Source: Takakia lepidozioides
Lineage: Eukaryota; Plantae; Bryophyta
DNA: 64,000 bases
Direction: 5' to 3'
Assembly (NCBI GenBank): GCA_030704615.1
Contig: CM060731.1
Location: 53,010,001-53,074,000, forward strand
Part shown: positions 1 to 64,000 of the stretch, in pieces
How the letters are laid out: each line of letters begins with the position of its first letter
How positions within the stretch are numbered: the first letter of the stretch is position 1
Notes under the pieces: generated by a model
Told to the model about the DNA's origin: nothing
Databases searched by the model: none
Seen by the model: the letters and a program-made list of their open reading frames with translations, nothing else
Position numbers and translations under genes: made by a program

Positions 1-3000
1 CGGACTGATTCTTGCCTCTACCTACGGAAAGGTCTTGGCCTAATGAGAGGGTGTAAACTACGAGGAAGAGAAGCTAAAGTAATGCCTAACCCCAGCATGC
101 CCTCATCCCAACACTCTTCCTCTTATCTCTTCCCTCACTTGCATGACCATGGGAATATCATGAAGATACTCCTCAAACCACCCTCCACGAGCTTCAAAAT
201 TCAGCCTTCAAGACCACATACCAGTCCTTAGGCAGTCCACCAGTGCCTCCACGAGTCAGCACAGGCCGTCCACAGGTCAACACGGGCCACCACAGACCAG
301 CACAGGCCCACACAGCTCACAGGCCACAGCCCGTCACAGCCCTACACAGGTCACAGGGTCACAGCCCCACAGGTCGCAGCCTGTCACAGCCCCAAAGGCC
401 ACATGTCACAGCCTGTCACAGCCCATCACAACCCCAAAGGCCACAGGCACAGCTTGTCACAGCCCTACAAAGGTCACAGGGTCATAGCCCCAAAAGCCAC
501 AGCCTATCACAGCCCCTCACAGCCCCTCACAGCCCTATAGGCCACAGGGCACAACCCGACACAGGTCACATGGGTCACAGCCCCAAAGGCCACAGCCCCT
601 CACAGCCCGTCACAACCCCACAGGCCACTGGGCACAGCCTGTCATAGCCCCTCACAGCCCGTCACAGCTTGCCACAGCCTGTCACAGCCCGATCACAGCC
701 CCACAAGCAACAGGGCACAGCTTGTCACAGCCCGTCACAGCCCCACAGGCCACTAGGCACAGCCTGTCACAGCCCGTCACAGCCCGTCACAGCTCGCCAC
801 AGCCTGTCACAGCCCGTCACAGCCCCACAGACCACAGGGCACAGCCTGTCACAGCTCGCCACAGCCCATCACAGCCCATCACAGCCTGTCACATCCCGTC
901 ACAGCCCGTCACAGCCCCACAGGCCACAGGGCACAGCCTGTCACAGCCCCTCATAGCCCGTCACAGCCCCACAGGCCACAGGACACAGCCTGTCAAACCC
1001 CTCACAGCCCGTCACAGCCCCACAGGCCACAGGGCACAGCCTGTCACAGCCCCTCATAGCCCGTCACAGCCCCACAGGCCACAGGACACAACCTGTCAAA
1101 CCCCTCACAGCCCGTCACAGCCCCACAGGCCACAGGGCACAGCCTGTCACAGCTCGCCACAGCCCATCACAGCCCATCACAGCCTGTCACAGCTCGCCAC
1201 AACCTGTCACAGCCCGTCACAACCCCACAGGCCACAAGGCACAGCCTGTCACAGCCCCACACAGCCCGTCACAGCCCCGCATGCCACAGGGCACAGCCTG
1301 TTACAGCCCCGCACAGCCTGTCACAGCCCCTCACAGCCCCTCACAGCTCGCCACAGCCTGTCACAGCCCCTCACAACCCCACAGGCCACAGGGCACAGCC
1401 TGTCACAGCCCCTTATAGCCCATCACAGCCCCACAAGCCACAGGCCACAGCCTGTCACAGCCCCTTATAGCCCGTCACAGCCCCACAGGCCACGGGGCAC
1501 AGCCTGTCAAGCCCCTCACAGCCTGTCACAGCCCCTTATAGCCCATCACAGCCCCACAGGCCACAGGCCACAGCCTGTCACAGCCCCTTATAGCCCGTCA
1601 CAGCCCCACAGGCCACGGGGCACAGCCTGTCAAGCCCCTCACAGCCTGTCACAGCCCCACAGGCCACTGGGAACAGCCTGTCACAGCCCCTCACAGCCCC
1701 AAAGGCCTCAGGCACGGCCTGACACAGCCCCTCACAGCCCGTCACAGCCCCAAAGGCCTCAAGCACGGCCTATCACAGCCCCTCACAGCCCCTCATAGCC
1801 CATCACAGCCCCAAAGGCCACGGGCATAGCCTGTCACAGCCTCTCATAGCCCGTCACAGCCCCAAAGGCCAGGGGCGCAGCCCGTCACAGCCCGTCACAG
1901 CCCCCAAGGCCACTGACACAACCCCTCACAGCCCGTCACAGCCCCCAAGGCCACAGGGACAGCCCGTCACAGCCCCATCCATGGCCGCTCTGGCAGTTTA
2001 GCCATTTCTCCAAGGGGTTTAGCCACGCCAAGCTAGGGTTTGTGTCTCTTGGACTCTAGGCTTCTTTCCACCGAGCTATGGCGGCTGTGAGGAAATCGGC
2101 AAGGTATTCTTGCTCTTTTGGCTCCCACACACCACCATAGTAGCCCTAAGCCAGTAGCCCCAAACACGCCACTAAACTCAATGGCAAACAACCAAGCCCT
2201 GCTGGTTCCCAGCCCTTGTGAGCACTCATTCAAGCACTCTCCTTGGCCATAGCATCTGTCTTAGAGCCTATTCCAGCCCCCTACACCTGCTGCTTCAAGA
2301 GTTGCGCTCCCTTCAAGCTTGAAGTTGAAACCCCAACTCACATAGGCCCTACAAGTGCTCTTTCACTCCAAGTGGAAACCAGCCCTAGACCTTCCATTCT
2401 AGCTCTCTAAAGCTTGAAAACAAGAGCCTCAATGGGCTGAAGGCATGCTCCACACATGCCCCACTCTCACCATAAGAGAATCAGCTCATTTGCTTCATTT
2501 CTTGCACCCACAAACCTGAAAATACAAGCTTCAGTAGGCTGAAAGCATGCTCCACATGCCCTACAGGGAAACCAGCCCCTTCCTTCCTTTCTTGCACTTC
2601 CACACCTGAAAGTGCAAGCCTTCACCAGGCTAATAGCATGCTCCGACACTCCTCTTGTGGTGCAAGAACTTTTCTTCCAAGCTCTGAAACCCTAGGTGTA
2701 CATTCCATGGCCTTGCCGCACCTCTTAGCTCCTGTTCCAGCCCCGCTCTTGCCATGGCAAGAGCCCTCATACCGCTGGAGTTTCAGATTGAAACCCCCAA
2801 CTCAACATAGCCACAAATGCATTGGCTTGCATACAAGAGAAATCAGCCATCTCTCTTTACTCATACCTCCTTATGAGCTTGCAGTTGGAGCTCCCGATAA
2901 CTGTGACTTACATCTAACACCCTCGCAGCTCCACATTGCTGCAGCTCCTTAACTTGGCCTGCAGCTGAAGAAGACAACCACCGGTTCACCCACTCGAGAC

Positions 3001-3529
3001 CAACATCTCCTCCGCTTCACACTAGAAGCCCAAACTTGGTTGCCATAGCGTTGAGCTATGCAACGCCGCTCTTCAACATAGGCTACCCGCCTCTCTATCC
3101 ATTGCAAACCTGCAATCTGTTCGCCTTTGCACTCTATCCACTTTGGATAGGCTCATGCACGGATCCCTGCACTCTAGGCTGAACTGCTTCTCATGAAAAC
3201 ACAAGTGCTACAAAACAACTCGAACCTGGCACTCACAGACTCGAGCTGATCTTTCTCGAGTGATAAAGAAGAAGAATACAAGCACGAGCTCATGCGAGCT
3301 CACAAAGCTGAAGCATAAACTCATGCATATATAAACTCATCACTCAAATACAAGTCAAGCCAAGTGCACCCCACGCCATGGGGAATCCACACTACGACGC
3401 CATAGCTAGGCGCGGTGAGGCTCAACTCGAGAAAGATGAGCCTCCCGCGCTTGCCGTGAAGATAACCACTCCAGGGCCTAAATCTGCCTTGACCCCTGGA
3501 TTGACACTTGGGCCAATCCCAAATGTCAA
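1..3529 (-). mobile_element. Probable long LTR of an LTR retrotransposon containing the satellite (continues beyond window start)
   Basis: Non-coding block ending at ...aaatgtca (3529), i.e. TG on the minus strand, just before the hAT fragment. Degenerate roughly 100-bp repeats at 2250-2800. No partner LTR or PBS/PPT visible. Confidence 0.4.
250..1980. repeat. Hierarchical C/A-rich tandem repeat (about 10-bp core GTCACAGCCC within 50-60 bp higher-order units)
   Basis: Continuous cacagccc/gtcacagcc/acaggccaca iterations over about 1.7 kb with strong strand bias. The long ORFs here are repeat read-through. Confidence 0.95.
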
Positions 3530-3581
3530 TATGTAAAAGCTAGCTATTTCCTAGCTAGTTTCACACTAGTGGTAAAATAAC

Positions 3582-4251
3582 TTGACAGTTATTACAAACT
3601 TGCGACTTTGCAAGTTAGGTGTTCAGAACCTTGATATGCTTGTGAGCATTGTCAAGAATTGGCCGAATGATGCTCGTGTTGGTTGCATGAGCTCTTCCAT
3701 GAGCGAATTTTTGAACAGTGAGAAAGTCCTCTTAGATGACAACGAGGAGGTGATTGCAGAGGCCGAGTTGTTTGAGATAGAATGATTTCTTTGTGTACTC
3801 TATAGTACACTACTCTACACACATTGATTTACACTTGGTTACTTTGTATTATTATTATTTCATAAATTTGCTTATAAATGTTGTGTTGTTTCTTTTCAAC
3901 ATGGTCAAAATATTTGATATAACTAATGGGGATTCACAAATCATTTTCAGATTTATAAAAAAACGATAAATATAAATATATATAAATATAAATATATATA
4001 AATATAAATATATATAAATATAAATATATATAAATATAAATTCAAAAAATACAGAACCGGAACCGGAAACTGGAACCGGCGGATCCTTCCCAAAAAATAC
4101 CCGGAACCGGAACCGTCATCTACTCATGAATTTTGGAACCGGAACCGCTTCATAAAAAAGAACCGGATCTGGAACCGGAACCGCCTCTTTAAATCTATCA
4201 AGGAACTGGAACCGGCGGTTCCTTCAATATGGCAAGAACCGCACAACACTG
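3582..4251 (+). mobile_element. 3' end of a hAT DNA transposon: transposase C-terminal (dimerisation domain) fragment, AACCGG subterminal repeats, TIR
   Basis: ITNLRLCKLGVQNLDMLVSIVKNWPNDAR resembles a hAT dimerisation-domain C-terminus. Many (G)AACCGG repeats at 4056-4215. Terminus ...CAACACTG at 4251 (reverse complement CAGTGTTG). Confidence 0.75.
3968..4041. repeat. AT-rich 16-bp minisatellite (ATAAATATAAATATAT)n
   Basis: About 4.5 direct copies read from the sequence. Confidence 0.85.
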
Positions 4252-4369
4252 GTTATAACATTTGAACAATGTGCATTTTTTGCATAACGAAAAACAAAAA
4301 CCGAAACTTCACCTTTGACCAAGCAAAAAATCTATGTTCCAAAATTTTGCAGGGAGAATCCGAGCCATA

Positions 4370-4830
4370 TTCATGCCAATTGGACCTTGTTTACATTTTG
4401 GCCTACAAATTGTTGTGGGCTCATGTTGTATTAGTGTATAATAGCTTACTGGAAAGCTAAAAGAATTTTCTAACTTTGAGTTGATTTCGTATCAATCTAA
4501 CAAAGACAAAAGGTTATTCAACAAAATCTGAGGGCAATGTAGCTACATGTGTTTGTTGTGCCAATTTGACCTCCTTGCACAGTTTCGCTTATAAATTCCT
4601 GTGGGCTTATGCTCTATGAGTGTGCAATAGCTTTTTGGAAAGCTAAAAGGATTTCCCAACTCTGTATTTTGGTTTCATACTAATGAATGCAGAGGAAAAG
4701 AAAATTACACCACAAAATCCGAGGGGTAATGTACCTTCATGCCTCTACATCTTTTGTAAGGAACCTAATTTATGCTATTATTTGTGGGTTTTTCAATATG
4801 TAATCTGTAACGAGTGGGAAAGATGATGAC
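4370..4830. repeat. Degenerate about 186-bp tandem repeat (2-3 copies), possibly a subterminal array of a non-autonomous DNA transposon
   Basis: tgccaatt(g/t)gacc at 4374/4559; ggaaagctaaaag at 4451/4637; aaaatc(t/c)gaggg at 4523/4714. Confidence 0.6.
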
Positions 4831-5829
4831 CCTCTTTCATTCAGACCTGGTTTAACACTCCATGATGTAAAGCTTTCCACTAAGAGAGTGGCCGTGGCCG
4901 TGGAGAGAGGGAGCCAGACTACTTAGGGATTACCAACTTGCTTGGGTGAATTTTGCCCGAGTTCACCTAGCGGATGAGTCGTGGGATCTCATCCACCCAT
5001 GTGTGCCTCCATCACTAGACCATTGTTCAAAGCGCTGGCCGCTCAAGTGTTGGCAGCATCGATCTGTTTCCTCGTCATCTGTTGGTCTCCCATGATAAAA
5101 GAGCCCGCCAATAGTGACTGTGAGGCTTGTTTTTGCTAGTAAAAGAGATGAACGAAGTAGCGAATGAGGGGTTTTGACTCAAGCTGCTATGATGATGTAA
5201 CGTGGACCAGATTGTGTCTTCAGTTAAGTAAGAATACATCTCTTTCTTTTCAAGAGATGCTTTGAGGCCTTTGTTGTTGTATTTAATATTATGATCTAGG
5301 CGTGGTTATGATCATTGCAGCATCGTTGGAAGTTATGGTTGCTCAGCTGCACACGGGTGGTTATCACAGAATGATAGTATTTGGACGTCAGACATAAAGC
5401 GTGCAAAAGAGACCCCGTGGATGGAGAGTGGGTTGACCTTGGGTGCAAGCAGAGCTAGCTGGCAAGACACAAGGCGGAACACGATCTGTTGATGGCGTTC
5501 ATGCAGCATGGCTCCCAGACCGAGAATATGGGTGTTGTTTGAAGAGCGATGATCCAAGGGTTTCAATTTCAATGCCCACAGGTTTAATTTCTATGTAGAT
5601 GATTGCAGAAGTGCTGTATCCCGGTGAAATCTGGAAAAGCCTATCCGTCTTTCTTTGAAATGCAGGATGGCAAGGTTCCACCATCACCAGTACTTTAAAG
5701 AGGACCAAGGGAGGGAGTCGCTGGTGTCTCTGGTGTGGATGTGAGGGTACCGTGTAAGGAGGGAAAACTGGCCTTGCACATTCTGGACAAACAATGCATT
5801 CAGGGGATTCCACTTTTGTCTCTCGATGA

Positions 5830-6010
5830 AAGCTCTGGTAGAGGGAAAGCAGGTGCATGCACACATTACACGAAGTGAATAAATGTCTAACATCGTTCTA
5901 GTTAGCACCCTTGTCAACATGTATGCCAAATGTGGGAGCATCACAGATGCTCGTTAAGTGTTTGAAAAAATGACCAAACGAGATGTCGTCTCATGGAACA
6001 CATTGCTTAC
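5830..6010 (+). pseudogene. PLS-class PPR protein fragment with in-frame stops
   Basis: Reads ALVEGKQVHAHITRSE*MSNIVLVSTLVNMYAKCGSITDAR*VFEKMTKRDVVSWNTLL, typical L/S/P motif text with two TAA stops. Confidence 0.85.
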
Positions 6011-7933
6011 AGGAAACCTTAGATGCTAAAAATGAAGAAGACCCAGACCACCAAAAACAGATCGACGAAACCCTTCAAGGAGAAATGCACTCCGAAATAA
6101 AAGAGGAAGGGAGAGAAGTGATGCGAAAGCGAGAGATCGGGGGAGGCAGATTGCGAAGAGCCATCTATTACTCATGACCGAAAGGTTAAGTCAGAGCACT
6201 CGGACAACCCAGGATGATAACCGATGACCAATTCGTGACCTGATGGATGCATCGCCACTTATGAATGGAATTGGGTGGCCCCATTTGAAGGCTTGCTCCA
6301 TTGCAGTGCATGCTTGCTCAAGAACTGCTTGCTTTGGGGAAGGATGTTCTCTTTGAGCTTGATATCAACTCCGATCTGCTGCTCGTATGACCACAGCAGA
6401 CGGCCAAGGCATCTGTGCTCAGCCGTCGCCATCAAGCTAGTGGTGTGGGAGGCTTTGTGGTACACATCCGTGGTTGACAGGGTTTCCTCATTTCCACAAC
6501 TGCTGGTAGAGTTGATATACCCAGCGTACATTTTGGACTTATTCCCCAAGAGAACTGGAAATGCATTGAAACGGCTACAAAATCTTCACTGGAAGATGAC
6601 TCCATAGAAATAGAATAAGAAAGGCAGTTCAAGAGCCCAAAGTTCCTCGTTCTTAGGAAGGAATCGCAGTGAAGGAATCTCCGTGTTAGCTTACTTGGTC
6701 ATCGAGCTGTTGAATCCATCAGACATTCACAACTTAGCAGACCCTCAATGTAGCATGCCAATACACCAGAAAGTGGTAGATTTACTAGAAATTTTGTTGT
6801 TATTTTCAAGGTACAAAAGAGGAAAACGATGTGTGACAGGTTACTCAAGGCACAATACAGGAATTTTATTGTAGAAACAGACACCACCAGATTCTACCTC
6901 CAGTCCATGGCAGAGCCGAAGAGTATCCTGCAGCGAGCATGGCGACAAGCGGCCTCAAATCCAAATCGGACTGTCAATACTCCATCTGGGGAGAGAACGA
7001 GCAAGGCTGTCAGCCACCCAATATATGCATCTCCACTCCTGTCGACCAGCTTGTCTACCTTGAGGTGACACAATTGATCAATCTAAGCTTGGATGCAATG
7101 CTCCTAATCTGGGTTACTTCAGAGACGAGCTGACCACCTTCACCTTTGAGAATCAAAGGGCGCCATTTTCTGTCCCTTAAAAGTGTTCTCAAATTGACAG
7201 AAATTTTCCTAGCCACACCCACAGATAACTGGAAGACTTTTAATGCTCCCTTAAAGACTTAAAACGTCATACCTTCTGGCTGCCAGCACTTGCTGGCTGT
7301 AGCTCCACCCAGTCCAGAAACGCAGCCTTGGGTCCTCAGAAAGCAGATATGAGTTTGCTACTAATTCGATTCCATCTACCTTTGTAACAATTGGGGCAAA
7401 ATGTGCCATTGTTGTGGATTCTCCTTTGGAGCCTTTCTTATGTCCACAGGTGACCCCGAAGGCTCATGGGAGAGAGTCCATTGACTGTTCCCTGGGAACA
7501 TAGGCTATCACGCACCCTCCAAGGTAGTATTTCCTCAGAGGTGTGAGAGAGACATACATAAAAGTTGTCTTTTCTCCCAAAAGAGAATGGAAAAATGAGT
7601 GAATGATATAAAGAAAGAAATTTTACATCTTTGCATGAGGCACTTTGAGCTTATGGTGGCATCTGCTGGCCACCATGCCCACAGATCACGCATGGGAATG
7701 AACACATCTCCTTAGTTATGGATGGAAGAGCTGGCGCTTCAAAGACAGAATGTCATAAATTCAATCAAGAATTGAAAGGCCCCATAAGCTGGCACAACCA
7801 CACTCTAGCGGAGGCAGCTAACCTTCTGATGAACTGTCTTGCTGCTACTTTGTACCAAGCCACACATACTTCAAATAGTGTCAGTAGATATGTGTGAGGT
7901 TTTGTGGCATGCATGACCTCAGGGTTCTCCTAT

Positions 7934-10900
7934 TCAACATGCATTTCCCTGAAGCCGGAGCTCAATTGAGTCAAAGTGTTGCTTGAGGGTCTCCTTCAGC
8001 GGTGGATCGGCAAAAGTATATTCAATTGCTTCCTTAGCCAGCTTGAGGAGCTCCTCCGATGTCAGATCTAGCAAACGTACATTACCATCGATCAGAATGA
8101 CTAGCCTGTATCCATATCAGGAGGTACATTTGATTGCTGTCATGATTTGATGGACTCTTAGGCTGCACTTTGAAGGCTAGCGATTGCAAGCAACCTGCTT
8201 GGTCTCTCTCCTTAATTAATAGCAGTCCTCTTGCAAGCTCAAATTGAAGCAGTATGCATGCCTCTATAATGTTGACCAATGACACTTACCAAGACAAGCA
8301 GCAGCAAGAGCATATTCTCGAGAAAGGCTGGTGGAGAAAATGCCTGGATCATCAGTGCAGATGACGATTGGGTGGTTGGCTTTGTGAAGTGACACTGTCC
8401 TCACCACATCAGCATCACCCTGTTTCCTTGTCAATTGGCAAGAACTGACACTTCCCACCATCTGATTACCATAAACTTTATGTACTCTACCAATCACGTC
8501 TGTTCCTGATGCACAAGGTCTTCTCAAAACTACAAACCGTGTAAAGTGTCCTGGAAGTCCCTGCCTCAACTCAAGTGTGAGACAGACTGATCCTATAATA
8601 GACCCCTGTCATCATAGACTGAGAAGAAATAAAACTTGCAAAGGGCTTTCACGTTACTCTTCAAATCTGAACATAGTCTGACAAGTTTTCCTCTGGCAAC
8701 CAGAAAGTGTAATTGAAATAGCACCATGTATCTTGAATTATATTAAAATCCCAAATACTTCTTTAAAATTTCAAAAACTTTTAGCAGAAACGGGAATGTG
8801 GATGTGCAACAAACTTAAGTGGAACCTTCTGAAAATTTCTGAAGGAACCAACAGCAGGGCAGATCTACTAAAGGCCAGAGTGGACCAACCAAAGTGATGG
8901 TCCAGGATGGATGGCACACTCAAAGTTGCCACATTGGAGGTGAGGCATACCTCCACCTGCGCAATCCACCCTCCCATTCATGATGCCCAAGCCCTTCTGT
9001 TTGCCGGCCAGAGTATCCTCAGATAAAATGTCATGCCGTCCGTGGTAAGTATGATTGCATCGGTGTGTGCTGATACGAGGAATGTGAACATGATGATATG
9101 ACTGTATGCAAGATCTGAAAATGGAAAGGCTAGTGGCAGTTTATGACCCGCTTTTGTGGCATCGCTGCATGAATCGTCTCTGGAGAGCAGTCTTCCTATG
9201 GTGAATCTGTGGCCCTCCTCCAGTCAGGATTTTGGATGGATTTAAGACAAGTAGATGGCCAAAATCGGTCCGTCTTACAATGTGGGAACAAGCCTTCGTA
9301 GGCTGCTATCCTTCTTTCTACTTCCTGTTCCCCCTACTACTTTGTGAAGGTAGGTTCTATGGCCGTGACACTACATAGATTGATGGTCATGTCACTCTCC
9401 ACAACCGTGCCAAAATCAGCTGCTTGACATTACTTACAGGGATACGAGAGGCCAGCAGTTTGCACCATTCAGAGTCATCTAGGCAGCAGACATGGCCCAC
9501 TCGGTCCGGTCGAAAGGCGAGCATGGCTTGCACTTCTTCAGGATTGTGCACCTACATACCCCATTCAACACTTTGTCACCTACTACCTGTCAAACCTCAC
9601 ACTTCTGGTATCTGCTAGCACTGCAGGACTTCAGGCCTTGTTACAGTCATTTCCTTTGACAAGTGCAATTGAGAAGGCATCAATAAAACACAAGAGTTAC
9701 ACCACTGCTGAAAAACAGACCTCTCCGCAATGTAGAGTCAGTAAAAGTCCCTGTTGTCGAGCAAAAGTCAGAGCAGGTACAAATGTTTGCCTGGAAAACA
9801 CATGAACAACAAATGTTGACAGTAATTACAAGGACAAAATATAAGTCTTCATATAGCAATAGACATACTCAATAGGTAAACTTAAACTGGGTCACAGACA
9901 ATTGTATGATAGGAAGTAATATAGGACACATCTAAGCTCTTCCTCTAATGAGCCTACATCAGGCCAAACTCACAGCAGGCCAGATACACACCATTCTCCA
10001 ATGGCAGGGTCCCCTGATAAATCAACGCCAACAACCTCCCGGCCTTCTTGGCGCATCTCGCATGCCAAGCGAACCTACCGAAACAAACATATATAATGAC
10101 AAAGTGACCCGCCACATGTAACTACCACATTGATGATCTGCACTCCTTACTTGGAATTGAAATTAGCCAAAAAAGAAGTACTGAGTGTGTCCTTTCTAAT
10201 GAATACACAATAAGATTACACATGACTCACAGTGTCTAAGGCTGCCTCCACACTCTCCCGCCGATCAATGCTTAGAATTAGACGGACATAGATAGAGTTT
10301 TCTGCAGTAGCAGCTTTATCAAGGCCTGCCATAACTGCTTCCATGTATGACCGCTTGGTCATTTTCACTGCTGGATTGTTCTGTGCCACCCCACTCAGTT
10401 TGTCCTCATCATACTTCCTTCCCAACCACCTCCATGAGTAGAATCATGATCGAACTAACAGTTGTTCACCCTGCCTCAACCCCTCAACCTATTTGTTTGA
10501 GGACATTGTCCTTGTCGAAGCCACACCCCCAACAGCATGTGACCTCAGTTGTGGTACATAACAAGTGCTAGCGAAGGATGACTGGCATTTGCGGTACCTT
10601 GGGTGTTGTACGCAGCTCTGCATAAATAATGTTTTCCACAGCAAAATCTTCAATCACCTAATATCCAGGCCAAGTTTCAGTCTGTTGGTGTTGCAAATAT
10701 GTTCCAGCAATCTACATATGAAGCTTAGCAAGGAAGATGAACCTCACCTCTCGTGTGATTCGTGTGATAACAGCATGTTCAGTGGTAATTATGCGAATCA
10801 AGTCAAAAAGTTTGAAAGTCTCTGGTAGTGACCGCCTCTCTGTCAAACATCAACAACTGTTAGGGATCACAAGGAAGCTCTTTAAAGATTCCTGACTTCA

Positions 10901-11860
10901 CAGAGCTGTTAAGAAATATGCCACATGAAGAAATGTACGAAGGGGTCAGCCAGAGAGAAGACCTTTCTGGATTATACACTCCAACTCAGAGAAGGAGACA
11001 ACACCTTTCTTGGCATGCTCACCTGCAAGCTCCCTGCCCATGCATCCCATATTAAATCTCATTCTTCGCTGGGTAATGGGAAGGAGAAAGGAAACACAGT
11101 GTAGAGTGGATTTTCAAACTAGCTGTTGTTCAGATAGATAGCTCAACTTTCCTTCCACTGGGCACACAACCAACTGGAGAATTCAGATTGCTTGGATGGA
11201 ACAGGGCTGAAATGCATTCATTGCTTGATCCTGGGACTGCTTGGGTTGACTATCTGTATAACCAACACATCGTTGAAGGGGGACCTGTTTCTCAAGAGTC
11301 TTAAAAACATTCTCAGAATGTTTTTGCAGATTGATGACTGCTTTGAGCAATTGTAATACTCCAACAATATAGGCCAGTCTCTACTGAAAATCCTATCTGG
11401 CGACTATTCCAACTATTGAAAGGAACACGGAATTGTACTTGGGAAGGAACAAATTTCACAACTCTGGCGGACATATTTTTACATAGCATTGGGTCGAACA
11501 AGGAGGTGCATTCCCATAGTAACCAGTTGTATAACACTGCGATTTAGCTACCACAACACTCCCAAGTTAAGATTGTAGTCTCATCTACATGACTGACGAC
11601 TTGTCCATCCAGCAGGAAATTGTGACGCAGCGAACTCCATATTTTCGGTCCTAAAATGCAACAAGCGCACAGAGAAACAGTAGGGGAGGCACCGGATTGA
11701 TAGAGGGAGAGAGAGATAGAGAGATAAGGGCAGACAGGAGGGTAGACGAGCGAATGCTGCCATTTAGATGCGCGTGGAGCTCGAGTTTGGGCAGCGCCCG
11801 GCACAGCGGGAGGTGCTCGAAGTCCAAATCTCTGGAATGCCTTTGTGCCGGACAATCCAT
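7934..11860 (-). CDS. MAPDA: Adenosine deaminase-like protein / N6-methyl-AMP deaminase (ADAL/MAPDA family), 11 coding exons
   Basis: Exons joined by GT-AG introns, approximately 11860-11736, 11033-10963, 10839-10749, 10657-10598, 10381-10231, 10075-9991, 9790-9721, 9552-9438, 8956-8890, 8395-8290, 8067-7934. Motifs [68 protein letters not shown]. Confidence 0.93.
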
Positions 11861-14800
11861 GATTCTGAAGTAAGTTTGTGGAGTACAAGACTTAGAAAAC
11901 GTTCTCCTTCGATCCCTTCATTCTTTCTTCCGCTAAGCTTGGATTCTGCAGTGCAAGATTCTCACTCGTGCGCGACCCCATTGCCATAACTACTTCCTGC
12001 TGACCGATCAAACCGTACGAGACCTAATTTGATACAACAATCGAACCCTCAGTAAAATACACACGTCTTCCATTATGAAGCCATGTAAGCAGTTAGTTTG
12101 TCAAAGCAAATTTTGAGTGATCAAGCCGGCCCTGTTCATGGATACGACCTGTGGGTCCCGACATTCAAGAGCTTGCACCTTGCATCTTGCCGTGAACATA
12201 AGTTACACACGAGATCTAGAGAAATAGAAAAAAACTGTACATCAGAGAAAAGAGAAGATGACGTCGAGGGAAGTCTGGAGGTAAGGGCGGAATAGTGCCT
12301 GAAGAGTGCATGGAGGTTTTTCCTACTTCTAGAAGTCAGTCACGTGTTGGTTAAATCTTGTTCTGGTGTACTCTAGTTTTATGGTTGGTAGATACATCAG
12401 GGAGTCCATTGGGATATTGAAACTCTCTGTCTCCATCTTCTGGAGATACTACATGTCTGCACCGAGGGGATGATGGAGTCTACTTTGTTCAAAAGGGTTG
12501 CTTGGTTTGCAGATAAATGGATCACTTGGAGCGCTGCAAGCCATCTCATATGAGCTGAGAATCGTGACTCGTAGTTGCTTTTAATGGTTAAGAACTTCTG
12601 GCAATTGGCAACAGAATATTGGGGATCTCGCAATCCAAGGAACCATCCTCCGGGAATGTAACCTAAAGCAAAAATCGTCAGGATCTTACATCCCCGGACT
12701 AACCATCCTCTCCATGTAAGCGTAAAGTGAATCTCTTGACCTCTCCTTGACTTCCGTAACCGGCCTGCAATTTATACAGGAAAGGAGAGCTCCGGGCTAA
12801 TCCCTCGCTTTCTGTTTCTTCGCCTAAAGAGGAGGAACATCAACGTCAACGTCAACTACGAACGAACCTTACACAGGGCTCCTCGTAGACAGTCTCTTCA
12901 TGGCTATCTGTCACTGCATAAACGAGCTTGTCACATATTTCCATAATGCTCAAAGTCCCTGAAGAAATGAAGTGTATGTTGGGTGGCTACAATTGAGCTA
13001 TGGCAGACTTTCACCGGGCTGACAACCTACTCTACTGACATGGCAAACCAGATTGCTGTGCCCAACAAGTGCTTGGTGATCGTCAATGGCTGATATCTGA
13101 GCGCGAACTCATGACTTCAGCAATCTCGAGCAGACAGGAGCTTTGGCAGACTTGGACATCGAAGCATGCTCAAGTCACGACCGCATGTTTTGAGCGACTA
13201 CTTACAAGGGGGTCTTGGCGGACTTTGACAATGCTACTACCCAGATATGGGTTGGGTTGGCAGCCCATGACGGATCTGTAGGCCTACTGAGCCATAACAG
13301 GACACTTGAGGACAGCAAGCTGACATTTCCTAAGCGTGAGTTACACGGCCATAGTAAAGTAGTAGACACTGGCAAGCCTGCTCGAAAAAAATATCATCAC
13401 AGTGACATGGGAATGTGATCCCCCACTGTAGTCACACGTCGCTTGCTGTTTTTGTCAACAGAAACAGCCCAATCCATTCCACAACAATACAAACAGTCTA
13501 ACTTGGTTACAATACAAAGCACAACCGAATCCTGACCTGCAAAGCTCCAAATATACATCCACTCCAGCCACTGTGTTTTGAGTTGACTGTGGTAGACGTG
13601 GGCAGAAGTTGCCAGACTTGATAGAACCTACTTACGCAGAATTAGGCTCCAAAGTAGTGGAGCAAAGCCGTCCCGAGTCCACAAAATGTGGGTGGACTTC
13701 ACTGTGCACTTGTTTTATGTCGTTGCAACAGAGACGAGTTGCATGACGACAATCTTGTTACACCCATCGCTCCGCACGACATGATCGCAGCCCAAAATTT
13801 CGTGATTGTATTTGGCAAACATGCGTTTGTTTTGCGCGGACTGTACAGAGCGATGGGAATCAAAGAGTTTTATGAATTCGGTGGCACGTTGCAGCCCTGT
13901 TGATCGGAAAGCAAACGGAGGTGAGGTGGGTGGGAAGGGGACAAGGGTATGTATGTCCAGAGGATGAATGGTGCCAGTAGTGGATGTGGAGGCAGGCATC
14001 CATCCACCTTCCAGCAAGAAGATCTCAATGTTGTTTGGATGCCTTCTCTTCATCTGCTTTTTTCGCTCTGCTGCACACACTTTGTTTGTTCTTCTTCTTC
14101 CTGCTCTGTCAGGTTGTGGGTGCAGAAGAAAGAGCGGCGTAGTCTGGTGGGAGCTACACTAGTCTGAAGACGGAGCCTGGAAGTTCTGCAAATACTCTCC
14201 ACTGCGTCTTCTGGCACATGCTCTGCCTCGGTTTCGTCGGAAGGGCAGGGATCTCGCCCTTCGGCAGAAAGGGCAGAATTTGGCCCTACAGCCTACAGCC
14301 CAAGTCCGGACTCGCTACAGGTATCTCTTCTGTGATGCTGATCCAAAGAGTGTGCTGTTCTCCTGAAGATGGGTTCTTCTTGGCTTGTCGATCTGGTCCT
14401 TTGTGGCTTTCGATTTTCAGAGGGGGAAATTAGGTTAGCATTCATAGTTGCTGTCTCCGGTGGCAGTAGTTTGTGGGCTTTCCGGTTATCATGCTCTGGC
14501 ACCTATTCAGTTCCAGTTAGGGGAACATCGTTTGCCGACCCCTGTCCACTTCAATCAGCCAATTATATGTTGAGGGATAGAGCTTCTAGGCTTGCAGTGA
14601 TGACATAGCTTCTGTCAGTTGGCTGGTGTGGTGGATCTCTGGTGATACGAGTGTTTGTGGGCAGTTACTGCGTCTGGGGTTACAGTACATACAGATTAGA
14701 GACAGTAGGCAATGAGCGTAAAGACAAATGCCCTTTTTTTTTGAGGCCGTTCATATGATGTTTTCTTGCTAGGTGGGAAGATGTAGGCTGTAGCCTACGC

Positions 14801-16003
14801 TTGTTGCTGGGTTGGAAGGAACAACACAGAGCGAGTCCTTTGTTATTGGTCAAAACCACCTACACCATCCCCTAAAGCTAGCTAAACATTCAAAGGTTCT
14901 GGCCCTCACCAATCCAGGTACCCAACCTGATTATGACAGAGGCAGACTAAGTGCTTGAGAACCACATGCCTAAAGTCCACCCCACAGCTAGCTCACAGGA
15001 GTGTGCTGGGCATTCAGCTCTTGAGTCTCTGAAAACAAAGTAGTCAAGCTTAGTCTGTAGGATTATTTGTATGCTATCACCCTCAAACATTTCCAGTGAT
15101 CACAAATGGGATTGGTGCATCACGAAACTGTAGTCTCCAACATAATTGAAGTGTGGTTTATGTCACATAAAGTACCAGAAACACAACCTATGCTAAATAA
15201 TAGGCTACCAATCTGAGTGCAGGCAAAGCAGATGGGGATGCTTGGAAGCCGCACAGTGGCGAAGGGGAAGACGCAGCAAGATACTTGCTTTGCTCAATGG
15301 GAATAAGGGTAGAAGCTTCTTTGGTGGTTTGTTTTGCAAATTTTTACAGGGTAGGTGAGATGGTGGCGAAAGGAGAGATAGGAACGGTGTTATAAGGAAC
15401 ATGGAGGGAGGGTGTGAGAAGTGGGGAACCTTTTAAAGGGTAGGAAGTGCAATGTCTTCATCAGATAAGAGGGAGAAATAAGATCAAAGGGCTTGAGATC
15501 TTGAGAGTGTTGAGATCCAAATGCAATGGGAAGGGTGAGAGTTCTGGGAACTCGGGGTTTGTGCAGCAATGCAGGAAAGAGAAACTTCTGAGTTACCTTC
15601 ACCTGATTATTGCATTGCTTGAGTTTTGATTTGTTCCTTATTGCACATGGTAATTGACCTGTTCAAGAACCAGGAGTATTGTTGAGATCTGTCATGTGGT
15701 TTTTGGCAGAAAGCCGTGGCTTTTCTTGGTTTCCCTTGATGGGATAGTATGTAGTCAAGGAGACCATTGGAGATATGTCCAGTTCAACACTGAGTATTTG
15801 ACTGGGTCGAGTTTCCAGATCTACAGGCATCCCTCATGGAAGTTATGGATGCTACTGCAAGGAAGTGATAGGTTGGTACATTCATTGACGCAAGACTACA
15901 GATTTTTGGTGTGATCATATAATACATCAAAGGAAGAAGAAAAGTGCAGTCTTTCAACACTTGCGTGCAGCAGTGGGGATCTAAGTGGGTAAGAGGAGGG
16001 CAG

Positions 16004-19000
16004 ATGGATATGGCTGCCTCGGTGCTTGAAAAGCCTGAGAAGCAGGCGTGTTTCAGTATCAGTCAAGGATCTGTTGCATGTTCAGTATGCCTTGAGGTGG
16101 TCACAGATGCTGGGGAGAGATCAATTGCCAAGCTTAAATGTGGCCACCACTTCCATCTTGGTAAGATTCTCTGTTGCAGGTGTAGTTAGGGCAACACCAC
16201 TTCTAGAGCGGTTCTATCAAAGCCAAAGCTACAAGAGTATCATAATGATGTGACAGTCCACATAAATGCATGAGGGCCACATGTAGTTTACAGACAAAAG
16301 CAATCATTTTCAACTCGGGCAATTACTCGTAGCATGGATGTTTCTCTTAGTGTCTAATTGTGGGTTTGGCATAGCATGTGTTACATAGGGTACAGCAGAA
16401 CGTACAATCATTCTTTTATTGAGACTTGGGGCAAGCCCGTGTAGAGATGCCCTGATTGGAGATGTGATTGTGGTGTTGGTTTTCTAGAGCCAATTTGGTG
16501 GCATTAGCATGCATGAATGGCAGTAGTTCTGGCCTTTTTGGTAAACCTATAAGCTTTAGAATATGTAAACATTTTGTCGAGAAGTAATGAGTGTTCCGCC
16601 TCAGACAGGAGTGAAGTACTTGCATGGCCACACAAGATTCAACATCTTGGGATGCCCATATCAAGACTTGTCCAATAAATATCAAGATTCTGTATGCAAC
16701 ATGAATTCATTCAAGTCAACATCATTCATGGATGAGTTCAAGAGAACTATCTAATGAAAAGGACTCCTTTGTGATGTTGACAGATTGCATTGGTTCTGCT
16801 TTCAATGCCAAGGGAGCCATGCAATGCCCTAATTGTAGGCATGTTGAAGATGGTCAGTGGCTGTATGCCAATGGGTGCCGACCATGTGATGATTTTACAA
16901 TTGATGATATTTCATATGAAGATGATTATGAAGTTTACCCTGGGATGCCTGAGTTGGTCAGTGCTTATGATGAATTTGTACGTCCTTCTACACCAATAAC
17001 CTCCTGACTTTGTCTTTCGTTTGTGATGAACTATCATGCAATTTTAGCTCTCCCTGCCCGGGTTGGCCGATTGGCATTTAGATGTGGATGACTGAGAAGC
17101 TTTTCACCTAATGCACTTGAGGGTTTCACCTGCAGCAAGCAAACCACGTCCAATGGTGTCCATATCAGCATTTCGGTGGCTCTTACCCGCAGTTATCATT
17201 CTCCCTCGAGTAAGTTGCCATCTCATGGGACTGTGTAACTCATTGCATTCTAACTCCCTTTTAAAGCTTGGGTGTATTTTAGGGTTACGGTGTTGGACTG
17301 ATGTATTCTTGGAAACCTCACAATTCACTTTGGGTGCGAGTTCTCTCTCTAGTCATAACTTCGAATGGAATTGGTTGGCCTGTTGTGGAGCTTCGGCATA
17401 TTCTGAAATGATACAAGGCTGTTTAGTTCATGCCTTGACCACAAAGTGCCATTTCTTTGGTACCATCACATTTGATCATGGGAATTATAAACTAGGTGCC
17501 TTGCATTGTTCATGCAGCCACCATCAGGAGGTTCTATTTTGGAACTCGGGGACATCCATTGCTAGCAATGTAGTTTGTAAAATTAACTTAAGATTCTAGG
17601 AATTCCAATGTATTTGCCTCTAGAGTTCAGCTGGTAAGCTAGCCAATGGTTACGGGGGGCTTCCTGCGATGGTTTCTGAAGATACTGTGCTCCGTTACGT
17701 TTGTTACATCCTCGGTACAATGGCTTAATGTGACTAAAGGTTAGGTAGCTGAGTGTGATGCTTATGAATGTGCTACAAGGTGAACAAGGAAAAGAAATTG
17801 TTAGAATTGTTTCTCATCTACTAAGCCTTTTTGCAGGGATTTTGAGGGCCCACCAGGTGTAGGCAGCGCATTGGGATGTAAGTTAACACGTCCACTGGCT
17901 CTCTCCATTTGCCAATATGTTCAGTCTGGTGGTAGGGTTGTTGCGGGTATTTAGAGCGTTGGTCAATCCTTCAAAGCAGCGGAGATAAGTTCTCCAAGTT
18001 GGAACTCTGGTGGTTGTGCCCTGGTGGTACAATGAGAGTTAAGAGCAATACACCTGCAGTAGCTCTCAGTTCAATCGAGGTTTTATCTACTTGAGTAACT
18101 TAACCCTTAAACGCCCAGTGGCTATCTTTGACTTTTGCCAAAACCATGACCCCTGCCTCTTGGCATAACTCCCTAAAAATACAATTTTAAAAAGTTGACC
18201 GGACTTTAGCTGCTCACCTACCAGCTGCACCTAGTGGTAGAATTTCAGGCCAATCAGACGGTTTACGCCGAAATGCCACCGTTGACAACTTGGGTCAAAA
18301 TTTTGAAGTTGTATATTTTTATGTAGTTTGGGAACAGTTTTCTTCATTTTTGCATATCGGTATGGAAGTCGTTGGTCTGGAGGTTTCAAGCACTTCACCC
18401 TCCTGCTGCATGTAATGAACCAAGGAAGACATGTTTTGAGGCCATATCCTTGCCTCAGCACTTGGTCAAAGCTACGGGGGTCAGTTTCTACTGCTTCAGG
18501 TGCGACTCACAATGAAGCAAACTTGTGGAAACCAGAAACGCGGGTCAGGCCACTGGTAACACTAGCAATTTGTAAAATGCAGTATTCATGTCGTCTTAGC
18601 ATTTCTGCCTACTGATCAAGTATGTGGAAAATGAAGGAAACTGCAAGTAATCTGATCTGCTGACTTGCAGAGCTCTTTTATCTGTCTGTTTAGGGCAAGA
18701 TTCGTGACCTTCTGTCTGCAGCTTTATGGGAGTAGACTGCATCTGAACCTTTCGTCAGGGATGGGAGTGTCATTTCCTCCCATCCAGGCTAAGATGGGGC
18801 CATTTCCTTGTGTTCAATCTGCTCTGTATTGTTGCAGATACAGATCTGATAGTGAACGTCCTCTATGGGGAGCATCCCACAAGCTCGGGCCATGCGTGTC
18901 CCTATCTTGCTACCCAAGGGACCATGGTTCCTGGCCGACTGGTGAGACAAGGAGAGGACATTCATAATCTGCCTCCTGTTACTCATGGCCATGCAGACAT

Positions 19001-20215
19001 GTCATTGCCAGCAGCAAATGGAGGCACTGGGATGACAGATCCAGGACCTGGTTCTCAAAGTTTTTTGGCACCAGATAGAGGACGGTCTTGGACTCGGCGA
19101 GCAGTTGGCTTGTCTGGCCCTTCTGGGCACGATGATACTCAACCTGGGCTGCTGGGTTTGTCGCCACTGGAAAGGGTTCGGTCATGGTCTCGGCCAGAGG
19201 CAGAACGACCTCCACTTCCAGGACCTGTGGGCCATGTATCTGGGAATCATAGCGGTGCTGCTATTCAGTTTGGATATGGGTAAGTATCGACCTGTTCTCT
19301 TCCTATTCAGTCTGCCTACCAAGATCGTGTCTGATGTGGATAGCAAAGTCTGCATCTTGATCCACCCTTGCCTCACGTCAGATGTAGAACTTTGCATACT
19401 CAAAGAATAAGTGTATCATATATAACCATCATATCCCACTATTATATATTCAGCCATCTGTTCGAAATTCATAGTGTAGTTGTATGAAGGTGATCAATGA
19501 AATGATTGTGTTCATTAATAGGGTCAGGCCAGTCGAAGGTGGGAGTTCTTCAGTGCTCCATGAGAATGCACCCTGTCCAAGAAACTACTACATGCATGGA
19601 CCAGGAGGGGGTAGTCAGCTTCCTCAGATTGCTTCACCCCCAATACGTCACGGTGTTATCAGCAACCAGTCTCGGCGACCTAGGCATCGGAATGCAATTG
19701 CAACTCCCTTGATGTCCGTAGGAGGCAGGGGCATCCAACCTGCACCTCCTCCAGAGCAAGCAAGGAGGTACGCAGGGGTGTGGGGTGGAGGTTCAGGAAC
19801 CCAAGGTCAGGACCCAAATTTGATGGTAGAAGGTTCAGGCTGGCATGGCAATAGTCAGGGTTTTGGCTGGAGACGAGAGGCCTCACAGATGGGGGTTGCA
19901 CCATCCAGCGTCCCTTGGGCTTCCACTGCTCCCTATGATGCGGATGCCCAGTGGCGAGGAGCAATGTGGCCTCAACATGGGGTCAATTCACAAAGTCCAG
20001 TTAGTGATCTGCCTTCCAGCAGTTTTCATCACCAGGGAGATTTTTATAGAGGAGATGGATCTTTGCAAGGGCCCTCCAGATTGCCAACTGACATCCAGTA
20101 TGGCCCTCCCCCTGTTCTGGGACACATCAGTCCTTATGCAGGGTTTTCCTTCCAACAGGATGCGCCTGTCGACATGGCACACTTACCACACCCACACTTT
20201 CGTGCACAAAGGTAG
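16004..20215 (+). CDS. RING-H2 E3 ubiquitin ligase of the RFI2/IPI1-like family, about 6 coding exons
   Basis: CSVCLEVV...AKLKCGHHFHL/DCIGSAFNAKGAMQCPNCRHVEDGQWLYANG is split by an intron at 16161-16783. Further exons at about 16784-16977, 17135-17208, 17837-17877, 18838-19279 (HACPY) and 19522-20215. Low-complexity G/P/S C-terminus; probable 5'UTR exon near 14000-14320. Confidence 0.88.
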
Positions 20216-20959
20216 ACTTTCAGTCTGTATAAGCACGGATGATGGTGCCTTCTCTCTTCTGGTAGGTTTTCGGGCGAAAGGGACAGTGCGTGCCCAGTTC
20301 TCGATCTGCAATAATGCCTGTGGAATCTTTGCATCTTTGCCGGGTTTGAAGTATGCGTGGTGAGCCCCGTAAAACACAGGTGATTTTATGGAGGAGTGTC
20401 AAGCCATGTACAGCCTTTTGATCCTTTCGATCAAATCATGTCCTAGCTTCACACTCTCTTCCCCCCAACCTGGGCAGGGTTCCCATGTTTATCAATAATT
20501 TCTATGTCGCTGAAAGTTGTTGTCAAAGCCCTGTGCCTGGTTCCATCACCGTACAACAAGTTAATATGCCTGTGTCGACTTCCACAGGCTGGCACATTGA
20601 ACGGCTAGCTCAGTTCATGCTAAAGGGTTCTTGACAGGTCTTTGATTGTTAAATGCATGGGCATGGCAGTCAGCTGGATATTTTTTATTGCACTTGTATT
20701 CGGAAAAAGTGTGTTTATTATTCACAGTTTCTGTTTGACCCTCGCGTGGTTCTGTGCAGTGATTGCTGCTATCTTGTCACTTTATCTCCTTTCTCCCCCT
20801 TTTCTCTCTGTGTCTTGGTGGGGATAGATTTTGCTGTGGATGTATGAAGGCATGATCCTGACTGTGTAGAGGCTTCACTTTTTTAGTTCCCTTTTATCGG
20901 TGGCGCCAGTTCATATCCTCTTCATGGTCAACCAGGATGGGCCATGGATTAGCTTGGAC

Positions 20960-21080
20960 TAAAGCATTTTGCCGGACTAAATTTGCACTTGGATCCACTC
21001 TCCTTGAGCACGCCTTTCCACCTCCAGGTGACATCAAAGCCTTGTAGGAGCTGTTCCTCCAGTTTCTGAGGGTGTAGGTG
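20960..21080 (-). mobile_element. Short LINE ORF2 C-terminal remnant
   Basis: Minus frame EEQLLQGFDVTWRWKGVL aligns by eye with RQQLLADFDLTWAKDGIL at the end of the LINE ORF at 24530-24590. Confidence 0.5.
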
Positions 21081-21300
21081 GGGACGGGGCAAACCAAGCC
21101 TTCCTACACTGAATAAATTTTAATCGGGAGTTTACTCAAACAGGGGATAAGAGTCCTCATACACTTTGGAACACTGAGACTTCAAAATGTGCCCCAAGGT
21201 GAGTGATTCAAGGCATTGCCACCAAGAGTGCCAAGTTCTCCCTGCATCCAAATTGATGAGATGGATCGATATGTTTCCAACTAAAACGTTAATATCTGAG

Positions 21301-21416
21301 CTCCTACCAGACCAGCGTGGTATCGCAAGGAACGCAGTTTTGTCGATTTCAAAACGCTAATACCTAAGCTCCTACCAGACCAGCCTGGTACCGCAAGGAA
21401 CGCAGCTGTCGATACC
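21301..21416. repeat. About 68-bp direct duplication
   Basis: ctcctaccagaccagc(g/c)tggta(t/c)cgcaaggaacgcag at 21301 and 21369. Confidence 0.8.
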
Positions 21417-21544
21417 AGTACTCTGTCTTCCGCCGTCGCTTGCACCCTAGGTATCAATATGTGGAGCGTAAGGGATTTCAGCAACTGAAGTGCGGCACTC
21501 AGCTTTATATATATATATATATATTAAACTGTCCATCAAATTAT

Positions 21545-22811
21545 TTACTGCCATGGAGAATTTCTACTTTGTTTGGATTCTGGGCCGGCCATTGGCAGAG
21601 CTAGACATTGACCCGATGGAATGGTCTTGGAAATTCTCGGGGTCGCCTAAGCCCTTCTTTTCCTACACAACCAGAAGGATATAAAGCTCTCTCTAACCAT
21701 CAATGCTTGAAAAAAAAATGGTAAGCCAAGCAATATGGCTTTGAGTCATGATGAAAATTGGTCTACCATTTGGAGCTCGGTTTGGATAAAAGCTCGCCCA
21801 GCCAAGATATCGGCCTTCCTTTGGCAAGTGGTCAATAGGGCTCTCAAAGTGGGTGAATGGCTGCAGTTTCAAGCAGCCCTGATATGTGATTGTTGTACTG
21901 CTGGTATTATGGAGTCTCTGGAGCATTGTCTCCTTTTTTGTCAGGCCCCCGCCAAGATCTGGCCTCTGGTGAAAACCTTCTACAGGAACTGGGATATTAA
22001 ATCTCTTTCTATTATAGATCTGCTACCCAACTACGATAGGAATACCAAGCAGAGATCTCTTAACTGTCCTGTTTTTTAGACTCTTCGCAGTTCCACCCTG
22101 TGGCACCTTTGGAAGGCTCGCTGCAGGAAGACCTTTTCAAGGGAAACAACCTCGATCTCCGCCCTTCTTGCTTGTGTGTTTTATGACCTAGGGGTAGAGT
22201 CAAGAAAAGCCTGGCACAAAATTTGTGCAGATGTGTGCGGCAGCCATCCACTCTGCCTTCCGAGAGTCCTGGGGCAAGCAGGGTCTTATCTGCCACACCA
22301 CTGCGTTGGACACCTGCAGCTGGTCCAAGCTCCCTCCCCCTGGCTGGCGGGATCTACGCTCGCCCCTCTCCCCCGAATTTGAACGAGGTATCAATCGGAA
22401 GCATTTGAAGCCATCATCTTTGGCCTCCAGGCTTCACTATAGATAGGGTTCTCTTTTCATCATGATTACCCTCGAAATTATGCCTTTCTAAGCATGCTTA
22501 GATTAGACGCTCAATCGAGGGTCTGCTCTCGCCTTGGACAATTGTTAAGTTTAAAATACTTGTTCCATCGACCTTCTCTCTTAGCTCGGCTCAGATCGTA
22601 GGCTTTAGGTGCAGCTCTTTAAGCTGCTTTCAAGGACACGAGATTAGCATCTTCGTGATTTTCTGTCTTGAAATCTCTCCAGGTGAGAGGTAGGGATCTG
22701 TTTACACTACTTGCAGTGGGTGCCTTATGGCGTATCAGGGGTTTTAAAATTTTTCCCCTCAATAATTATGAATAAACTAATCAGGGCCTTCCCCTGTTCT
22801 CCTAAAAAAAT
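21545..22811 (+). mobile_element. 5'-truncated degenerate LINE (L1-like): ORF2 C-terminus with zf-RVT region, 3'UTR and A-tail
   Basis: WSTIWSSVW...KISAFLWQVVNRALKVGEW...CDCC...ESLEHCLLFC. The 3' end aataaactaatcagggccttcccctgttc...aaaaaaa is shared with the minus-strand LINE end at 54467-54536. Confidence 0.8.
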
Positions 22812-22859
22812 CTACCATGGACGTGTATTGATACCAGTATTGATACCAGTACTGATTTG

Positions 22860-25133
22860 TCTTACAGAAGCTCCGTAACAAACTGGCCTTTTGGAGCTCA
22901 GCTATGCTGTCTATTGCAGGCAGGGCTCTAGTTCTAAATCAAATACTACTCGCATCAGTGTGGTATCCAGCCTCGGTTTGGTCTCCGGGTTCCAAGCTAA
23001 TTACAAAGCTGAAAGCAATGATGAGGAACTTTTTGTGGGGTGCCTCCCCCCAAAACCCCACAAAAAGGGCTCTGGTATCCTGGGCACAGCTTTGCCGTCC
23101 TAGAAAAGAAGGTGGTTTGGGCCTTTTAGACCCATCCATTCAGATCACGGCCTTGCTGGCAAAATGGATACCTAGGTTGCTTACCAATGAAGGAAGCCCG
23201 TGGTGCAACCTAGTCACAGAACACCTAGTGCAGGCCTATCCGCCGAACTCTCCTAACCGGGCACCATCCCTTAAATGGATAGTGCATGGGATGGGGAAAG
23301 TGAAATCTATAGGATCTGCGACTTGGAACTCCATATGGGATGCTTGGAAGATGATGAAGCCTAAGTTAACTCAAAGACGAGCAAAATGCTTTGAAGAGGC
23401 CATCCGTCAGCCACTATTTGACAACCTCAACCTTGATTACAGCCCATTGGCCACTCTCCACAAAAAATGGGCTACCTGGGAGGCGATAGGCCTCTTGCAT
23501 GTTGCCAATATATGGGAGGATGGACAATTTTTGGGACTGAGCCTCTTGTCCTCCCTGATCTCTGCTAGATCAATCGCATGTGGTTGGGCCCATATCCAAA
23601 GAGGTGTCCAGTACAACGAACGACTTACCTGCTTGGTTTGGTAGCTCACATGACAACAACCATATGGCCATCTTGGCCACATCCACCTCTGATTCCCATT
23701 GGAAAGGTCTAATCTTCCGCGCAATGGCTGGGGGACGCCTGGACTTATTAGGATCAGGCGACATGCACCATGACTTGGCCTATAGGATCAGTGTCTTTGA
23801 TCTGAACTCGGGCTCTACTGAACACAGTCCACCTGATGGCGTAGAAGTAGGATGGGCTCGGCAGTTATCCTTCGTTTGGTTCCTATCTTATCCTCTAAGC
23901 AGACTTCAGTTTGATCCAAGCGAATGGTCTTGGATGGATGGCAAGAAAACGCCCTTGCTTGGTTACACGGTCAAAAGGGTCACAGAATGCTTCTCGGCCA
24001 AGCAAATTTTACAGCCAAGTGGAATAAAAAAATGGCATTTGGATTTACAGGTCCCGGCCTGGAAATCTATATGGAAAGACATCTGAGCCAAACACCGTCC
24101 AACAAAAATAGTGCATTCTTATGGAAGTTGGCAAACATAATTCAAGATCAGGACCCAGCTTGTCTAGTTTGTGCCAGAAACTCAAAGGAGACTATTGAAC
24201 ATGCTTTTATGGATTGCCACATTGTTGCGAGGACTTGGCAACTGGTCACTGCTTTCTACCTTCACTGGAAGCAGCTACCATCTGTGGATGCATCGCTTAT
24301 GTTGCTCAACTTGCGCAATGGCTCATTATGGAGTACATGCCCAATATGGGCATGTCTCAGAGCACACACTCTTTGGGCACTATGGAAGGCTAGGTGCACT
24401 TTAGTTTTTGAGACAAGACAGCCCATCATCAGATTAATTTTGTTTAAGTTGTTCTTTGACTTGATGACTGAAGATAATAAGGCTTGGATGTCATTGCTTG
24501 CTGCCACAGCCAGGTGCAGCGACAAGAGGCGTCAACAGCTGCTTGCAGATTTCGATCTCACCTGGGCCAAAGACGGCATCCTCTACACCAGGATTGATGA
24601 CTCGAGAGTCCAATGGCATGACACGATCCCCGGGGCTTGGGAAATCGCCAGCTGAATCCGATGGTGCTGAAGTCAATTGGAAACACCTCAACCTACGCAG
24701 TGCAAAATCCAAAGCCCACCTGAACTTTGGACTCTGATCCTCCCCCCTAGCCTGGATCGGTTATTGCTTAGTGATTCTGGACTCTAAAACCTTCCCGAGC
24801 ATGTCTTGGATTTTGATTCTGTAATCATGCTCTGTTTTGTAGATGTTCTCTTGGTGGTTATCAGGCTGATCGCAGCTAGACTGGCTGTATACGGCCCTCT
24901 CCTCTCCATGCTTGAATCCAAATCCTTTAGATTCTGGCTTTTTTGTTTTCAGCATTAGCTGCCATATTAAGGACTTTTGTAGGTCCCTCCCCTTTTTCTC
25001 CCTCGTCCCTCTGTGTTCAGGGTGCACCCCTTGCGTTTCACCTTTATGGTCCCCCTGGAGGTTATTTTTTCCTCCTGACTGTCCATAATTTTGACTCCTT
25101 CTGAACATTTATCTCATTTAATTTGATTAAAAA
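22860..25133 (+). mobile_element. 5'-truncated LINE (L1-like): post-RT ORF2 region, zf-RVT and 3'UTR
   Basis: LSIAGRALVLNQILLASVWY...VSWAQLCRPRKEGGLGLLD, then CLVC...ETIEHAFMDC...LWALWKARC. Frameshifts near 23600 and 24085. Ends ...ttaatttgattaaaaa. Confidence 0.88.
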
Positions 25134-25351
25134 GGCCTCTGCCCCGCGCCTCTCATTTTAAGATAATAGGGTCTTCAATGGGCACGTGCGATGTGGCCAG
25201 TGGGCCCCGCGCACGGACGTCCGGCTCCCCAGCACCCCGCCCGCCGTTGCGCGCGGTCGCCCAGCCGCGGGCGCGGCTGCAGCAACCGCGCCCGCGCCCC
25301 CGTCCGCCGCGCGGCCAGTCCCCCGCCCACGAGTCCGCTGCCCTCCAGTCC

Positions 25352-25465
25352 GCCAGTCCGCTGCCCAACAGTCTGCCAGTCCCCTGCCATCCAGTCCAAT
25401 GACGGCGCAGGATCGCCACCGTCCATTCCCATAACCCATCCGAGCCCTCCATTTTTAGGGCTGCG
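25352..25465 (+). repeat. Left TIR of copy A (inner part; pairs with 37343-37467)
   Basis: gccagtccgctgccc...ccgagccctccatttttagggctgc versus gcagccctaaaaatggagggctcgg...gcagcggactggc. Confidence 0.9.
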
Positions 25466-25638
25466 AAAATGGCAATGATCTTCCCACCAAATCCCAGCCA
25501 CTCTCTATTGACGGCTGTTTGTTGTCCGATGTTGCGGTAGGCGTTTCCATGCACGCGACTGTTCCTCTTTTGCGCGCGATGTTCATGATGATGATGAAGC
25601 GTGTGCTTGAACATGAGAGGACTGTCTGGGCACTACAG

Positions 25639-25899
25639 CCACCATCGTGCATATGCTTCCACTATTTTTGCCTTCTTGTTGTGCTTTCGGGAACCTTCGT
25701 TTTATGGTTTGGTTCTATGTCATAAATATGGAAAATGCGGACATCTGTCGTCGATAACGTCCTCTGCTTGTGATCCGTCATGATACGTTTAGCCCCTTCG
25801 TACTGCATCCCTCATGAGAGCCTTCATAAGTTTAGTTCGTTAAAGGAACCCATGGGTAACATGGGCGCGAAAATGGTGGAAGCGTATGCACATGGGGGC
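25639..25899 (+). ncRNA. miRNA-like foldback 1 (copy A)
   Basis: Arm 25647-25668 gtgcatatgcttccactatttt pairs with 25870-25891 aaaatggtggaagcgtatgcac (20 WC + 2 G:U on the + transcript). Conserved in copy B. Expression unknown. Confidence 0.5.
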
Positions 25900-26087
25900 G
25901 TGTATTGCAGATTTCGTATCGGACGATGGGACTATTTATGGACCAGTATAGCGGCTTGCATCCGTCGTGCATAAGTTGTGGAAAAGGGTGGAGAATCTGA
26001 AAAAAAACCCAGCTTTGTGATGGATCCACATGGTATTATATAGGGATGGCAGCACAAAAAAGCAATCACGGAACACCATCCAGTCGT

Positions 26088-26195
26088 AAGGTCCTCAAAC
26101 ATCCACACGCACCTGCTGAATGCAGATGTCTGAGCCACGACGGGAGATGTCTGAGACAATTGCATCTGCAAATGCGCGTGGATGTTTGAGGTCCG
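26088..26195 (+). ncRNA. miRNA-like foldback 2 (copy A)
   Basis: ggtcctcaaacatccacacgca...tgcgcgtggatgtttgaggtcc. The same hairpin is present in copy B at 50564-50702. Confidence 0.45.
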
Positions 26196-26202
26196 TTGTG
26201 TT

Positions 26203-26848
26203 GCGAGTCTGTTCACAGTGGGTCCGCTGGCCCGTCAGTGCTCCGGATATTCCCCTTATCGCGTGCATAACAGTCAGTTTGGAGGCGGTCTGCTGGAAGT
26301 CCGTCTGTTGGGATAGCAATCTGTTGCACTTGTGAATTTGTCAGTCTGTTGTGTCGGAAGTCTGTTGCACTAAGTCTGTTTGACTTCTTATTTTCCCTCC
26401 GTTCAGTCTTTTGGCTTGTTCTCCCTCCCGCCAGTCTGGCGAAACGTCCGTCTGCTGGACAGTTCTCCTCTATGGATATCAGTCTGTTGGACTGTGCATG
26501 CATCAGTCTGTTGTGTCGCGAGTCTGTTCACACTGGGTCCGCTGGCCCGTCAGTGCTCCGGATATTCCCCTTATCGCGTGCATAACAGTCAGTTTGGAGG
26601 CGGTCTGCTGGAAGTCCGTCTTTTGGGATATCAGTCTGTTGCACTTGTGAATTTGTCAGTCTGTTGTGTCGGAAGTCTGTTGCACTAAGTCTGTTTGACT
26701 TCTTATTTTCCCTCTGGTCAGTCTTTTGGCTTGTTCTCCCGCCAGTCTGGCGAAACGTCCGTCTGCTGGACAGTTCTCCTCTATGGATATCAGTCTGTTG
26801 GACTGTGCATGCATCAGTCTGTTGTGCCGCGAGTCTGTTCGCAATGGG
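26203..26848. repeat. About 313-bp direct tandem duplication rich in AGTCTG
   Basis: gcgagtctgttc restarts at 26203, 26518 and 26829; the two units are nearly identical. Confidence 0.9.
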
Positions 26849-27460
26849 TGTGTTCGACTTTCCTGTTCTCCCCTTACTCTTTTTTGTCTTCATTCCACTG
26901 GCAGGGAAGTGCCTCCAATATGAAGCCGCTTCGCCTCAGCAAAGCGAATAGTCCGGTGGACTGGCGGTCCGATGGACTCTCGGCCCGATGGGAAATGAGT
27001 CTGCTGCACTTGCGAGGAGCGTGGATGAATTTAGTACGATCCGTTCGTTCGGTGGACGTATTCAATGCGATGACGGCGATAGTTGGCGCCTGTGAATCGC
27101 GCCACGTTGGCAGTGGCCATGCCCGCTTTCCCCCTTCTACTTCTACTTTCTCCATTCTCTTCGCGCCTGTTTCTTCGCACAGTTTTGATTGCTTTGTTTT
27201 CCTCTTTGCGTTTCCATCACCGTAACGAAAGACGACCGTTCTTCCCTAGGTGTGGAGAGTCGCGGTGAGCCGCGAAGCATCGCAAACACGCTCACCTTCG
27301 TAACAACTCGAAGTTCATCGGCTCGATGAGGTTCTCATTTGCTGCGGTGTTTCCATTCCATTCTGTGTCCTCTTCTTGCTTAGGGCGAGTCTTTTCATAG
27401 GACTTTTATCTGTCGCTCTGTCGCTCATTGTCCTTGCAACCTTCGTTTCATTCTGCAGCG

Positions 27461-30400
27461 ATGGAGGATGCTTGTGAAAAGGTTGAGCGGACTGGTTGGA
27501 TTTTGTGCACCAAACAGACTGAAGAAGGAGCGAAGGTACTGGTACTCACCAGACGAGTTTGATCATAAAATAGTGGAAGCATTTGTAGACCTCTGCGCCC
27601 GGAAGCCCAAAAACTCGAATTGGCAGAAGGACAAGCTCTTCTGTCCCTTTTGTGAAGAGGTAATCAAGGACAAAATCCAACTAAATCGGCATTGTGTTGA
27701 CACGGGTTGCAAGGAGACTGTTGCAATGATTCCACGGTAGTGATTTCAGCAGCCTTGGCCGATACTGAAAGAAATGTCGATTGTCAAAGAGCCCATGCGC
27801 TTGCGCGGATCAGTGCTTGATCCCCGCACTTTGAAATTAGACGAAGTGCGCGCACGGTATGGGGCGTCCATTGTGGTGCCCATCAATGGAGGATTTGCAA
27901 GTGCAGGACGCTGGACGCTCCCAGAAAATGTAAACTGAACTAGTGACGGGGCCCAAAAAAGGAGAGGCAAAAAAGGGAAGGCTGGAAGGTCTGCTCGCGA
28001 GGCAAGGGCAAAATCCACGCAACAGACTGAACCCCGTCATGGGTGGCAGACCCACACCATCAGTACTTATACTGAAAGTGAATCTGCTCAGGGCCTGGAA
28101 GGGGTGACAAGTCCAGTGGACATTGACTTGGCCTGACGAGACTCGCAGCAGACTCCACAAATATCGCGACCCATGCCATCGGTTTAGGGTCAAAACCAAA
28201 AACTCAACAGAGCACTAAAGGGCCAGTCTGCCCTGGCACATTGCGCCTCGTTGCTTTGGCTTTTCCCACTAGAGTGCCCACCAATGGGGATCCGACTTCA
28301 TCCGTTATTTCTACAGAGTTTGCCCAGTCAGGTCTGCTACGCACATTCATCCGATAGCGGAACAGAACTGGTTGAACAGCTTTGAAGATTAGATGACGAT
28401 GATGAAGTAGAGGAGGTAATGGTCAGTCTGACCGCCCAGTTCTGTTCTCTGTGCTGTTTGAGTCCATCATCGGGGTCACGTTGTCTTATTCAGGTCTGGT
28501 CTGGTCATTCCCTCTGCGTTTCTCCTCAGTCCGCTGGCTCTTCCGCTCGTCAGTAGTCTGTTTTATACTCGCTGCATACTTACTGAGTCCTTTTTCAGTC
28601 GCTAGTCCAGTCCACTGGTATAGTCTACTAGTTGCCTCCACCCTACGTACGCACGTTACAGTCTGCTGGTCTGTGAGTCCAGTCCCGCTGCATGAGGTGA
28701 AGATAGAGTCCACGTCCATGTTCCTGACGTCGAAGTTCTCTGCCGTATACCAGGATGAACGTGTTTCTATTCGTAGGGCCATTCAGGCTTGGCGGAAACC
28801 TAGCAATGATGCTCATTTACAAGCGACTGCAGTGCGTCGGAAGTGGACCGCGTGCGAGAGTACATATTAGTGAAGTATCCTGGGTCATCTGCTGCTATAA
28901 CGACATTACATATTGAAGACGCGTCGGGGAATGCGTCTGGGACAGCCGAGTCTGCCATCCAGTAGACTCCCATTCAGCAGCCGTCATCCAGCAGACTCCA
29001 GAGAGCAGACTCCCAACGAGCAGCCCTGTCATCCTGCAGACTCCTCTCCAGGAGCCATCATGCAGCCCATGCCAATGGAAGTCATGTCACCACAGACTGC
29101 GGACGCAGCAACTGCCTTTCTCTCACATAGCACGGCGTTTTTTGCAATTTGGCGATCGCCATCACCGATAATTCGCCCCGGAGCTGAAGACCTCACACTT
29201 CCCCGGCTTAGGATGGGAGAAATTATCCCATTTGGATTGGCATAATGAGCTCCCACGGATTGTTGCGGACCGCCGTTGGTCATTTGTACCCTTTCATTAT
29301 CCATGGGTTTTCTATTGAGGAAGCCAACCATGTTCTAGAAGCCGCCTCTGCTGGGCCATTGAAAACACACAAGCGACCAAAATGCGCCGCCTCTACTTGT
29401 GCAGCTGATTCTCATGGATGACCCACGGCCTGAAGACCTCAGACATATGCCTATGGCACATCCAATTTTTTGGGGTGCGAAGAAATCACTTGTTCGGATT
29501 GACTGAGGAGGACTTTTGAGCGCATGGTAGCTTCCTTCCTACACACAGATGGATGCAATTTGGCAATTTCCGCTCATACAAACAGTTGATGAAGGATCTG
29601 CATAGTTTGAGATGGACTTACTCCATTGAACCGACCATTCACAGAAGTTTGTGGTGGATGAGGCATTGCACTGGTTTCATTGGTGATGGAGCGAGCAGTA
29701 TTCGACATTGTTTTGCAGAATCCAATGTTTTCAACAGTCCTGTGGTTGGGATCGCCAACTGAAGACCCGCATCGGCGCCATTGCTCATCTCGATGGACGC
29801 ATGCCTGTGCCTGCAAATCAGGACATTGGCCTCGTCGGAATCTCGTGGAAGGAAAAGAATGGGCAACTTTCGTGTTTCAGCTCCGTTTCTTTTGCCTACG
29901 TTTTTACAAGTTCACTTGCATAACCTGTGTTGCAGGACGAGTTGATCTAGAGACAAGCAAGTTGCAGGCTGCTTTCAACGCTTTTGCCAGAGGGTGTCAA
30001 GGGACCTTGTTTCTGGCTTACAAGAGTTCGGGAGACTGTCCAGCAGACTGCCCACAAGAAATGTCGAACAACATATTCCCCACGACACATGTTGGGCAGA
30101 CTGCCCAAGTGCTGGAGACCGAGCATGTGCACCAAACCATCCCGGGTTAATAGGCCGATCACTCCCAGCATACTGCCCCCCCCCGCACACACATACTTCA
30201 GTATGTGCAAACAGTAACTGAGCGGTGCAGCGAACTTTGCAGACATTGCAGCAGACCGAGAACAGACCGGCCAAAACAACTGCCCCTCATCCTACTGTGC
30301 CAGCAGACCAGCAACATGGCCACCAGACTGCCCCTCAATCAACTATATCAACAGACCGTGCGGGCAGACCGACCAATCCGCCCAGCAGATTGCCCTCATC

Positions 30401-33139
30401 AAGACCGTGCGCAGACCGACTAATCCAGCCAGCAGATTGCCCCTCAGGCAATACTGTGCAGCACACTGGCGAACCTACTCATCAGATGGCCGAGCAGACT
30501 ATCCGGAGACTAACAGCTAGTCTGTTCCTGATCGTGCAACAGACTCGGATGCACTGGCCTCACCGGGACCCTGTGACGAATTTCTGCTGGTTCCCACAAC
30601 ATGTTTTTGGATCTGCCAGTATGAGTGTTTTGAAACCGAGTCACTTTTCCCCCCAGGCACATTCACTGACGACGTCATCAGGTCACCGGTAAAGGCATTC
30701 TTATTCCCACTCCCCGTGGCCTGCCTTCTTTGACCTCCAAGTTAGTCCAGTTTTCGTGCGCTCATGGCGAAAGCCATAGATGAGTCCTACGTGTGACCGA
30801 ACTCAATCTGGGAACGCAAAACCTTTCATGATCTTACAAAAGAGTCTGAGGAGCAATTGCCCCCGGTGGGTCTTCCATACTAGTTCTTGATGTTCCCAGT
30901 CCATGGAGATCCGAACACCCAGCCGCTGTCCACCAAGACTGACCATCACACTGAACAGTGGACACATCCGCAGACTAACCAGCAGACTGCACAGGTCACA
31001 GATGGAAGGACTGACCAGGATGCTTGGAGTGGCAGACTGCACAGCTCAGCTCTGACTGCACAGTTCAGATTGCACGGCATGACCAGCACACTGCACACTT
31101 CACAGAGGGAAGGACTGACGACCAACTGCCACCGAGCACATTGCCCACATTGAGGAAGAGACTGAACCGCAGAGTTGCCAGCAGACTGCACAGTTCACAG
31201 ACGAAGAACCGGCGGCCGAGCAGACTGCCCACATTGAGCAACAGACTGAATATGCTGGCAGGCACACTGACAAGGAACCACATGTGCGCAGACACCGTCT
31301 GGTATAGCGCTGGATTACATGGAGTCTGCTCCCTCACCCCTTGGGCAGGTTGTGCTTGTTTATGTTTTAGCACATTGTGAAATTGGACTAATTCGACATT
31401 TTTCTCGGTATCCTCACAGGATGTTCGTCCCTCCGTCGGCAGACTGTCTACTTCTGAGGACATGACATCTTTCCGCCCATGCTGCAAAGGGGATCGACAG
31501 CCAAGAAAGGTGTGGGGTGAGCACGCCCCTCGATGCGCGGGTCAGTTCTACGCATGCGACCCACGAAGCTGCAAAGACAGGTCCAGCAAGTGTAAACAAC
31601 CTGCTGACCAGCCTCTGTTGCGAAAAGGGGGCAGCAGCGCTGCGTTTGTCTGCTCTATCCAGCCCGCCTACAGCTGTCCCTGCTTCCCAGGGGAGAGGCA
31701 AAGCCAAGAAGCGGCACTGTCGTGGACCATGCTGAGGAGGTCGAGGAGGGTCCGAGTACCAAGAGACCGGCGAAGAAAAAGTCTGGCGTCTTTATGAACA
31801 AGAACCGCAAGCTGGCCTTGGACAGAAGTCTGGCGTCTTTATGAACAAGAACCGCAAGCTGCCTTTGGACATGAAACGAAGATGTGGGTCGTTTCCGTGG
31901 AGCAGCTGTGCTCAAGTCTGGCCTCGCGTCTTTGTCGTTAAGTGCTTTGCGATCTGTTGTGGTCAGTCTGCTGCTGGTTTCATCATTGTCTGTTGTGGTT
32001 AGTCTTGTCAGTCTGATGAATTGTTCAGCCTGTAGAGTGTTTGGTACCATGTTGATGTCAATCTGTTCAGTACATGAGGCTTCCCGAAGGATGGTCTGCT
32101 CTGTGCAGGATGGGTGCTCGGTTTTGGCAAAGCACATGCTCTGCACGTGAAGGCAGGTAATTCCATGCTGATGTTTTTTGAAGGGGACCCACGGTTTGAA
32201 TGCGGACTTTCGCCGGATGACATAAAGGCGGTCCAGAAGGTTGAGTCGGAGTGCACAGATAGACTCCTGGAGCTGTGGTGTCGATTCTATGAGAAGTCGG
32301 TTGAGGCTGCATTCATCAACACTATTGCTATTCTTCCAACGTCGACGTGGACGGTGTTGAAGTCATTGGGGGTGGGGCAACATGAAAGCCTTCTGGAGGT
32401 CTTGAAAGGTTGCCTCAGCACTGAACGACTGGGCAAGGACTTGAAAGAGTGCGATTTCATTTTGGTACCAATTGGGGACGAGTAAGAACTCTTCTGAGTC
32501 TGCTGAGACTGTCTCCGGAGTCATAGTCTGGTTTCGTAGTGTCGTCTTGACTTTGAGCGATTAAGTTGACCTCTGTATTTGTGCAATGGACTGGGTTTGA
32601 AGATTGAGTCTGCTGAGTGCTGAGTCTGCTGAGTGGTCGGTCTGCTGAGTGTCAGTCTACTGAGTCTGCCCATCATGATTGTGCAATGACGCCATGTTGT
32701 TTGATACCATTGTAGGGGGCACTAGAGTGTTTGTATCATCGACCTCCGCAAGGGCTGTTACACTCACCTGAACTCTATCAGGGACTTACATAAATGTCCC
32801 TTTGTTCTAGGGTGGATTCGGAAGCTTCATGCGCAGTGCTTAGGGTACTCGATGGACTCACCAGAGTGGCATGAGATTGTCCAAGCATTTCAGTTCCACG
32901 CGCCTGATGTGCCCCAGCAACCATTCAGCTGGGAGTGTGGCTTTTACGTCATGTCATTCATTCAAGTGTTTTATGAGTGGGTAAAAGTCAGAGCAAATGT
33001 CTCCAAGACTGCAAAGCCAGAGAGAGGAACACCTTTCACGAAGGACTGGTTTACTTTCAAGTTTGCACTTGGGCAACGATTGCAGTGTGCCCAGTATATC
33101 GTGTGGGGGTTGGACAATGTAGAGAAACTGCTCTCATGA
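27461..33139 (+). pseudogene. Copy A accessory gene: N-terminal C2HC zinc finger, unknown central domain, Q/T-rich linkers, C-terminal Ulp1/C48-type cysteine protease (disrupted)
   Basis: MEDAC...; CPFCEEVIKDKIQLNRHCVDTGC; WMQFGNFRSY; CDFILVPIGDE/GH*SVCIID...QQPFSWECGFYV. Several frameshifts and stops relative to copy B. Confidence 0.85.
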
Positions 33140-33186
33140 GTATGATGTACTTGTCATGTGAAGTCTATGTACCGAAATCAAGGGGA

Positions 33187-34251
33187 ATCTGTCGTATGAG
33201 GTCAAAATACCCGAAATGACATGAATTTCTTGACTATATCGAACAGTACTGGAAGCCTAAAATAGCAATGTGGTGTACAGCAGCCCGCAATGTCCCTCAT
33301 GCGAGCCAAGACACAAACGCAAGCATTGAGGCATACCATGGAAATCTGAAGGCAAGACTTGCCATGGGGAAAGGCAAGATGAGTGGTCGTAGAGTGGACT
33401 GGCTTATATGGGAACTCACTGGCCGTGTGCTAACACACTACTGGTACGCAATCCATTTGAAGACCCACGGGTTCATAAGAAATGACAAACATGAAAAGTA
33501 CATATCCAGTTCTATACTTGCGGCACGAGACATTCCTGCTGAGAGTGTTACTCTTCCCTTGGGTCCTGGTGAACCAGCCTACGTTCTCAGCAGCAACCAC
33601 CCCAGCACAACATACATTGTTTACAATCCTGATTGCGATTGGGGTTGTTGCACGTGCCCATGGGCAATGAAGGGAAACTTATGCAAGCATCAGGTCCGTG
33701 TCCTGAAGATGCTTCACCCTGACCTGGAGGATGGCCTCCTTGTGCGCGCTTGTGGCACGGCGCTGGGAACCATTCATGGAGGATTACCTAACTTGCTCTT
33801 GGGCAATAGTGCCGGCGGCATCGACGAATCCAATCAGTTCATGGAAAGACATCCTCCGGATGACTTCCCCTATGACGAGGCACCTCTGCAGGTCTCAGCC
33901 TCATTGGAACAAGAATTCACGGACATACTTCGCATTGTAGGTGATGACAAATACCTGGAGGCACATGCCCGATCTGCTCTTCATATGTGCAGAGGGCAGC
34001 TCGTTGATATCCTGGCAAAAAGTGCGGCTGGAATGTTGCACCCTGCGGCAGCGAAGGCTTTCCGTCCTCTGAACGACAACAACAACATGTCTCTGAAAAG
34101 GAGACGAGATTTCGTGGAGGCCTGGAAAACCCGGCCTAGGGTTTTGCGGAGAACCAGCAAGAGGGTGTCTGCACCTGCACCTGCAGCACATATATACTCG
34201 AAAATTTGCAAGGTTTCAGGTCGTGTAGATGTCATGAAAAAGACAATATAA
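33187..34251 (+). pseudogene. C-terminal half of copy A transposase (catalytic E and SWIM finger), lying inside an inversion
   Basis: ICRMRSKYPK*HEF...WKPKIAMWC...SQDTNASIEAYHGNLK...RVDWLIWEL...CTCPWAMKGNLCKH, collinear with copy B 40630-41689. Confidence 0.9.
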
Positions 34252-34395
34252 GTCTGCAATGCCTCGAAAACAGACAAGGTTTCACGTCGTGTAGGTGTCA
34301 CGGAGAAGACAATATAAGTCTGCAATTCCTCAAAAAGAGACAAGGTTTCATGTCGTGTAGGTGTCACGAAGAAGACAATATAAGTTTGCAATTTC
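34209..34395. repeat. 66-bp tandem repeat x3 spanning the transposase stop codon
   Basis: caaggtttca at 34209, 34275 and 34341. Confidence 0.9.
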
Positions 34396-34882
34396 TTCTG
34401 GTAGCATTGTCCCTTTCTGAAATACAAGTCCGCAATGGACTAATGCATAGTCTCCCAATGGACTCCTCCAGTCTCCCAACTGACTCCCACACAGTCTCCC
34501 AAGCATAGTCTCCCAACGGACTCACGCACAATCTCCCAACAGAGTCACAGTCAACAAACTGCGAGCGCCAGTAAGCCAGTCTGCTGCCCACTCCAAAAGT
34601 CTGCTCACCACACTTCCACCTCATCCCTACAACTTATGCCAATCCAGCGTCCCAGCGGACTCATGGACATGGTGCCTCCCAGACTAGGTACCAGACCCAG
34701 CAGTCCTAGCCTCGGCAGTGTATTGCTCGCACATTCAAGCTCAGCAGACTCGGGTGCACAGTGCATGGAAAAATTGACACCATTGTGTCCATTGAGTTTA
34801 GTGACAACATTACAAAACATGCCAGCACCCACAGTACACAAAAATGCTCATCACCACTGGAATAGTACGCGAAAAGACTCAC

Positions 34883-37198
34883 ATTTTTTACAACCCACCG
34901 AAGCGCTCTTTTCTCGTTGCGTGGTCCCCCTCTACAGTACATGAGGTCTCCCATATCCTTCAACAAGTTTACAGTGGTCACCGGATCCTTTGTTTTCTTG
35001 CATGATTGCTTCACCCATGCCTTGCGGACATGCCAAAGGCAGAGGAAAATGAGTACTCCTTCAAAAACAATTCTGCACAACACACATGGTACACATTAGA
35101 GTCTTGGGATCGGACTGCAATGGTGGACTGCCGGAGTGGACTGTAACAACGACCTGTATCAGCGGGCAGAGCCACTGGACTCGCCCAGTGGACAGTACAA
35201 TGCCATGACGTTGATGTGCTGGAATAACCCCATTGGACTACCCAGTGGACTTCCCCTAGCTAGGACTGGGGCAGCGGACTGCCCCAGGGACTGCCGAGTG
35301 GACTTGGCAGCGGACGGCCGACCCCAGGGACTGCTGAGTGGACTTGGCAGCGGACTTGGCAGCGGACTGCCAAGCGGACTTGCCGAGCGGACTGTCGGGG
35401 ACTGCCAGCGGACTTGCCAGCGGACTGATGACCGGACTTGACAGCGGACTACCAGTGGATTTGCCCAGCGAACTACCATCGGGTTTCGCCACAGGAGTCT
35501 GCCAGTGGACTATAGCAATGGACTGCTGCAGTGGACTTCGACAATGGACCGGTGCTGTGGACCAATAGACTTACCGAATAGCGTTGATTTCTGCTTCGGC
35601 ATCGTCCACAATGAAGGCATTGGGTCGCCAGCTCGGCAAATCTGCGAGGAGTGAATCGCGCAAGGCTCTCATCCACGGAACCAGGTCTCTTGTCCGATTC
35701 CTCACGGATAGGATATAGGCAACTGGTATACCGTTCAACCACTCGTCGAAGACCATCAACGTGTACAATGGGAACTGTTGGAATGCACAATGTAAGATGG
35801 TCAGAGCATGCAAATTCCGCTCAGTTCTGCACGAGAAGACTTCATAAGAGTGATGAGGTCTGTAGCGGTTCACAATGGGTCTGCCTCTCGGTCTTCCGCA
35901 ACGTACACAACCCTAAACATACAGAAAGGGTCAGCACACCAAATATTATGTGAATGTTGCATGGTACTATGCTATCATGCTCGTACAAGTCCATGGAATC
36001 GTTCGAATAGTACCTTGTCATGATTTGTCCCAAAGGTTGTATCACATGCAACGATATGGTCATGTCCTAGTTCCAGCATTCGTCGTTTCTGCCACGGAGT
36101 TTGTATGCCAATAGTGAATGTCAAATCTCCATCAAAATGCTCGAATGTTGGCTCTAATTTCTCCTCTTGATAGAAAAAAACGGACGCAGGATTCTGGTCT
36201 CTCCACATGCGCACACTTTCTGCATCATCGGCGTGCTTTTTGAAGGTTTGCCACGCACGTTTCTCGGCAAGGTTGCGAACATCTTGCTCCAACAAGAAAT
36301 CATCGCGGGTCCATGCATCGCCCAAGCCGGTGTTGTTCATCACGTGCTCTTTATGCTCCATCATGATTTGGGCGACCGACAGGCCTCGGCACAAACACTC
36401 GACGACCCAGGCTTTCAATTCCTCGCTAATGTGTGGTGCATAGGCGTGGCGGGTGTTCCTGAACTTTGCGGACTTCCCATGCGAGGGTTTCCCTTGCGCA
36501 TCTGTATGCTCCATGTTGTTGTAGTACGTGAGGACACAGATGTCAGGGGCGAGATAGCATTGCTGGACCTTGAAACAGCATTGGCAACCACGTTTGTAAG
36601 ACTCTCCATACTCCGACTTCTTTCTCCTTGGGCCTTTATGAGGGCAAGATGTTCCAGCACCCACAAGAGGTCCTCCACGCTTCTGTTTTAGATCCTCCAC
36701 TATTGCCTTGTTGGTGCGCTTGTCATCAGGACCGTAGCAGCATTGATACCTGGACAGAAAATTCTAAAATCGATATCCAACGACTTGAGGAAGCATAAAA
36801 TCAGAGAACTCGTTAAACAAAAAAATGGTAACAGACATGCAATGAAACGTCAAAAGGACTGAGGATGGTGCACACATAATACTGGACATAAATGTGTTGG
36901 CTCTGGGTGCTTTTCGCGAGCCGGGTTCCACTTTAGAATGGACATTCACCCAAAACTGAGTGGGGTAGTCCTCAAAACTTTTCTTTCCCAGGATGAAGTC
37001 ACCAACTCTATCCCAAGGTATGCAGGCCTTTTCAACATTCACTCGCACACCCATAAACCCATATTGCGTCTCACTCTTCCAATGGAGATCCTTCCTGTTG
37101 AAGGGTCCTGGTTTTGCTGTTTGCAAACATTGTCGAAGAGGCCGTATAAGCGGGCTTTCCGTGATCAGTATATCATCGGGTTTTGCTTCCACGTCCAT
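34883..37198 (-). pseudogene. N-terminal half of copy A MULE transposase (4 exons)
   Basis: IPWDRVGDFILG; YQCCYGPDD; KRGCQCCFKV...H...H; ACDTTFGTN; FPLYTLMVFD; FIVDDAEAEINAI; FLCLWHVRKAW. Introns at about 36875-36750, 36013-35781 and 35572-35074. Confidence 0.9.
35110..35570. repeat. Intronic array of about 12-bp units (CAGCGGACTTGC/G)
   Basis: Repeated gcggactt/gtggact motifs filling intron 3 of the copy A transposase. Confidence 0.85.
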
Positions 37199-37933
37199 GC
37201 CCTATACAGTACAAAGGACACGCTTCTGAACATGCAAGAAACGCGCCGCAGTACAAGACACGATCGACAACGTGCCAGGAGAATAGCGCGCACGTTCGCG
37301 GCTGCTGGCAAGTGGCAGGCGGCAGGGATGCAGGTTTGAATTGCAGCCCTAAAAATGGAGGGCTCGGATGGGTTATGGGAATGGACGGTGGCGATCCTGC
37401 GCCGTCATCGGACTGGATGGCAGGGGACTGGCCAGCGGACTGGCAGACTGCTGGGCAGCGGACTGGCTCAGTCCGCCAAACTGCCAGTCCGTTGTGCACG
37501 CCAGTCCGCTGTGCCAGTCCCCGCAAGTCCACCCAACAGTCCGCTGTGCCCATCTGCTGCCCCCCAGTCTGCCAGTCCATGCCGGCCGAAGGATCTGGAT
37601 CGTCCATTGTGAGAAACCCATCCGCGCCATCCATGCCAGTCCGCTGTGCCAGTCCCGGCCAGTCCACCCAACAGTGTGCCCGCCAGTCCGCCGCCCATGA
37701 GTCCGCTTTCCTCCAGTCCATTGATGATGCCGCATCTGGACCGTCTGTTCGCAAATGCCATCTGAGCCCTTTCATTTTTAGGGCATGAATTGAAACCTTA
37801 TCCATGCCGCCTGCCACTTGCCAGCAGCCGTGAACGTACGCACTGATGCTCCTTGCACGTTGTCCATCGTGTCCAGTGTACTGTGGCGCGTTTCTTGCAG
37901 GTTCTGAAGCGTGTCCTCTGTACTGTACAGGGC

Positions 37934-40900
37934 ATGGACGTGGAAGCAGAAGGTGATGATAGACTAAAAACGGGATGCTGGATTATACGGCCTCTTCGAC
38001 AAAGTTTGCAAACACCCAAACCAGGACCCTTCAACAGGAAGGACCTCCAATGGAAGAGAGACACGCAAAATGGTTATATGGGTGCCAGACAGAATGTTTT
38101 GAAGGTCTGCATACCGTGGGTTAGAGTTGATGACTTTCTCCTTGGAGATGAGAGTTTAGTGGACTACCCCACTCAGTTTTGGGTGAATGTCCATACTAAA
38201 GTGCAACCCGGCATGCTAAAAGAGCCGAGAGCCAGCAGTTCTCTGAACAGTATCATGTGTGCTCCATCCTCATCGTCCTTTTGTAGTCTGATTGCATGTC
38301 TGTTGCCATTTTTCGTACCCACGTTCACCCTCATAAAGGCCCAAGGAGAAAGAAGTTGGAATATGGAGAGTCTTACATGCGTGGTTGCCAGTGCTGTTTC
38401 AAGGTCCAGCAATGCTATCTCGCCCCCGACATTTGTGTCCTCACGTACTACAACAATATGGAGCATACAGACGCGAAAGGGAACCCCTGTCATGGGAAGT
38501 CCGTTGAGTTCAGGAACACTCGCCACACATACGCACCACACATAAGCGAGGAATTGAAAGCATGGGTCATGGACTGTCTGTGCCGAGGCCTGTCAGTCAC
38601 CCAAATCATGATGGAACATAAAGAGCACGTCATGAACAACACCGGGTTGGGGGATGCATGGACACGGGACGATATTTTGCTAGAGCAGGATGTGCGAAAC
38701 CTGGCCGAGAAACGGGCATGGCAAACGTTCAAAAAACATGCCAACGATGCGGAGAGTGTCCGCATGTGAAAAGACCAGAACCCGAAATCGGTCTTCTTCT
38801 ATCAAGAGGAAAAATTGGCGCCAACATTCAAGCACTACGATGGCGACTTAACATTCACAATCGGCATACAAACTGAGTGGCAGAAGAAGCGAATGCTTCA
38901 ATTAGGCCATGCCCGTATCGTTGCATGCAATGCAACCTTTGGGACAAATCACCACAAGGTACTCTTCATCCCTTTCACAATTTATCCACTTACAGAAGTA
39001 GTGGATGTACGCACACTGGCAGCATCTGACATTCTGCATTTGAACAGTTCCCATTGTACACGTTGATGGTCTTCGATGAGTGGCTTAACGGTATACCAGT
39101 TGCGTATATCATATGCGCGCGTGAGCGGACAACAGACCTGGTGCCGTGGATGGTAGCCTTGCGGGACTCTCTCCTCGCAGAAATGCCGGACTGGCGACCC
39201 AATGCCTTTATTGTGGACGATGCCGACGCCGAAATAAACGCCATTACGTAAGTTTCACGTACCCTCCTGTACACTCGCGTGCAAGTCCATCATCTACGTC
39301 CATTGTCTGTCTCTTTGGCAGGTCCCCTGCCATACAACGCAGTCCTGGCTGCAAGTCCGGCCCATTCATTTCTGCAAGTCTGCTGGCAAACCAGTCCGCT
39401 GGTAATGTCCTCTAGCGAAGTCCGCTGGAAGACTCACTTGCGCAAGTACGTTGCAAGGTCAATTTGCTCGGGTGTGTTGCCAAGGGGTTGCCAACAACGT
39501 CTGGGTAAGTCTACTGCCGGTCTCCTAAGGGCAAGTCCGCCGGCAGACCAATCCGCCGGAGGGGACTGTTTGCAAGCAGTCTGCTGCAAGACTCACGTGC
39601 GCCAGTCTGCTGCGACCTCAGTCTGGTCCAGCAAGTCCGCTGGTAGGCAGGTCTGCCGGAGGGGACTGTTCGTAAGCAGTCCGCTGCAAGACTCACGTGC
39701 GCCAGTCTGCTGCGACCTCAGTCTGGTCGAGCAAGTCCGCTCGCAGGCGAGTCCGCCGGATGGGACTGTTCGCAAGCAGTCCGCTGCAAGACTCACGTGC
39801 GCCAGTCTGGTGCGACCTCAGTCTGGTCGAGCAAGTCCGCTGGCTGGCAGGTCCGCCGGAGGGGACTGTTTGCAAGCAGTCCGCTGCAAGACACATGTGC
39901 GCCAGGCTGCTGCGACCTCACTCTGGTCGAGCAAGTCCGCTCGCAGGCGAGTCCGCCGGATGGGACTGTTCACAAGCAGTCTGCTGCAAGACTCACGTGC
40001 GCCAGTCTGCTGCGACCTCAGTCTGGTCCAGCAAGTCCGCTGGCAGGCAGGTCCGCCGAAGGGGACTGTTCGCAAGCAGTCCGCTGCAAGACTCACGTGC
40101 GCCAGTCTGCTGCGACCTCACTCTGGTCCGCTGGCAGACGAGTCCGCCAGAGGGGACTGTTTGGAAGTCTGCTGGCAACCTAGTCCGGTCGGGATGCCCT
40201 CTGGCCAAGTCCGTTGCAAGACTCACTTACGTAAGTCCGCTGCGAGGTCAGCGTGGTCAGGTCTGATGGCGGTGTCGTGAGGGCAATACTCATGGTAGGT
40301 CAGAGTGGGTGAGTCTGCTGCCTAAATCCATTTGGAACAGACGGGCAAACCTGTCAACTAGACATTCTACTGGGTTAGTGCCCAAATCCACCGGCCAAGT
40401 CCTCTTTGAAGTCTCTCATGTGGGCATGTGTACTTTGCAGGGCTGTTTTTTGAGGAGTGCTAATTTTCCTGTGCCTTTGGCATGTCCGGCGGGCTTGGGT
40501 GAAGCAATCATGCGCGAAAACCAAAGATCCTATCACTGCCGCAAACTTGCTGAAAGATATGGGAGACCTCATGTACTGTAGAGATGGACCAATCAATCCC
40601 AAAGAAGGTCTTGCATGGGTAGCAACAACGCTCCGACGCATGAGAAAGAAATATCCAAATGGGCATGAATTTCCGAACTACATCGATAAGGAATGGCGTC
40701 CTAAAATAGCAATGTGGTGTACAACAACTTGCCATGTTCCGCATGCCAGTCAAGACACCAATGCTAGCATTGAGGCATACCATGGAAACTTGAAGGCAAG
40801 ACTGAGGATGGGGAAAGGCAAAATGACTGGGTGTAGAGTGGATTGGCTCATATGGGAATTCACAGGCCGTGTGCTAACACACTACTGGTATGCAATTCAC

Positions 40901-41689
40901 CTGAAGACGCACGGATTCATAAGGAATGACAAACAGGAGAAGTACATGTCCAGTTCTGTGCTTGCGGCACGCGATATCCCAGCTTGCAATGTCACTTTTC
41001 TGTTCCATCCTGGGCAACCAGCCTATGTTCTAAGCACCAATCACCCAAACACAATTTACATTGTTTACAACCCTGGATGCAAATGGGCTTCTTGCACTTG
41101 CCCATGGGCAATGAAGGGCAATTTGTGCAAGCATCAAGTCCAAGTCCTGAAGTTGCTTCATCCACACTTGCAGGATGGACTCATAGTGCGCGCTCGTGAC
41201 ACGGCGCTGGGAACCATTCATGGAGGATTGCACAATGTGTTTAGGGTTCATGCAAGTGTTGGCGACGAAGAGGGTTTGGGAAATGCAACAGATGGCCCTT
41301 CCACATATGACTTCCCATATGATGCGGAGCCTGTCCTCGTACCATCCTCCATGGATGAAGAATTTGCAGACATACTTCGCATTGTTGGGGATGACAAATA
41401 CCTGCAGAAACATGTGTTGTCTTCTCTTCGTATCTGTAGGGGGCAGCTTGTTGATATTCTCGCCAAGAGTGTTGCAGGAATGCTGCACCTTGCAGCAACA
41501 AAGAGCTTCCGTCCTGTAAATGACAACAACAATATGTCGCTGAAAAAGAAACGAGATTTTGTTGAGGCATGGAAAACGCGACCCAGGGTCTTACGCAAAA
41601 CAGAGAAGAGGGTTGGTGCCCCAACACCTGCAACACACATATACTCCACAATCCGGAGAGTCGCAGACCGTATACCAGTTTTAAAGTAG
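37934..41689 (+). pseudogene. Copy B MULE/SWIM transposase (disabled)
   Basis: Same exon structure as A. Deletion at the start of exon 2, TGA at 38767-38769 where A has W, first catalytic D changed to N (CNATFGT). Retains IVDD, CLWH, IEAYH and SWIM CTCPWAMKGNLCKH. Confidence 0.9.
39410..40260. repeat. Exactly 100-bp-period tandem array (about 6 good copies plus degenerate flanks) in transposase intron 3
   Basis: caagac(t/a)ca(c/t)gtgcgcc at 39587, 39687, 39787, 39887, 39987 and 40087. Confidence 0.95.
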
Positions 41690-41779
41690 AGTAGGAAATG
41701 TAAGAAATGGTACGGTATCATTCTCCCCATGAAATAAAATTTCGGCGATACGATTGCATGTGCACCAGACGTCCAACCT

Positions 41780-41930
41780 GTCTACCAACCAGCCTGGTAA
41801 ACCAGTCTTCTGGCGTCTGAACCAGTCTGCTCAATCAGTCTTCTGCCGTCTGATCCAGTCTGCTCATCCAGTCTTCTGGTGTCTGAACCAGTCTGCTCAA
41901 CCACTCTTCTGGTATCTGAACCAGTCTGTT
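41780..41930. repeat. 33-bp tandem repeat between the convergent genes
   Basis: ccagtctgctca..cagtcttctg units repeated about 4 times. Confidence 0.8.
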
Positions 41931-42579
41931 GTACCAAGCTGGGACTCACTCTTCAAACAGTCTGTTGTGCTAGCCTTCTCCTGAGCAGACCAGTCTCCCG
42001 GTTCTGAACGTGTCTACACTTGGCTGACCAGTGAGCCTCATGCGGTTTGCCCATCAGACTAGCCATTCTCAGCACGGTGGACTCTCATTACTCTGCTGAC
42101 CAGACTTGGCAGTCTACTGGCCAATGCCATCCGCCTGTACTATACCACTCCAGTGACTCTCGACAGTCACCAGTGCAGACTCATGGTTCCCAATCGCATC
42201 TGCCAGTCTGCCGGACTGGTCCCAACTCCTCAATCTGTCGGACTCTCGTCAGTCTGGCGACATTGCCATCTGTCTGCTCACAAGCCTAGGCATACCCTCT
42301 TCCCGTACTCTGGCAGTCTGCTGACTCTCAGCTGTTTGCTGACCAGTGGACTCCCTTGGTATGTTAAACAAAATGATTGTGTGTGCAGAGGTAAGTCCGC
42401 TTAACAACATGCGGTGATTTGGTCACAAATCTACAGCGACTACTCCACACTGCACTCATATGCGACCAATAGGATGTGTATACAAAGTCATATTTTATTT
42501 CGTTGCAAATGCTCAAAAGCATGCTTATATGACAGATGCGTCCTATGGTGCACCTCTAATCTCGGACCCAGATGGATAT

Positions 42580-45500
42580 CTATGAGGATACTGCTTTCTC
42601 AGCAGCACTCAAACCAATCAAGATGTACTTAAGACACTGCATCCGTTGGCCAAGTGCAAACTTGAACGTGAACCAGTGTTTCGTGAAAGGTACTCCTCTC
42701 TCTGCCCTTTTAGAAGAGGTTTGAGTATGCCCAGTTTGTAGCCATTCATAATATTCTTGGATGAAGGACATGACGTAAAACCCGCATTCCCAGCTGAATG
42801 GCTGTTGGGGCACTTCAGGCTGGTTGAACTGAAATGCCCTAACCTCCTCCCAACCCGGTGAATCAACACTGTAGCCTAAACACTCCACATGCAGCTTCCG
42901 TATCCATGACAAAACATATGGGCAACCATGCAAAGACTCGATGAAATTCATGTGAGTGTAGAAGCCTTTCCACACGTCGATAACAACAACACTCCAGTGC
43001 GCCCTGCAAGACGAATCTCATGACTCTCACATCAACAGTCCACTTAGCAAACCACTCCAATTGCCTCTCCAGCAGACTCTACAGACTCCCACACTACACG
43101 GGTCCCACTACACTCAGCCAACTCGGCAGAGTCACGACTCAGCAGACTCAGAAGACTCATCACCCAGCAGACTCGGCATAATGAGCAGACTCAGCAGACT
43201 CGGCATACTCGGGGTTGAGTGAGCAGACCGAGCAGACTGTCCTCATTCAAAAGACTGGGCAAATTTGCCAGACTGAGCAGGCGAGAGGCAGGTGTGAACG
43301 TAGTGGCGTCATTCAAAAGACTGGCCCGACAGAACAGACTGGGTATGTGAGATCTTACTCCTCCACAATCGGAACGATTATATGATGGTAGTCTTTTATG
43401 TCTTTGCCGAGCCGAGGGACGCTCCAGCAAGAATGCAGATACTCCACTAGCCTTTCCCGTGGCCCGTCCCAATGTGTCATCATACGAGACCACGTTGAGG
43501 CTGGCAGAAGAGCAACAGTACTTGAGTAATTGTCTTCACCGTCTTCTCATAGAAACGACACCACAGCTCCAGCATTCTATCTGTGCACTCTGACTCCACC
43601 GTCTCAAGTGGCTTTAAGTCCGGAGGCCTGATGGAGCACTCATACCGGGGGCCGCCTTCATAAAAGTGAACTATGCAATTGCCGGCCGCGACATTCCGTC
43701 GCAGGGCCATTGCAAAACGAGAACCCAACCTGCACACAGACCACGAACTTGTGTGAAAACCCATGTACGCAACGGTCTGAGCGGACTGACTCGATTCAAC
43801 AGACTGCCCATACCAAGCAGACTGAGCGGACTCGCCAGACTCACCAGACCGAGCAGACTGAGCAGATTCACACTTCGGAGCAGACTGGAGTGACCAGACT
43901 CAGCAGACTGGGATGACTACTCACTGGTGCATTTCTCGCTGAAGAACCACTTCCTTGTCCGTATCCAATGCCATTTTGCGGTCTTTGTTCATGAAGACAG
44001 CATACTTGCCTTTCTTCGCAGGTTTCTTGGCAACATGACCCTCCCGAATTTCCTGAGTCTGCTCCACGACAGTCCGCTTCTTCGCTCTACTTGTGCCCAG
44101 GGATTCGGCGACTACTGTGGCCGGGTTCGATTCAACAGACTGACGAAATGATGCGGTCCTGCTTCGCAAGACGACTGTGTCTGCAGGCTTGTTCATACTT
44201 GTAGGACCTGTGCTGGCAGCCTCACTGGTCGCATGCGTTGAACTAATCCGTGCATCTGTTGGCGTTGTAAGTAACCTTGGGGGGTGCACTCTTTATAAAA
44301 TGTCTATATCACGTGCGTTCGCCGCCTAATAAAAAAAACCCCTGTATACGGGTCCTTGGATCATTTATACCCCCTCTGTACATACATTTTGAAGATTATA
44401 AAATCCCCTCCTGTAAAGAAATTTGTAATTTAAAAAAAGTACCCCCTGCTGTATGTATATTTCTTTTTTGAATCATTAAAAAATACCCTCAAATATGTAT
44501 ATATATATTTTATTATATCAAGTTTATTCATTTAAAAACAGACCTCGGCCTGTACTACTATGTAGGTCCAAATTTTATGAAACCAAGTCGGTGCATCCCT
44601 ACTCATTGAGGGCTTTCCAACGGTACCAAAATCGTGGCTAGAGGCCCTTCGGTTTGGGAGATCTCAAGGACCCTACAAACAATATTGTGTTCATGCCATA
44701 TTCGAAAAAAAAACCCAATTATTTACATTTATGTCCCCGTGTACAAAGGATAAATAAATGGCCAGTAATTGTTGAAAGAAAGCCCATTTTGCTATTTTTC
44801 GCGAGTTTCCAACGACCAAAAGTACTTGAAATTTCATATCTCCCACACTGCAAGTTCCAAAATTATGAGACCAAGCCAGTGCACCCCTCCTCATTGAGGG
44901 CTTTCCAATGGTACCAAACACCAGGGCTGGGCCCCGCGGTTGGGGAGATCTCAACAATGATACAAAACAAAATATTGTCTTTATTGTATATTACTGTTTA
45001 ACATTATAATTGTTTCAAGAACCGTGGACCAGCCTAGTGGTATGGAGATGGTCGTGGTGTGCAGGTGGTCTTGGGCCCAAATCTGCATTGTGATATATAC
45101 ATATTTTCAAAGTTTTCGAAAAATTCAAGACACCGTGAGATTTGAACCTGCGATGAGAGTCGTGGCAATGGTGACCCTTACCACTACGCTACCCTCCTAA
45201 TCAAGCTAATCCCTTGCTATAGACTTATATTTAAGGTGTTGCTTTACCCCCCTATGTATGTATAATGTTGTACATGGGGGGGTTAAAAATACCCCCTCCT
45301 GTGTACGCACGTGGCTGGTACAGGTTGGCTGGGGTGCACCCCCCAGGTAAGTAACCCACCTTTTTTGGTTGACTGCAGGGCACAACCTGTATGACGTCAT
45401 TGGAAGGAAGCGACTGGGCAGACTGCTCCCCTGCTTGAACGTCAATCAGTCTGTGCTGCTCAGAGCGGTTAGCCTGGTGCTCAGTCTGCTCGCCGCTATG

Positions 45501-48500
45501 GTCAGTCCGCTGTCAAGTCTGGTGGACACTCTTGTGTGCGGGGGGAACGACATGTTGGCCCTTAGTCTATCCATGTTCGGCATCGGTCTGCTGCTCAGTG
45601 TCCTCAGTCTGGCCAGTCTAGTGCTCAGTCTACTCGCCGCTCTGGTCAGTCTGCTATCGAGTTGGTGGATACTCTCGTGGGCAGGGCGAATGGCATGTTG
45701 GCCTTCCTTCAGAGGACCATGTTCAGCGTTAGTTTGCTGCTCACTGTCCTCAGTCTGGTCAGTCTGGTGCTCAGTCTGCTTTTTGCTCTGGTCAGTCTGC
45801 TGTTCAGCCTGGTGGTCACTCTCGTGGTCGGTCTGCTCTTGCAGGGAGGAGATCAATCTATCAACTTGCAAGTCAACTGTGTCTTCAGGGTTTGATGCAT
45901 AAAAAGCTTGACTACCGCTGACATCTAAATTATCCGCGACAACTACATCGTCTAGTTCTTCAGTAAGGTCAATGATACGGGGTTGAGTTCCCATATTGCG
46001 ATCAATCACGTAACAATCATCTATAGCTTTCGCAAGCGAACGAACCAAAACCGGGCTGAGCTGAAATGGAAATAGTTGGCAGGCCATGGGTCACTGGAGA
46101 AGAATGGTTTACCGGTGCCCAGCTTATATCCTCAAACGATGCGCCAATTTTTGAAGATGGTCCGGCGGGAAAAGAAGACGCCGTCAATGCACTGATAGAA
46201 CTCCGCACAAATTCAGAAACAGGGTCCCATTGAGGCCAGTGCAGCCGACTCTGTTCAATGAACCAGGATCCAGACTGGTGGACAGGAAGTGTAGTTGGGT
46301 CCTCCGAGTCACTGTGGTCGTGAATCTGCTAGACAGTCTGCAGGGCACTGTCATTGTGGTGACTGCTTTCAGTCTGCTGGACGGTCTGCTCAATGGTATG
46401 CTGCACAGTCTGCTGGTGCACAGCCAGGTCATCCGTCTGCAGCCCGGTCTGCTCATTGATATGTTGGACGGTCTGCTTGACAGCGACGTCATCGGTATGC
46501 TGCATGGTCTGGTGCAGAGATATTCCTTCAGTCTGCTCGCCGGTCTGCTCATGAGTCTCCTCGTCCTCGGTGTGGCCTGTAGTGCGCCCACTCTCCTGAA
46601 CAGTGGCTGGGATAGTGTTGACAGTCTGTCCATGCTCTTTTTGTTGCAGTGGGTCAGTTTGCTCAGCAATGGCGTCGTCAGCAGTCTGCTGAACGGTGTC
46701 ATGGAGTCCCTCTAACGCCAGCACAACATCTCGTGCACCTCTGGCAAGGGAATCGAAAGCACACTGCGCGTGCTCGTCTAAATCAGACATTCCTGAAACA
46801 GATGAGTTGGACAAAGTGAGTCTGACAGGATGGTGGAAGAAAAGACCATGAACTTCACAACGGTCCAGAAGAAGTCGGCATTACCTTCTAGGAGGTTGCC
46901 AATGAGACCAATATCTTGGATTTGGCGTCCCAAGCATGCTCCATCGAGATGGCGAATCGTTGGCATGCGGTTTTCAAATAGGGAGCCGCACCATAGGACT
47001 TTGAACACATCCGGTCTGTTCAACACAATATCGAACACTGCTCGCTCCATTACCGCAGCAAACCATTGCAACGCCTCATCCACAACACTCTTCTTACCCG
47101 CATCCGAATCTGAATGAAACAAATACTTCCTCAAACTTTGCATGTCCTTTACCAATTTACTGTATGAACGGAAATTGCCGAACTGCATCCATCGATGGTG
47201 AAGGAAAGAATTAGCAATGCGATCAAAGTACTCTTCAGTAATTCCAAGCAAGTACTTTCCCCGCACCCCAAAGGTGGGATGTGCCATGGGCATATGTCTG
47301 AGTTCCTGAGGTCGTGGGTCATCCATGAGGATTAATTGGACAACAGTGGTGGGGCATTTTGGACCTTTGTGACTGCCAGGGCCACAAAATGTGCGCTTTC
47401 GAGGACTTCATTTGCTTCTGCCATAGTAAATTCCATGGAATAATGAAAGGGAACAAAAGGCCACCGGCCGTCCGTGACAATGCGATGGAGTTCATTATAC
47501 CAATCCACATTGGAATTGACTTCCCCCACCCTCAGACGGGCAAGTGTCAGGTCCACAGCTTCGGGATCAATGAGCGGCAATGGCGAGCGCCAAACTCCAA
47601 AAAATCCCGTGGTGGTCGTGACAATGAGAGTCTGCTGGCTGGGAGTCCGCTCAATGGGAGTCTACTGGCTGCGAGTCCGTTGGACAACAGTGTGGTGGAT
47701 GGGCGTCTTCTGGGTGGCAGTCTGCTGGTTGGGAGTCTCCTGAATAGCAGTCTGCTGGATGAGAGTACGTTGGACGAGAGTCTGGTACATGGGAGTGTGC
47801 TGGACAAGACTGCGTTGACTGTGAGTTTGGTGGGAAAGAGTCTGCTGGGCAAGAGTCTGCTGGATGCCAGATTGGGTGAGGTCTGTGTCCACTGAGTCTG
47901 CAGTGAGTATGGTGTTGATCGGGGAGTTGGCGCGTGCTTTGTCTGCAGAGTCCAGTGCTGCTATGGCGTCTGCTGAGCCAGGGTACTTAAACAAGATGTA
48001 CTCCCGCACCCGCTCCATTTCCCGGCACACCGCATTCACTGCTAAGGGAGGGTCGGACCTCACCATCCGCCAAGCACACAAGGCCTCCCGAATACTGGCT
48101 CGGTCATCCTGGTATATGACAGAAAACCCAAAAACTCAGCATCAGACTCACTAGCAGCAGACTCACGAGCAGACTCACCAGCATCGTGGCACAGAACAAA
48201 GGAACCAGCGGACTCCAGGGACTGACGAGCAAGTCCACAAGCAGGGGACTGACCAGCAAGTCCACAAGCAGACTGGCGCAGCAGACCGAGCAGGTAGACT
48301 GAACCAGCAGACTCTATGACAATAGACACCAACTGTGGGGACAGACTGGGCATTACCTCGTCGTCATCGTCGACATAGACGTCCTCCTCATCTTCAAGGG
48401 AGCTCGACTGGTCAGGCAAGACAATGTCGACGAGAGATGAGACACTTCCCAGACCTGCGAATTCATCATTCCGAATGATGTCTGCAGATGGCTCAGTAGA

Positions 48501-49141
48501 CTGGCTCTCACTCAAAGTACTGATGGTCTGCGTCTGCTGCGTAGACCGTCTCCCTGGCACAGCCCGTGACACTTCCCGACTGCCTTGGGGACGAGTCTGC
48601 TGTTGAGATTTTGCCCTCGCCTCCCGAGCAGACCTTGCAGCCTTTTCTCTTTCCTTCTTCTGGGTCCCATCACTAAGTTTCCTTTTTCTGGGAGCCACAG
48701 GTGATGGCGATGTCAGGTCATGCACATCTTGCATTGAAACATCCGAACCCACCCCATACCGTGCGCGCACTCCGCCAAAGTGCGGGCCTTTGGGTTTGCG
48801 CCACGGAGTCTGGCGGTGGCCGCATTCACCACCCTCATTGAACTTTGAACTGGCCACGGCTTGAAGCCAGGTGGGATATATCGCTTGTTTTTGCAGCCCG
48901 TGTCAACACAATGGCGGTTTAGCTGCACTTTGTCCTTGATAATTTCACTACAGAAAGAACAGTGGAGCTTATCCTTCTGCCAGTTGGAGTCTACAGGCTT
49001 GATTGCGCGGAGGTCTAAGAATGCTTCGACTATTTTTGCATCATACTCCTCAGGTAAGTACCAGTACCTTCGCTCCTTTAGCCTGGACTTGTGCATGAAA
49101 TGCAACCAGTCTGCTCCACCCTTTGCACAAGCATCCTCCAT
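42580..49141 (-). pseudogene. Copy B accessory gene: C2HC zinc finger, unknown domain, low-complexity linkers and Ulp1-type protease, interrupted by a MITE
   Basis: MEDACAKGG...CSFCSEIIKDKVQLNRHCVDTGC; MDDPRPQELRHMPMAHP...WMQFGNFRSY; GHWSVVVIDVWKGFYTHMNF...QQPFSWECGFYV. Frameshifts present. Confidence 0.85.
44277..45346. mobile_element. Non-autonomous AT-rich DNA transposon (Mutator-type MITE, 1070 bp)
   Basis: TIR (T/C)TGGGGGGTGCAC at both ends. Perfect flanking direct repeat GTAAGTAACC (44267-44276 and 45347-45356). Absent from the homologous position of copy A (about 31515). Confidence 0.92.
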
Positions 49142-50563
49142 GGCTGCAGAATCAGACAAGAGATGCAGCGGCAATGAGCGACAGACAGACTAAGAATAAG
49201 AAAGCAGAGAAGAACGGAAAAGAGAATGGAAAGAAACCAAAGCACAAAACACAAAGAGGAAAGCTCACCGGGCAACATGCGACGGTTGTTGCGACGATTC
49301 GGTGCTCACGCGACTGTCCGCACCTCGAAAACCTAACACGCACCAAAGAAAGCGGGCTCGCACCAATGGGAGGTGGACGGGCCCTAAACGAAACAGTACG
49401 AAAGAAGTCCAGCGGGAAGTGGACCCTGCACCGGCGCCCTTTTTTGGCCGTCATCGCATTAAATAGTTGCAGACCCCTCACACGTGCTGGCGGTATGCCA
49501 CTGTACGGACAGTCCAACAGACGGGATGAGTGGGACTATCGTCAGTCTGCCGTCATCGCATTCATCAAGTCCAGCAGACTTACTCCTGATGACAAAGACG
49601 GCCAAGCAGACCGAGTACCCTCCACAAATAGACTCATATGCCACAGTAAGGACAGACTGACGACTGAGGTTAAGCGGACTGACGAAGAGACTAAGGCGAG
49701 TGCGGAGTCTGGTGCGGAGTCTGATGACGTGCCGCGACGTGACTGGGCCTCCTTACCGCCGTCGCTGCATTTATTGCGTCCAGCAGACTCTAATGACATA
49801 ATGGCCGAATAGACCCACTGCAAACAAACTTGCGCAACAACAGACTCGTATGCCACTGCACGGACAGTCCAGCAGACGAAAGGTTCAACAGACTGATGAA
49901 GAGACTGGCGCAGAGTAATTTGCGCAACAACAAAATGATTTCTAACAGACTAATATCTTGGATGACAAAGTATCCCCAGGGCGGCCGGGTGATACGGGAG
50001 TAAACCGTAAACCGCGTCCAGCAGACTTACACGTGATAATAATCACGGCTCAACAGACCCAGCGCAAACATACTTGCGCCACAGTAGACTGACTTTGTGA
50101 CAGTCCAGCTGACTGATATCAGAAGAGACGGACAGACCAACAGTCCGACGGCTCAGCAGACTCACGGTAATGCGGATAATTAAAAGGTAGTAGTTAAACG
50201 GACTCATATCCGAAGAGACGGACTTCCTGCTGACCAATGGTTCAACAGACTGATGAGAGAAGAGACTTCGGGGATAAGACAAGAGAAGACACTTTGGAAT
50301 TCGGCAGACAGTGACGGCCCAATAGTCCAGTGAAGAACAGACTCACGCCACACCATACTTGTATCCTTACAAACCAACAGTCCAACAGACCAGACTAATA
50401 TCCCATCAGAACCACGCTTGGCGTCGCCGTCATGCCGTGGTTGCATTTCATCCGTCCAGCAGACTTGCATATGCCCATACTCATGGCACAACACACTGCT
50501 TAGAGAAAGTACTGACAAAGACGCAGTCGAAGAGCCTGTTGATCCACGCGCATTTGCAGTCAT

Positions 50564-50702
50564 AAGGACCTCGAACATCCACAAGCAACGTGAATCCACA
50601 TCTCTCAGCCTACGTTTCCTTTCCCATTGTCCAGTTTTCAAGGAGACGGTAGTGGTTGAGATGTGATGTTTCAGGAGGTGCATCTGGATGTTTGAGGACC
50701 TT
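50564..50702 (-). ncRNA. miRNA-like foldback 2 (copy B)
   Basis: aaggacctcgaacatccac...cacatctc...gagatgtg...tggatgtttgaggacctt. Confidence 0.45.
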
Positions 50703-50814
50703 TGGACTGGATCCTGTTCCGTTCACATTCTCCGCAGTTCCCAGACATGTGGTGGCAGAGATGTCCTCCCCTGAACAGTCTCATCGGTGGACATAAATTC
50801 TGCAATGTATACAC

Positions 50815-51010
50815 GCCCCCACGTGCATATGCTTCCGCGATTTCCGCTATCGTGCTACCAATGGTTTCCTGCTCCATACGAATGAGCTCGGACTCGGAGA
50901 CACACCACAAACCGTAAACGCATGCAATTTTTCCACATATCGTCCTAAAAAATAAGCACGTCAGCACAAAATGAAGGCGAAAATAGTGGAAGCATATGCA
51001 CGATGGTGGC
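50815..51010 (-). ncRNA. miRNA-like foldback 1 (copy B)
   Basis: 50822-50846 pairs with 50977-51002. 50980-51010 is identical over 31 nt to the copy A arm. Confidence 0.5.
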
Positions 51011-51352
51011 TATAGAGCCCCGCCAGCCCTCTCATGTTCAGGCACACCCTTCATCGTCATTAAAATCGCCATAAACAAGAACAACAGCCGCATGCGTGCA
51101 AAGTCACCTCCGCAACATTGGACAACAAATAGCCGCAAGAACGAGACAACAAGAACGAGTGGGCGAGTTCGTGGCAGGGTGTTACGATCTTCCATGCCCT
51201 AAACATGGATGGCGCGGATGGGTTTCTCAGAATGGACGATCCAGATCCTTCGGCCGGCGCGGACTGGCAGACTGGCAGACTGGGGGGCAGCAGACGGGCA
51301 CAACGGACTGTTGGGTGGACTTGCGGGGACTGACACAGTGGACTGGCGTGCA

Positions 51353-51851
51353 NNNNNNNNNNNNNNNNNNNNNNNNNNNNNNNNNNNNNNNNNNNNNNNN
51401 NNNNNNNNNNNNNNNNNNNNNNNNNNNNNNNNNNNNNNNNNNNNNNNNNNNNNNNNNNNNNNNNNNNNNNNNNNNNNNNNNNNNNNNNNNNNNNNNNNNN
51501 NNNNNNNNNNNNNNNNNNNNNNNNNNNNNNNNNNNNNNNNNNNNNNNNNNNNNNNNNNNNNNNNNNNNNNNNNNNNNNNNNNNNNNNNNNNNNNNNNNNN
51601 NNNNNNNNNNNNNNNNNNNNNNNNNNNNNNNNNNNNNNNNNNNNNNNNNNNNNNNNNNNNNNNNNNNNNNNNNNNNNNNNNNNNNNNNNNNNNNNNNNNN
51701 NNNNNNNNNNNNNNNNNNNNNNNNNNNNNNNNNNNNNNNNNNNNNNNNNNNNNNNNNNNNNNNNNNNNNNNNNNNNNNNNNNNNNNNNNNNNNNNNNNNN
51801 NNNNNNNNNNNNNNNNNNNNNNNNNNNNNNNNNNNNNNNNNNNNNNNNNNN
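51353..51851. other. Scaffold gap (about 500 N)
   Basis: Run of N; true size and contiguity are unknown. Confidence 0.99.
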
Positions 51852-52318
51852 NTATCAAAGTGGCATGCAAACAAGTCTATCTGACGACAAGCTGCTGCTT
51901 GCTATACCTATCTTCTCTACATGGTGTCTTAGAAACAGCTACACAGGCGCCAGCAGGATAGTCCATTCAGCTGCGATAACAGTCCAGCTGGCACTACAAT
52001 GACCTACGTGGACGAATCTAGTCACTAATTGACCTACGTGTACTTTACATTGTCACCTTACAATGCTAAGCTGGAAGTGACTTGGCAAGTCATTACGCAA
52101 CTGACTAACAAGTCAATTGAGACACTTCACAGTGAAGAGCGAGGCCAAGGAGGCAGCCTCCTAGACTAGTGCACCTTCGACAGTCGAGACAGACGGACGA
52201 AATGCGTGGTAAAGGAATAGAGAGTGCATGGAGATTGATCAGTGTTGCGCATCGTCAGGATACACATCTTTTGCAAGTCCTTCGGTATGTGATGTGTGCT
52301 CTGCAATTCTTTCACTGG

Positions 52319-53049
52319 CTAAGTCGCCTTAACGTAGAATGCATAGATGCAGGTGTAGCGTGACTTCCATATGTGGCCCTTACGGTCGCTGGCTTTGAGG
52401 TCTGGTTGAGCACCATGGTAAGTGTTGTAACGCTGGATGTACGCCACTTCGCCGAAGTAGTTCCTGCAGAACAACAAGGTTCCAATTGATCTCAGATTAA
52501 TTGATCATTCTATCTTCTTCCACACACAAAAGTCGTGAATTCAGATTCTCTTCAGATTGACAGTCATGTGACAGAAATGCGTCAGGCTTGTGCATGCGCA
52601 GAAACTCACTTGTCTCCTGCAGACTGCGTGGCGCCGAGTAGAGCCCAGGCGACGTTTTTCTTGGCCTCGACAACCTTCGCCTCCACTTTGCATGTCACAG
52701 CGCTGTAGGGGAATCCTTTCGAAGGGAGGGTATCCCAACTAGGCTGGCCGCCGAGACTATCAGGGTGCGGCAGGAAGTAGTGAAGCCCAACCTCTTGCTT
52801 CTTCATGTTATACAATGCAGCCGTTGCATTGTTGTTCACCCAGGCCGATCCATCGAATTCCCAGTACTGGTAGCCCTTTGCAGAGAGAAGCATCTTCAGC
52901 TCGTATCCTGCAGGTATGCTGATTTGGGCTGGAAGTTTTGGGACAGTTGTTGAGGTTTCTGTCAGGTCCCGTGCGGCATTAGTAACATGACAAATTGATA
53001 CAGAAAGAATTAGAACGACTCTCAACGCCCACGATCCTCCAACCGCCAT
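52319..53049 (-). CDS. Secreted DUF3455-family protein, 2 exons (53049-52610, 52463-52319)
   Basis: Hydrophobic signal peptide; LLSAKGYQYW...ATAALY...VGLHYF...PSW...VAWALL...VAYIQRYNTYHGAQP...YTCIYAFY. Clean GT-AG intron. Confidence 0.82.
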
Positions 53050-53920
53050 CGCTGCTTCTTGTGCCTTTCTTGTGTCCAGTCTCACCAGTCTCACACACAG
53101 ATGAAACCCACAATTGATGCACTGCAATAAGAACAAGCTTAATCAACAGCTATGTTACTTTACTGGATCAGAAGCTTATCGCTCCCCGTCTTTATACAGT
53201 CCGACTGAGTGTGGACCGTTGTTCTCCCAAACTAACTCTGAAATGATACTATATACAAACAGTGCAACACGGAAGGTGCTCACACACGGAGGAGGTCAAC
53301 AGGGTATGACGTAGACCAAGCTCGGAACCCGCTTGACTCGGAAATGTCACCAGCTATTCCAAGGTAAGTATCTACAAGCTGTTCACAGACAAACACACTA
53401 TAAAAGCTTTCCAAGCCTGCGGCATGCATGGCTCCATCCGTTGCCTTTTCATATGAAAGTAAGGGATAAGTTAGAACTTTATCGTTGTCGACAAAATCTT
53501 TATTTGCCGATAAGGAACTCTCTCTGTACTTTTCTGATGTCGGTACATACTTGCACAGAATCTTCGGACATGCAATTGATGACTCGCAATGAAGAAAAAA
53601 GAGTACGAGCGAGGCTAGTCGTAGCGTGCAGAATTTTTGGGGAAATTCTAGAAGCACTTCCAACGCTTTTTTGTCCACAAAACTTAGTCTATTGCGATAC
53701 ATTCTTGCTTTCCACTTTCACTCGTTTTGTTGATTTTGCGTGACTATCACTGACTCGGAATGGACGGTGTCAACGAGGAAGGTCCTCTGCTGCGGTCACG
53801 GGTACATGTATCCAGAAACATTCATGAGAGGTGAGAGGTATAAATGAAACAAGAAGAACGAAATGTTTGCTAAACGTCTGCTGCCCCGGATAGTTGACGA
53901 GGTGGATAATTTGTACTGCT

Positions 53921-54449
53921 TGTTAGCAGGGCAAATATAGCCCGACTATAGTGGGTGGCTCGGGACTACAGTAACGGGAGGTAGCTCATTTACGATGATC
54001 ACCTCGAGAATCGAACTCATGCCGTTACAACTCATGGACACGAACAGATCAACCACTTTGGGGTTCGATCCCTGGACTAGTGATGGCTTGATGATTCTAA
54101 GTATTTGGATTGGCTGGAACACTGCGAGAACTAAATGCACAAAAAGACAATGTACAGGTGATGGATTGATGACAAGTGGATCCTGGGGAGCATAGCCCGG
54201 GGTGACATGATGGATAACTTATCACTGGGGCCCCAAAGAGTATGGAAGGTGGACGCTTTCTAACACTCACAAGTCATAACGGGCTGGGGCAACGCGGTTG
54301 CAGGCCAAGGACTTGAAGTCCCCAGGTATCAACACATTAAGTATCGGTTGACCGGTACTTCCATTTTATACCGGTTACTTGGCCATAATGGGCTACCTGG
54401 CTTTGAACTTTGAACCCACGACCACCTGGAGGTGGCCTTTGCCCTACCA
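53921..54449. mobile_element. Possible solo LTR
   Basis: TG...CA ends with a short inverted repeat (agggcaaa / tttgccct). No TSD found. Confidence 0.3.
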
Positions 54450-54466
54450 GGACGAACAGGAACAGA

Positions 54467-55122
54467 GTTTTTTTTTTTTTTTTTTTTTTTTCTTCTTCTT
54501 CTTCCGAACAGGGGAAGGCCCTGAATTAGTTTTATTGAGTTTATTGTGGGGAAAAATATTAAAACTCCAGATTACACCATGAGGTACACACACCGTAGTC
54601 ACTGATGAACGAACTAACCTTCCGAAGGGAGAAGAAGACCTAGGGTTACAAGCCCTATGTAGAAGTCACAACCGTAGGGGGTTGCTTTCAATGAAGGCAG
54701 TCGCTTATGGACTGGTGAGATCTACAAGGAATCTAAAATGTGGGAGCCACTTGGAACCTGTCCTAAGTTTCTTTGTGTGCACGATCTGTGCACGAATGGA
54801 TCTCAGCGAAATTTTAGTCTAGCAGCGATAATTCCTTAAGCACTCTGTTGGCTATTCCATTCTCCCACCTTAAGCACTCTGTTGGCTATTTGCCTTAGAA
54901 AGGCGGACATCTTGGCTGGCCTTGTTATTTCCCAGATACATGTCCAGATTAATTTCCAGTTTTCCTCCACAAACCCGTAAAATTGCCATTTCGAGTTCCA
55001 TTTGGCCAAGAGGGGGCTGGGAATGTCAGAGCCTTGTATGCTGTTCTGGTGGTGTACGCGAAGAAGGGAGTCGGAGATCTAGAGAAAGCCCAGGACCACT
55101 CTCCTGAATCGAGGGAAGCTCT
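54467..55122 (-). mobile_element. LINE 3' end with poly(A) tail, cut by the CACTA insertion
   Basis: Poly-T/(CTT)n at 54468-54502. 3' terminus matches the LINE end at 22771-22811. SLDSGEWSWAFSRSPTPFFAYTTR matches LDIDPMEWSWKFSGSPKPFFSYTTR at 21600. Confidence 0.8.
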
Positions 55123-56280
55123 CACTACAACATATGAACGTTTTTATGACTTCACATATGACTATTTTTTAGTCTTATATGCGTTCATGACTACATCACT
55201 CTGTAGTGAAAAAAACCCTGTCATAGCGACTAGTCTTTAGGACTGTGTTTTGCAAGTCATATCCGTGACTGCTTGCGTGGCATTGGAGTCCTGCTGCAGA
55301 GAGGGTTGCAGTCACAACTATATGACTAATATATGACTACATCTGTTGAGCGCTGCCTACATGGAGAGGCTTCAGCGGGACACGTGCGCCACTGCACAAG
55401 CGACACGTCATGCATTCGTCAGGGGATCATATGACTAAATGTCTGCAAATTATGCCTACATGGAGAGGCGACGGATGGACACGTGTGCCACTACGAATTT
55501 GACATGTCACGACTTCTTGCCATGATCATATGACTACATGTCTGCACAGTGATGTGCCTACATGGAGAGCGCTAGCGGGACACGTGTGCTATGGCAGATT
55601 TACACGTGGTGACTACATGACTCGCTCATATGACTACAGGGATGTCTACATGGAGAGTTGTTAGCGGGACACCTGTTGCACTTGAATGTGACATGTGGCA
55701 CACAGACAAAATATATGACTAACATATATGACTACGGATCTTTACACATGGTGAAAATATGGATAAAGAATGTCGTGTCATATACTGCCACGTGTTCTGG
55801 TTTGAGCAAGAGTGATGCCACATGTAATCAAGATTGTTTTCCGAAATAGTTTATATTTTATATTTTAGTTTTCATTTAATATTTAAAAGAACAGGGAGAT
55901 TGCAGCATTGGAATTTTTTTTTTAAAATGGTATTATTTTTAATATTATTATTTAAAATGAAAGTGAATTAAATGATTTAAATCTTCATTACATGGTGAAA
56001 TTCCAACATGAAAACAGAATGGATCCCTCCTGCATACTATCAATCACAAGGAGAATGAAAATAGTCAACTACAGGGCAATACAAGCCCTATAAATCACAT
56101 TACAAAAATCCAAATGAGACCAATGTCCCAATGGACACCTCAAAAGCCACAAGGTCAAAAAATCCATGCCTCAAAAGGCCCAGCAAAAAACAAGCAAGCC
56201 CACACATGGGCTGAATTGTTGTAGCTAGTATGTTCGAGTGCTATTAGAATCAAGAACTCTGTTAAACAGTGCAATACTGA

Positions 56281-59200
56281 CTATCCCTTCCGCAGCTCCA
56301 TAAGTTTCAGTAACTTTAGACTCCAAAGTGTTGTCTGGCCAACCACCTGCCCCAACTCGGTATGTTTCCTAACACCTTTCACATATGGTAGAGGTGTGTT
56401 ACTGACACATGCCTCTTTGATGTACACACAGGCATAATCAAGGGGCACAGCAGGGTACCCGTAACCCACCACAGCACCTTGAAGAGCAATAATCAGCCCT
56501 ACTCCACATTTCTTGCGTTTGGAGTTCACATCCAACAGCCGAACCTCGTCACCCACCCTGAACTGTGATCCCAACTCCACACAAAAAAGAACGACGTGTG
56601 AAAACCCATGACATACACACGACTATGACACTCAACATTTGCGAATTAAAGAGAGCCCCAAGGTTGGAAAAAATAAAACAAACAAAAAAGGCCGCCTGGA
56701 CTTACTCCATTTGCAGTCTCCAGTGGTGTGAGACCTCTTTTGGGGGGCTACCCGCCGGGTCGACACTCTTGCCCTTGGTCTGTACCGGCTTGTCGACAAT
56801 ATCACCTTTGTTTGTCACAAGTTCCTGTGTCACAGACCAGAGAACAACCAAGAAAGCAATGAGCAAACAGGAATAGTGAATAGAAACAAAATCCAAGTAT
56901 GAATCAAACAAAAAAAGCCAACATGAAAACCTGCAAAGAAAACCTAGCATTAATCAAGCAACCGAGGAGAAGCATCCAGGAAATGAATGAACCCACAAAA
57001 TTGTAGCCTCTGGAGCACTGTCAGAATGTTTGTACCTTCACAGTAGCAGTGTTGTATGGTTGTTGTCCGAAAACAGGCTGAGACTCCAAAAACTTGGGAA
57101 TACTGGCAGCTTTCGATGCCTTCCACAAGAAAGGCCAAACACCTCTGTTAGATACTCATCAGTTGGTGAATCTGGTTGCACTTTCCATGGCTCTGGAAAA
57201 ATCCCACTGAAGGGAGGATTATTTGCCGCCTTTCTTGGTGTGTCGTCAACAAGAACAGTGTCTCATAAGTCCATTCTGGCCAGTCTGCCCACACTCTAGA
57301 CAAGTTCTTGAAATATAATGGCTTTGAATCAGACCCCTTACGGCATGGGAGGACTAGATCCTCGTCACAGTGAAGGGCATCCCACTGGAAAACCAGCTTA
57401 GTGTGGGCTGCAAAAATATAGTCCACCATTGGGAAGAAGTTGCGAGCTTGGCAACAAGACCACACCGCCACCTCAAAGTGTTCAAAACACTTTTGCAAAA
57501 ATTCATAACAACGTGGTCTCAAAACTACCATCTTCTTGCCACACATCTTCCCCACAAAACCTTTGGGAAGGGATGCAGGCCCATTAGCAGAATGAAAAGA
57601 TTCACATAACAGACCATTTAAGTCCAGAATTAGTAAATGCTTCCTCGTTGGTCCAGGAAGTAAACTGTCATTTGGCTTCAACATGTGAGCAGGAGAAATT
57701 AAAGCAACCTGCTTGTTTGTTTTGTCCCCATCTGCATCTTCCTCCCCATTTAAACTCCCACATACCTGCATACCAGAATCCGGTGTGCCCGGCGGCTCTG
57801 TCACCATTACCCCCTGGACTGCTACTGCCTTTGTACGTGGCAAGGGCTGAATTTCCACGTGTACCTCGCAGTTGGCCTTCCCTATATCCTGCTGCTGCTC
57901 GGTCAAATTCAAAAGATCATCAGTGACAGGAAGACATAAGGGCTTAGATTGAGCACCAGTTACCGTCTAAAATTGGGATTCCAAACATTTGATACTGTCA
58001 CAGCAGAGGCATCCATCGTAGATGTCACTGGTCCTGCGCCTGGTAGATTAATCCCCAATCTGGTCACAATGGCTTTCTGGTACTCAATCATACTCTGCAT
58101 CTGTAATTTTAATTCTGCCATGTCACGTCATTGTGATTCCACCAGTTTGTCCAAGCCATCCATCCTGCCAACTACTGTAGAATATGCGAGACTTCTCTCC
58201 TACCAATCCATGAAAACTTGCCCAAGTATGAGTCAAACAAAAAAAACCTAGCATGAACAACCATTGGAAAGAAAACCCAGGCCAAAAGCCTTGAAAAAAA
58301 CCCTAGCAACCTATGATGCAGCAACCACTCTAGCAGCAACGTGGAAAACACACTTACCCGCCTGTCACTCCCAGCTGACAACCGTGACACTGAACCCTCT
58401 TGAATTTCATATAATGTAGGAGGGCACCCTGATAGTGTTTCCTACAAATTAATCCATGCCACAAACAAACCCATGCCACAAGTCAGTAAGCAATGTGAGG
58501 GCTGACTATATACACATAGCAATTCAATGAGGAACAAAATACAGAGTCGTGATGATGCCACTTACCAAGCGTGCTTCCACCATTGCCTTCCCACCACAGC
58601 CAGTCTTGGTAGGATTCTGAATTGCACCATTTGTCTTCTTCATGTTGCCCGACACTTTGTGGAACACCTCTGTCTGCCAGTAACTTACAAGCTTGTTCCA
58701 TACCTCATCAGATACAGTAATGGGTTTCCCCTTACCACCCAACCACGCAGTGTGTGCTTCATAACGCTGGCTCTTCATTATTCTGCCAATTGTTTGTTTT
58801 AGGTGGAAGTCTTTTAACTTGTGTGGCGTATATGAAAATAGCTTAGCCAGGTGATCTCTGATTTCGTATACAACTTCATCAGGTTGGTTGTTGATGGCAA
58901 GGGAACAATCTAGCTTGCGATAAGCCTGTCCTTTAAGGGCAGCGTGCCATACATTCCGGGTCTGACCATACGGGGCTCCTTTGAGGTTCGTCAAAATCAC
59001 TGTGGGAGGAAGACCTGCAGCTATTCTCTCTTCCTTCACCTTGGCAGCTCCGTGCGCTCAGGAGAATTCAAAGCAGGATCCTGCCAAGTAGGGACTGGTG
59101 GCCATGGCTGTTGGCCAGAAGGCCGAGGACCATACTAGCCATACTGTCCATAAGCAGGAGGATATTCCGGTGGCCTGCCCCCCCATAGCTATTAGGGGTG

Positions 59201-60110
59201 GCAAATATGGTGGAGGAGGATACTGCCCATACTGCCCATATGGAGGAGCACCGTATTGACCCTGACCATATTGAGTGCCAGACTGTGGGTACTGAGGCAT
59301 ACCATAATAAGGTGGGGGTACTGGTGGCACAGAACCCACAACGATGGGAGAGTTAGGGCCACCTCCTGCGTTCTTGTGGGTGCCATCTCCACTGCTAGCA
59401 GCAGGGATCGTGGATCCAGTACGCTTGTGCTTGCCCTGAAAAGAAATTTCCCCAGTACAATGTGGGTGATTACACATACATATAGACAGCAAGCAGCAAA
59501 TCCTTGAATTCAATATAACAAACTGGAAGCACATATCATTTGTAAAGACAAGATTACCCAAAACTCAGTATGATCTTGGGCAGTAAATCTCCCAAATTTG
59601 ATTGGCCCTAATGATGTCCTCCCAGTACATTTTGAACCCTCTTAGGTATGGGGTGTTCCTGAAATCCATAGCAAGAATTCAAATGGACAAACCTGATGGG
59701 TCCATGAGAAGTATCCCTCCAAGTTTTACTGATATTCTGGGTGCATAAGTAACCCAAGTATCTCTATAAGTAGCCATTGTAGCTTAGTACCAGGACGTTG
59801 GTTTCATGGGCAAAGAATTTGAACACACCTGAAGTCTACATTGGCCTGACATCATGCCTTTGGCACTTCAACTTGTCTAGTGGAAATCATTTGTGATTGT
59901 GCCTTGGCTGACCCCTGCATTGTCCAACTTCCCTGTCTTAACAGACATACCCTATCTCTTCATGATCTTACCATACCCTATCTCTTCGTGATTTTACAAA
60001 AACATACATAATTTGAATCATGGTCATTATGAAGAACTATAACTCACAGACGGAGAAGGTGTTCGTAGGGTAGATGATGGGCGTTTTTGTCCTGCGACAT
60101 GAGCATGGGC
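56281..60110 (-). pseudogene. CACTA TnpA/Ptta-like multi-exon gene with an embedded FCP1/NIF (HAD) phosphatase-like domain
   Basis: Pro/Tyr/Gly-rich exon; VSDEVWNKLVSYWQTE...KTGCGG (Ptta/En/Spm-like); KHLLILDLNGLL...VVLRPRCYEFLQKCFEHFEVAVWS...KNLSRVW (NIF-like); C-terminal VRLLD...CGVG...PLPY...LGQVVGQTTLW (Tnp1-like). Frameshifts present; 5' limit uncertain. Confidence 0.7.
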
Positions 60111-60944
60111 ATGTTCTCCTCGGCTTGCCGTGGCATCCGCCGACGACGCACTCGCCTCGCACTAGCGTGGGAGGAGTGGATCGTCCTCATCGTCCTCAGA
60201 AGAGCCCTCATGCAGAATCGTAGTCTTCATCGTCTTCAGTCTGGCACTTTGCCTTGCAGGACCTTGATCCCTAGCTTTTTCCTTCGGAGCGCGTGGCTTG
60301 CGAGGGTGATTCACTCCCGCAAGCCTGCACAAACACTCCATGACCTCCCTCTCAAACAAATGCAAGCATACATACCCTAATACTCTTAAGCCTACGCTGA
60401 ACCACAGCCGCACCCTACCAGGACGTAATGGCTATCCACGAATGACGGCGGACATCTCCCGCCTAATGACACACCCTCCTCAAACCTAATCGTCACTCAC
60501 TGCATGTTTTTGCCTCTCTGTTTGTACAAGTCGCAGCTACTCGCCCCCATTTGTGCTATGAAGCTTATGATCGCTGTAGGAAGGTTAGAGGATAAGGCGA
60601 ATTGTAAGTTTAGTGGGTGGGTATCCAAAGTCAGGAACTAAACTCACCCATCTATCGACTGCTTGAATGTTGCTTCCACCTTCTTTATGGCAGCAATCCG
60701 GCGCTCTCGGAACTTCTCGTACTCAGTGAGAGGGACTGTCACTTCAAAGACCTTCCGCTTCACCATGGACACTCAGAAACGATACTTATAGTATACTATA
60801 GATATAGAAATAGCACATTGGCAGCTGGTGCAAAACAAGAGACAATGCACTGTGCGTAGCATGCAAAGAGGGAAGGGGTGACGTTCAAAGCATGTACAGT
60901 GCAGGTGGCAACCGGATGCGTAGGCGTAGAATAGATGACCGTCT

Positions 60945-62265
60945 ATGGCGAATGGAAGAAGCTTATGCCACAAGGAATGGGCATACATAAAAATGCTATG
61001 CACCTGCGATGAGTGTCATGGAGGAAAAGTACTGTTGTTGGAAACAGTGAGGAATGATTACATGATACACGGGAGGGATCCTCTTCTCCGACGTTGTTCT
61101 CTTCCAGTAAGATCGTCACTTTCCCTCAGCACTTTAGTTTGAATTTTGAATGCCACGATCCTCTTCTCCACATGTCGACATTTCGTTGGGTGATTGTAGT
61201 CAAGAAGTCATAAGATACAGACGTGACTATGACTACGCCACTTCCGTTATCACTTTAATTAATGCACATGTCGTGTTTTCATTGGTCATGTGTAGTCATG
61301 TAGTCATATATGACTAAGTAAGTGATTGCAACTATGACTTCAATGGCTACAAATGTCGTGTTTTGATTGGGTGTATATTCATAAGATACATACGTAAATA
61401 TGACTGCATCACTGCAACGTCACCGTGCCTCCTATGTCATAATATGAACAAGTGTCACATCGTTGTTGGTCCACTCACAAGATGACTATTGGGATGCAGG
61501 GATGTGAATATTTAGATGATGAAGACGAAGGCCCTGCGGCACAGCGGGAGCCCAATGTCACAGAGAACGCAGATGAGAGTGGTGGATTGGAGGTAGAAAT
61601 GCAGCGTGCATTGCAAGAAGCATTTCTCTTTGCAGATGCAAACAGAGAGGACCCCATTCATGGTGGAACCGATCACACATTTGCCGATCATGATGATGAT
61701 CTCGACGATTCCGGAGACAATGAATTTGATGAGAATGCTCACCTGCACGTTGATCCCGAGTATGATAAACTCTTCCGACAGTCGCAATGTCCACTTTTTA
61801 AAGGGTGCTCCATCAGCCGGCTGCAAGCAACTTTGATGTTGCTGAACGCATGCACTACCCACAAGTGCACCAATGCATTTGTGGATGAGCTTCTGGGATT
61901 GTTGCGTAAGAGTTTTTTTGCCTAAAGAGAATTCATTGCCGAAAACTCACTATGAAGCAAAAACCATGATTGCCAAGATGGGATTGCAGTACACCATGAT
62001 TCATGCCTGTGAGCGTGGTTGTGTACTCTTCCGTGGGGAGTATGAGAATGTAGACATTTGCCCAGTGTGCCGTAGTTTCCGTTACATTCCAGGTCGTGGA
62101 AGTGTGCCCAAGAAAGTATTGCGACACTTCCCTGTCATTCCAAGGTTGAAACGTATGTACCGATGTAAATCGATCGCTAACCTCATGACATGGCACGACA
62201 GACATAAGAGCCAGGATGGGTTGGTTCGACATCCAGCTGATAGCAAAGCATGGAGACACATTGAC
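60945..62265 (+). pseudogene. CACTA TnpD/Tnp2 transposase, 5' part
   Basis: LCTCDECHG; NAFVDELLGLL; LPKTHYEAKTMI...IHACERGCVLFRGEY...CPVC...KVLRHFPVIPRLKRMY...HPADSKAWRHID. Frameshift at about 61915. Confidence 0.92.
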
Positions 62266-63706
62266 TGTCGCGCACCTCACTTCGGTAAGCTCCCCTTCAA
62301 GTCATAGTTACTCGCTTTGATGCGCGCGCCTGACTCCCAACCTGGCTGCCCGGGCCAACTTGGAGCTTCGGCTGCTCACCGGGACATAACGGTCCCCCTT
62401 CGCTTCCCTCTAAACCCTCCACCTATTTGGGACTAGGAGAATTCCCTTTTGGTAGATGGCAGTCCGGAACAGCTCCCCACTCTTTGGTCGCTTTCCGGCT
62501 CGTTCGCTTACTCACTAGTTTTTGGTCACCAACGGGCTTGCACCGTTCTCGGGGTTACTACTCCCTATAGATACTTCTGTAGCTGTCCGCGGGGGTTTCA
62601 TAACCAGCCATGCCATTTTATGGCGAACCACCACGAAAACCCTCGACTCCCGGTGATGAGTCGCGGTGAGTCTTGGCCCACTCATCACGGCCCCTATGGA
62701 CCGTGATGAGTCCCAAGGCTCCCCACGACTCCCACCACGAGGTCTCCGCCCCCATGGTGAGTCCTATGCCACCCCCACTAAGTCCCGCTAAGCTACCACC
62801 ACCCCTTGTGGAGCCACCCCCACCGCAACCCGGTGTGCGGGGCTCCACCTAGTGAGCGCCTCCGCCTCCTTGAGTGCCTTGGGCACTCAAGGGTGCTTCT
62901 GCCCCCCATACCTATCGCTGCCGATGCCCCCACTACAGGGGCAGCCCCTCATGTGTCCCGACCCCCTGCCCTCAAGGCAAAGGGCCGCGACACACACCCC
63001 TACCAACAGGGAATCGATGTCCTCATCGACTTGTCCATTTTGTAGAAACGAACATCCAAGTTGTGGCGTCCCACATCAAGGAGTTTGTTTCCGCACCATG
63101 GCGTCCCGAATCGCCTTACTGCAACAACATTGCTTGCGATCGCTCATGATGCCGCTTTTGGCATCACCTTGAGCAAGGGTTCCCTGGAACCCTCTTTGAC
63201 TAGGAAGATAACCTTGAACCAACCGTGCGCCCCAATCACTACAATTGGGTCCGCCTTGGAATGCTGGCCTGAGGTACGGGATCACGCCGAAGCCGCACTA
63301 CGACTTCGTCCCGAGGCTACACGATTATAGTACGTGAACGGAAGCACGTAGCTTCCGCGTTAGCCCGCACTACAAGGCAACCCCCTCGGTAGCGCAGTTA
63401 TAGTACGCGCACGCGCCAGGTGCGCACTAGCACGTGAACTCCCAAAGAAGTCGCAAGTTTCCTTGCCCCTTGGATGGGGGTCACCCGATTTCGGCACTAC
63501 GCAAACACACGATTAACCCAATTTACCTCTCCCACTTTTATAAGCTAGCATGCATTCTACACACTAGCCAACCATACCATGCATCACCATTCCAAACAAA
63601 ATAGGACGCACAACATTTGGAACCCATTTCCTTTATAACAAATTTTTGTACAATACAAGTTTTTGTAATCGGATTCCTAAGCTAGCTAAGCTGGGCTAAG
63701 CATGCA
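62266..63706 (-). mobile_element. 3' LTR (about 1.44 kb) of a Ty3/gypsy chromovirus
   Basis: On minus it starts TG at 63706 right after a polypurine tract and ends ...GCGACA at 62266, exactly where Tnp2 homology stops. Confidence 0.75.
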
Positions 63707-63725
63707 TTTCCTCCCCCACGCTCCA
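63707..63725 (-). other. Polypurine tract
   Basis: ggagcgtgggggaggaaa on minus, between the pol stop codon and the LTR. Confidence 0.7.
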
Positions 63726-63740
63726 AGGTTGATGTCCCCA

Positions 63741-64000
63741 TCAACATTTCTTCCGCTTTTGAGGTCGCCATTCGAAAGCTGCAACCGCCTCGGATGCGTT
63801 TCCCATTTCTGAGGCACGCACCCAAGATGCCTCCACATGATGATAGCCCTTCCATTTGACGAGATACTCCGTTTCTCGGTTCTTGAACCTCCTCGACTTA
63901 AGTATTGCCTCCACCTCGTACTCAGGTTCATTTTCATGATCCAATAGCATAGGTGGCGGACGCAATACTTGATGCCGATTCGGACGCGCTTCATCTTTGA
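63741..64000 (-). CDS. C-terminus of gypsy pol/integrase with chromodomain (partial)
   Basis: RPPPMLLD...EYEVEAILKSRR...EYLVKWKGY...ASW, a typical chromovirus chromodomain. Confidence 0.92.
   Translation of the reverse strand, partial: KDEARPNRHQVLRPPPMLLDHENEPEYEVEAILKSRRFKNRETEYLVKWKGYHHVEASWVRASEMGNASEAVAAFEWRPQKRKKC

What the first reader, a model, noticed from the sequence alone, without database searches (positions are those of the whole stretch)
25134..51352. Large two-gene Mutator-like family whose transposase resembles the At1g60560/At4g13970 SWIM host genes, packaged with a ZnF-Ulp1 gene, motif arrays and hairpins
Seen: two diverged TIR-bounded copies with identical architecture (TIR, hairpin region, ZnF/unknown/Ulp1 gene, convergent transposase, TIR). 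Recalled, not searched: the transposase follows the Arabidopsis SWIM proteins At1g60560/At4g13970 motif by motif (IPxxRVxxF, YxCxxGP, RGCxCxFxV, GIQTxWQ, DxTFG, FIxDDA, SQxxxxxIEAYH, RVDWL, GNLCKH). As I recall, At1g60560 lacks the MULE CxxH motif, whereas copy A keeps D, D, E and CLWH. Inference: this could be the mobile progenitor lineage of that domesticated family, with its own regulatory module. Ulp1-carrying MULEs are known (KAONASHI, VANDAL), but I do not know one with this transposase clade.
Basis: partly seen in the sequence, partly recalled or inferred. Interest (0 to 1): 0.85.

Follow-up and report, generated by a model that had tools for sequence, protein, structure and literature searches.

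The report
Two decayed moss-type Mutator transposons
The region holds two broken, head-to-head copies of a many-copy plant jumping gene that carries an extra zinc-finger/protease gene. Its transposase belongs to the same old lineage as two conserved flowering-plant genes of unknown function, but it is a cousin of them rather than their direct ancestor.

Summary
Window 25.3-51.35 kb holds two Mutator-like elements lying head to head: copy A (about 25332-37467) and copy B (about 37495-51352). Each has 130-150-nt terminal inverted repeats, a spliced DDE/CLWH/SWIM transposase gene and a convergent zinc-finger/Ulp1 (Peptidase_C48) gene. Both are packed with the word AGTCYGC (139 of the window's 148 hits).

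Both copies are dead:
- A has a 1.7-kb inversion through transposase exon 4 and private stop codons.
- B has a stop, a D-to-N change at the first catalytic Asp and a 162-nt deletion.

Contigs from public runs show many near-identical copies that lack the inversion and two of the stops. A and B differ by dS of about 0.9 with dN/dS 0.1-0.3, so both genes were under selection.

The recalled link to At1g60560 holds. The transposase matches AT1G60560-like proteins at E 1e-23 to 1e-36, and those host proteins have lost the CxxH histidine. In both trees, however, the host genes sit nearest Taxus and Cryptomeria sequences (support short of the star threshold), not this clade (AU p = 0.15, unresolved). 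No target-site duplication (TSD) can be read here. Related metagenome elements have 8-9-bp TSDs.

The scan had already noted this kind of element on other DNA of this genome (12 At1g60560-type notes, 79 Ulp1 notes). Verdict: new variant of a known kind, moderate interest.

The parts
25332..37467 (.). Copy A, about 12.1 kb. Minimum extent is set by its TIR pair. 25134-25331 is GC-rich with no partner at the right end, so its membership is open.
25332..25464 (+). Copy A outer TIR, built of AGTCCGC-type words
   Evidence: 99% to 37343-37432 over 90 nt, plus a further 32 nt at 91%
37343..37464 (-). Copy A inner TIR
   Evidence: alignment A1
26090..26194 (+). Conserved hairpin upstream of the ZnF-Ulp1 gene in copy A
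   Evidence: MFE -61 kcal/mol, z = -6.0; the homologous place in B (within 50570-50715, minus strand) has z = -2.9
26191..26849 (+). Two direct repeat units of about 311-315 bp (96-97% alike), rich in the motif
27461..33139 (+). Copy A ZnF-unknown-Ulp1 gene (multi-exon, approximate limits). It is broken by a frame change near the N-terminus and a stop at 32723-32725 directly after the catalytic His.
   Evidence: tblastx A against B; Peptidase_C48 8.7e-9 on 32726-33136; every contig reads G at 32724
33179..34890 (.). Inversion private to this copy (or to this assembly). It carries transposase exon 4b (33179-34251, plus strand) and the former intergenic DNA with 66-bp repeats.
   Evidence: Joints 33178|34889 and 33179|34891 on opposite strands occur in contigs of X1, X2 and X5. 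The un-inverted join reads in frame.
34891..37198 (-). Copy A transposase, N-terminal three quarters. Exons 1/2 run 37198-36014 (one in-frame stop at 36764-66), exon 3 runs 35774-35575, exon 4a runs 35072-34891. Intron 3 (35574-35073) holds a 12-bp x 11 array.
   Evidence: tblastn of Adiantum, Riccia and Perilla proteins; GT-AG sites; TRF
37495..51352 (.). Copy B, at least 13.9 kb. Its outer end is cut by the N gap at 51353-51852.
37495..37635 (+). Copy B inner TIR unit 1. A second, more diverged TIR-like unit follows at about 37632-37760.
   Evidence: 91% to 51204-51352; alignment A1
51204..51352 (-). Copy B outer TIR, truncated by the assembly gap
37934..41689 (+). Copy B transposase gene. 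Exons 1/2 run 37934-38958, exon 3 runs 39048-39247, exon 4 runs 40441-41689 (CLWH, E, SWIM). Defects: about 162 nt missing (equivalent to A 36645-36820), a stop at 38767-69, and first catalytic D replaced by N (ACNATFG).
39248..40440 (+). Transposase intron 3 of copy B, with a 100-bp x 6-8 tandem array (39431-40228), each unit holding several AGTCCGCTG words
   Evidence: GTAAGT...CAG. A related element, L002, has exons 3 and 4 contiguous. TRF.
42580..49141 (-). Copy B ZnF-unknown-Ulp1 gene (approximate limits). No stop was seen in the conserved exons. H, D, Q and C of the C48 site are present.
   Evidence: Peptidase_C48 1.1e-7 on 42583-43017; tblastx; dN/dS 0.16-0.31

Best explanation
The region is two independent, now dead insertions of two related sub-families of one Mutator-like (MULE) lineage of a moss-type land plant. 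They lie head to head with their inner TIRs 30 bp apart.

What each element encodes (shown):
- A transposase with an N-terminal Cys/His region, an RNase-H-like DDE core carrying the Mutator C-x2-H signature, and a C-terminal SWIM finger.
- On the other strand and converging on it, a multi-exon gene for a C2H2-like zinc finger, a conserved region of unknown kind and a Ulp1/SENP-type cysteine protease domain.
- The elements are multi-copy. Their divergence ran under purifying selection on both genes. This transposase clade makes TIR-bounded insertions with 8-9-bp TSDs in other genomes.

How it most likely works (inferred): intact relatives move by cut-and-paste. The transposase binds the AGTCYGC-type words that make up the TIRs. 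The ZnF-Ulp1 protein is a selected helper, possibly a sequence-guided anti-silencing or chromatin factor in the manner of VANC/Kaonashi. It may read the same word, which also fills the introns and spacers.

Evolutionary place (shown): the lineage belongs to a land-plant-wide MULE branch found in liverwort, fern, conifers and unnamed metagenome plants. That branch also contains two angiosperm-wide host gene families, AT1G60560-like and a 'zinc ion binding' family. These keep D, D, E and SWIM but have lost the C-x2-H histidine. The window's family is a cousin of those genes.
For: Layout, TIRs and gap:
-.

Transposase gene model:
- tblastn of five full-length relatives gives collinear exons in B, and the same exons in A apart from the inverted piece.
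- Canonical GT-AG sites sit at the same places in both copies.
- Intron 3 is proved by the intron-less relative L002.

MULE nature:
- PF10551 passes its cut-off in relatives: Adiantum 44.1 bits, Riccia 29.1, P0004 28.7.
- Window exon 3 alone gives 17.9 bits.
- The D, D, CLWH and E columns align.

Ulp1 gene:
- Peptidase_C48 is found in both copies.

Selection between A and B:
- dN/dS is 0.09-0.32 for the transposase, 0.16 for the ZnF exon and 0.23-0.31 for Ulp1, at dS 0.8-1.1 for five of these six exons; transposase exon 3 has dS 0.33.

Copy number and private damage:
- 3,766 contigs of run X1 lie on 5.9 kb at 95% identity or more.
- The un-inverted joints are seen in X1, X2 and the independent study X5.
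- Every contig reads G at 32724; most read G at 33217 (all in X5).
- 48 of the 75 window-against-contig differences are window T or A against contig C or G.

Motif:
- 139 of 148 hits lie inside the elements.

Host-gene link:
-.

Mobility of the clade elsewhere:
- L084 is 9.4 kb with 127-nt TIRs and a perfect 9-bp TSD.
- L074 is 7.0 kb with an 8-bp TSD.
- L045/L048 is 10.6 kb with 120-nt TIRs, a 9-bp TSD matching at 7 of 9, and a convergent decayed C48 remnant.
Against: - No TSD can be read in the window. A's inner end abuts B, B's outer end is in a gap, and A's outer limit (25134 or 25332) is unsettled.
- No intact copy was seen directly, so activity is inferred from contig abundance and similarity only.
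- The RNA evidence is five contigs of a run whose RNA nature is a guess (X6).
- No protein-DNA binding has been tested, and the motif's reader is unknown.
- The Ulp1 partnership is not general in the clade. Of 86 fetched loci, only L045/L048 show a C48 trace, and L002's convergent genes are unrelated.
- The inversion could be an assembly error, because no contig was shown to bridge the window's own arrangement.
Confidence: 0.85

Rival explanations
1. The window's family is itself the direct mobile progenitor (sister lineage) of the AT1G60560/At4g13970 host genes.
For: Homology runs along the whole protein. The element keeps CLWH where the host genes have lost it. The AU test does not reject window clade plus host clade as one clade (p = 0.154).
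Against: Both independent half-protein trees place Taxus and Cryptomeria nearer to the host clade (86/48 and 88/91); only the C-terminal tree also puts Adiantum and Riccia P0018 there. The window clade is a separate starred group. The held-together tree is 11.3 lnL worse. Host genes are known here only from angiosperms, which makes a seed-plant source more economical.
Confidence: 0.12
2. The 26 kb is one giant foldback or composite element (two inverted arms), or an assembly artefact, rather than two separate insertions.
For: The two halves are mirror images meeting at 37465-37494. An N gap touches the right end. The genome holds other notes of 'giant foldback MULEs' (unchecked).
Against: The arms differ by dS of about 0.9 and share 72-87% nucleotide identity. 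Each arm's own TIR pair is 91-99% alike. The arms carry different private lesions. Contig depth differs about fourfold between the A and B parts. These all fit two elements of different sub-families.
Confidence: 0.05
3. These are host genes of the plant (a domesticated SWIM gene next to a ULP protease gene) lying in repeat-rich DNA, not transposon genes.
For: There is purifying selection between A and B. Angiosperms do have host relatives.
Against: Both copies have stops, a rearrangement and a catalytic D-to-N change. TIRs bound each copy. Thousands of near-identical contigs exist. Relatives elsewhere have TIRs and TSDs.
Confidence: 0.02

Closest known systems
Kaonashi (KI/KIU) MULEs and VANDAL elements of Arabidopsis; CUMULE and the rice and grapevine C48-MULEs
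   Same: A Mutator-type transposase plus a second gene with a Ulp1/Peptidase_C48 domain. Short sequence words are repeated through the non-coding DNA, as at VANC targets (literature: PMC4948706, PMC13317346).
   Different: Here the TIRs are long (130-150 nt) where VANDAL/KI elements are largely non-TIR. None of the Pfam models for the MuDR-type or FAR1-type N-terminal domain gave a hit. The transposase belongs to a separate, bryophyte-to-gymnosperm branch. The C48 domain is fused to a C2H2-like finger and an unknown region. No VANC homologue was looked for. The cited review dates the KI capture to around the monocot-eudicot split, which would make this an independent or much older capture.
AT1G60560-like 'SWIM zinc finger family protein' and the 'zinc ion binding' (probably At4g13970) family of angiosperms
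   Same: Homologous over the N-terminal Cys/His region, DDE core and SWIM finger (27-36% identity). D, D, E and SWIM are retained in both.
   Different: The host genes are low-copy in the hit lists and 62-88% conserved across angiosperms (Amborella appears only in the second family). They have R in place of the C-x2-H histidine. I saw no evidence of TIRs, but their loci were not examined. The window's genes are multi-copy, TIR-bounded and keep CLWH, and they fall outside the starred host clade.
MUSTANG and FAR1/FRS (known MULE-derived host genes)
   Same: The same evolutionary pattern: a MULE transposase lineage with both mobile and domesticated descendants.
   Different: The FAR1 DNA-binding domain was not detected. 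Only 615 library proteins reach E 1e-3 with the C-terminal half, far fewer than the FAR1 or MuDR families would give. No direct tree was possible.
Unnamed relatives: Taxus chinensis cluster P0072 (18 members at 90% or more), Adiantum P0013/P0036, Riccia sorocarpa paralogues, metagenome elements L045, L074 and L084
   Same: The same transposase branch. Several are multi-copy or bounded by TIRs and TSDs.
   Different: They share 26-47% identity with the window. Their accessory genes differ or are absent. Only L045/L048 show a C48 remnant.

Membership tests
Mutator/MULE superfamily | DDE RNase-H-like core recognised as the MULE domain (PF10551) | tested here: met
   Relatives pass the cut-off (P0013 44.1 bits, P0018 29.1, P0004 28.7). 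Window exon 3 alone gives 17.9 bits, E 0.0044. The domain is split by intron 3 and the exons were not joined. The catalytic columns align.
Mutator/MULE superfamily | [C/D]-x2-H signature between the second D and the E | tested here: met
   CLWH in both copies, aligned with CLWH of Adiantum, Riccia P0047 and P0004
Mutator/MULE superfamily | Long terminal inverted repeats | tested here: met
   A: 122-133 nt, 99% over the 90-nt core. B: 141-149 nt, 91%.
Mutator/MULE superfamily | Target-site duplication of 8-11 bp | tested here: inconclusive
   It cannot be read in the window because of abutting ends and the N gap. Related elements have it: L084 9 bp perfect, L074 8 bp, L045/L048 9 bp matching at 7 of 9 in register.
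Mutator/MULE superfamily | C-terminal SWIM finger (CxC...CxH) | tested here: met
   CTCPWAMKGNLCKH in both copies. Pfam SWIM gives 17.6-18.0 bits, just under the 19.6 cut-off.
KI-MULE / VANDAL (Kaonashi type) | Second gene with a Ulp1/Peptidase_C48 domain | tested here: met
   PF02902 at 36.0 bits (A) and 32.3 bits (B) against a cut-off of 20.7. The H, D, Q and C residues are present.
KI-MULE / VANDAL (Kaonashi type) | mudrA/VANDAL-clade transposase with a MuDR-type N-terminal DNA-binding domain | tested here: not met
   No Pfam family beyond MULE, ZSWIM1-3_RNaseH-like and SWIM was found in ten full-length relatives at E 0.1 or less. Nothing of the kind appeared in the N-terminal pieces at E 5 or less. 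No VANDAL sequence was available for a tree.
KI-MULE / VANDAL (Kaonashi type) | Absent or very short TIRs; VANC-type gene | tested here: not met
   TIRs of 130-150 nt are present. VANC homology was not tested.
AT1G60560 / At4g13970-type host (domesticated) genes | Falls inside the conserved angiosperm clade | tested here: not met
   The host clade is starred 100/99 without the window rows in both trees.
AT1G60560 / At4g13970-type host (domesticated) genes | Loss of the C-x2-H histidine; low-copy and not TIR-bounded | tested here: not met
   The window keeps CLWH where the host genes read xxWR. It is multi-copy with TIRs.
FAR1/FRS-Jittery lineage | FAR1 DNA-binding domain at the N-terminus | tested here: not met
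   No such hit in the window pieces or in relatives

The most novel reading that the evidence does not exclude
A MULE branch spread through bryophytes, ferns and gymnosperms is the unrecognised source of two angiosperm-wide SWIM genes of unknown function. In this plant it has independently built a VANC/Kaonashi-like self-protection module: a ZnF-Ulp1 protein that reads the AGTCYGCTG word coating the element's TIRs, introns and spacers.
Probability: 0.2. Interest if true: 0.75.

Novelty: new variant of a known kind. Interest (0 to 1): 0.5.

Why it matters
Two genes conserved in many flowering plants (AT1G60560-like and the 'zinc ion binding' family) have no described function. No paper in the searchable library ties them to transposons. 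This analysis shows three things:
- They sit inside a living MULE branch.
- They keep D, D, E and SWIM.
- They have specifically lost the Mutator C-x2-H histidine.

This dates and frames a probable third large MULE domestication beside FAR1/FRS and MUSTANG. It also supplies mobile relatives for comparison.

Separately, a Ulp1-carrying, motif-coated MULE with a different transposase clade, outside the flowering plants, bears on how often such helper modules arise. dN/dS of 0.16-0.31 across dS of about 0.9 is direct evidence that the helper gene is selected as part of the element.

Tried and rejected
- Pfam on single exons gave only sub-threshold MULE and SWIM hits.
- The search for homologous proteins with the 411-aa exon found only 3 proteins because of its length filter. 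The exhaustive library search was needed instead.
- The Atlas look-alike search on the unknown middle region gave nothing. On the ZnF exon it gave only weak C2H2/DUF629 leads, all under 0.9.
- Rfam found no family anywhere in the window.
- I looked for the ZnF-Ulp1 gene next to relatives. L002's convergent genes have no Pfam hit and only an E = 0.001 resemblance. tblastn over 86 loci found only the L045/L048 remnant.
- The remaining ORFs of L074 and L084 are too decayed to scan.
- Literature: At1g60560 and At4g13970 each occur once, in unrelated papers. They are absent from the text and supplements of the exapted-TE phenotype paper. Hoen & Bureau 2015 is not held, so prior listing there cannot be excluded.
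- The search of earlier findings by sequence was blank.
- The RNA runs held next to none of the words.
- A foldback or single-element reading and a host-gene reading were considered and rejected (see rivals).


Full report
LAYOUT

A self-comparison of 20-56 kb shows two mirror-image halves. Blocks from 25508-37389 match blocks from 51138-37740 in inverted order at 72-87% identity. The exception is 33205-34199, which matches 40649-41646 in direct order.

Each half has its own terminal inverted repeats:
- Copy A: 25332-25464 against 37343-37464, 99% over a 90-nt core.
- Copy B: 37495-37635 against 51204-51352, 91%.

A five-way alignment of the ends shows a shared TIR of about 170 nt built of AGTCCGC-type words. 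B's inner end carries two such units in tandem.

A run of 500 N (51353-51852) begins exactly where B's outer TIR is still running. A's inner TIR and B's inner TIR are 30 bp apart. So the elements are TIR-bounded, but neither the exact tips nor a TSD can be read here. Nothing else in the window resembles the elements.

GENES

Pfam finds Peptidase_C48 in both copies: A 32726-33136 on the plus strand, B 42583-43017 on the minus strand. It finds only sub-threshold SWIM in the long transposase exon.

The transposase model comes from tblastn of five full-length relatives:
- In B it has about 37934-38958 (exons 1/2), 39048-39247 (exon 3) and 40441-41689 (exon 4).
- GT-AG sites sit at identical places in both copies.
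- Intron 3 (39248-40440 in B, 35574-35073 in A) is proved by a related metagenome element, L002, in which exons 3 and 4 are contiguous.
- This intron holds the 100-bp x 6-8 array in B and the 12-bp x 11 array in A.

The joined-CDS search and fold were left out.

The second gene converges on the transposase. tblastx between A and B recovers a chain of conserved exons:
- a start (MEDAC...);
- a C2H2-like finger (CPFC...H..C);
- several exons of unknown kind;
- the C48 domain with H, D, Q and C in place.

BOTH COPIES ARE DEAD

Copy A:
- The C-terminal 340 residues of the transposase (catalytic E, SWIM) lie on the plus strand, while the rest is on the minus strand.
- The breakpoints are 33178|33179 and 34890|34891.
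- Rejoining them on paper gives an in-frame reading, LRWVARGICRMRSKYPK*HEF. This is collinear with B's LAWVATTLRRMRKKYPNGHEF.
- A also has stops at 33217-19 and, in Ulp1, at 32723-25 directly after the catalytic His (H*SV against B's HWSV). There is a frame change near the Ulp1 gene's start.

Copy B:
- It has a W-to-stop change at 38767-69.
- It has Asn where the first catalytic Asp should be (ACNATFG against A's ACDTTFG).
- It lacks about 162 nt, the equivalent of A 36645-36820, which includes the YQCCYGP motif.

THE FAMILY IS LARGE AND THE DAMAGE IS PRIVATE

I laid contigs of four public runs on 32500-38400.
- Run X1 (same coded organism) placed 3,766 contigs at 95% identity or more. About half were 99% or more alike.
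- The A part had several-fold more summed depth than the B part.
- Both joints expected for the un-inverted arrangement (33178|34889 and 33179|34891, opposite strands) occur in X1, X2 and in X5. X5 is a plant metagenome from a different study, with 254 and 67 letters on the short side.
- At 32724 every contig reads G (TGG, Trp); at 33217 most do, all in X5 (GGA, Gly). These two stops are therefore private to this copy.
- Of 75 places where the window differs from the contigs, 48 are window T or A against contig C or G. This is the signature of C-to-T decay.
- I could not show a contig that bridges the window's own inverted arrangement, so an assembly error is not excluded.
- RNA evidence is negligible. 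The RNA-labelled runs hold next to none of the words, and X6 gave five contigs.

SELECTION

A and B differ by dS 0.8-1.1 in five of the six gene pieces listed (0.33 in transposase exon 3), with dN/dS as follows:
- transposase exon 2: 0.09
- transposase exon 3: 0.32
- transposase exon 4: 0.20
- ZnF exon: 0.16
- the two Ulp1 exons: 0.23 and 0.31

They are therefore two old sub-families. Both genes were kept functional along most of the path between them. This is the best evidence here that the ZnF-Ulp1 gene is a working part of the element and not a passenger.

WHAT THE TRANSPOSASE IS

phmmer of the 411-aa exon against 1.84 billion representatives gave 615 hits at E 0.001 or better.

Named full-length hits:
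- Adiantum (730 aa).
- Many Riccia sorocarpa paralogues.
- A Taxus chinensis cluster of 18 members at 90% identity or more, spread over several chromosome-scale records.
- Cryptomeria and Mesostigma.
- Angiosperm proteins called 'SWIM zinc finger family protein'.

A search from the Perilla protein returned a family of about 715-725 aa. It is 71-88% conserved from Magnolia and Nelumbo to the eudicots, and it includes a Hibiscus entry named 'like AT1G60560'.

A second family (about 650-1200 aa; Amborella, Magnolia, eudicots; 62-88% conserved) is called 'zinc ion binding' by several sources. I recall this as the TAIR description of At4g13970, but I could not verify it.

Domain evidence:
- Pfam gives MULE above its cut-off in Adiantum, Riccia and P0004.
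- It gives only faint MULE and ZSWIM1-3_RNaseH-like scores for the AT1G60560 type.
- No FAR1-type or MuDR-type N-terminal domain appears anywhere, even at E 5 or less.
- A total of 615 hits is far too few for the query to belong to the FAR1 or MuDR families. By PMC8599713, FAR1 alone counts 18,744 genes in 80 species.

CATALYTIC COLUMNS

- First D: D in A, N in B. It is kept in both host families.
- Second D: kept in both copies and both host families.
- C-x2-H: CLWH in the window, Adiantum, Riccia P0047 and P0004. The AT1G60560 type reads SLWR/CLWR/SVWR and the second family reads CFWR/SFWR.
- E (IEAYH) and SWIM: kept in all angiosperm host rows and both window copies.

TREES

The C-terminal tree has 41 rows and 373 columns.
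- A and B are sisters (100/100) inside a starred 11-row clade of unnamed Logan, JGI and ENA proteins.
- The two angiosperm families form a starred clade (100/99).
- Taxus and Cryptomeria join them next (86/48).
- Adiantum follows (92/86), then Riccia P0018 (88/79).

An independent N-terminal tree of 25 rows agrees. The host clade is 100/99, Taxus and Cryptomeria join it at 88/91, and the window with L002 stands apart on an unresolved backbone.

Forcing window clade plus host clade together costs 11.3 lnL, with p-AU 0.154. This is not rejected.

Reading: same branch, cousin lineage. The direct progenitor claim is not supported but not excluded. No MuDR, FAR1 or MUSTANG sequence was obtainable, so the trees are unrooted within the branch.

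MOBILITY OF THE CLADE ELSEWHERE

A metagenome scan found 206 relatives. Three elements have TIRs flanking the transposase and adjacent duplications:
- L084: 9.4 kb, 127-nt TIRs, GTTTCATGG on both sides.
- L074: 7.0 kb, TTTTGACA on both sides.
- L045/L048: 10.6 kb, 120-nt TIRs, GCTACAAAG against ATTACAAAG in register.

L045/L048 also carry, about 2 kb downstream and convergent, a decayed C48 remnant reading QQEFD*ECGFYAIKF. Other loci show no C48, and L002's convergent genes are unrelated. The Ulp1 partnership is therefore lineage-specific within the clade.

MOTIF AND HAIRPIN

AGTCYGC occurs 148 times in the window, 139 of them inside the elements. It makes up the TIRs, the intron arrays and several spacers.

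A hairpin of about 105 nt upstream of the ZnF-Ulp1 gene folds at z = -6.0 in A. The homologous place in B gives z = -2.9. Which protein reads the word is untested.

CONTEXT

The scan's notebook holds 12 first-reader notes of At1g60560-like transposases and 79 Ulp1 notes in this genome. Several follow-ups call the organism moss-like and the layout VANC-like. I used these as leads only.

The literature knows C48-MULEs in angiosperms (PMC4948706, PMC13317346). The 2019 MULE survey lists no bryophyte clade (PMC6446971). No searchable paper links the two Arabidopsis genes to transposons. Hoen & Bureau 2015 could not be read.

VERDICT

This is a real but decayed pair of MULEs. The homology to the AT1G60560-type host genes is confirmed, the progenitor claim is weakened to cousin, and the helper-gene and motif function is inferred only. 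It is a new variant of a known kind, with interest 0.5.

Noticed in passing
window 290-1976: A 1.7-kb array of a 10-bp word (CACAGCCCGT, about 135 copies; GC 63%, strong skew). It may be the motif coat of a different element, like the motif-saturated MULEs noted elsewhere in this genome.
   Followed up: no
window 51353-51852: A 500-N assembly gap begins inside copy B's outer TIR, so the assembly broke in the repeat. What lies beyond, and B's TSD, are unknown.
   Followed up: partly
window 25136-25331: A very GC-rich stretch with an internal 31-nt palindrome (25266-25296), directly outside copy A's matched TIR. It has no partner at A's other end, so it is either a longer TIR lost on the right or flanking DNA.
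   Followed up: partly
window 55349-55682: Three to four diverged tandem units of about 100 bp (TGCCTACATGGAGAGG...), unrelated to the elements.
   Followed up: no
P0072 cluster (Taxus chinensis): Eighteen proteins at 90% identity or more, on several chromosome-scale records. They are the nearest named relatives of the angiosperm host genes in both trees. The gene model lacks the second-D/CxxH stretch. This may be a recently amplified deletion derivative.
   Followed up: partly
L002/L003/L004 (ENA metagenome contigs): A related transposase without intron 3, followed by three conserved convergent ORFs (476, 304 and 117-154 aa). These have no Pfam family and no C48, so the same transposase clade carries a different accessory set.
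   Followed up: partly
window 36761 / 38324: One X5 contig joins these two homologous places of A and B on opposite strands. It is most simply a third copy that matches A on one side of B's 162-nt deletion and B on the other, not a real foldback.
   Followed up: no

Follow-up and report, generated by a model that had tools for sequence, protein, structure and literature searches.

The 64,000-nt window of Takakia lepidozioides DNA analysed here, from a lineage close to the base of the mosses, contains two diverged transposon copies in mutually inverted orientation, A (~25375-37432) and B (~37495-51352). Copy A is bounded by terminal inverted repeats of 90 nt, the outer one (25375..25464, + strand) being a 98.9% inverted match to 37432-37343, and copy B by repeats of ~149 nt (91%); the ends of A sit within arrays of the word CAGTC[CT]G, leaving its exact boundary fuzzy. 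In A, the accessory gene has a first coding exon (27461..27737, +) that encodes a C2HC-like zinc finger and is preceded by an acceptor-like ttctgcag; an intron appears to end at 27459. Five kb downstream, on the same strand, is a Ulp1 (peptidase C48) domain (32726..33136, +; Pfam PF02902, E = 8.7e-9), which is also matched in copy B (E = 1.1e-7). Long terminal inverted repeats and a peptidase C48 accessory domain are the features of a Mutator-like element with a Ulp1 gene, and on their sequence A and B are classed as long-TIR, word-painted, Mutator-like transposons. A profile search of the elements for a MULE/MURA-type transposase domain returned no MULE-domain match at E up to 0.1, and a SWIM finger scored below threshold (17.6-18 bits, against a cut-off of 19.6). 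Copy A is a broken, decayed element; the frame from the first ATG of its exon 1 is shifted, and TAG TGA follows at 27738. The leader upstream of the gene carries two hairpins, and between these and the gene lies a 315-nt unit in tandem duplicate (26191..26849, +), rich in CAGTCTGTTG words.

The first of these, hairpin 1, is an inverted repeat that lies 270-530 nt inward of the outer end of each copy, upstream of the accessory gene. The initial annotation had described in A a 22-bp stem, in which the sole imperfections were two G:U pairs on the + transcript, and had proposed that both loci be folded. The stem is as described, with 25647-25668 pairing with 25870-25891, and extends to ~50 bp; folding gave z = -6.1 in A (0/200 shuffles as good) and z = -2.0 in B. 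The extended 5' arm of A is 51 nt long (25630..25680, +; core 25647-25668), and is separated from the 3' arm (25858..25908, +; core 25870-25891) by a loop (25681..25857, +) that has diverged from that of B in both length and sequence. In B, the 5' arm is at 50977..51002 (-; core 50980-51001) and the 3' arm at 50822..50847 (-). The distribution of G:U pairs between strands favours a gene-sense RNA (8 vs 1 in A, 7 vs 5 in B), and the sense-strand fold is more stable than the antisense fold by 20.5 kcal/mol in A and 9.4 kcal/mol in B. Axtell and Meyers are said to have limited MIRNA structures, in 2018, to foldbacks of at most 300 nt, with no secondary stem inside the duplex and up to five mismatched positions in it, of which at most three are in asymmetric bulges. 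Both copies lie within these limits, A with a 279-nt foldback, 22 pairs, 2 G:U and 0 mismatched positions, and B with a ~181-nt foldback, 2 mismatches and 1 G:U. The candidate guide in A (25648-25668, +) starts with U; on thermodynamic grounds, the AU-rich duplex end would lead to preferential loading of the strand from the 3' arm, which counts against a guide from the 5' arm. As for its place relative to the transcript, hairpin 1 may lie in a 5'-UTR intron, or may be upstream of the transcript.

Hairpin 1 has been kept in both copies, the remainder of the 2-kb leader being unalignable between them. The leader block with the 5' arm (25594..25690, +) is ~88% identical to B in the A/B global alignment, and BLAST matches 25508-25685 to 51138-50963 at 81.8%. 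Within this block, the 31-nt arm identity noted in the initial annotation is exact, B 50980-51010 being the reverse complement of A 25638-25668, and the full identical run reaches 32 nt (25637-25668). The drift of the partner arm and loop, and the consequent asymmetry in which the 5' arm is more conserved than either, had also been recognised and are equally evident: the 3' arm differs at 4/22 core positions, and the loops, measured from one 22-nt core to the other, span 201 nt in A and 135 nt in B, a freedom of arm spacing that fits a hairpin better than a protein site of fixed geometry. Most of the changes in the 3' arm are wobble-compatible substitutions, and across the consensus stem 5/7 of the substitutions between A and B leave the bases paired, by a G:U or Watson-Crick switch, against ~1/3 expected (p ~0.04 by a rough binomial estimate). 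Every conservation statistic is weak (p ~0.04-0.05), because only two independent hairpin copies are compared. A coding explanation of the 5'-arm block was rejected, as the frame open in A carries a stop in B. Judged by these patterns, hairpin 1 is taken to be a real, selected leader hairpin of the ZnF/Ulp1 accessory gene.

The same 16-22 nt motif occurs three times per element, with two inverted copies forming the hairpin and the third lying antisense in exon 1. The 16-mer ATGCTTCCACTATTTT has six sites in the window at three or fewer mismatches, against 0.59 expected, and 0/100 shuffles gave six. In A, these are in the 5' arm (25653-68, +, 0 mismatches), the 3' arm (25870-85, -, 2 mismatches) and exon 1 (27567-82, -, 0 mismatches); in B, they are likewise in the 5' arm (50980-95, -, 0 mismatches), the 3' arm (50829-44, +, 3 mismatches) and exon 1 (49021-36, +, 1 mismatch). 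A subterminal transposase-binding repeat was considered and rejected, as every copy of the motif is either in exon 1 or towards the accessory-gene end, with none close to 37432 (A) or 37495 (B).

The complementarity between arm and exon stands as it was initially reported. The exon site in A (27567..27587, +) lies in the K-I-V-E-A-F codons of the first coding exon, and opposite the 5' arm it forms 19 Watson-Crick pairs, 1 G:U pair and 1 mismatch, with 16 pairs contiguous; the homologous site in B (49021..49041, -) matches the shifted A arm at 19/21. When 21-mers of the whole A leader were compared with the A gene body in 4092 tests, the arm-exon match (19/21) alone reached at least 18/21, the next best being 17/21. 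The B site matches B's own arm at 18/21, which is no longer an outlier in that copy. Plant miRNA targets are recognised by a penalty of at most ~4 and the absence of mismatches at guide positions 10-11. The A arm on the A exon has a penalty of 3.0 (G:U at position 2, mismatch at position 5), and the B arm on the B exon one of 4.0 (mismatches at guide positions 8, 17 and 20), such that both pairings are within the range of plant target sites; slicing would be expected opposite guide positions 10/11, at 27577/27578.

Two further proposals of the initial annotation fared differently. Firstly, a check for arm/target covariation found none: the B exon site has changed while the B arm has stayed identical, and the exon changes include a synonymous GTG>GTC substitution mid-site. 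Conservation of the exon site is no higher than that of the exon overall (3 changes in 21 nt, against 79.5% identity), and coding constraint explains the site, with no extra conservation. Secondly, the suggested origin by inverted duplication of the target is not supported, and a long duplication was rejected: arm-exon similarity ends at 19 nt in both A and B, beyond which no arm-gene homology was found, and the flanks are at shuffle level.

The second conserved leader hairpin (A, 26090..26194, +, with 30-nt arms and a 45-nt loop; B, 50557..50709, -) has no complementary third site in the manner of hairpin 1. Targeting of the transposase by this hairpin was considered, and rejected as no match rose above background; similarly, a match to the Rfam family mir-3149, whose 32 bits fell short of the gathering score of 100, was treated as chance.

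The best single reading of hairpin 1 is that it encodes a self-targeting small-RNA circuit, a reading proposed tentatively and at less than an even chance. Firstly, transcription of the sense strand would yield a near-perfect stem suited to a Dicer-like enzyme; in plants, transcribed near-perfect inverted repeats get diced. Secondly, small RNAs from the sequence-constrained 5' arm would be antisense to exon 1, and would be loaded into AGO. Thirdly, these small RNAs would slice or repress the accessory-gene mRNAs of the family, both in cis and in trans. The outcome would be feedback, by hairpin siRNAs or a young miRNA, on the helper gene that the element itself carries, and this feedback might benefit the element or its host. 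The persistence of both arms as an inverted repeat, in leaders that are otherwise unalignable, favours the small-RNA reading, which is weakened by the divergence of the B exon site without compensation, by the defective state of copy A, and by the lack of extended arm-target homology. To call such a circuit self-limiting would be to read selection from two copies, and in theory a transposon would be selected for self-limitation only under restrictive conditions. The most specific form of the small-RNA reading, a bona fide miRNA-type hairpin conserved across subfamilies, with a guide that would slice the mRNA of its own gene and act in trans on sister copies, is unlikely.

The alternative that survives best, and which is a serious contender while also falling short of an even chance, is that the hairpin or its half-sites form a working cis element in the leader or promoter, operating without small RNAs. 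An RNA structure could tune the translation, stability or splicing of the accessory-gene transcript, or DNA sites could be bound by the element's zinc-finger protein, its transposase or a host factor. The exon match would then be no more than a trace of exon 1 sequence having been copied into the arms, for instance as gap-repair filler DNA; alternatively, the exon would hold a third binding site. Such an element would accommodate the extent of the conserved block, which at ~95 nt reaches ~55 nt upstream of the arm without a pairing partner, as well as the presence 200 nt downstream of a second conserved hairpin that lacks a complementary target. Furthermore, the B arm is unchanged though its target has drifted, hence B's exon does not explain the constraint on the arm. 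However, the motif is missing from the other end of the element, and so is not a classic subterminal transposase site, and the spacing of the half-sites differs by 66 nt between the copies. The nature of the substitutions and the strand bias of the G:U pairs point to RNA pairing, and, given the hairpin, the probability that an exact 16-nt antisense match to the exon would arise by chance is estimated at ~1e-3 or less.

It is doubtful that the three motif copies are a neutral relic of an ancestral micro-duplication, surviving through hitch-hiking or chance with no present function. Such a history would be easier to credit given that the comparison covers two lineages only, that a run of 32 identities in a block of 82-88% identity has an estimated chance of ~0.02-0.05, and that copy A has decayed; nevertheless, A and B both retain the arms and the second hairpin while the surrounding leader is beyond alignment, and the pair-preserving substitutions argue against neutrality. 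Least probable is the insertion of a small MITE-like element in the ancestor of A and B, as although ~51-nt imperfect terminal inverted repeats do surround a 177-nt core, there is no target-site duplication at 25630 or 25908 in A or at the homologous points in B, the conserved sequence runs on beyond the left arm, no other copy is present in the 64-kb window, and the exon match would stay unexplained.

The self-targeting small-RNA circuit would have parallels with several known systems. Mu killer of maize is a hairpin RNA that silences MuDR, produced from a host locus that arose when a partial MuDR underwent a long inverted duplication. The Takakia hairpin RNA would likewise be complementary to a gene of a Mutator-family element, and could trigger silencing, but the hairpin belongs to the element itself and is conserved between subfamilies; rather than an inverted duplication of hundreds of nt, it has arms of 51 nt, of which only 19 nt match the gene. 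Young plant MIRNA genes are reportedly born by inverted duplication of their targets, as Allen et al. are said to have described in 2004. The Takakia hairpin is like these in having a foldback arm complementary to a protein-coding exon, but the arm-target similarity of young loci extends well beyond the miRNA, and none is detectable here; on the two copies compared, an old MIRNA locus would fit this lack of extended similarity.

Known transposon-encoded regulatory devices are few, comprising VANC, miR820 and the Athila siRNA854 (PMC6719617), all of which act on the host or its silencing marks. Of these, miR820 is a transposon-borne miRNA found in rice CACTA transposons (Nosaka et al. 2012, reviewed in PMC6719617), and is similarly a miRNA-type hairpin within a DNA transposon, conserved among element copies. 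However, miR820 targets the host de novo methyltransferase OsDRM2, whereas the only known site complementary to the Takakia hairpin is in the element's own accessory gene. In addition, miR820 is expressed, with compensatory changes in arm and target, whereas the Takakia hairpin is known from sequence alone, with no compensation seen. The VANDAL elements of Arabidopsis, with VANC, resemble A and B as Mutator-like transposons that carry an accessory gene and whose non-coding DNA is filled with copies of a short word (PMC6719617). They differ in that the VANC system is one of protein and DNA. To our knowledge, VANDAL elements have no counterpart to the combination of a hairpin and exon complementarity. 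Were the small-RNA circuit real, a hairpin directed against the element's own helper gene would represent RNA-based self-control, or competition between copies, in a lineage near the base of the mosses. Were the hairpin instead a protein-binding or structural leader element, it would still mark the one non-coding stretch of these painted elements that is under strong constraint, and provide a handle on the control of the accessory gene.

Searches for relatives covered sequence collections, curated families and the literature. Rfam had no match to hairpin 1 at E up to 1, placing it in no curated miRNA family, and the exact 22-mer was absent from JGI metagenome contigs and IMG/VR; no hairpin copies were found through ORFs overlapping the arms or through exact look-ups. 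The arm sequence was not found in the text of published papers, and the literature search found neither a small-RNA study of Takakia nor a paper on a MULE/Ulp1 hairpin. By contrast, exon 1 had one relative among 1.84 billion protein representatives, P0001, which is the single member of its 90% cluster and as a query retrieved itself alone. Its contig, L001, comes from a Takakia lepidozioides shotgun metagenome (SRR15431198) and spans A 27250-30065 only, thereby including the exon site, with the hairpin outside. Against the exon site of this independent Takakia copy, the target penalty of the A arm is again 3.0.

Two related DNA transposons lie tail to tail in inverted orientation within the window, and each carries, in the ~2-kb leader before the first coding exon of an accessory gene, a foldback (hairpin 1) that, judged by its folding and conservation, is real, non-random and under selection as a hairpin. 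Copy A (~25375-37432) has terminal 90-nt sequences 98.9% identical in inverted orientation, and the terminal matches of copy B (~37495-51352) extend over ~149 nt at 91%; a 500-N assembly gap (51353-51852) adjoins the outer end of B and leaves the actual boundary of this copy, along with any target-site duplication there, undefined. The copies are 72-86% identical across their alignable parts, and CAGTC[CT]G words “paint” the ends and non-coding parts of both. Tandem arrays of word-bearing units differ between them, being 100 nt x 6 in B (39531-40129), and 315 nt x 2 (26191-26849) and 66 nt x 2.8 (34209-34393) in A. In each copy the accessory gene occupies one strand, with exon 1 (27461-27737 in A) encoding a C2HC-like zinc finger and a Ulp1/C48 protease domain lying 5 kb downstream of it (PF02902, E = 8.7e-9 in A and 1.1e-7 in B), and a transposase-like gene runs convergently on the other strand. 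Because the SWIM finger of the latter is sub-threshold only, and a domain search of A and B found no MULE-domain match in it, the label “Mutator-like” is held with reservation.

The sequence statements of the initial annotation were all reproduced. In copy A, hairpin 1 has a 22-bp stem (25647-25668 with 25870-25891) whose sole imperfections are two G:U pairs in the + strand RNA, and which extends imperfectly into 51-nt arms (25630-25680 and 25858-25908) that are 73% complementary. Folding of both loci, as had been proposed, gave -105 kcal/mol for a 281-nt stretch of A (z = -6.1), and the same fold for the B homologue (z = -2.0). The 5' arm, which is the candidate guide, had been described as identical over 31 nt between the copies; the identity spans 32 nt (25637-25668), and the unlike loops, put at about 200 and 130 nt, measure 201 nt in A and 135 nt in B. 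With ≤3 mismatches allowed, the window contains the 16-mer core six times, where 0.59 occurrences would be expected: each copy holds three, of which two form an inverted pair in the leader and the third lies antisense in exon 1.

When the 2-kb leaders of A and B are aligned globally, they match almost nowhere, excepting a few blocks: a short one next to the TIR on its inner side, a 95-nt block at ~88% that holds the 5' arm (25594-25690), a ~75-nt block that holds the 3' arm, and the core of a second foldback, hairpin 2 (A 26090-26194, B 50557-50709); exon 1 itself also aligns. Of the seven A/B substitutions that fall in stem columns of the hairpin 1 consensus (RNAalifold), five retain pairing through a switch between Watson-Crick and G:U, and the remaining two, both in B, disrupt it. 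G:U pairs are commoner on the accessory gene's sense strand (8 vs 1 in A, 7 vs 5 in B), these counts being inflated by a T- and G-rich + strand, and the sense fold is more stable than the antisense by 20.5 kcal/mol in A and 9.4 kcal/mol in B. Freedom of loop length, pair-preserving changes and an invariant 5' arm are as would be expected for an RNA hairpin whose guide arm is constrained in sequence, each of these signals reaching only ~p = 0.04-0.05 in a comparison of two sequences. A conserved peptide encoded by the 5'-arm block was excluded, as the frame open in A has a stop in B.

The best single mechanism would be a self-targeting circuit, in which small RNAs derived from hairpin 1 act on exon 1 of the element's own accessory gene, because it accounts for both the invariant 5' arm and an otherwise improbable antisense match. 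This circuit rests wholly on sequence, from two copies, with the target match already eroded in one. The action of such RNAs on exon 1 is advanced as a tentative possibility, and the stricter reading, a precisely processed miRNA, is improbable. The pairing of the arm with 27567-27587 stood as originally claimed, with 19 Watson-Crick pairs, one G:U and one mismatch, 16 of the pairs being contiguous. Every 21-mer of the A leader (25375-27440) was compared, in either orientation, with the body of the accessory gene (27461-33136). Matches of at least 18/21 were confined to the 5' arm, where four windows that overlap one another peaked at 19/21; the next best of the 4092 tests was 17/21, and the A leader had no comparable match to the transposase half. 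Given the hairpin, an equally good match to its own gene would arise by chance with an estimated probability of ~1e-3 or lower.

The match in copy B is no longer such an outlier. The anticipated covariation of arm and target was absent between A and B: the 21-nt exon site of B carries three changes (a central synonymous GTG>GTC, TTT>TTC and GTA>TTA) while its arm is unchanged, so its own pairing falls to 18/21 (penalty 4.0), guide position 8 being mismatched. This divergence of 3/21 equals the exon average (79.5% identity), and coding constraint alone explains the conservation of the site. Nor was an origin by inverted duplication of the target, as had been envisaged, demonstrable, since similarity between the arm block and exon 1 stops at 19 nt for either arm, and the flanks score like shuffles. 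The 5'-arm candidate guide begins with U; in the putative duplex, the AU-rich end holds the 5' terminus of the 3'-arm strand, and it is this strand that the thermodynamic asymmetry rule would favour. The arm sequence was not found in published papers, and no literature on Takakia small RNAs was found.

A serious rival, about as likely and equally tentative, is a cis element of the leader, protein-binding or purely structural, that functions independently of small RNAs. It covers the extra conserved sequence, in that the 95-nt block runs 55 nt upstream of the arm without a pairing partner, and it covers hairpin 2, in which a core GGTCCTCAAACATCCA is paired with its complement across loops of 45 nt (A) and 91 nt (B). 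Hairpin 2 has no complementary site elsewhere in the element, and its sole Rfam match is to mir-3149, sub-threshold at 32 bits vs a gathering score of 100. The partnerless 55 nt and targetless hairpin 2 point to constraints on the leader that targeting does not account for. If the cis element is the explanation, the exon match has to be a leftover from how the motif arose. An acceptor-like ttctgcag directly 5' of the ATG, kept in A (27452-27459), B (~49150-49143) and the metagenomic contig L001 (201-208), suggests a 5'-UTR intron, within which both hairpins and the word arrays could lie. It is unlikely that the motif is a subterminal repeat bound by the transposase, as it is absent from the other end of the element. 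A nested MITE is also unlikely, there being no target-site duplication, no other copy within the window, and conservation that continues beyond the left arm.

Copy A is defective. Among 1.84 billion representative proteins searched, the sole relative of exon 1 was P0001, encoded on L001, a 2.9-kb contig from a Takakia lepidozioides shotgun metagenome (SRR15431198) that is 92.9% identical to A 27250-30065 and does not include hairpin 1. Protein searches, exact look-ups and a scan for the arm in metagenome and viral contigs found no family copies beyond L001. The accessory gene of A is degenerate: its ORF (27461-27743) carries a frameshift after MEDAC when compared with B and L001, and an in-frame TAG TGA follows ...AMIPR at 27738, where L001 reads straight through. 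Copy A also carries a ~1-kb internal inversion, because 33205-34199 alone matches B (40649-41646) in direct orientation, all other A/B matches being inverted. The B counterpart is part of a single 411-aa ORF (40454-41686, with a weak SWIM finger), and hence the transposase gene of A is disrupted, although its terminal repeats are 98.9% identical.

The nearest precedent for hairpin 1 is miR820, which is carried by rice CACTA elements and targets a host gene (PMC6719617). A transposon-borne hairpin aimed at the element's own helper gene, if true, would differ from this precedent in its target.

Elsewhere in the window, a 10-nt word of another kind, CACAGCCC[GC]T, makes up an array at 291-1976 that is rich in GC (63%) and strongly skewed; this array is probably one end of a further transposon with a painting word of its own. 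Flanking A and B at a distance of a few kb, 22716-22799 and 54591-54506 form an inverted match of ~85 nt at 83%, which may be part of a larger inverted structure or of another element's ends.
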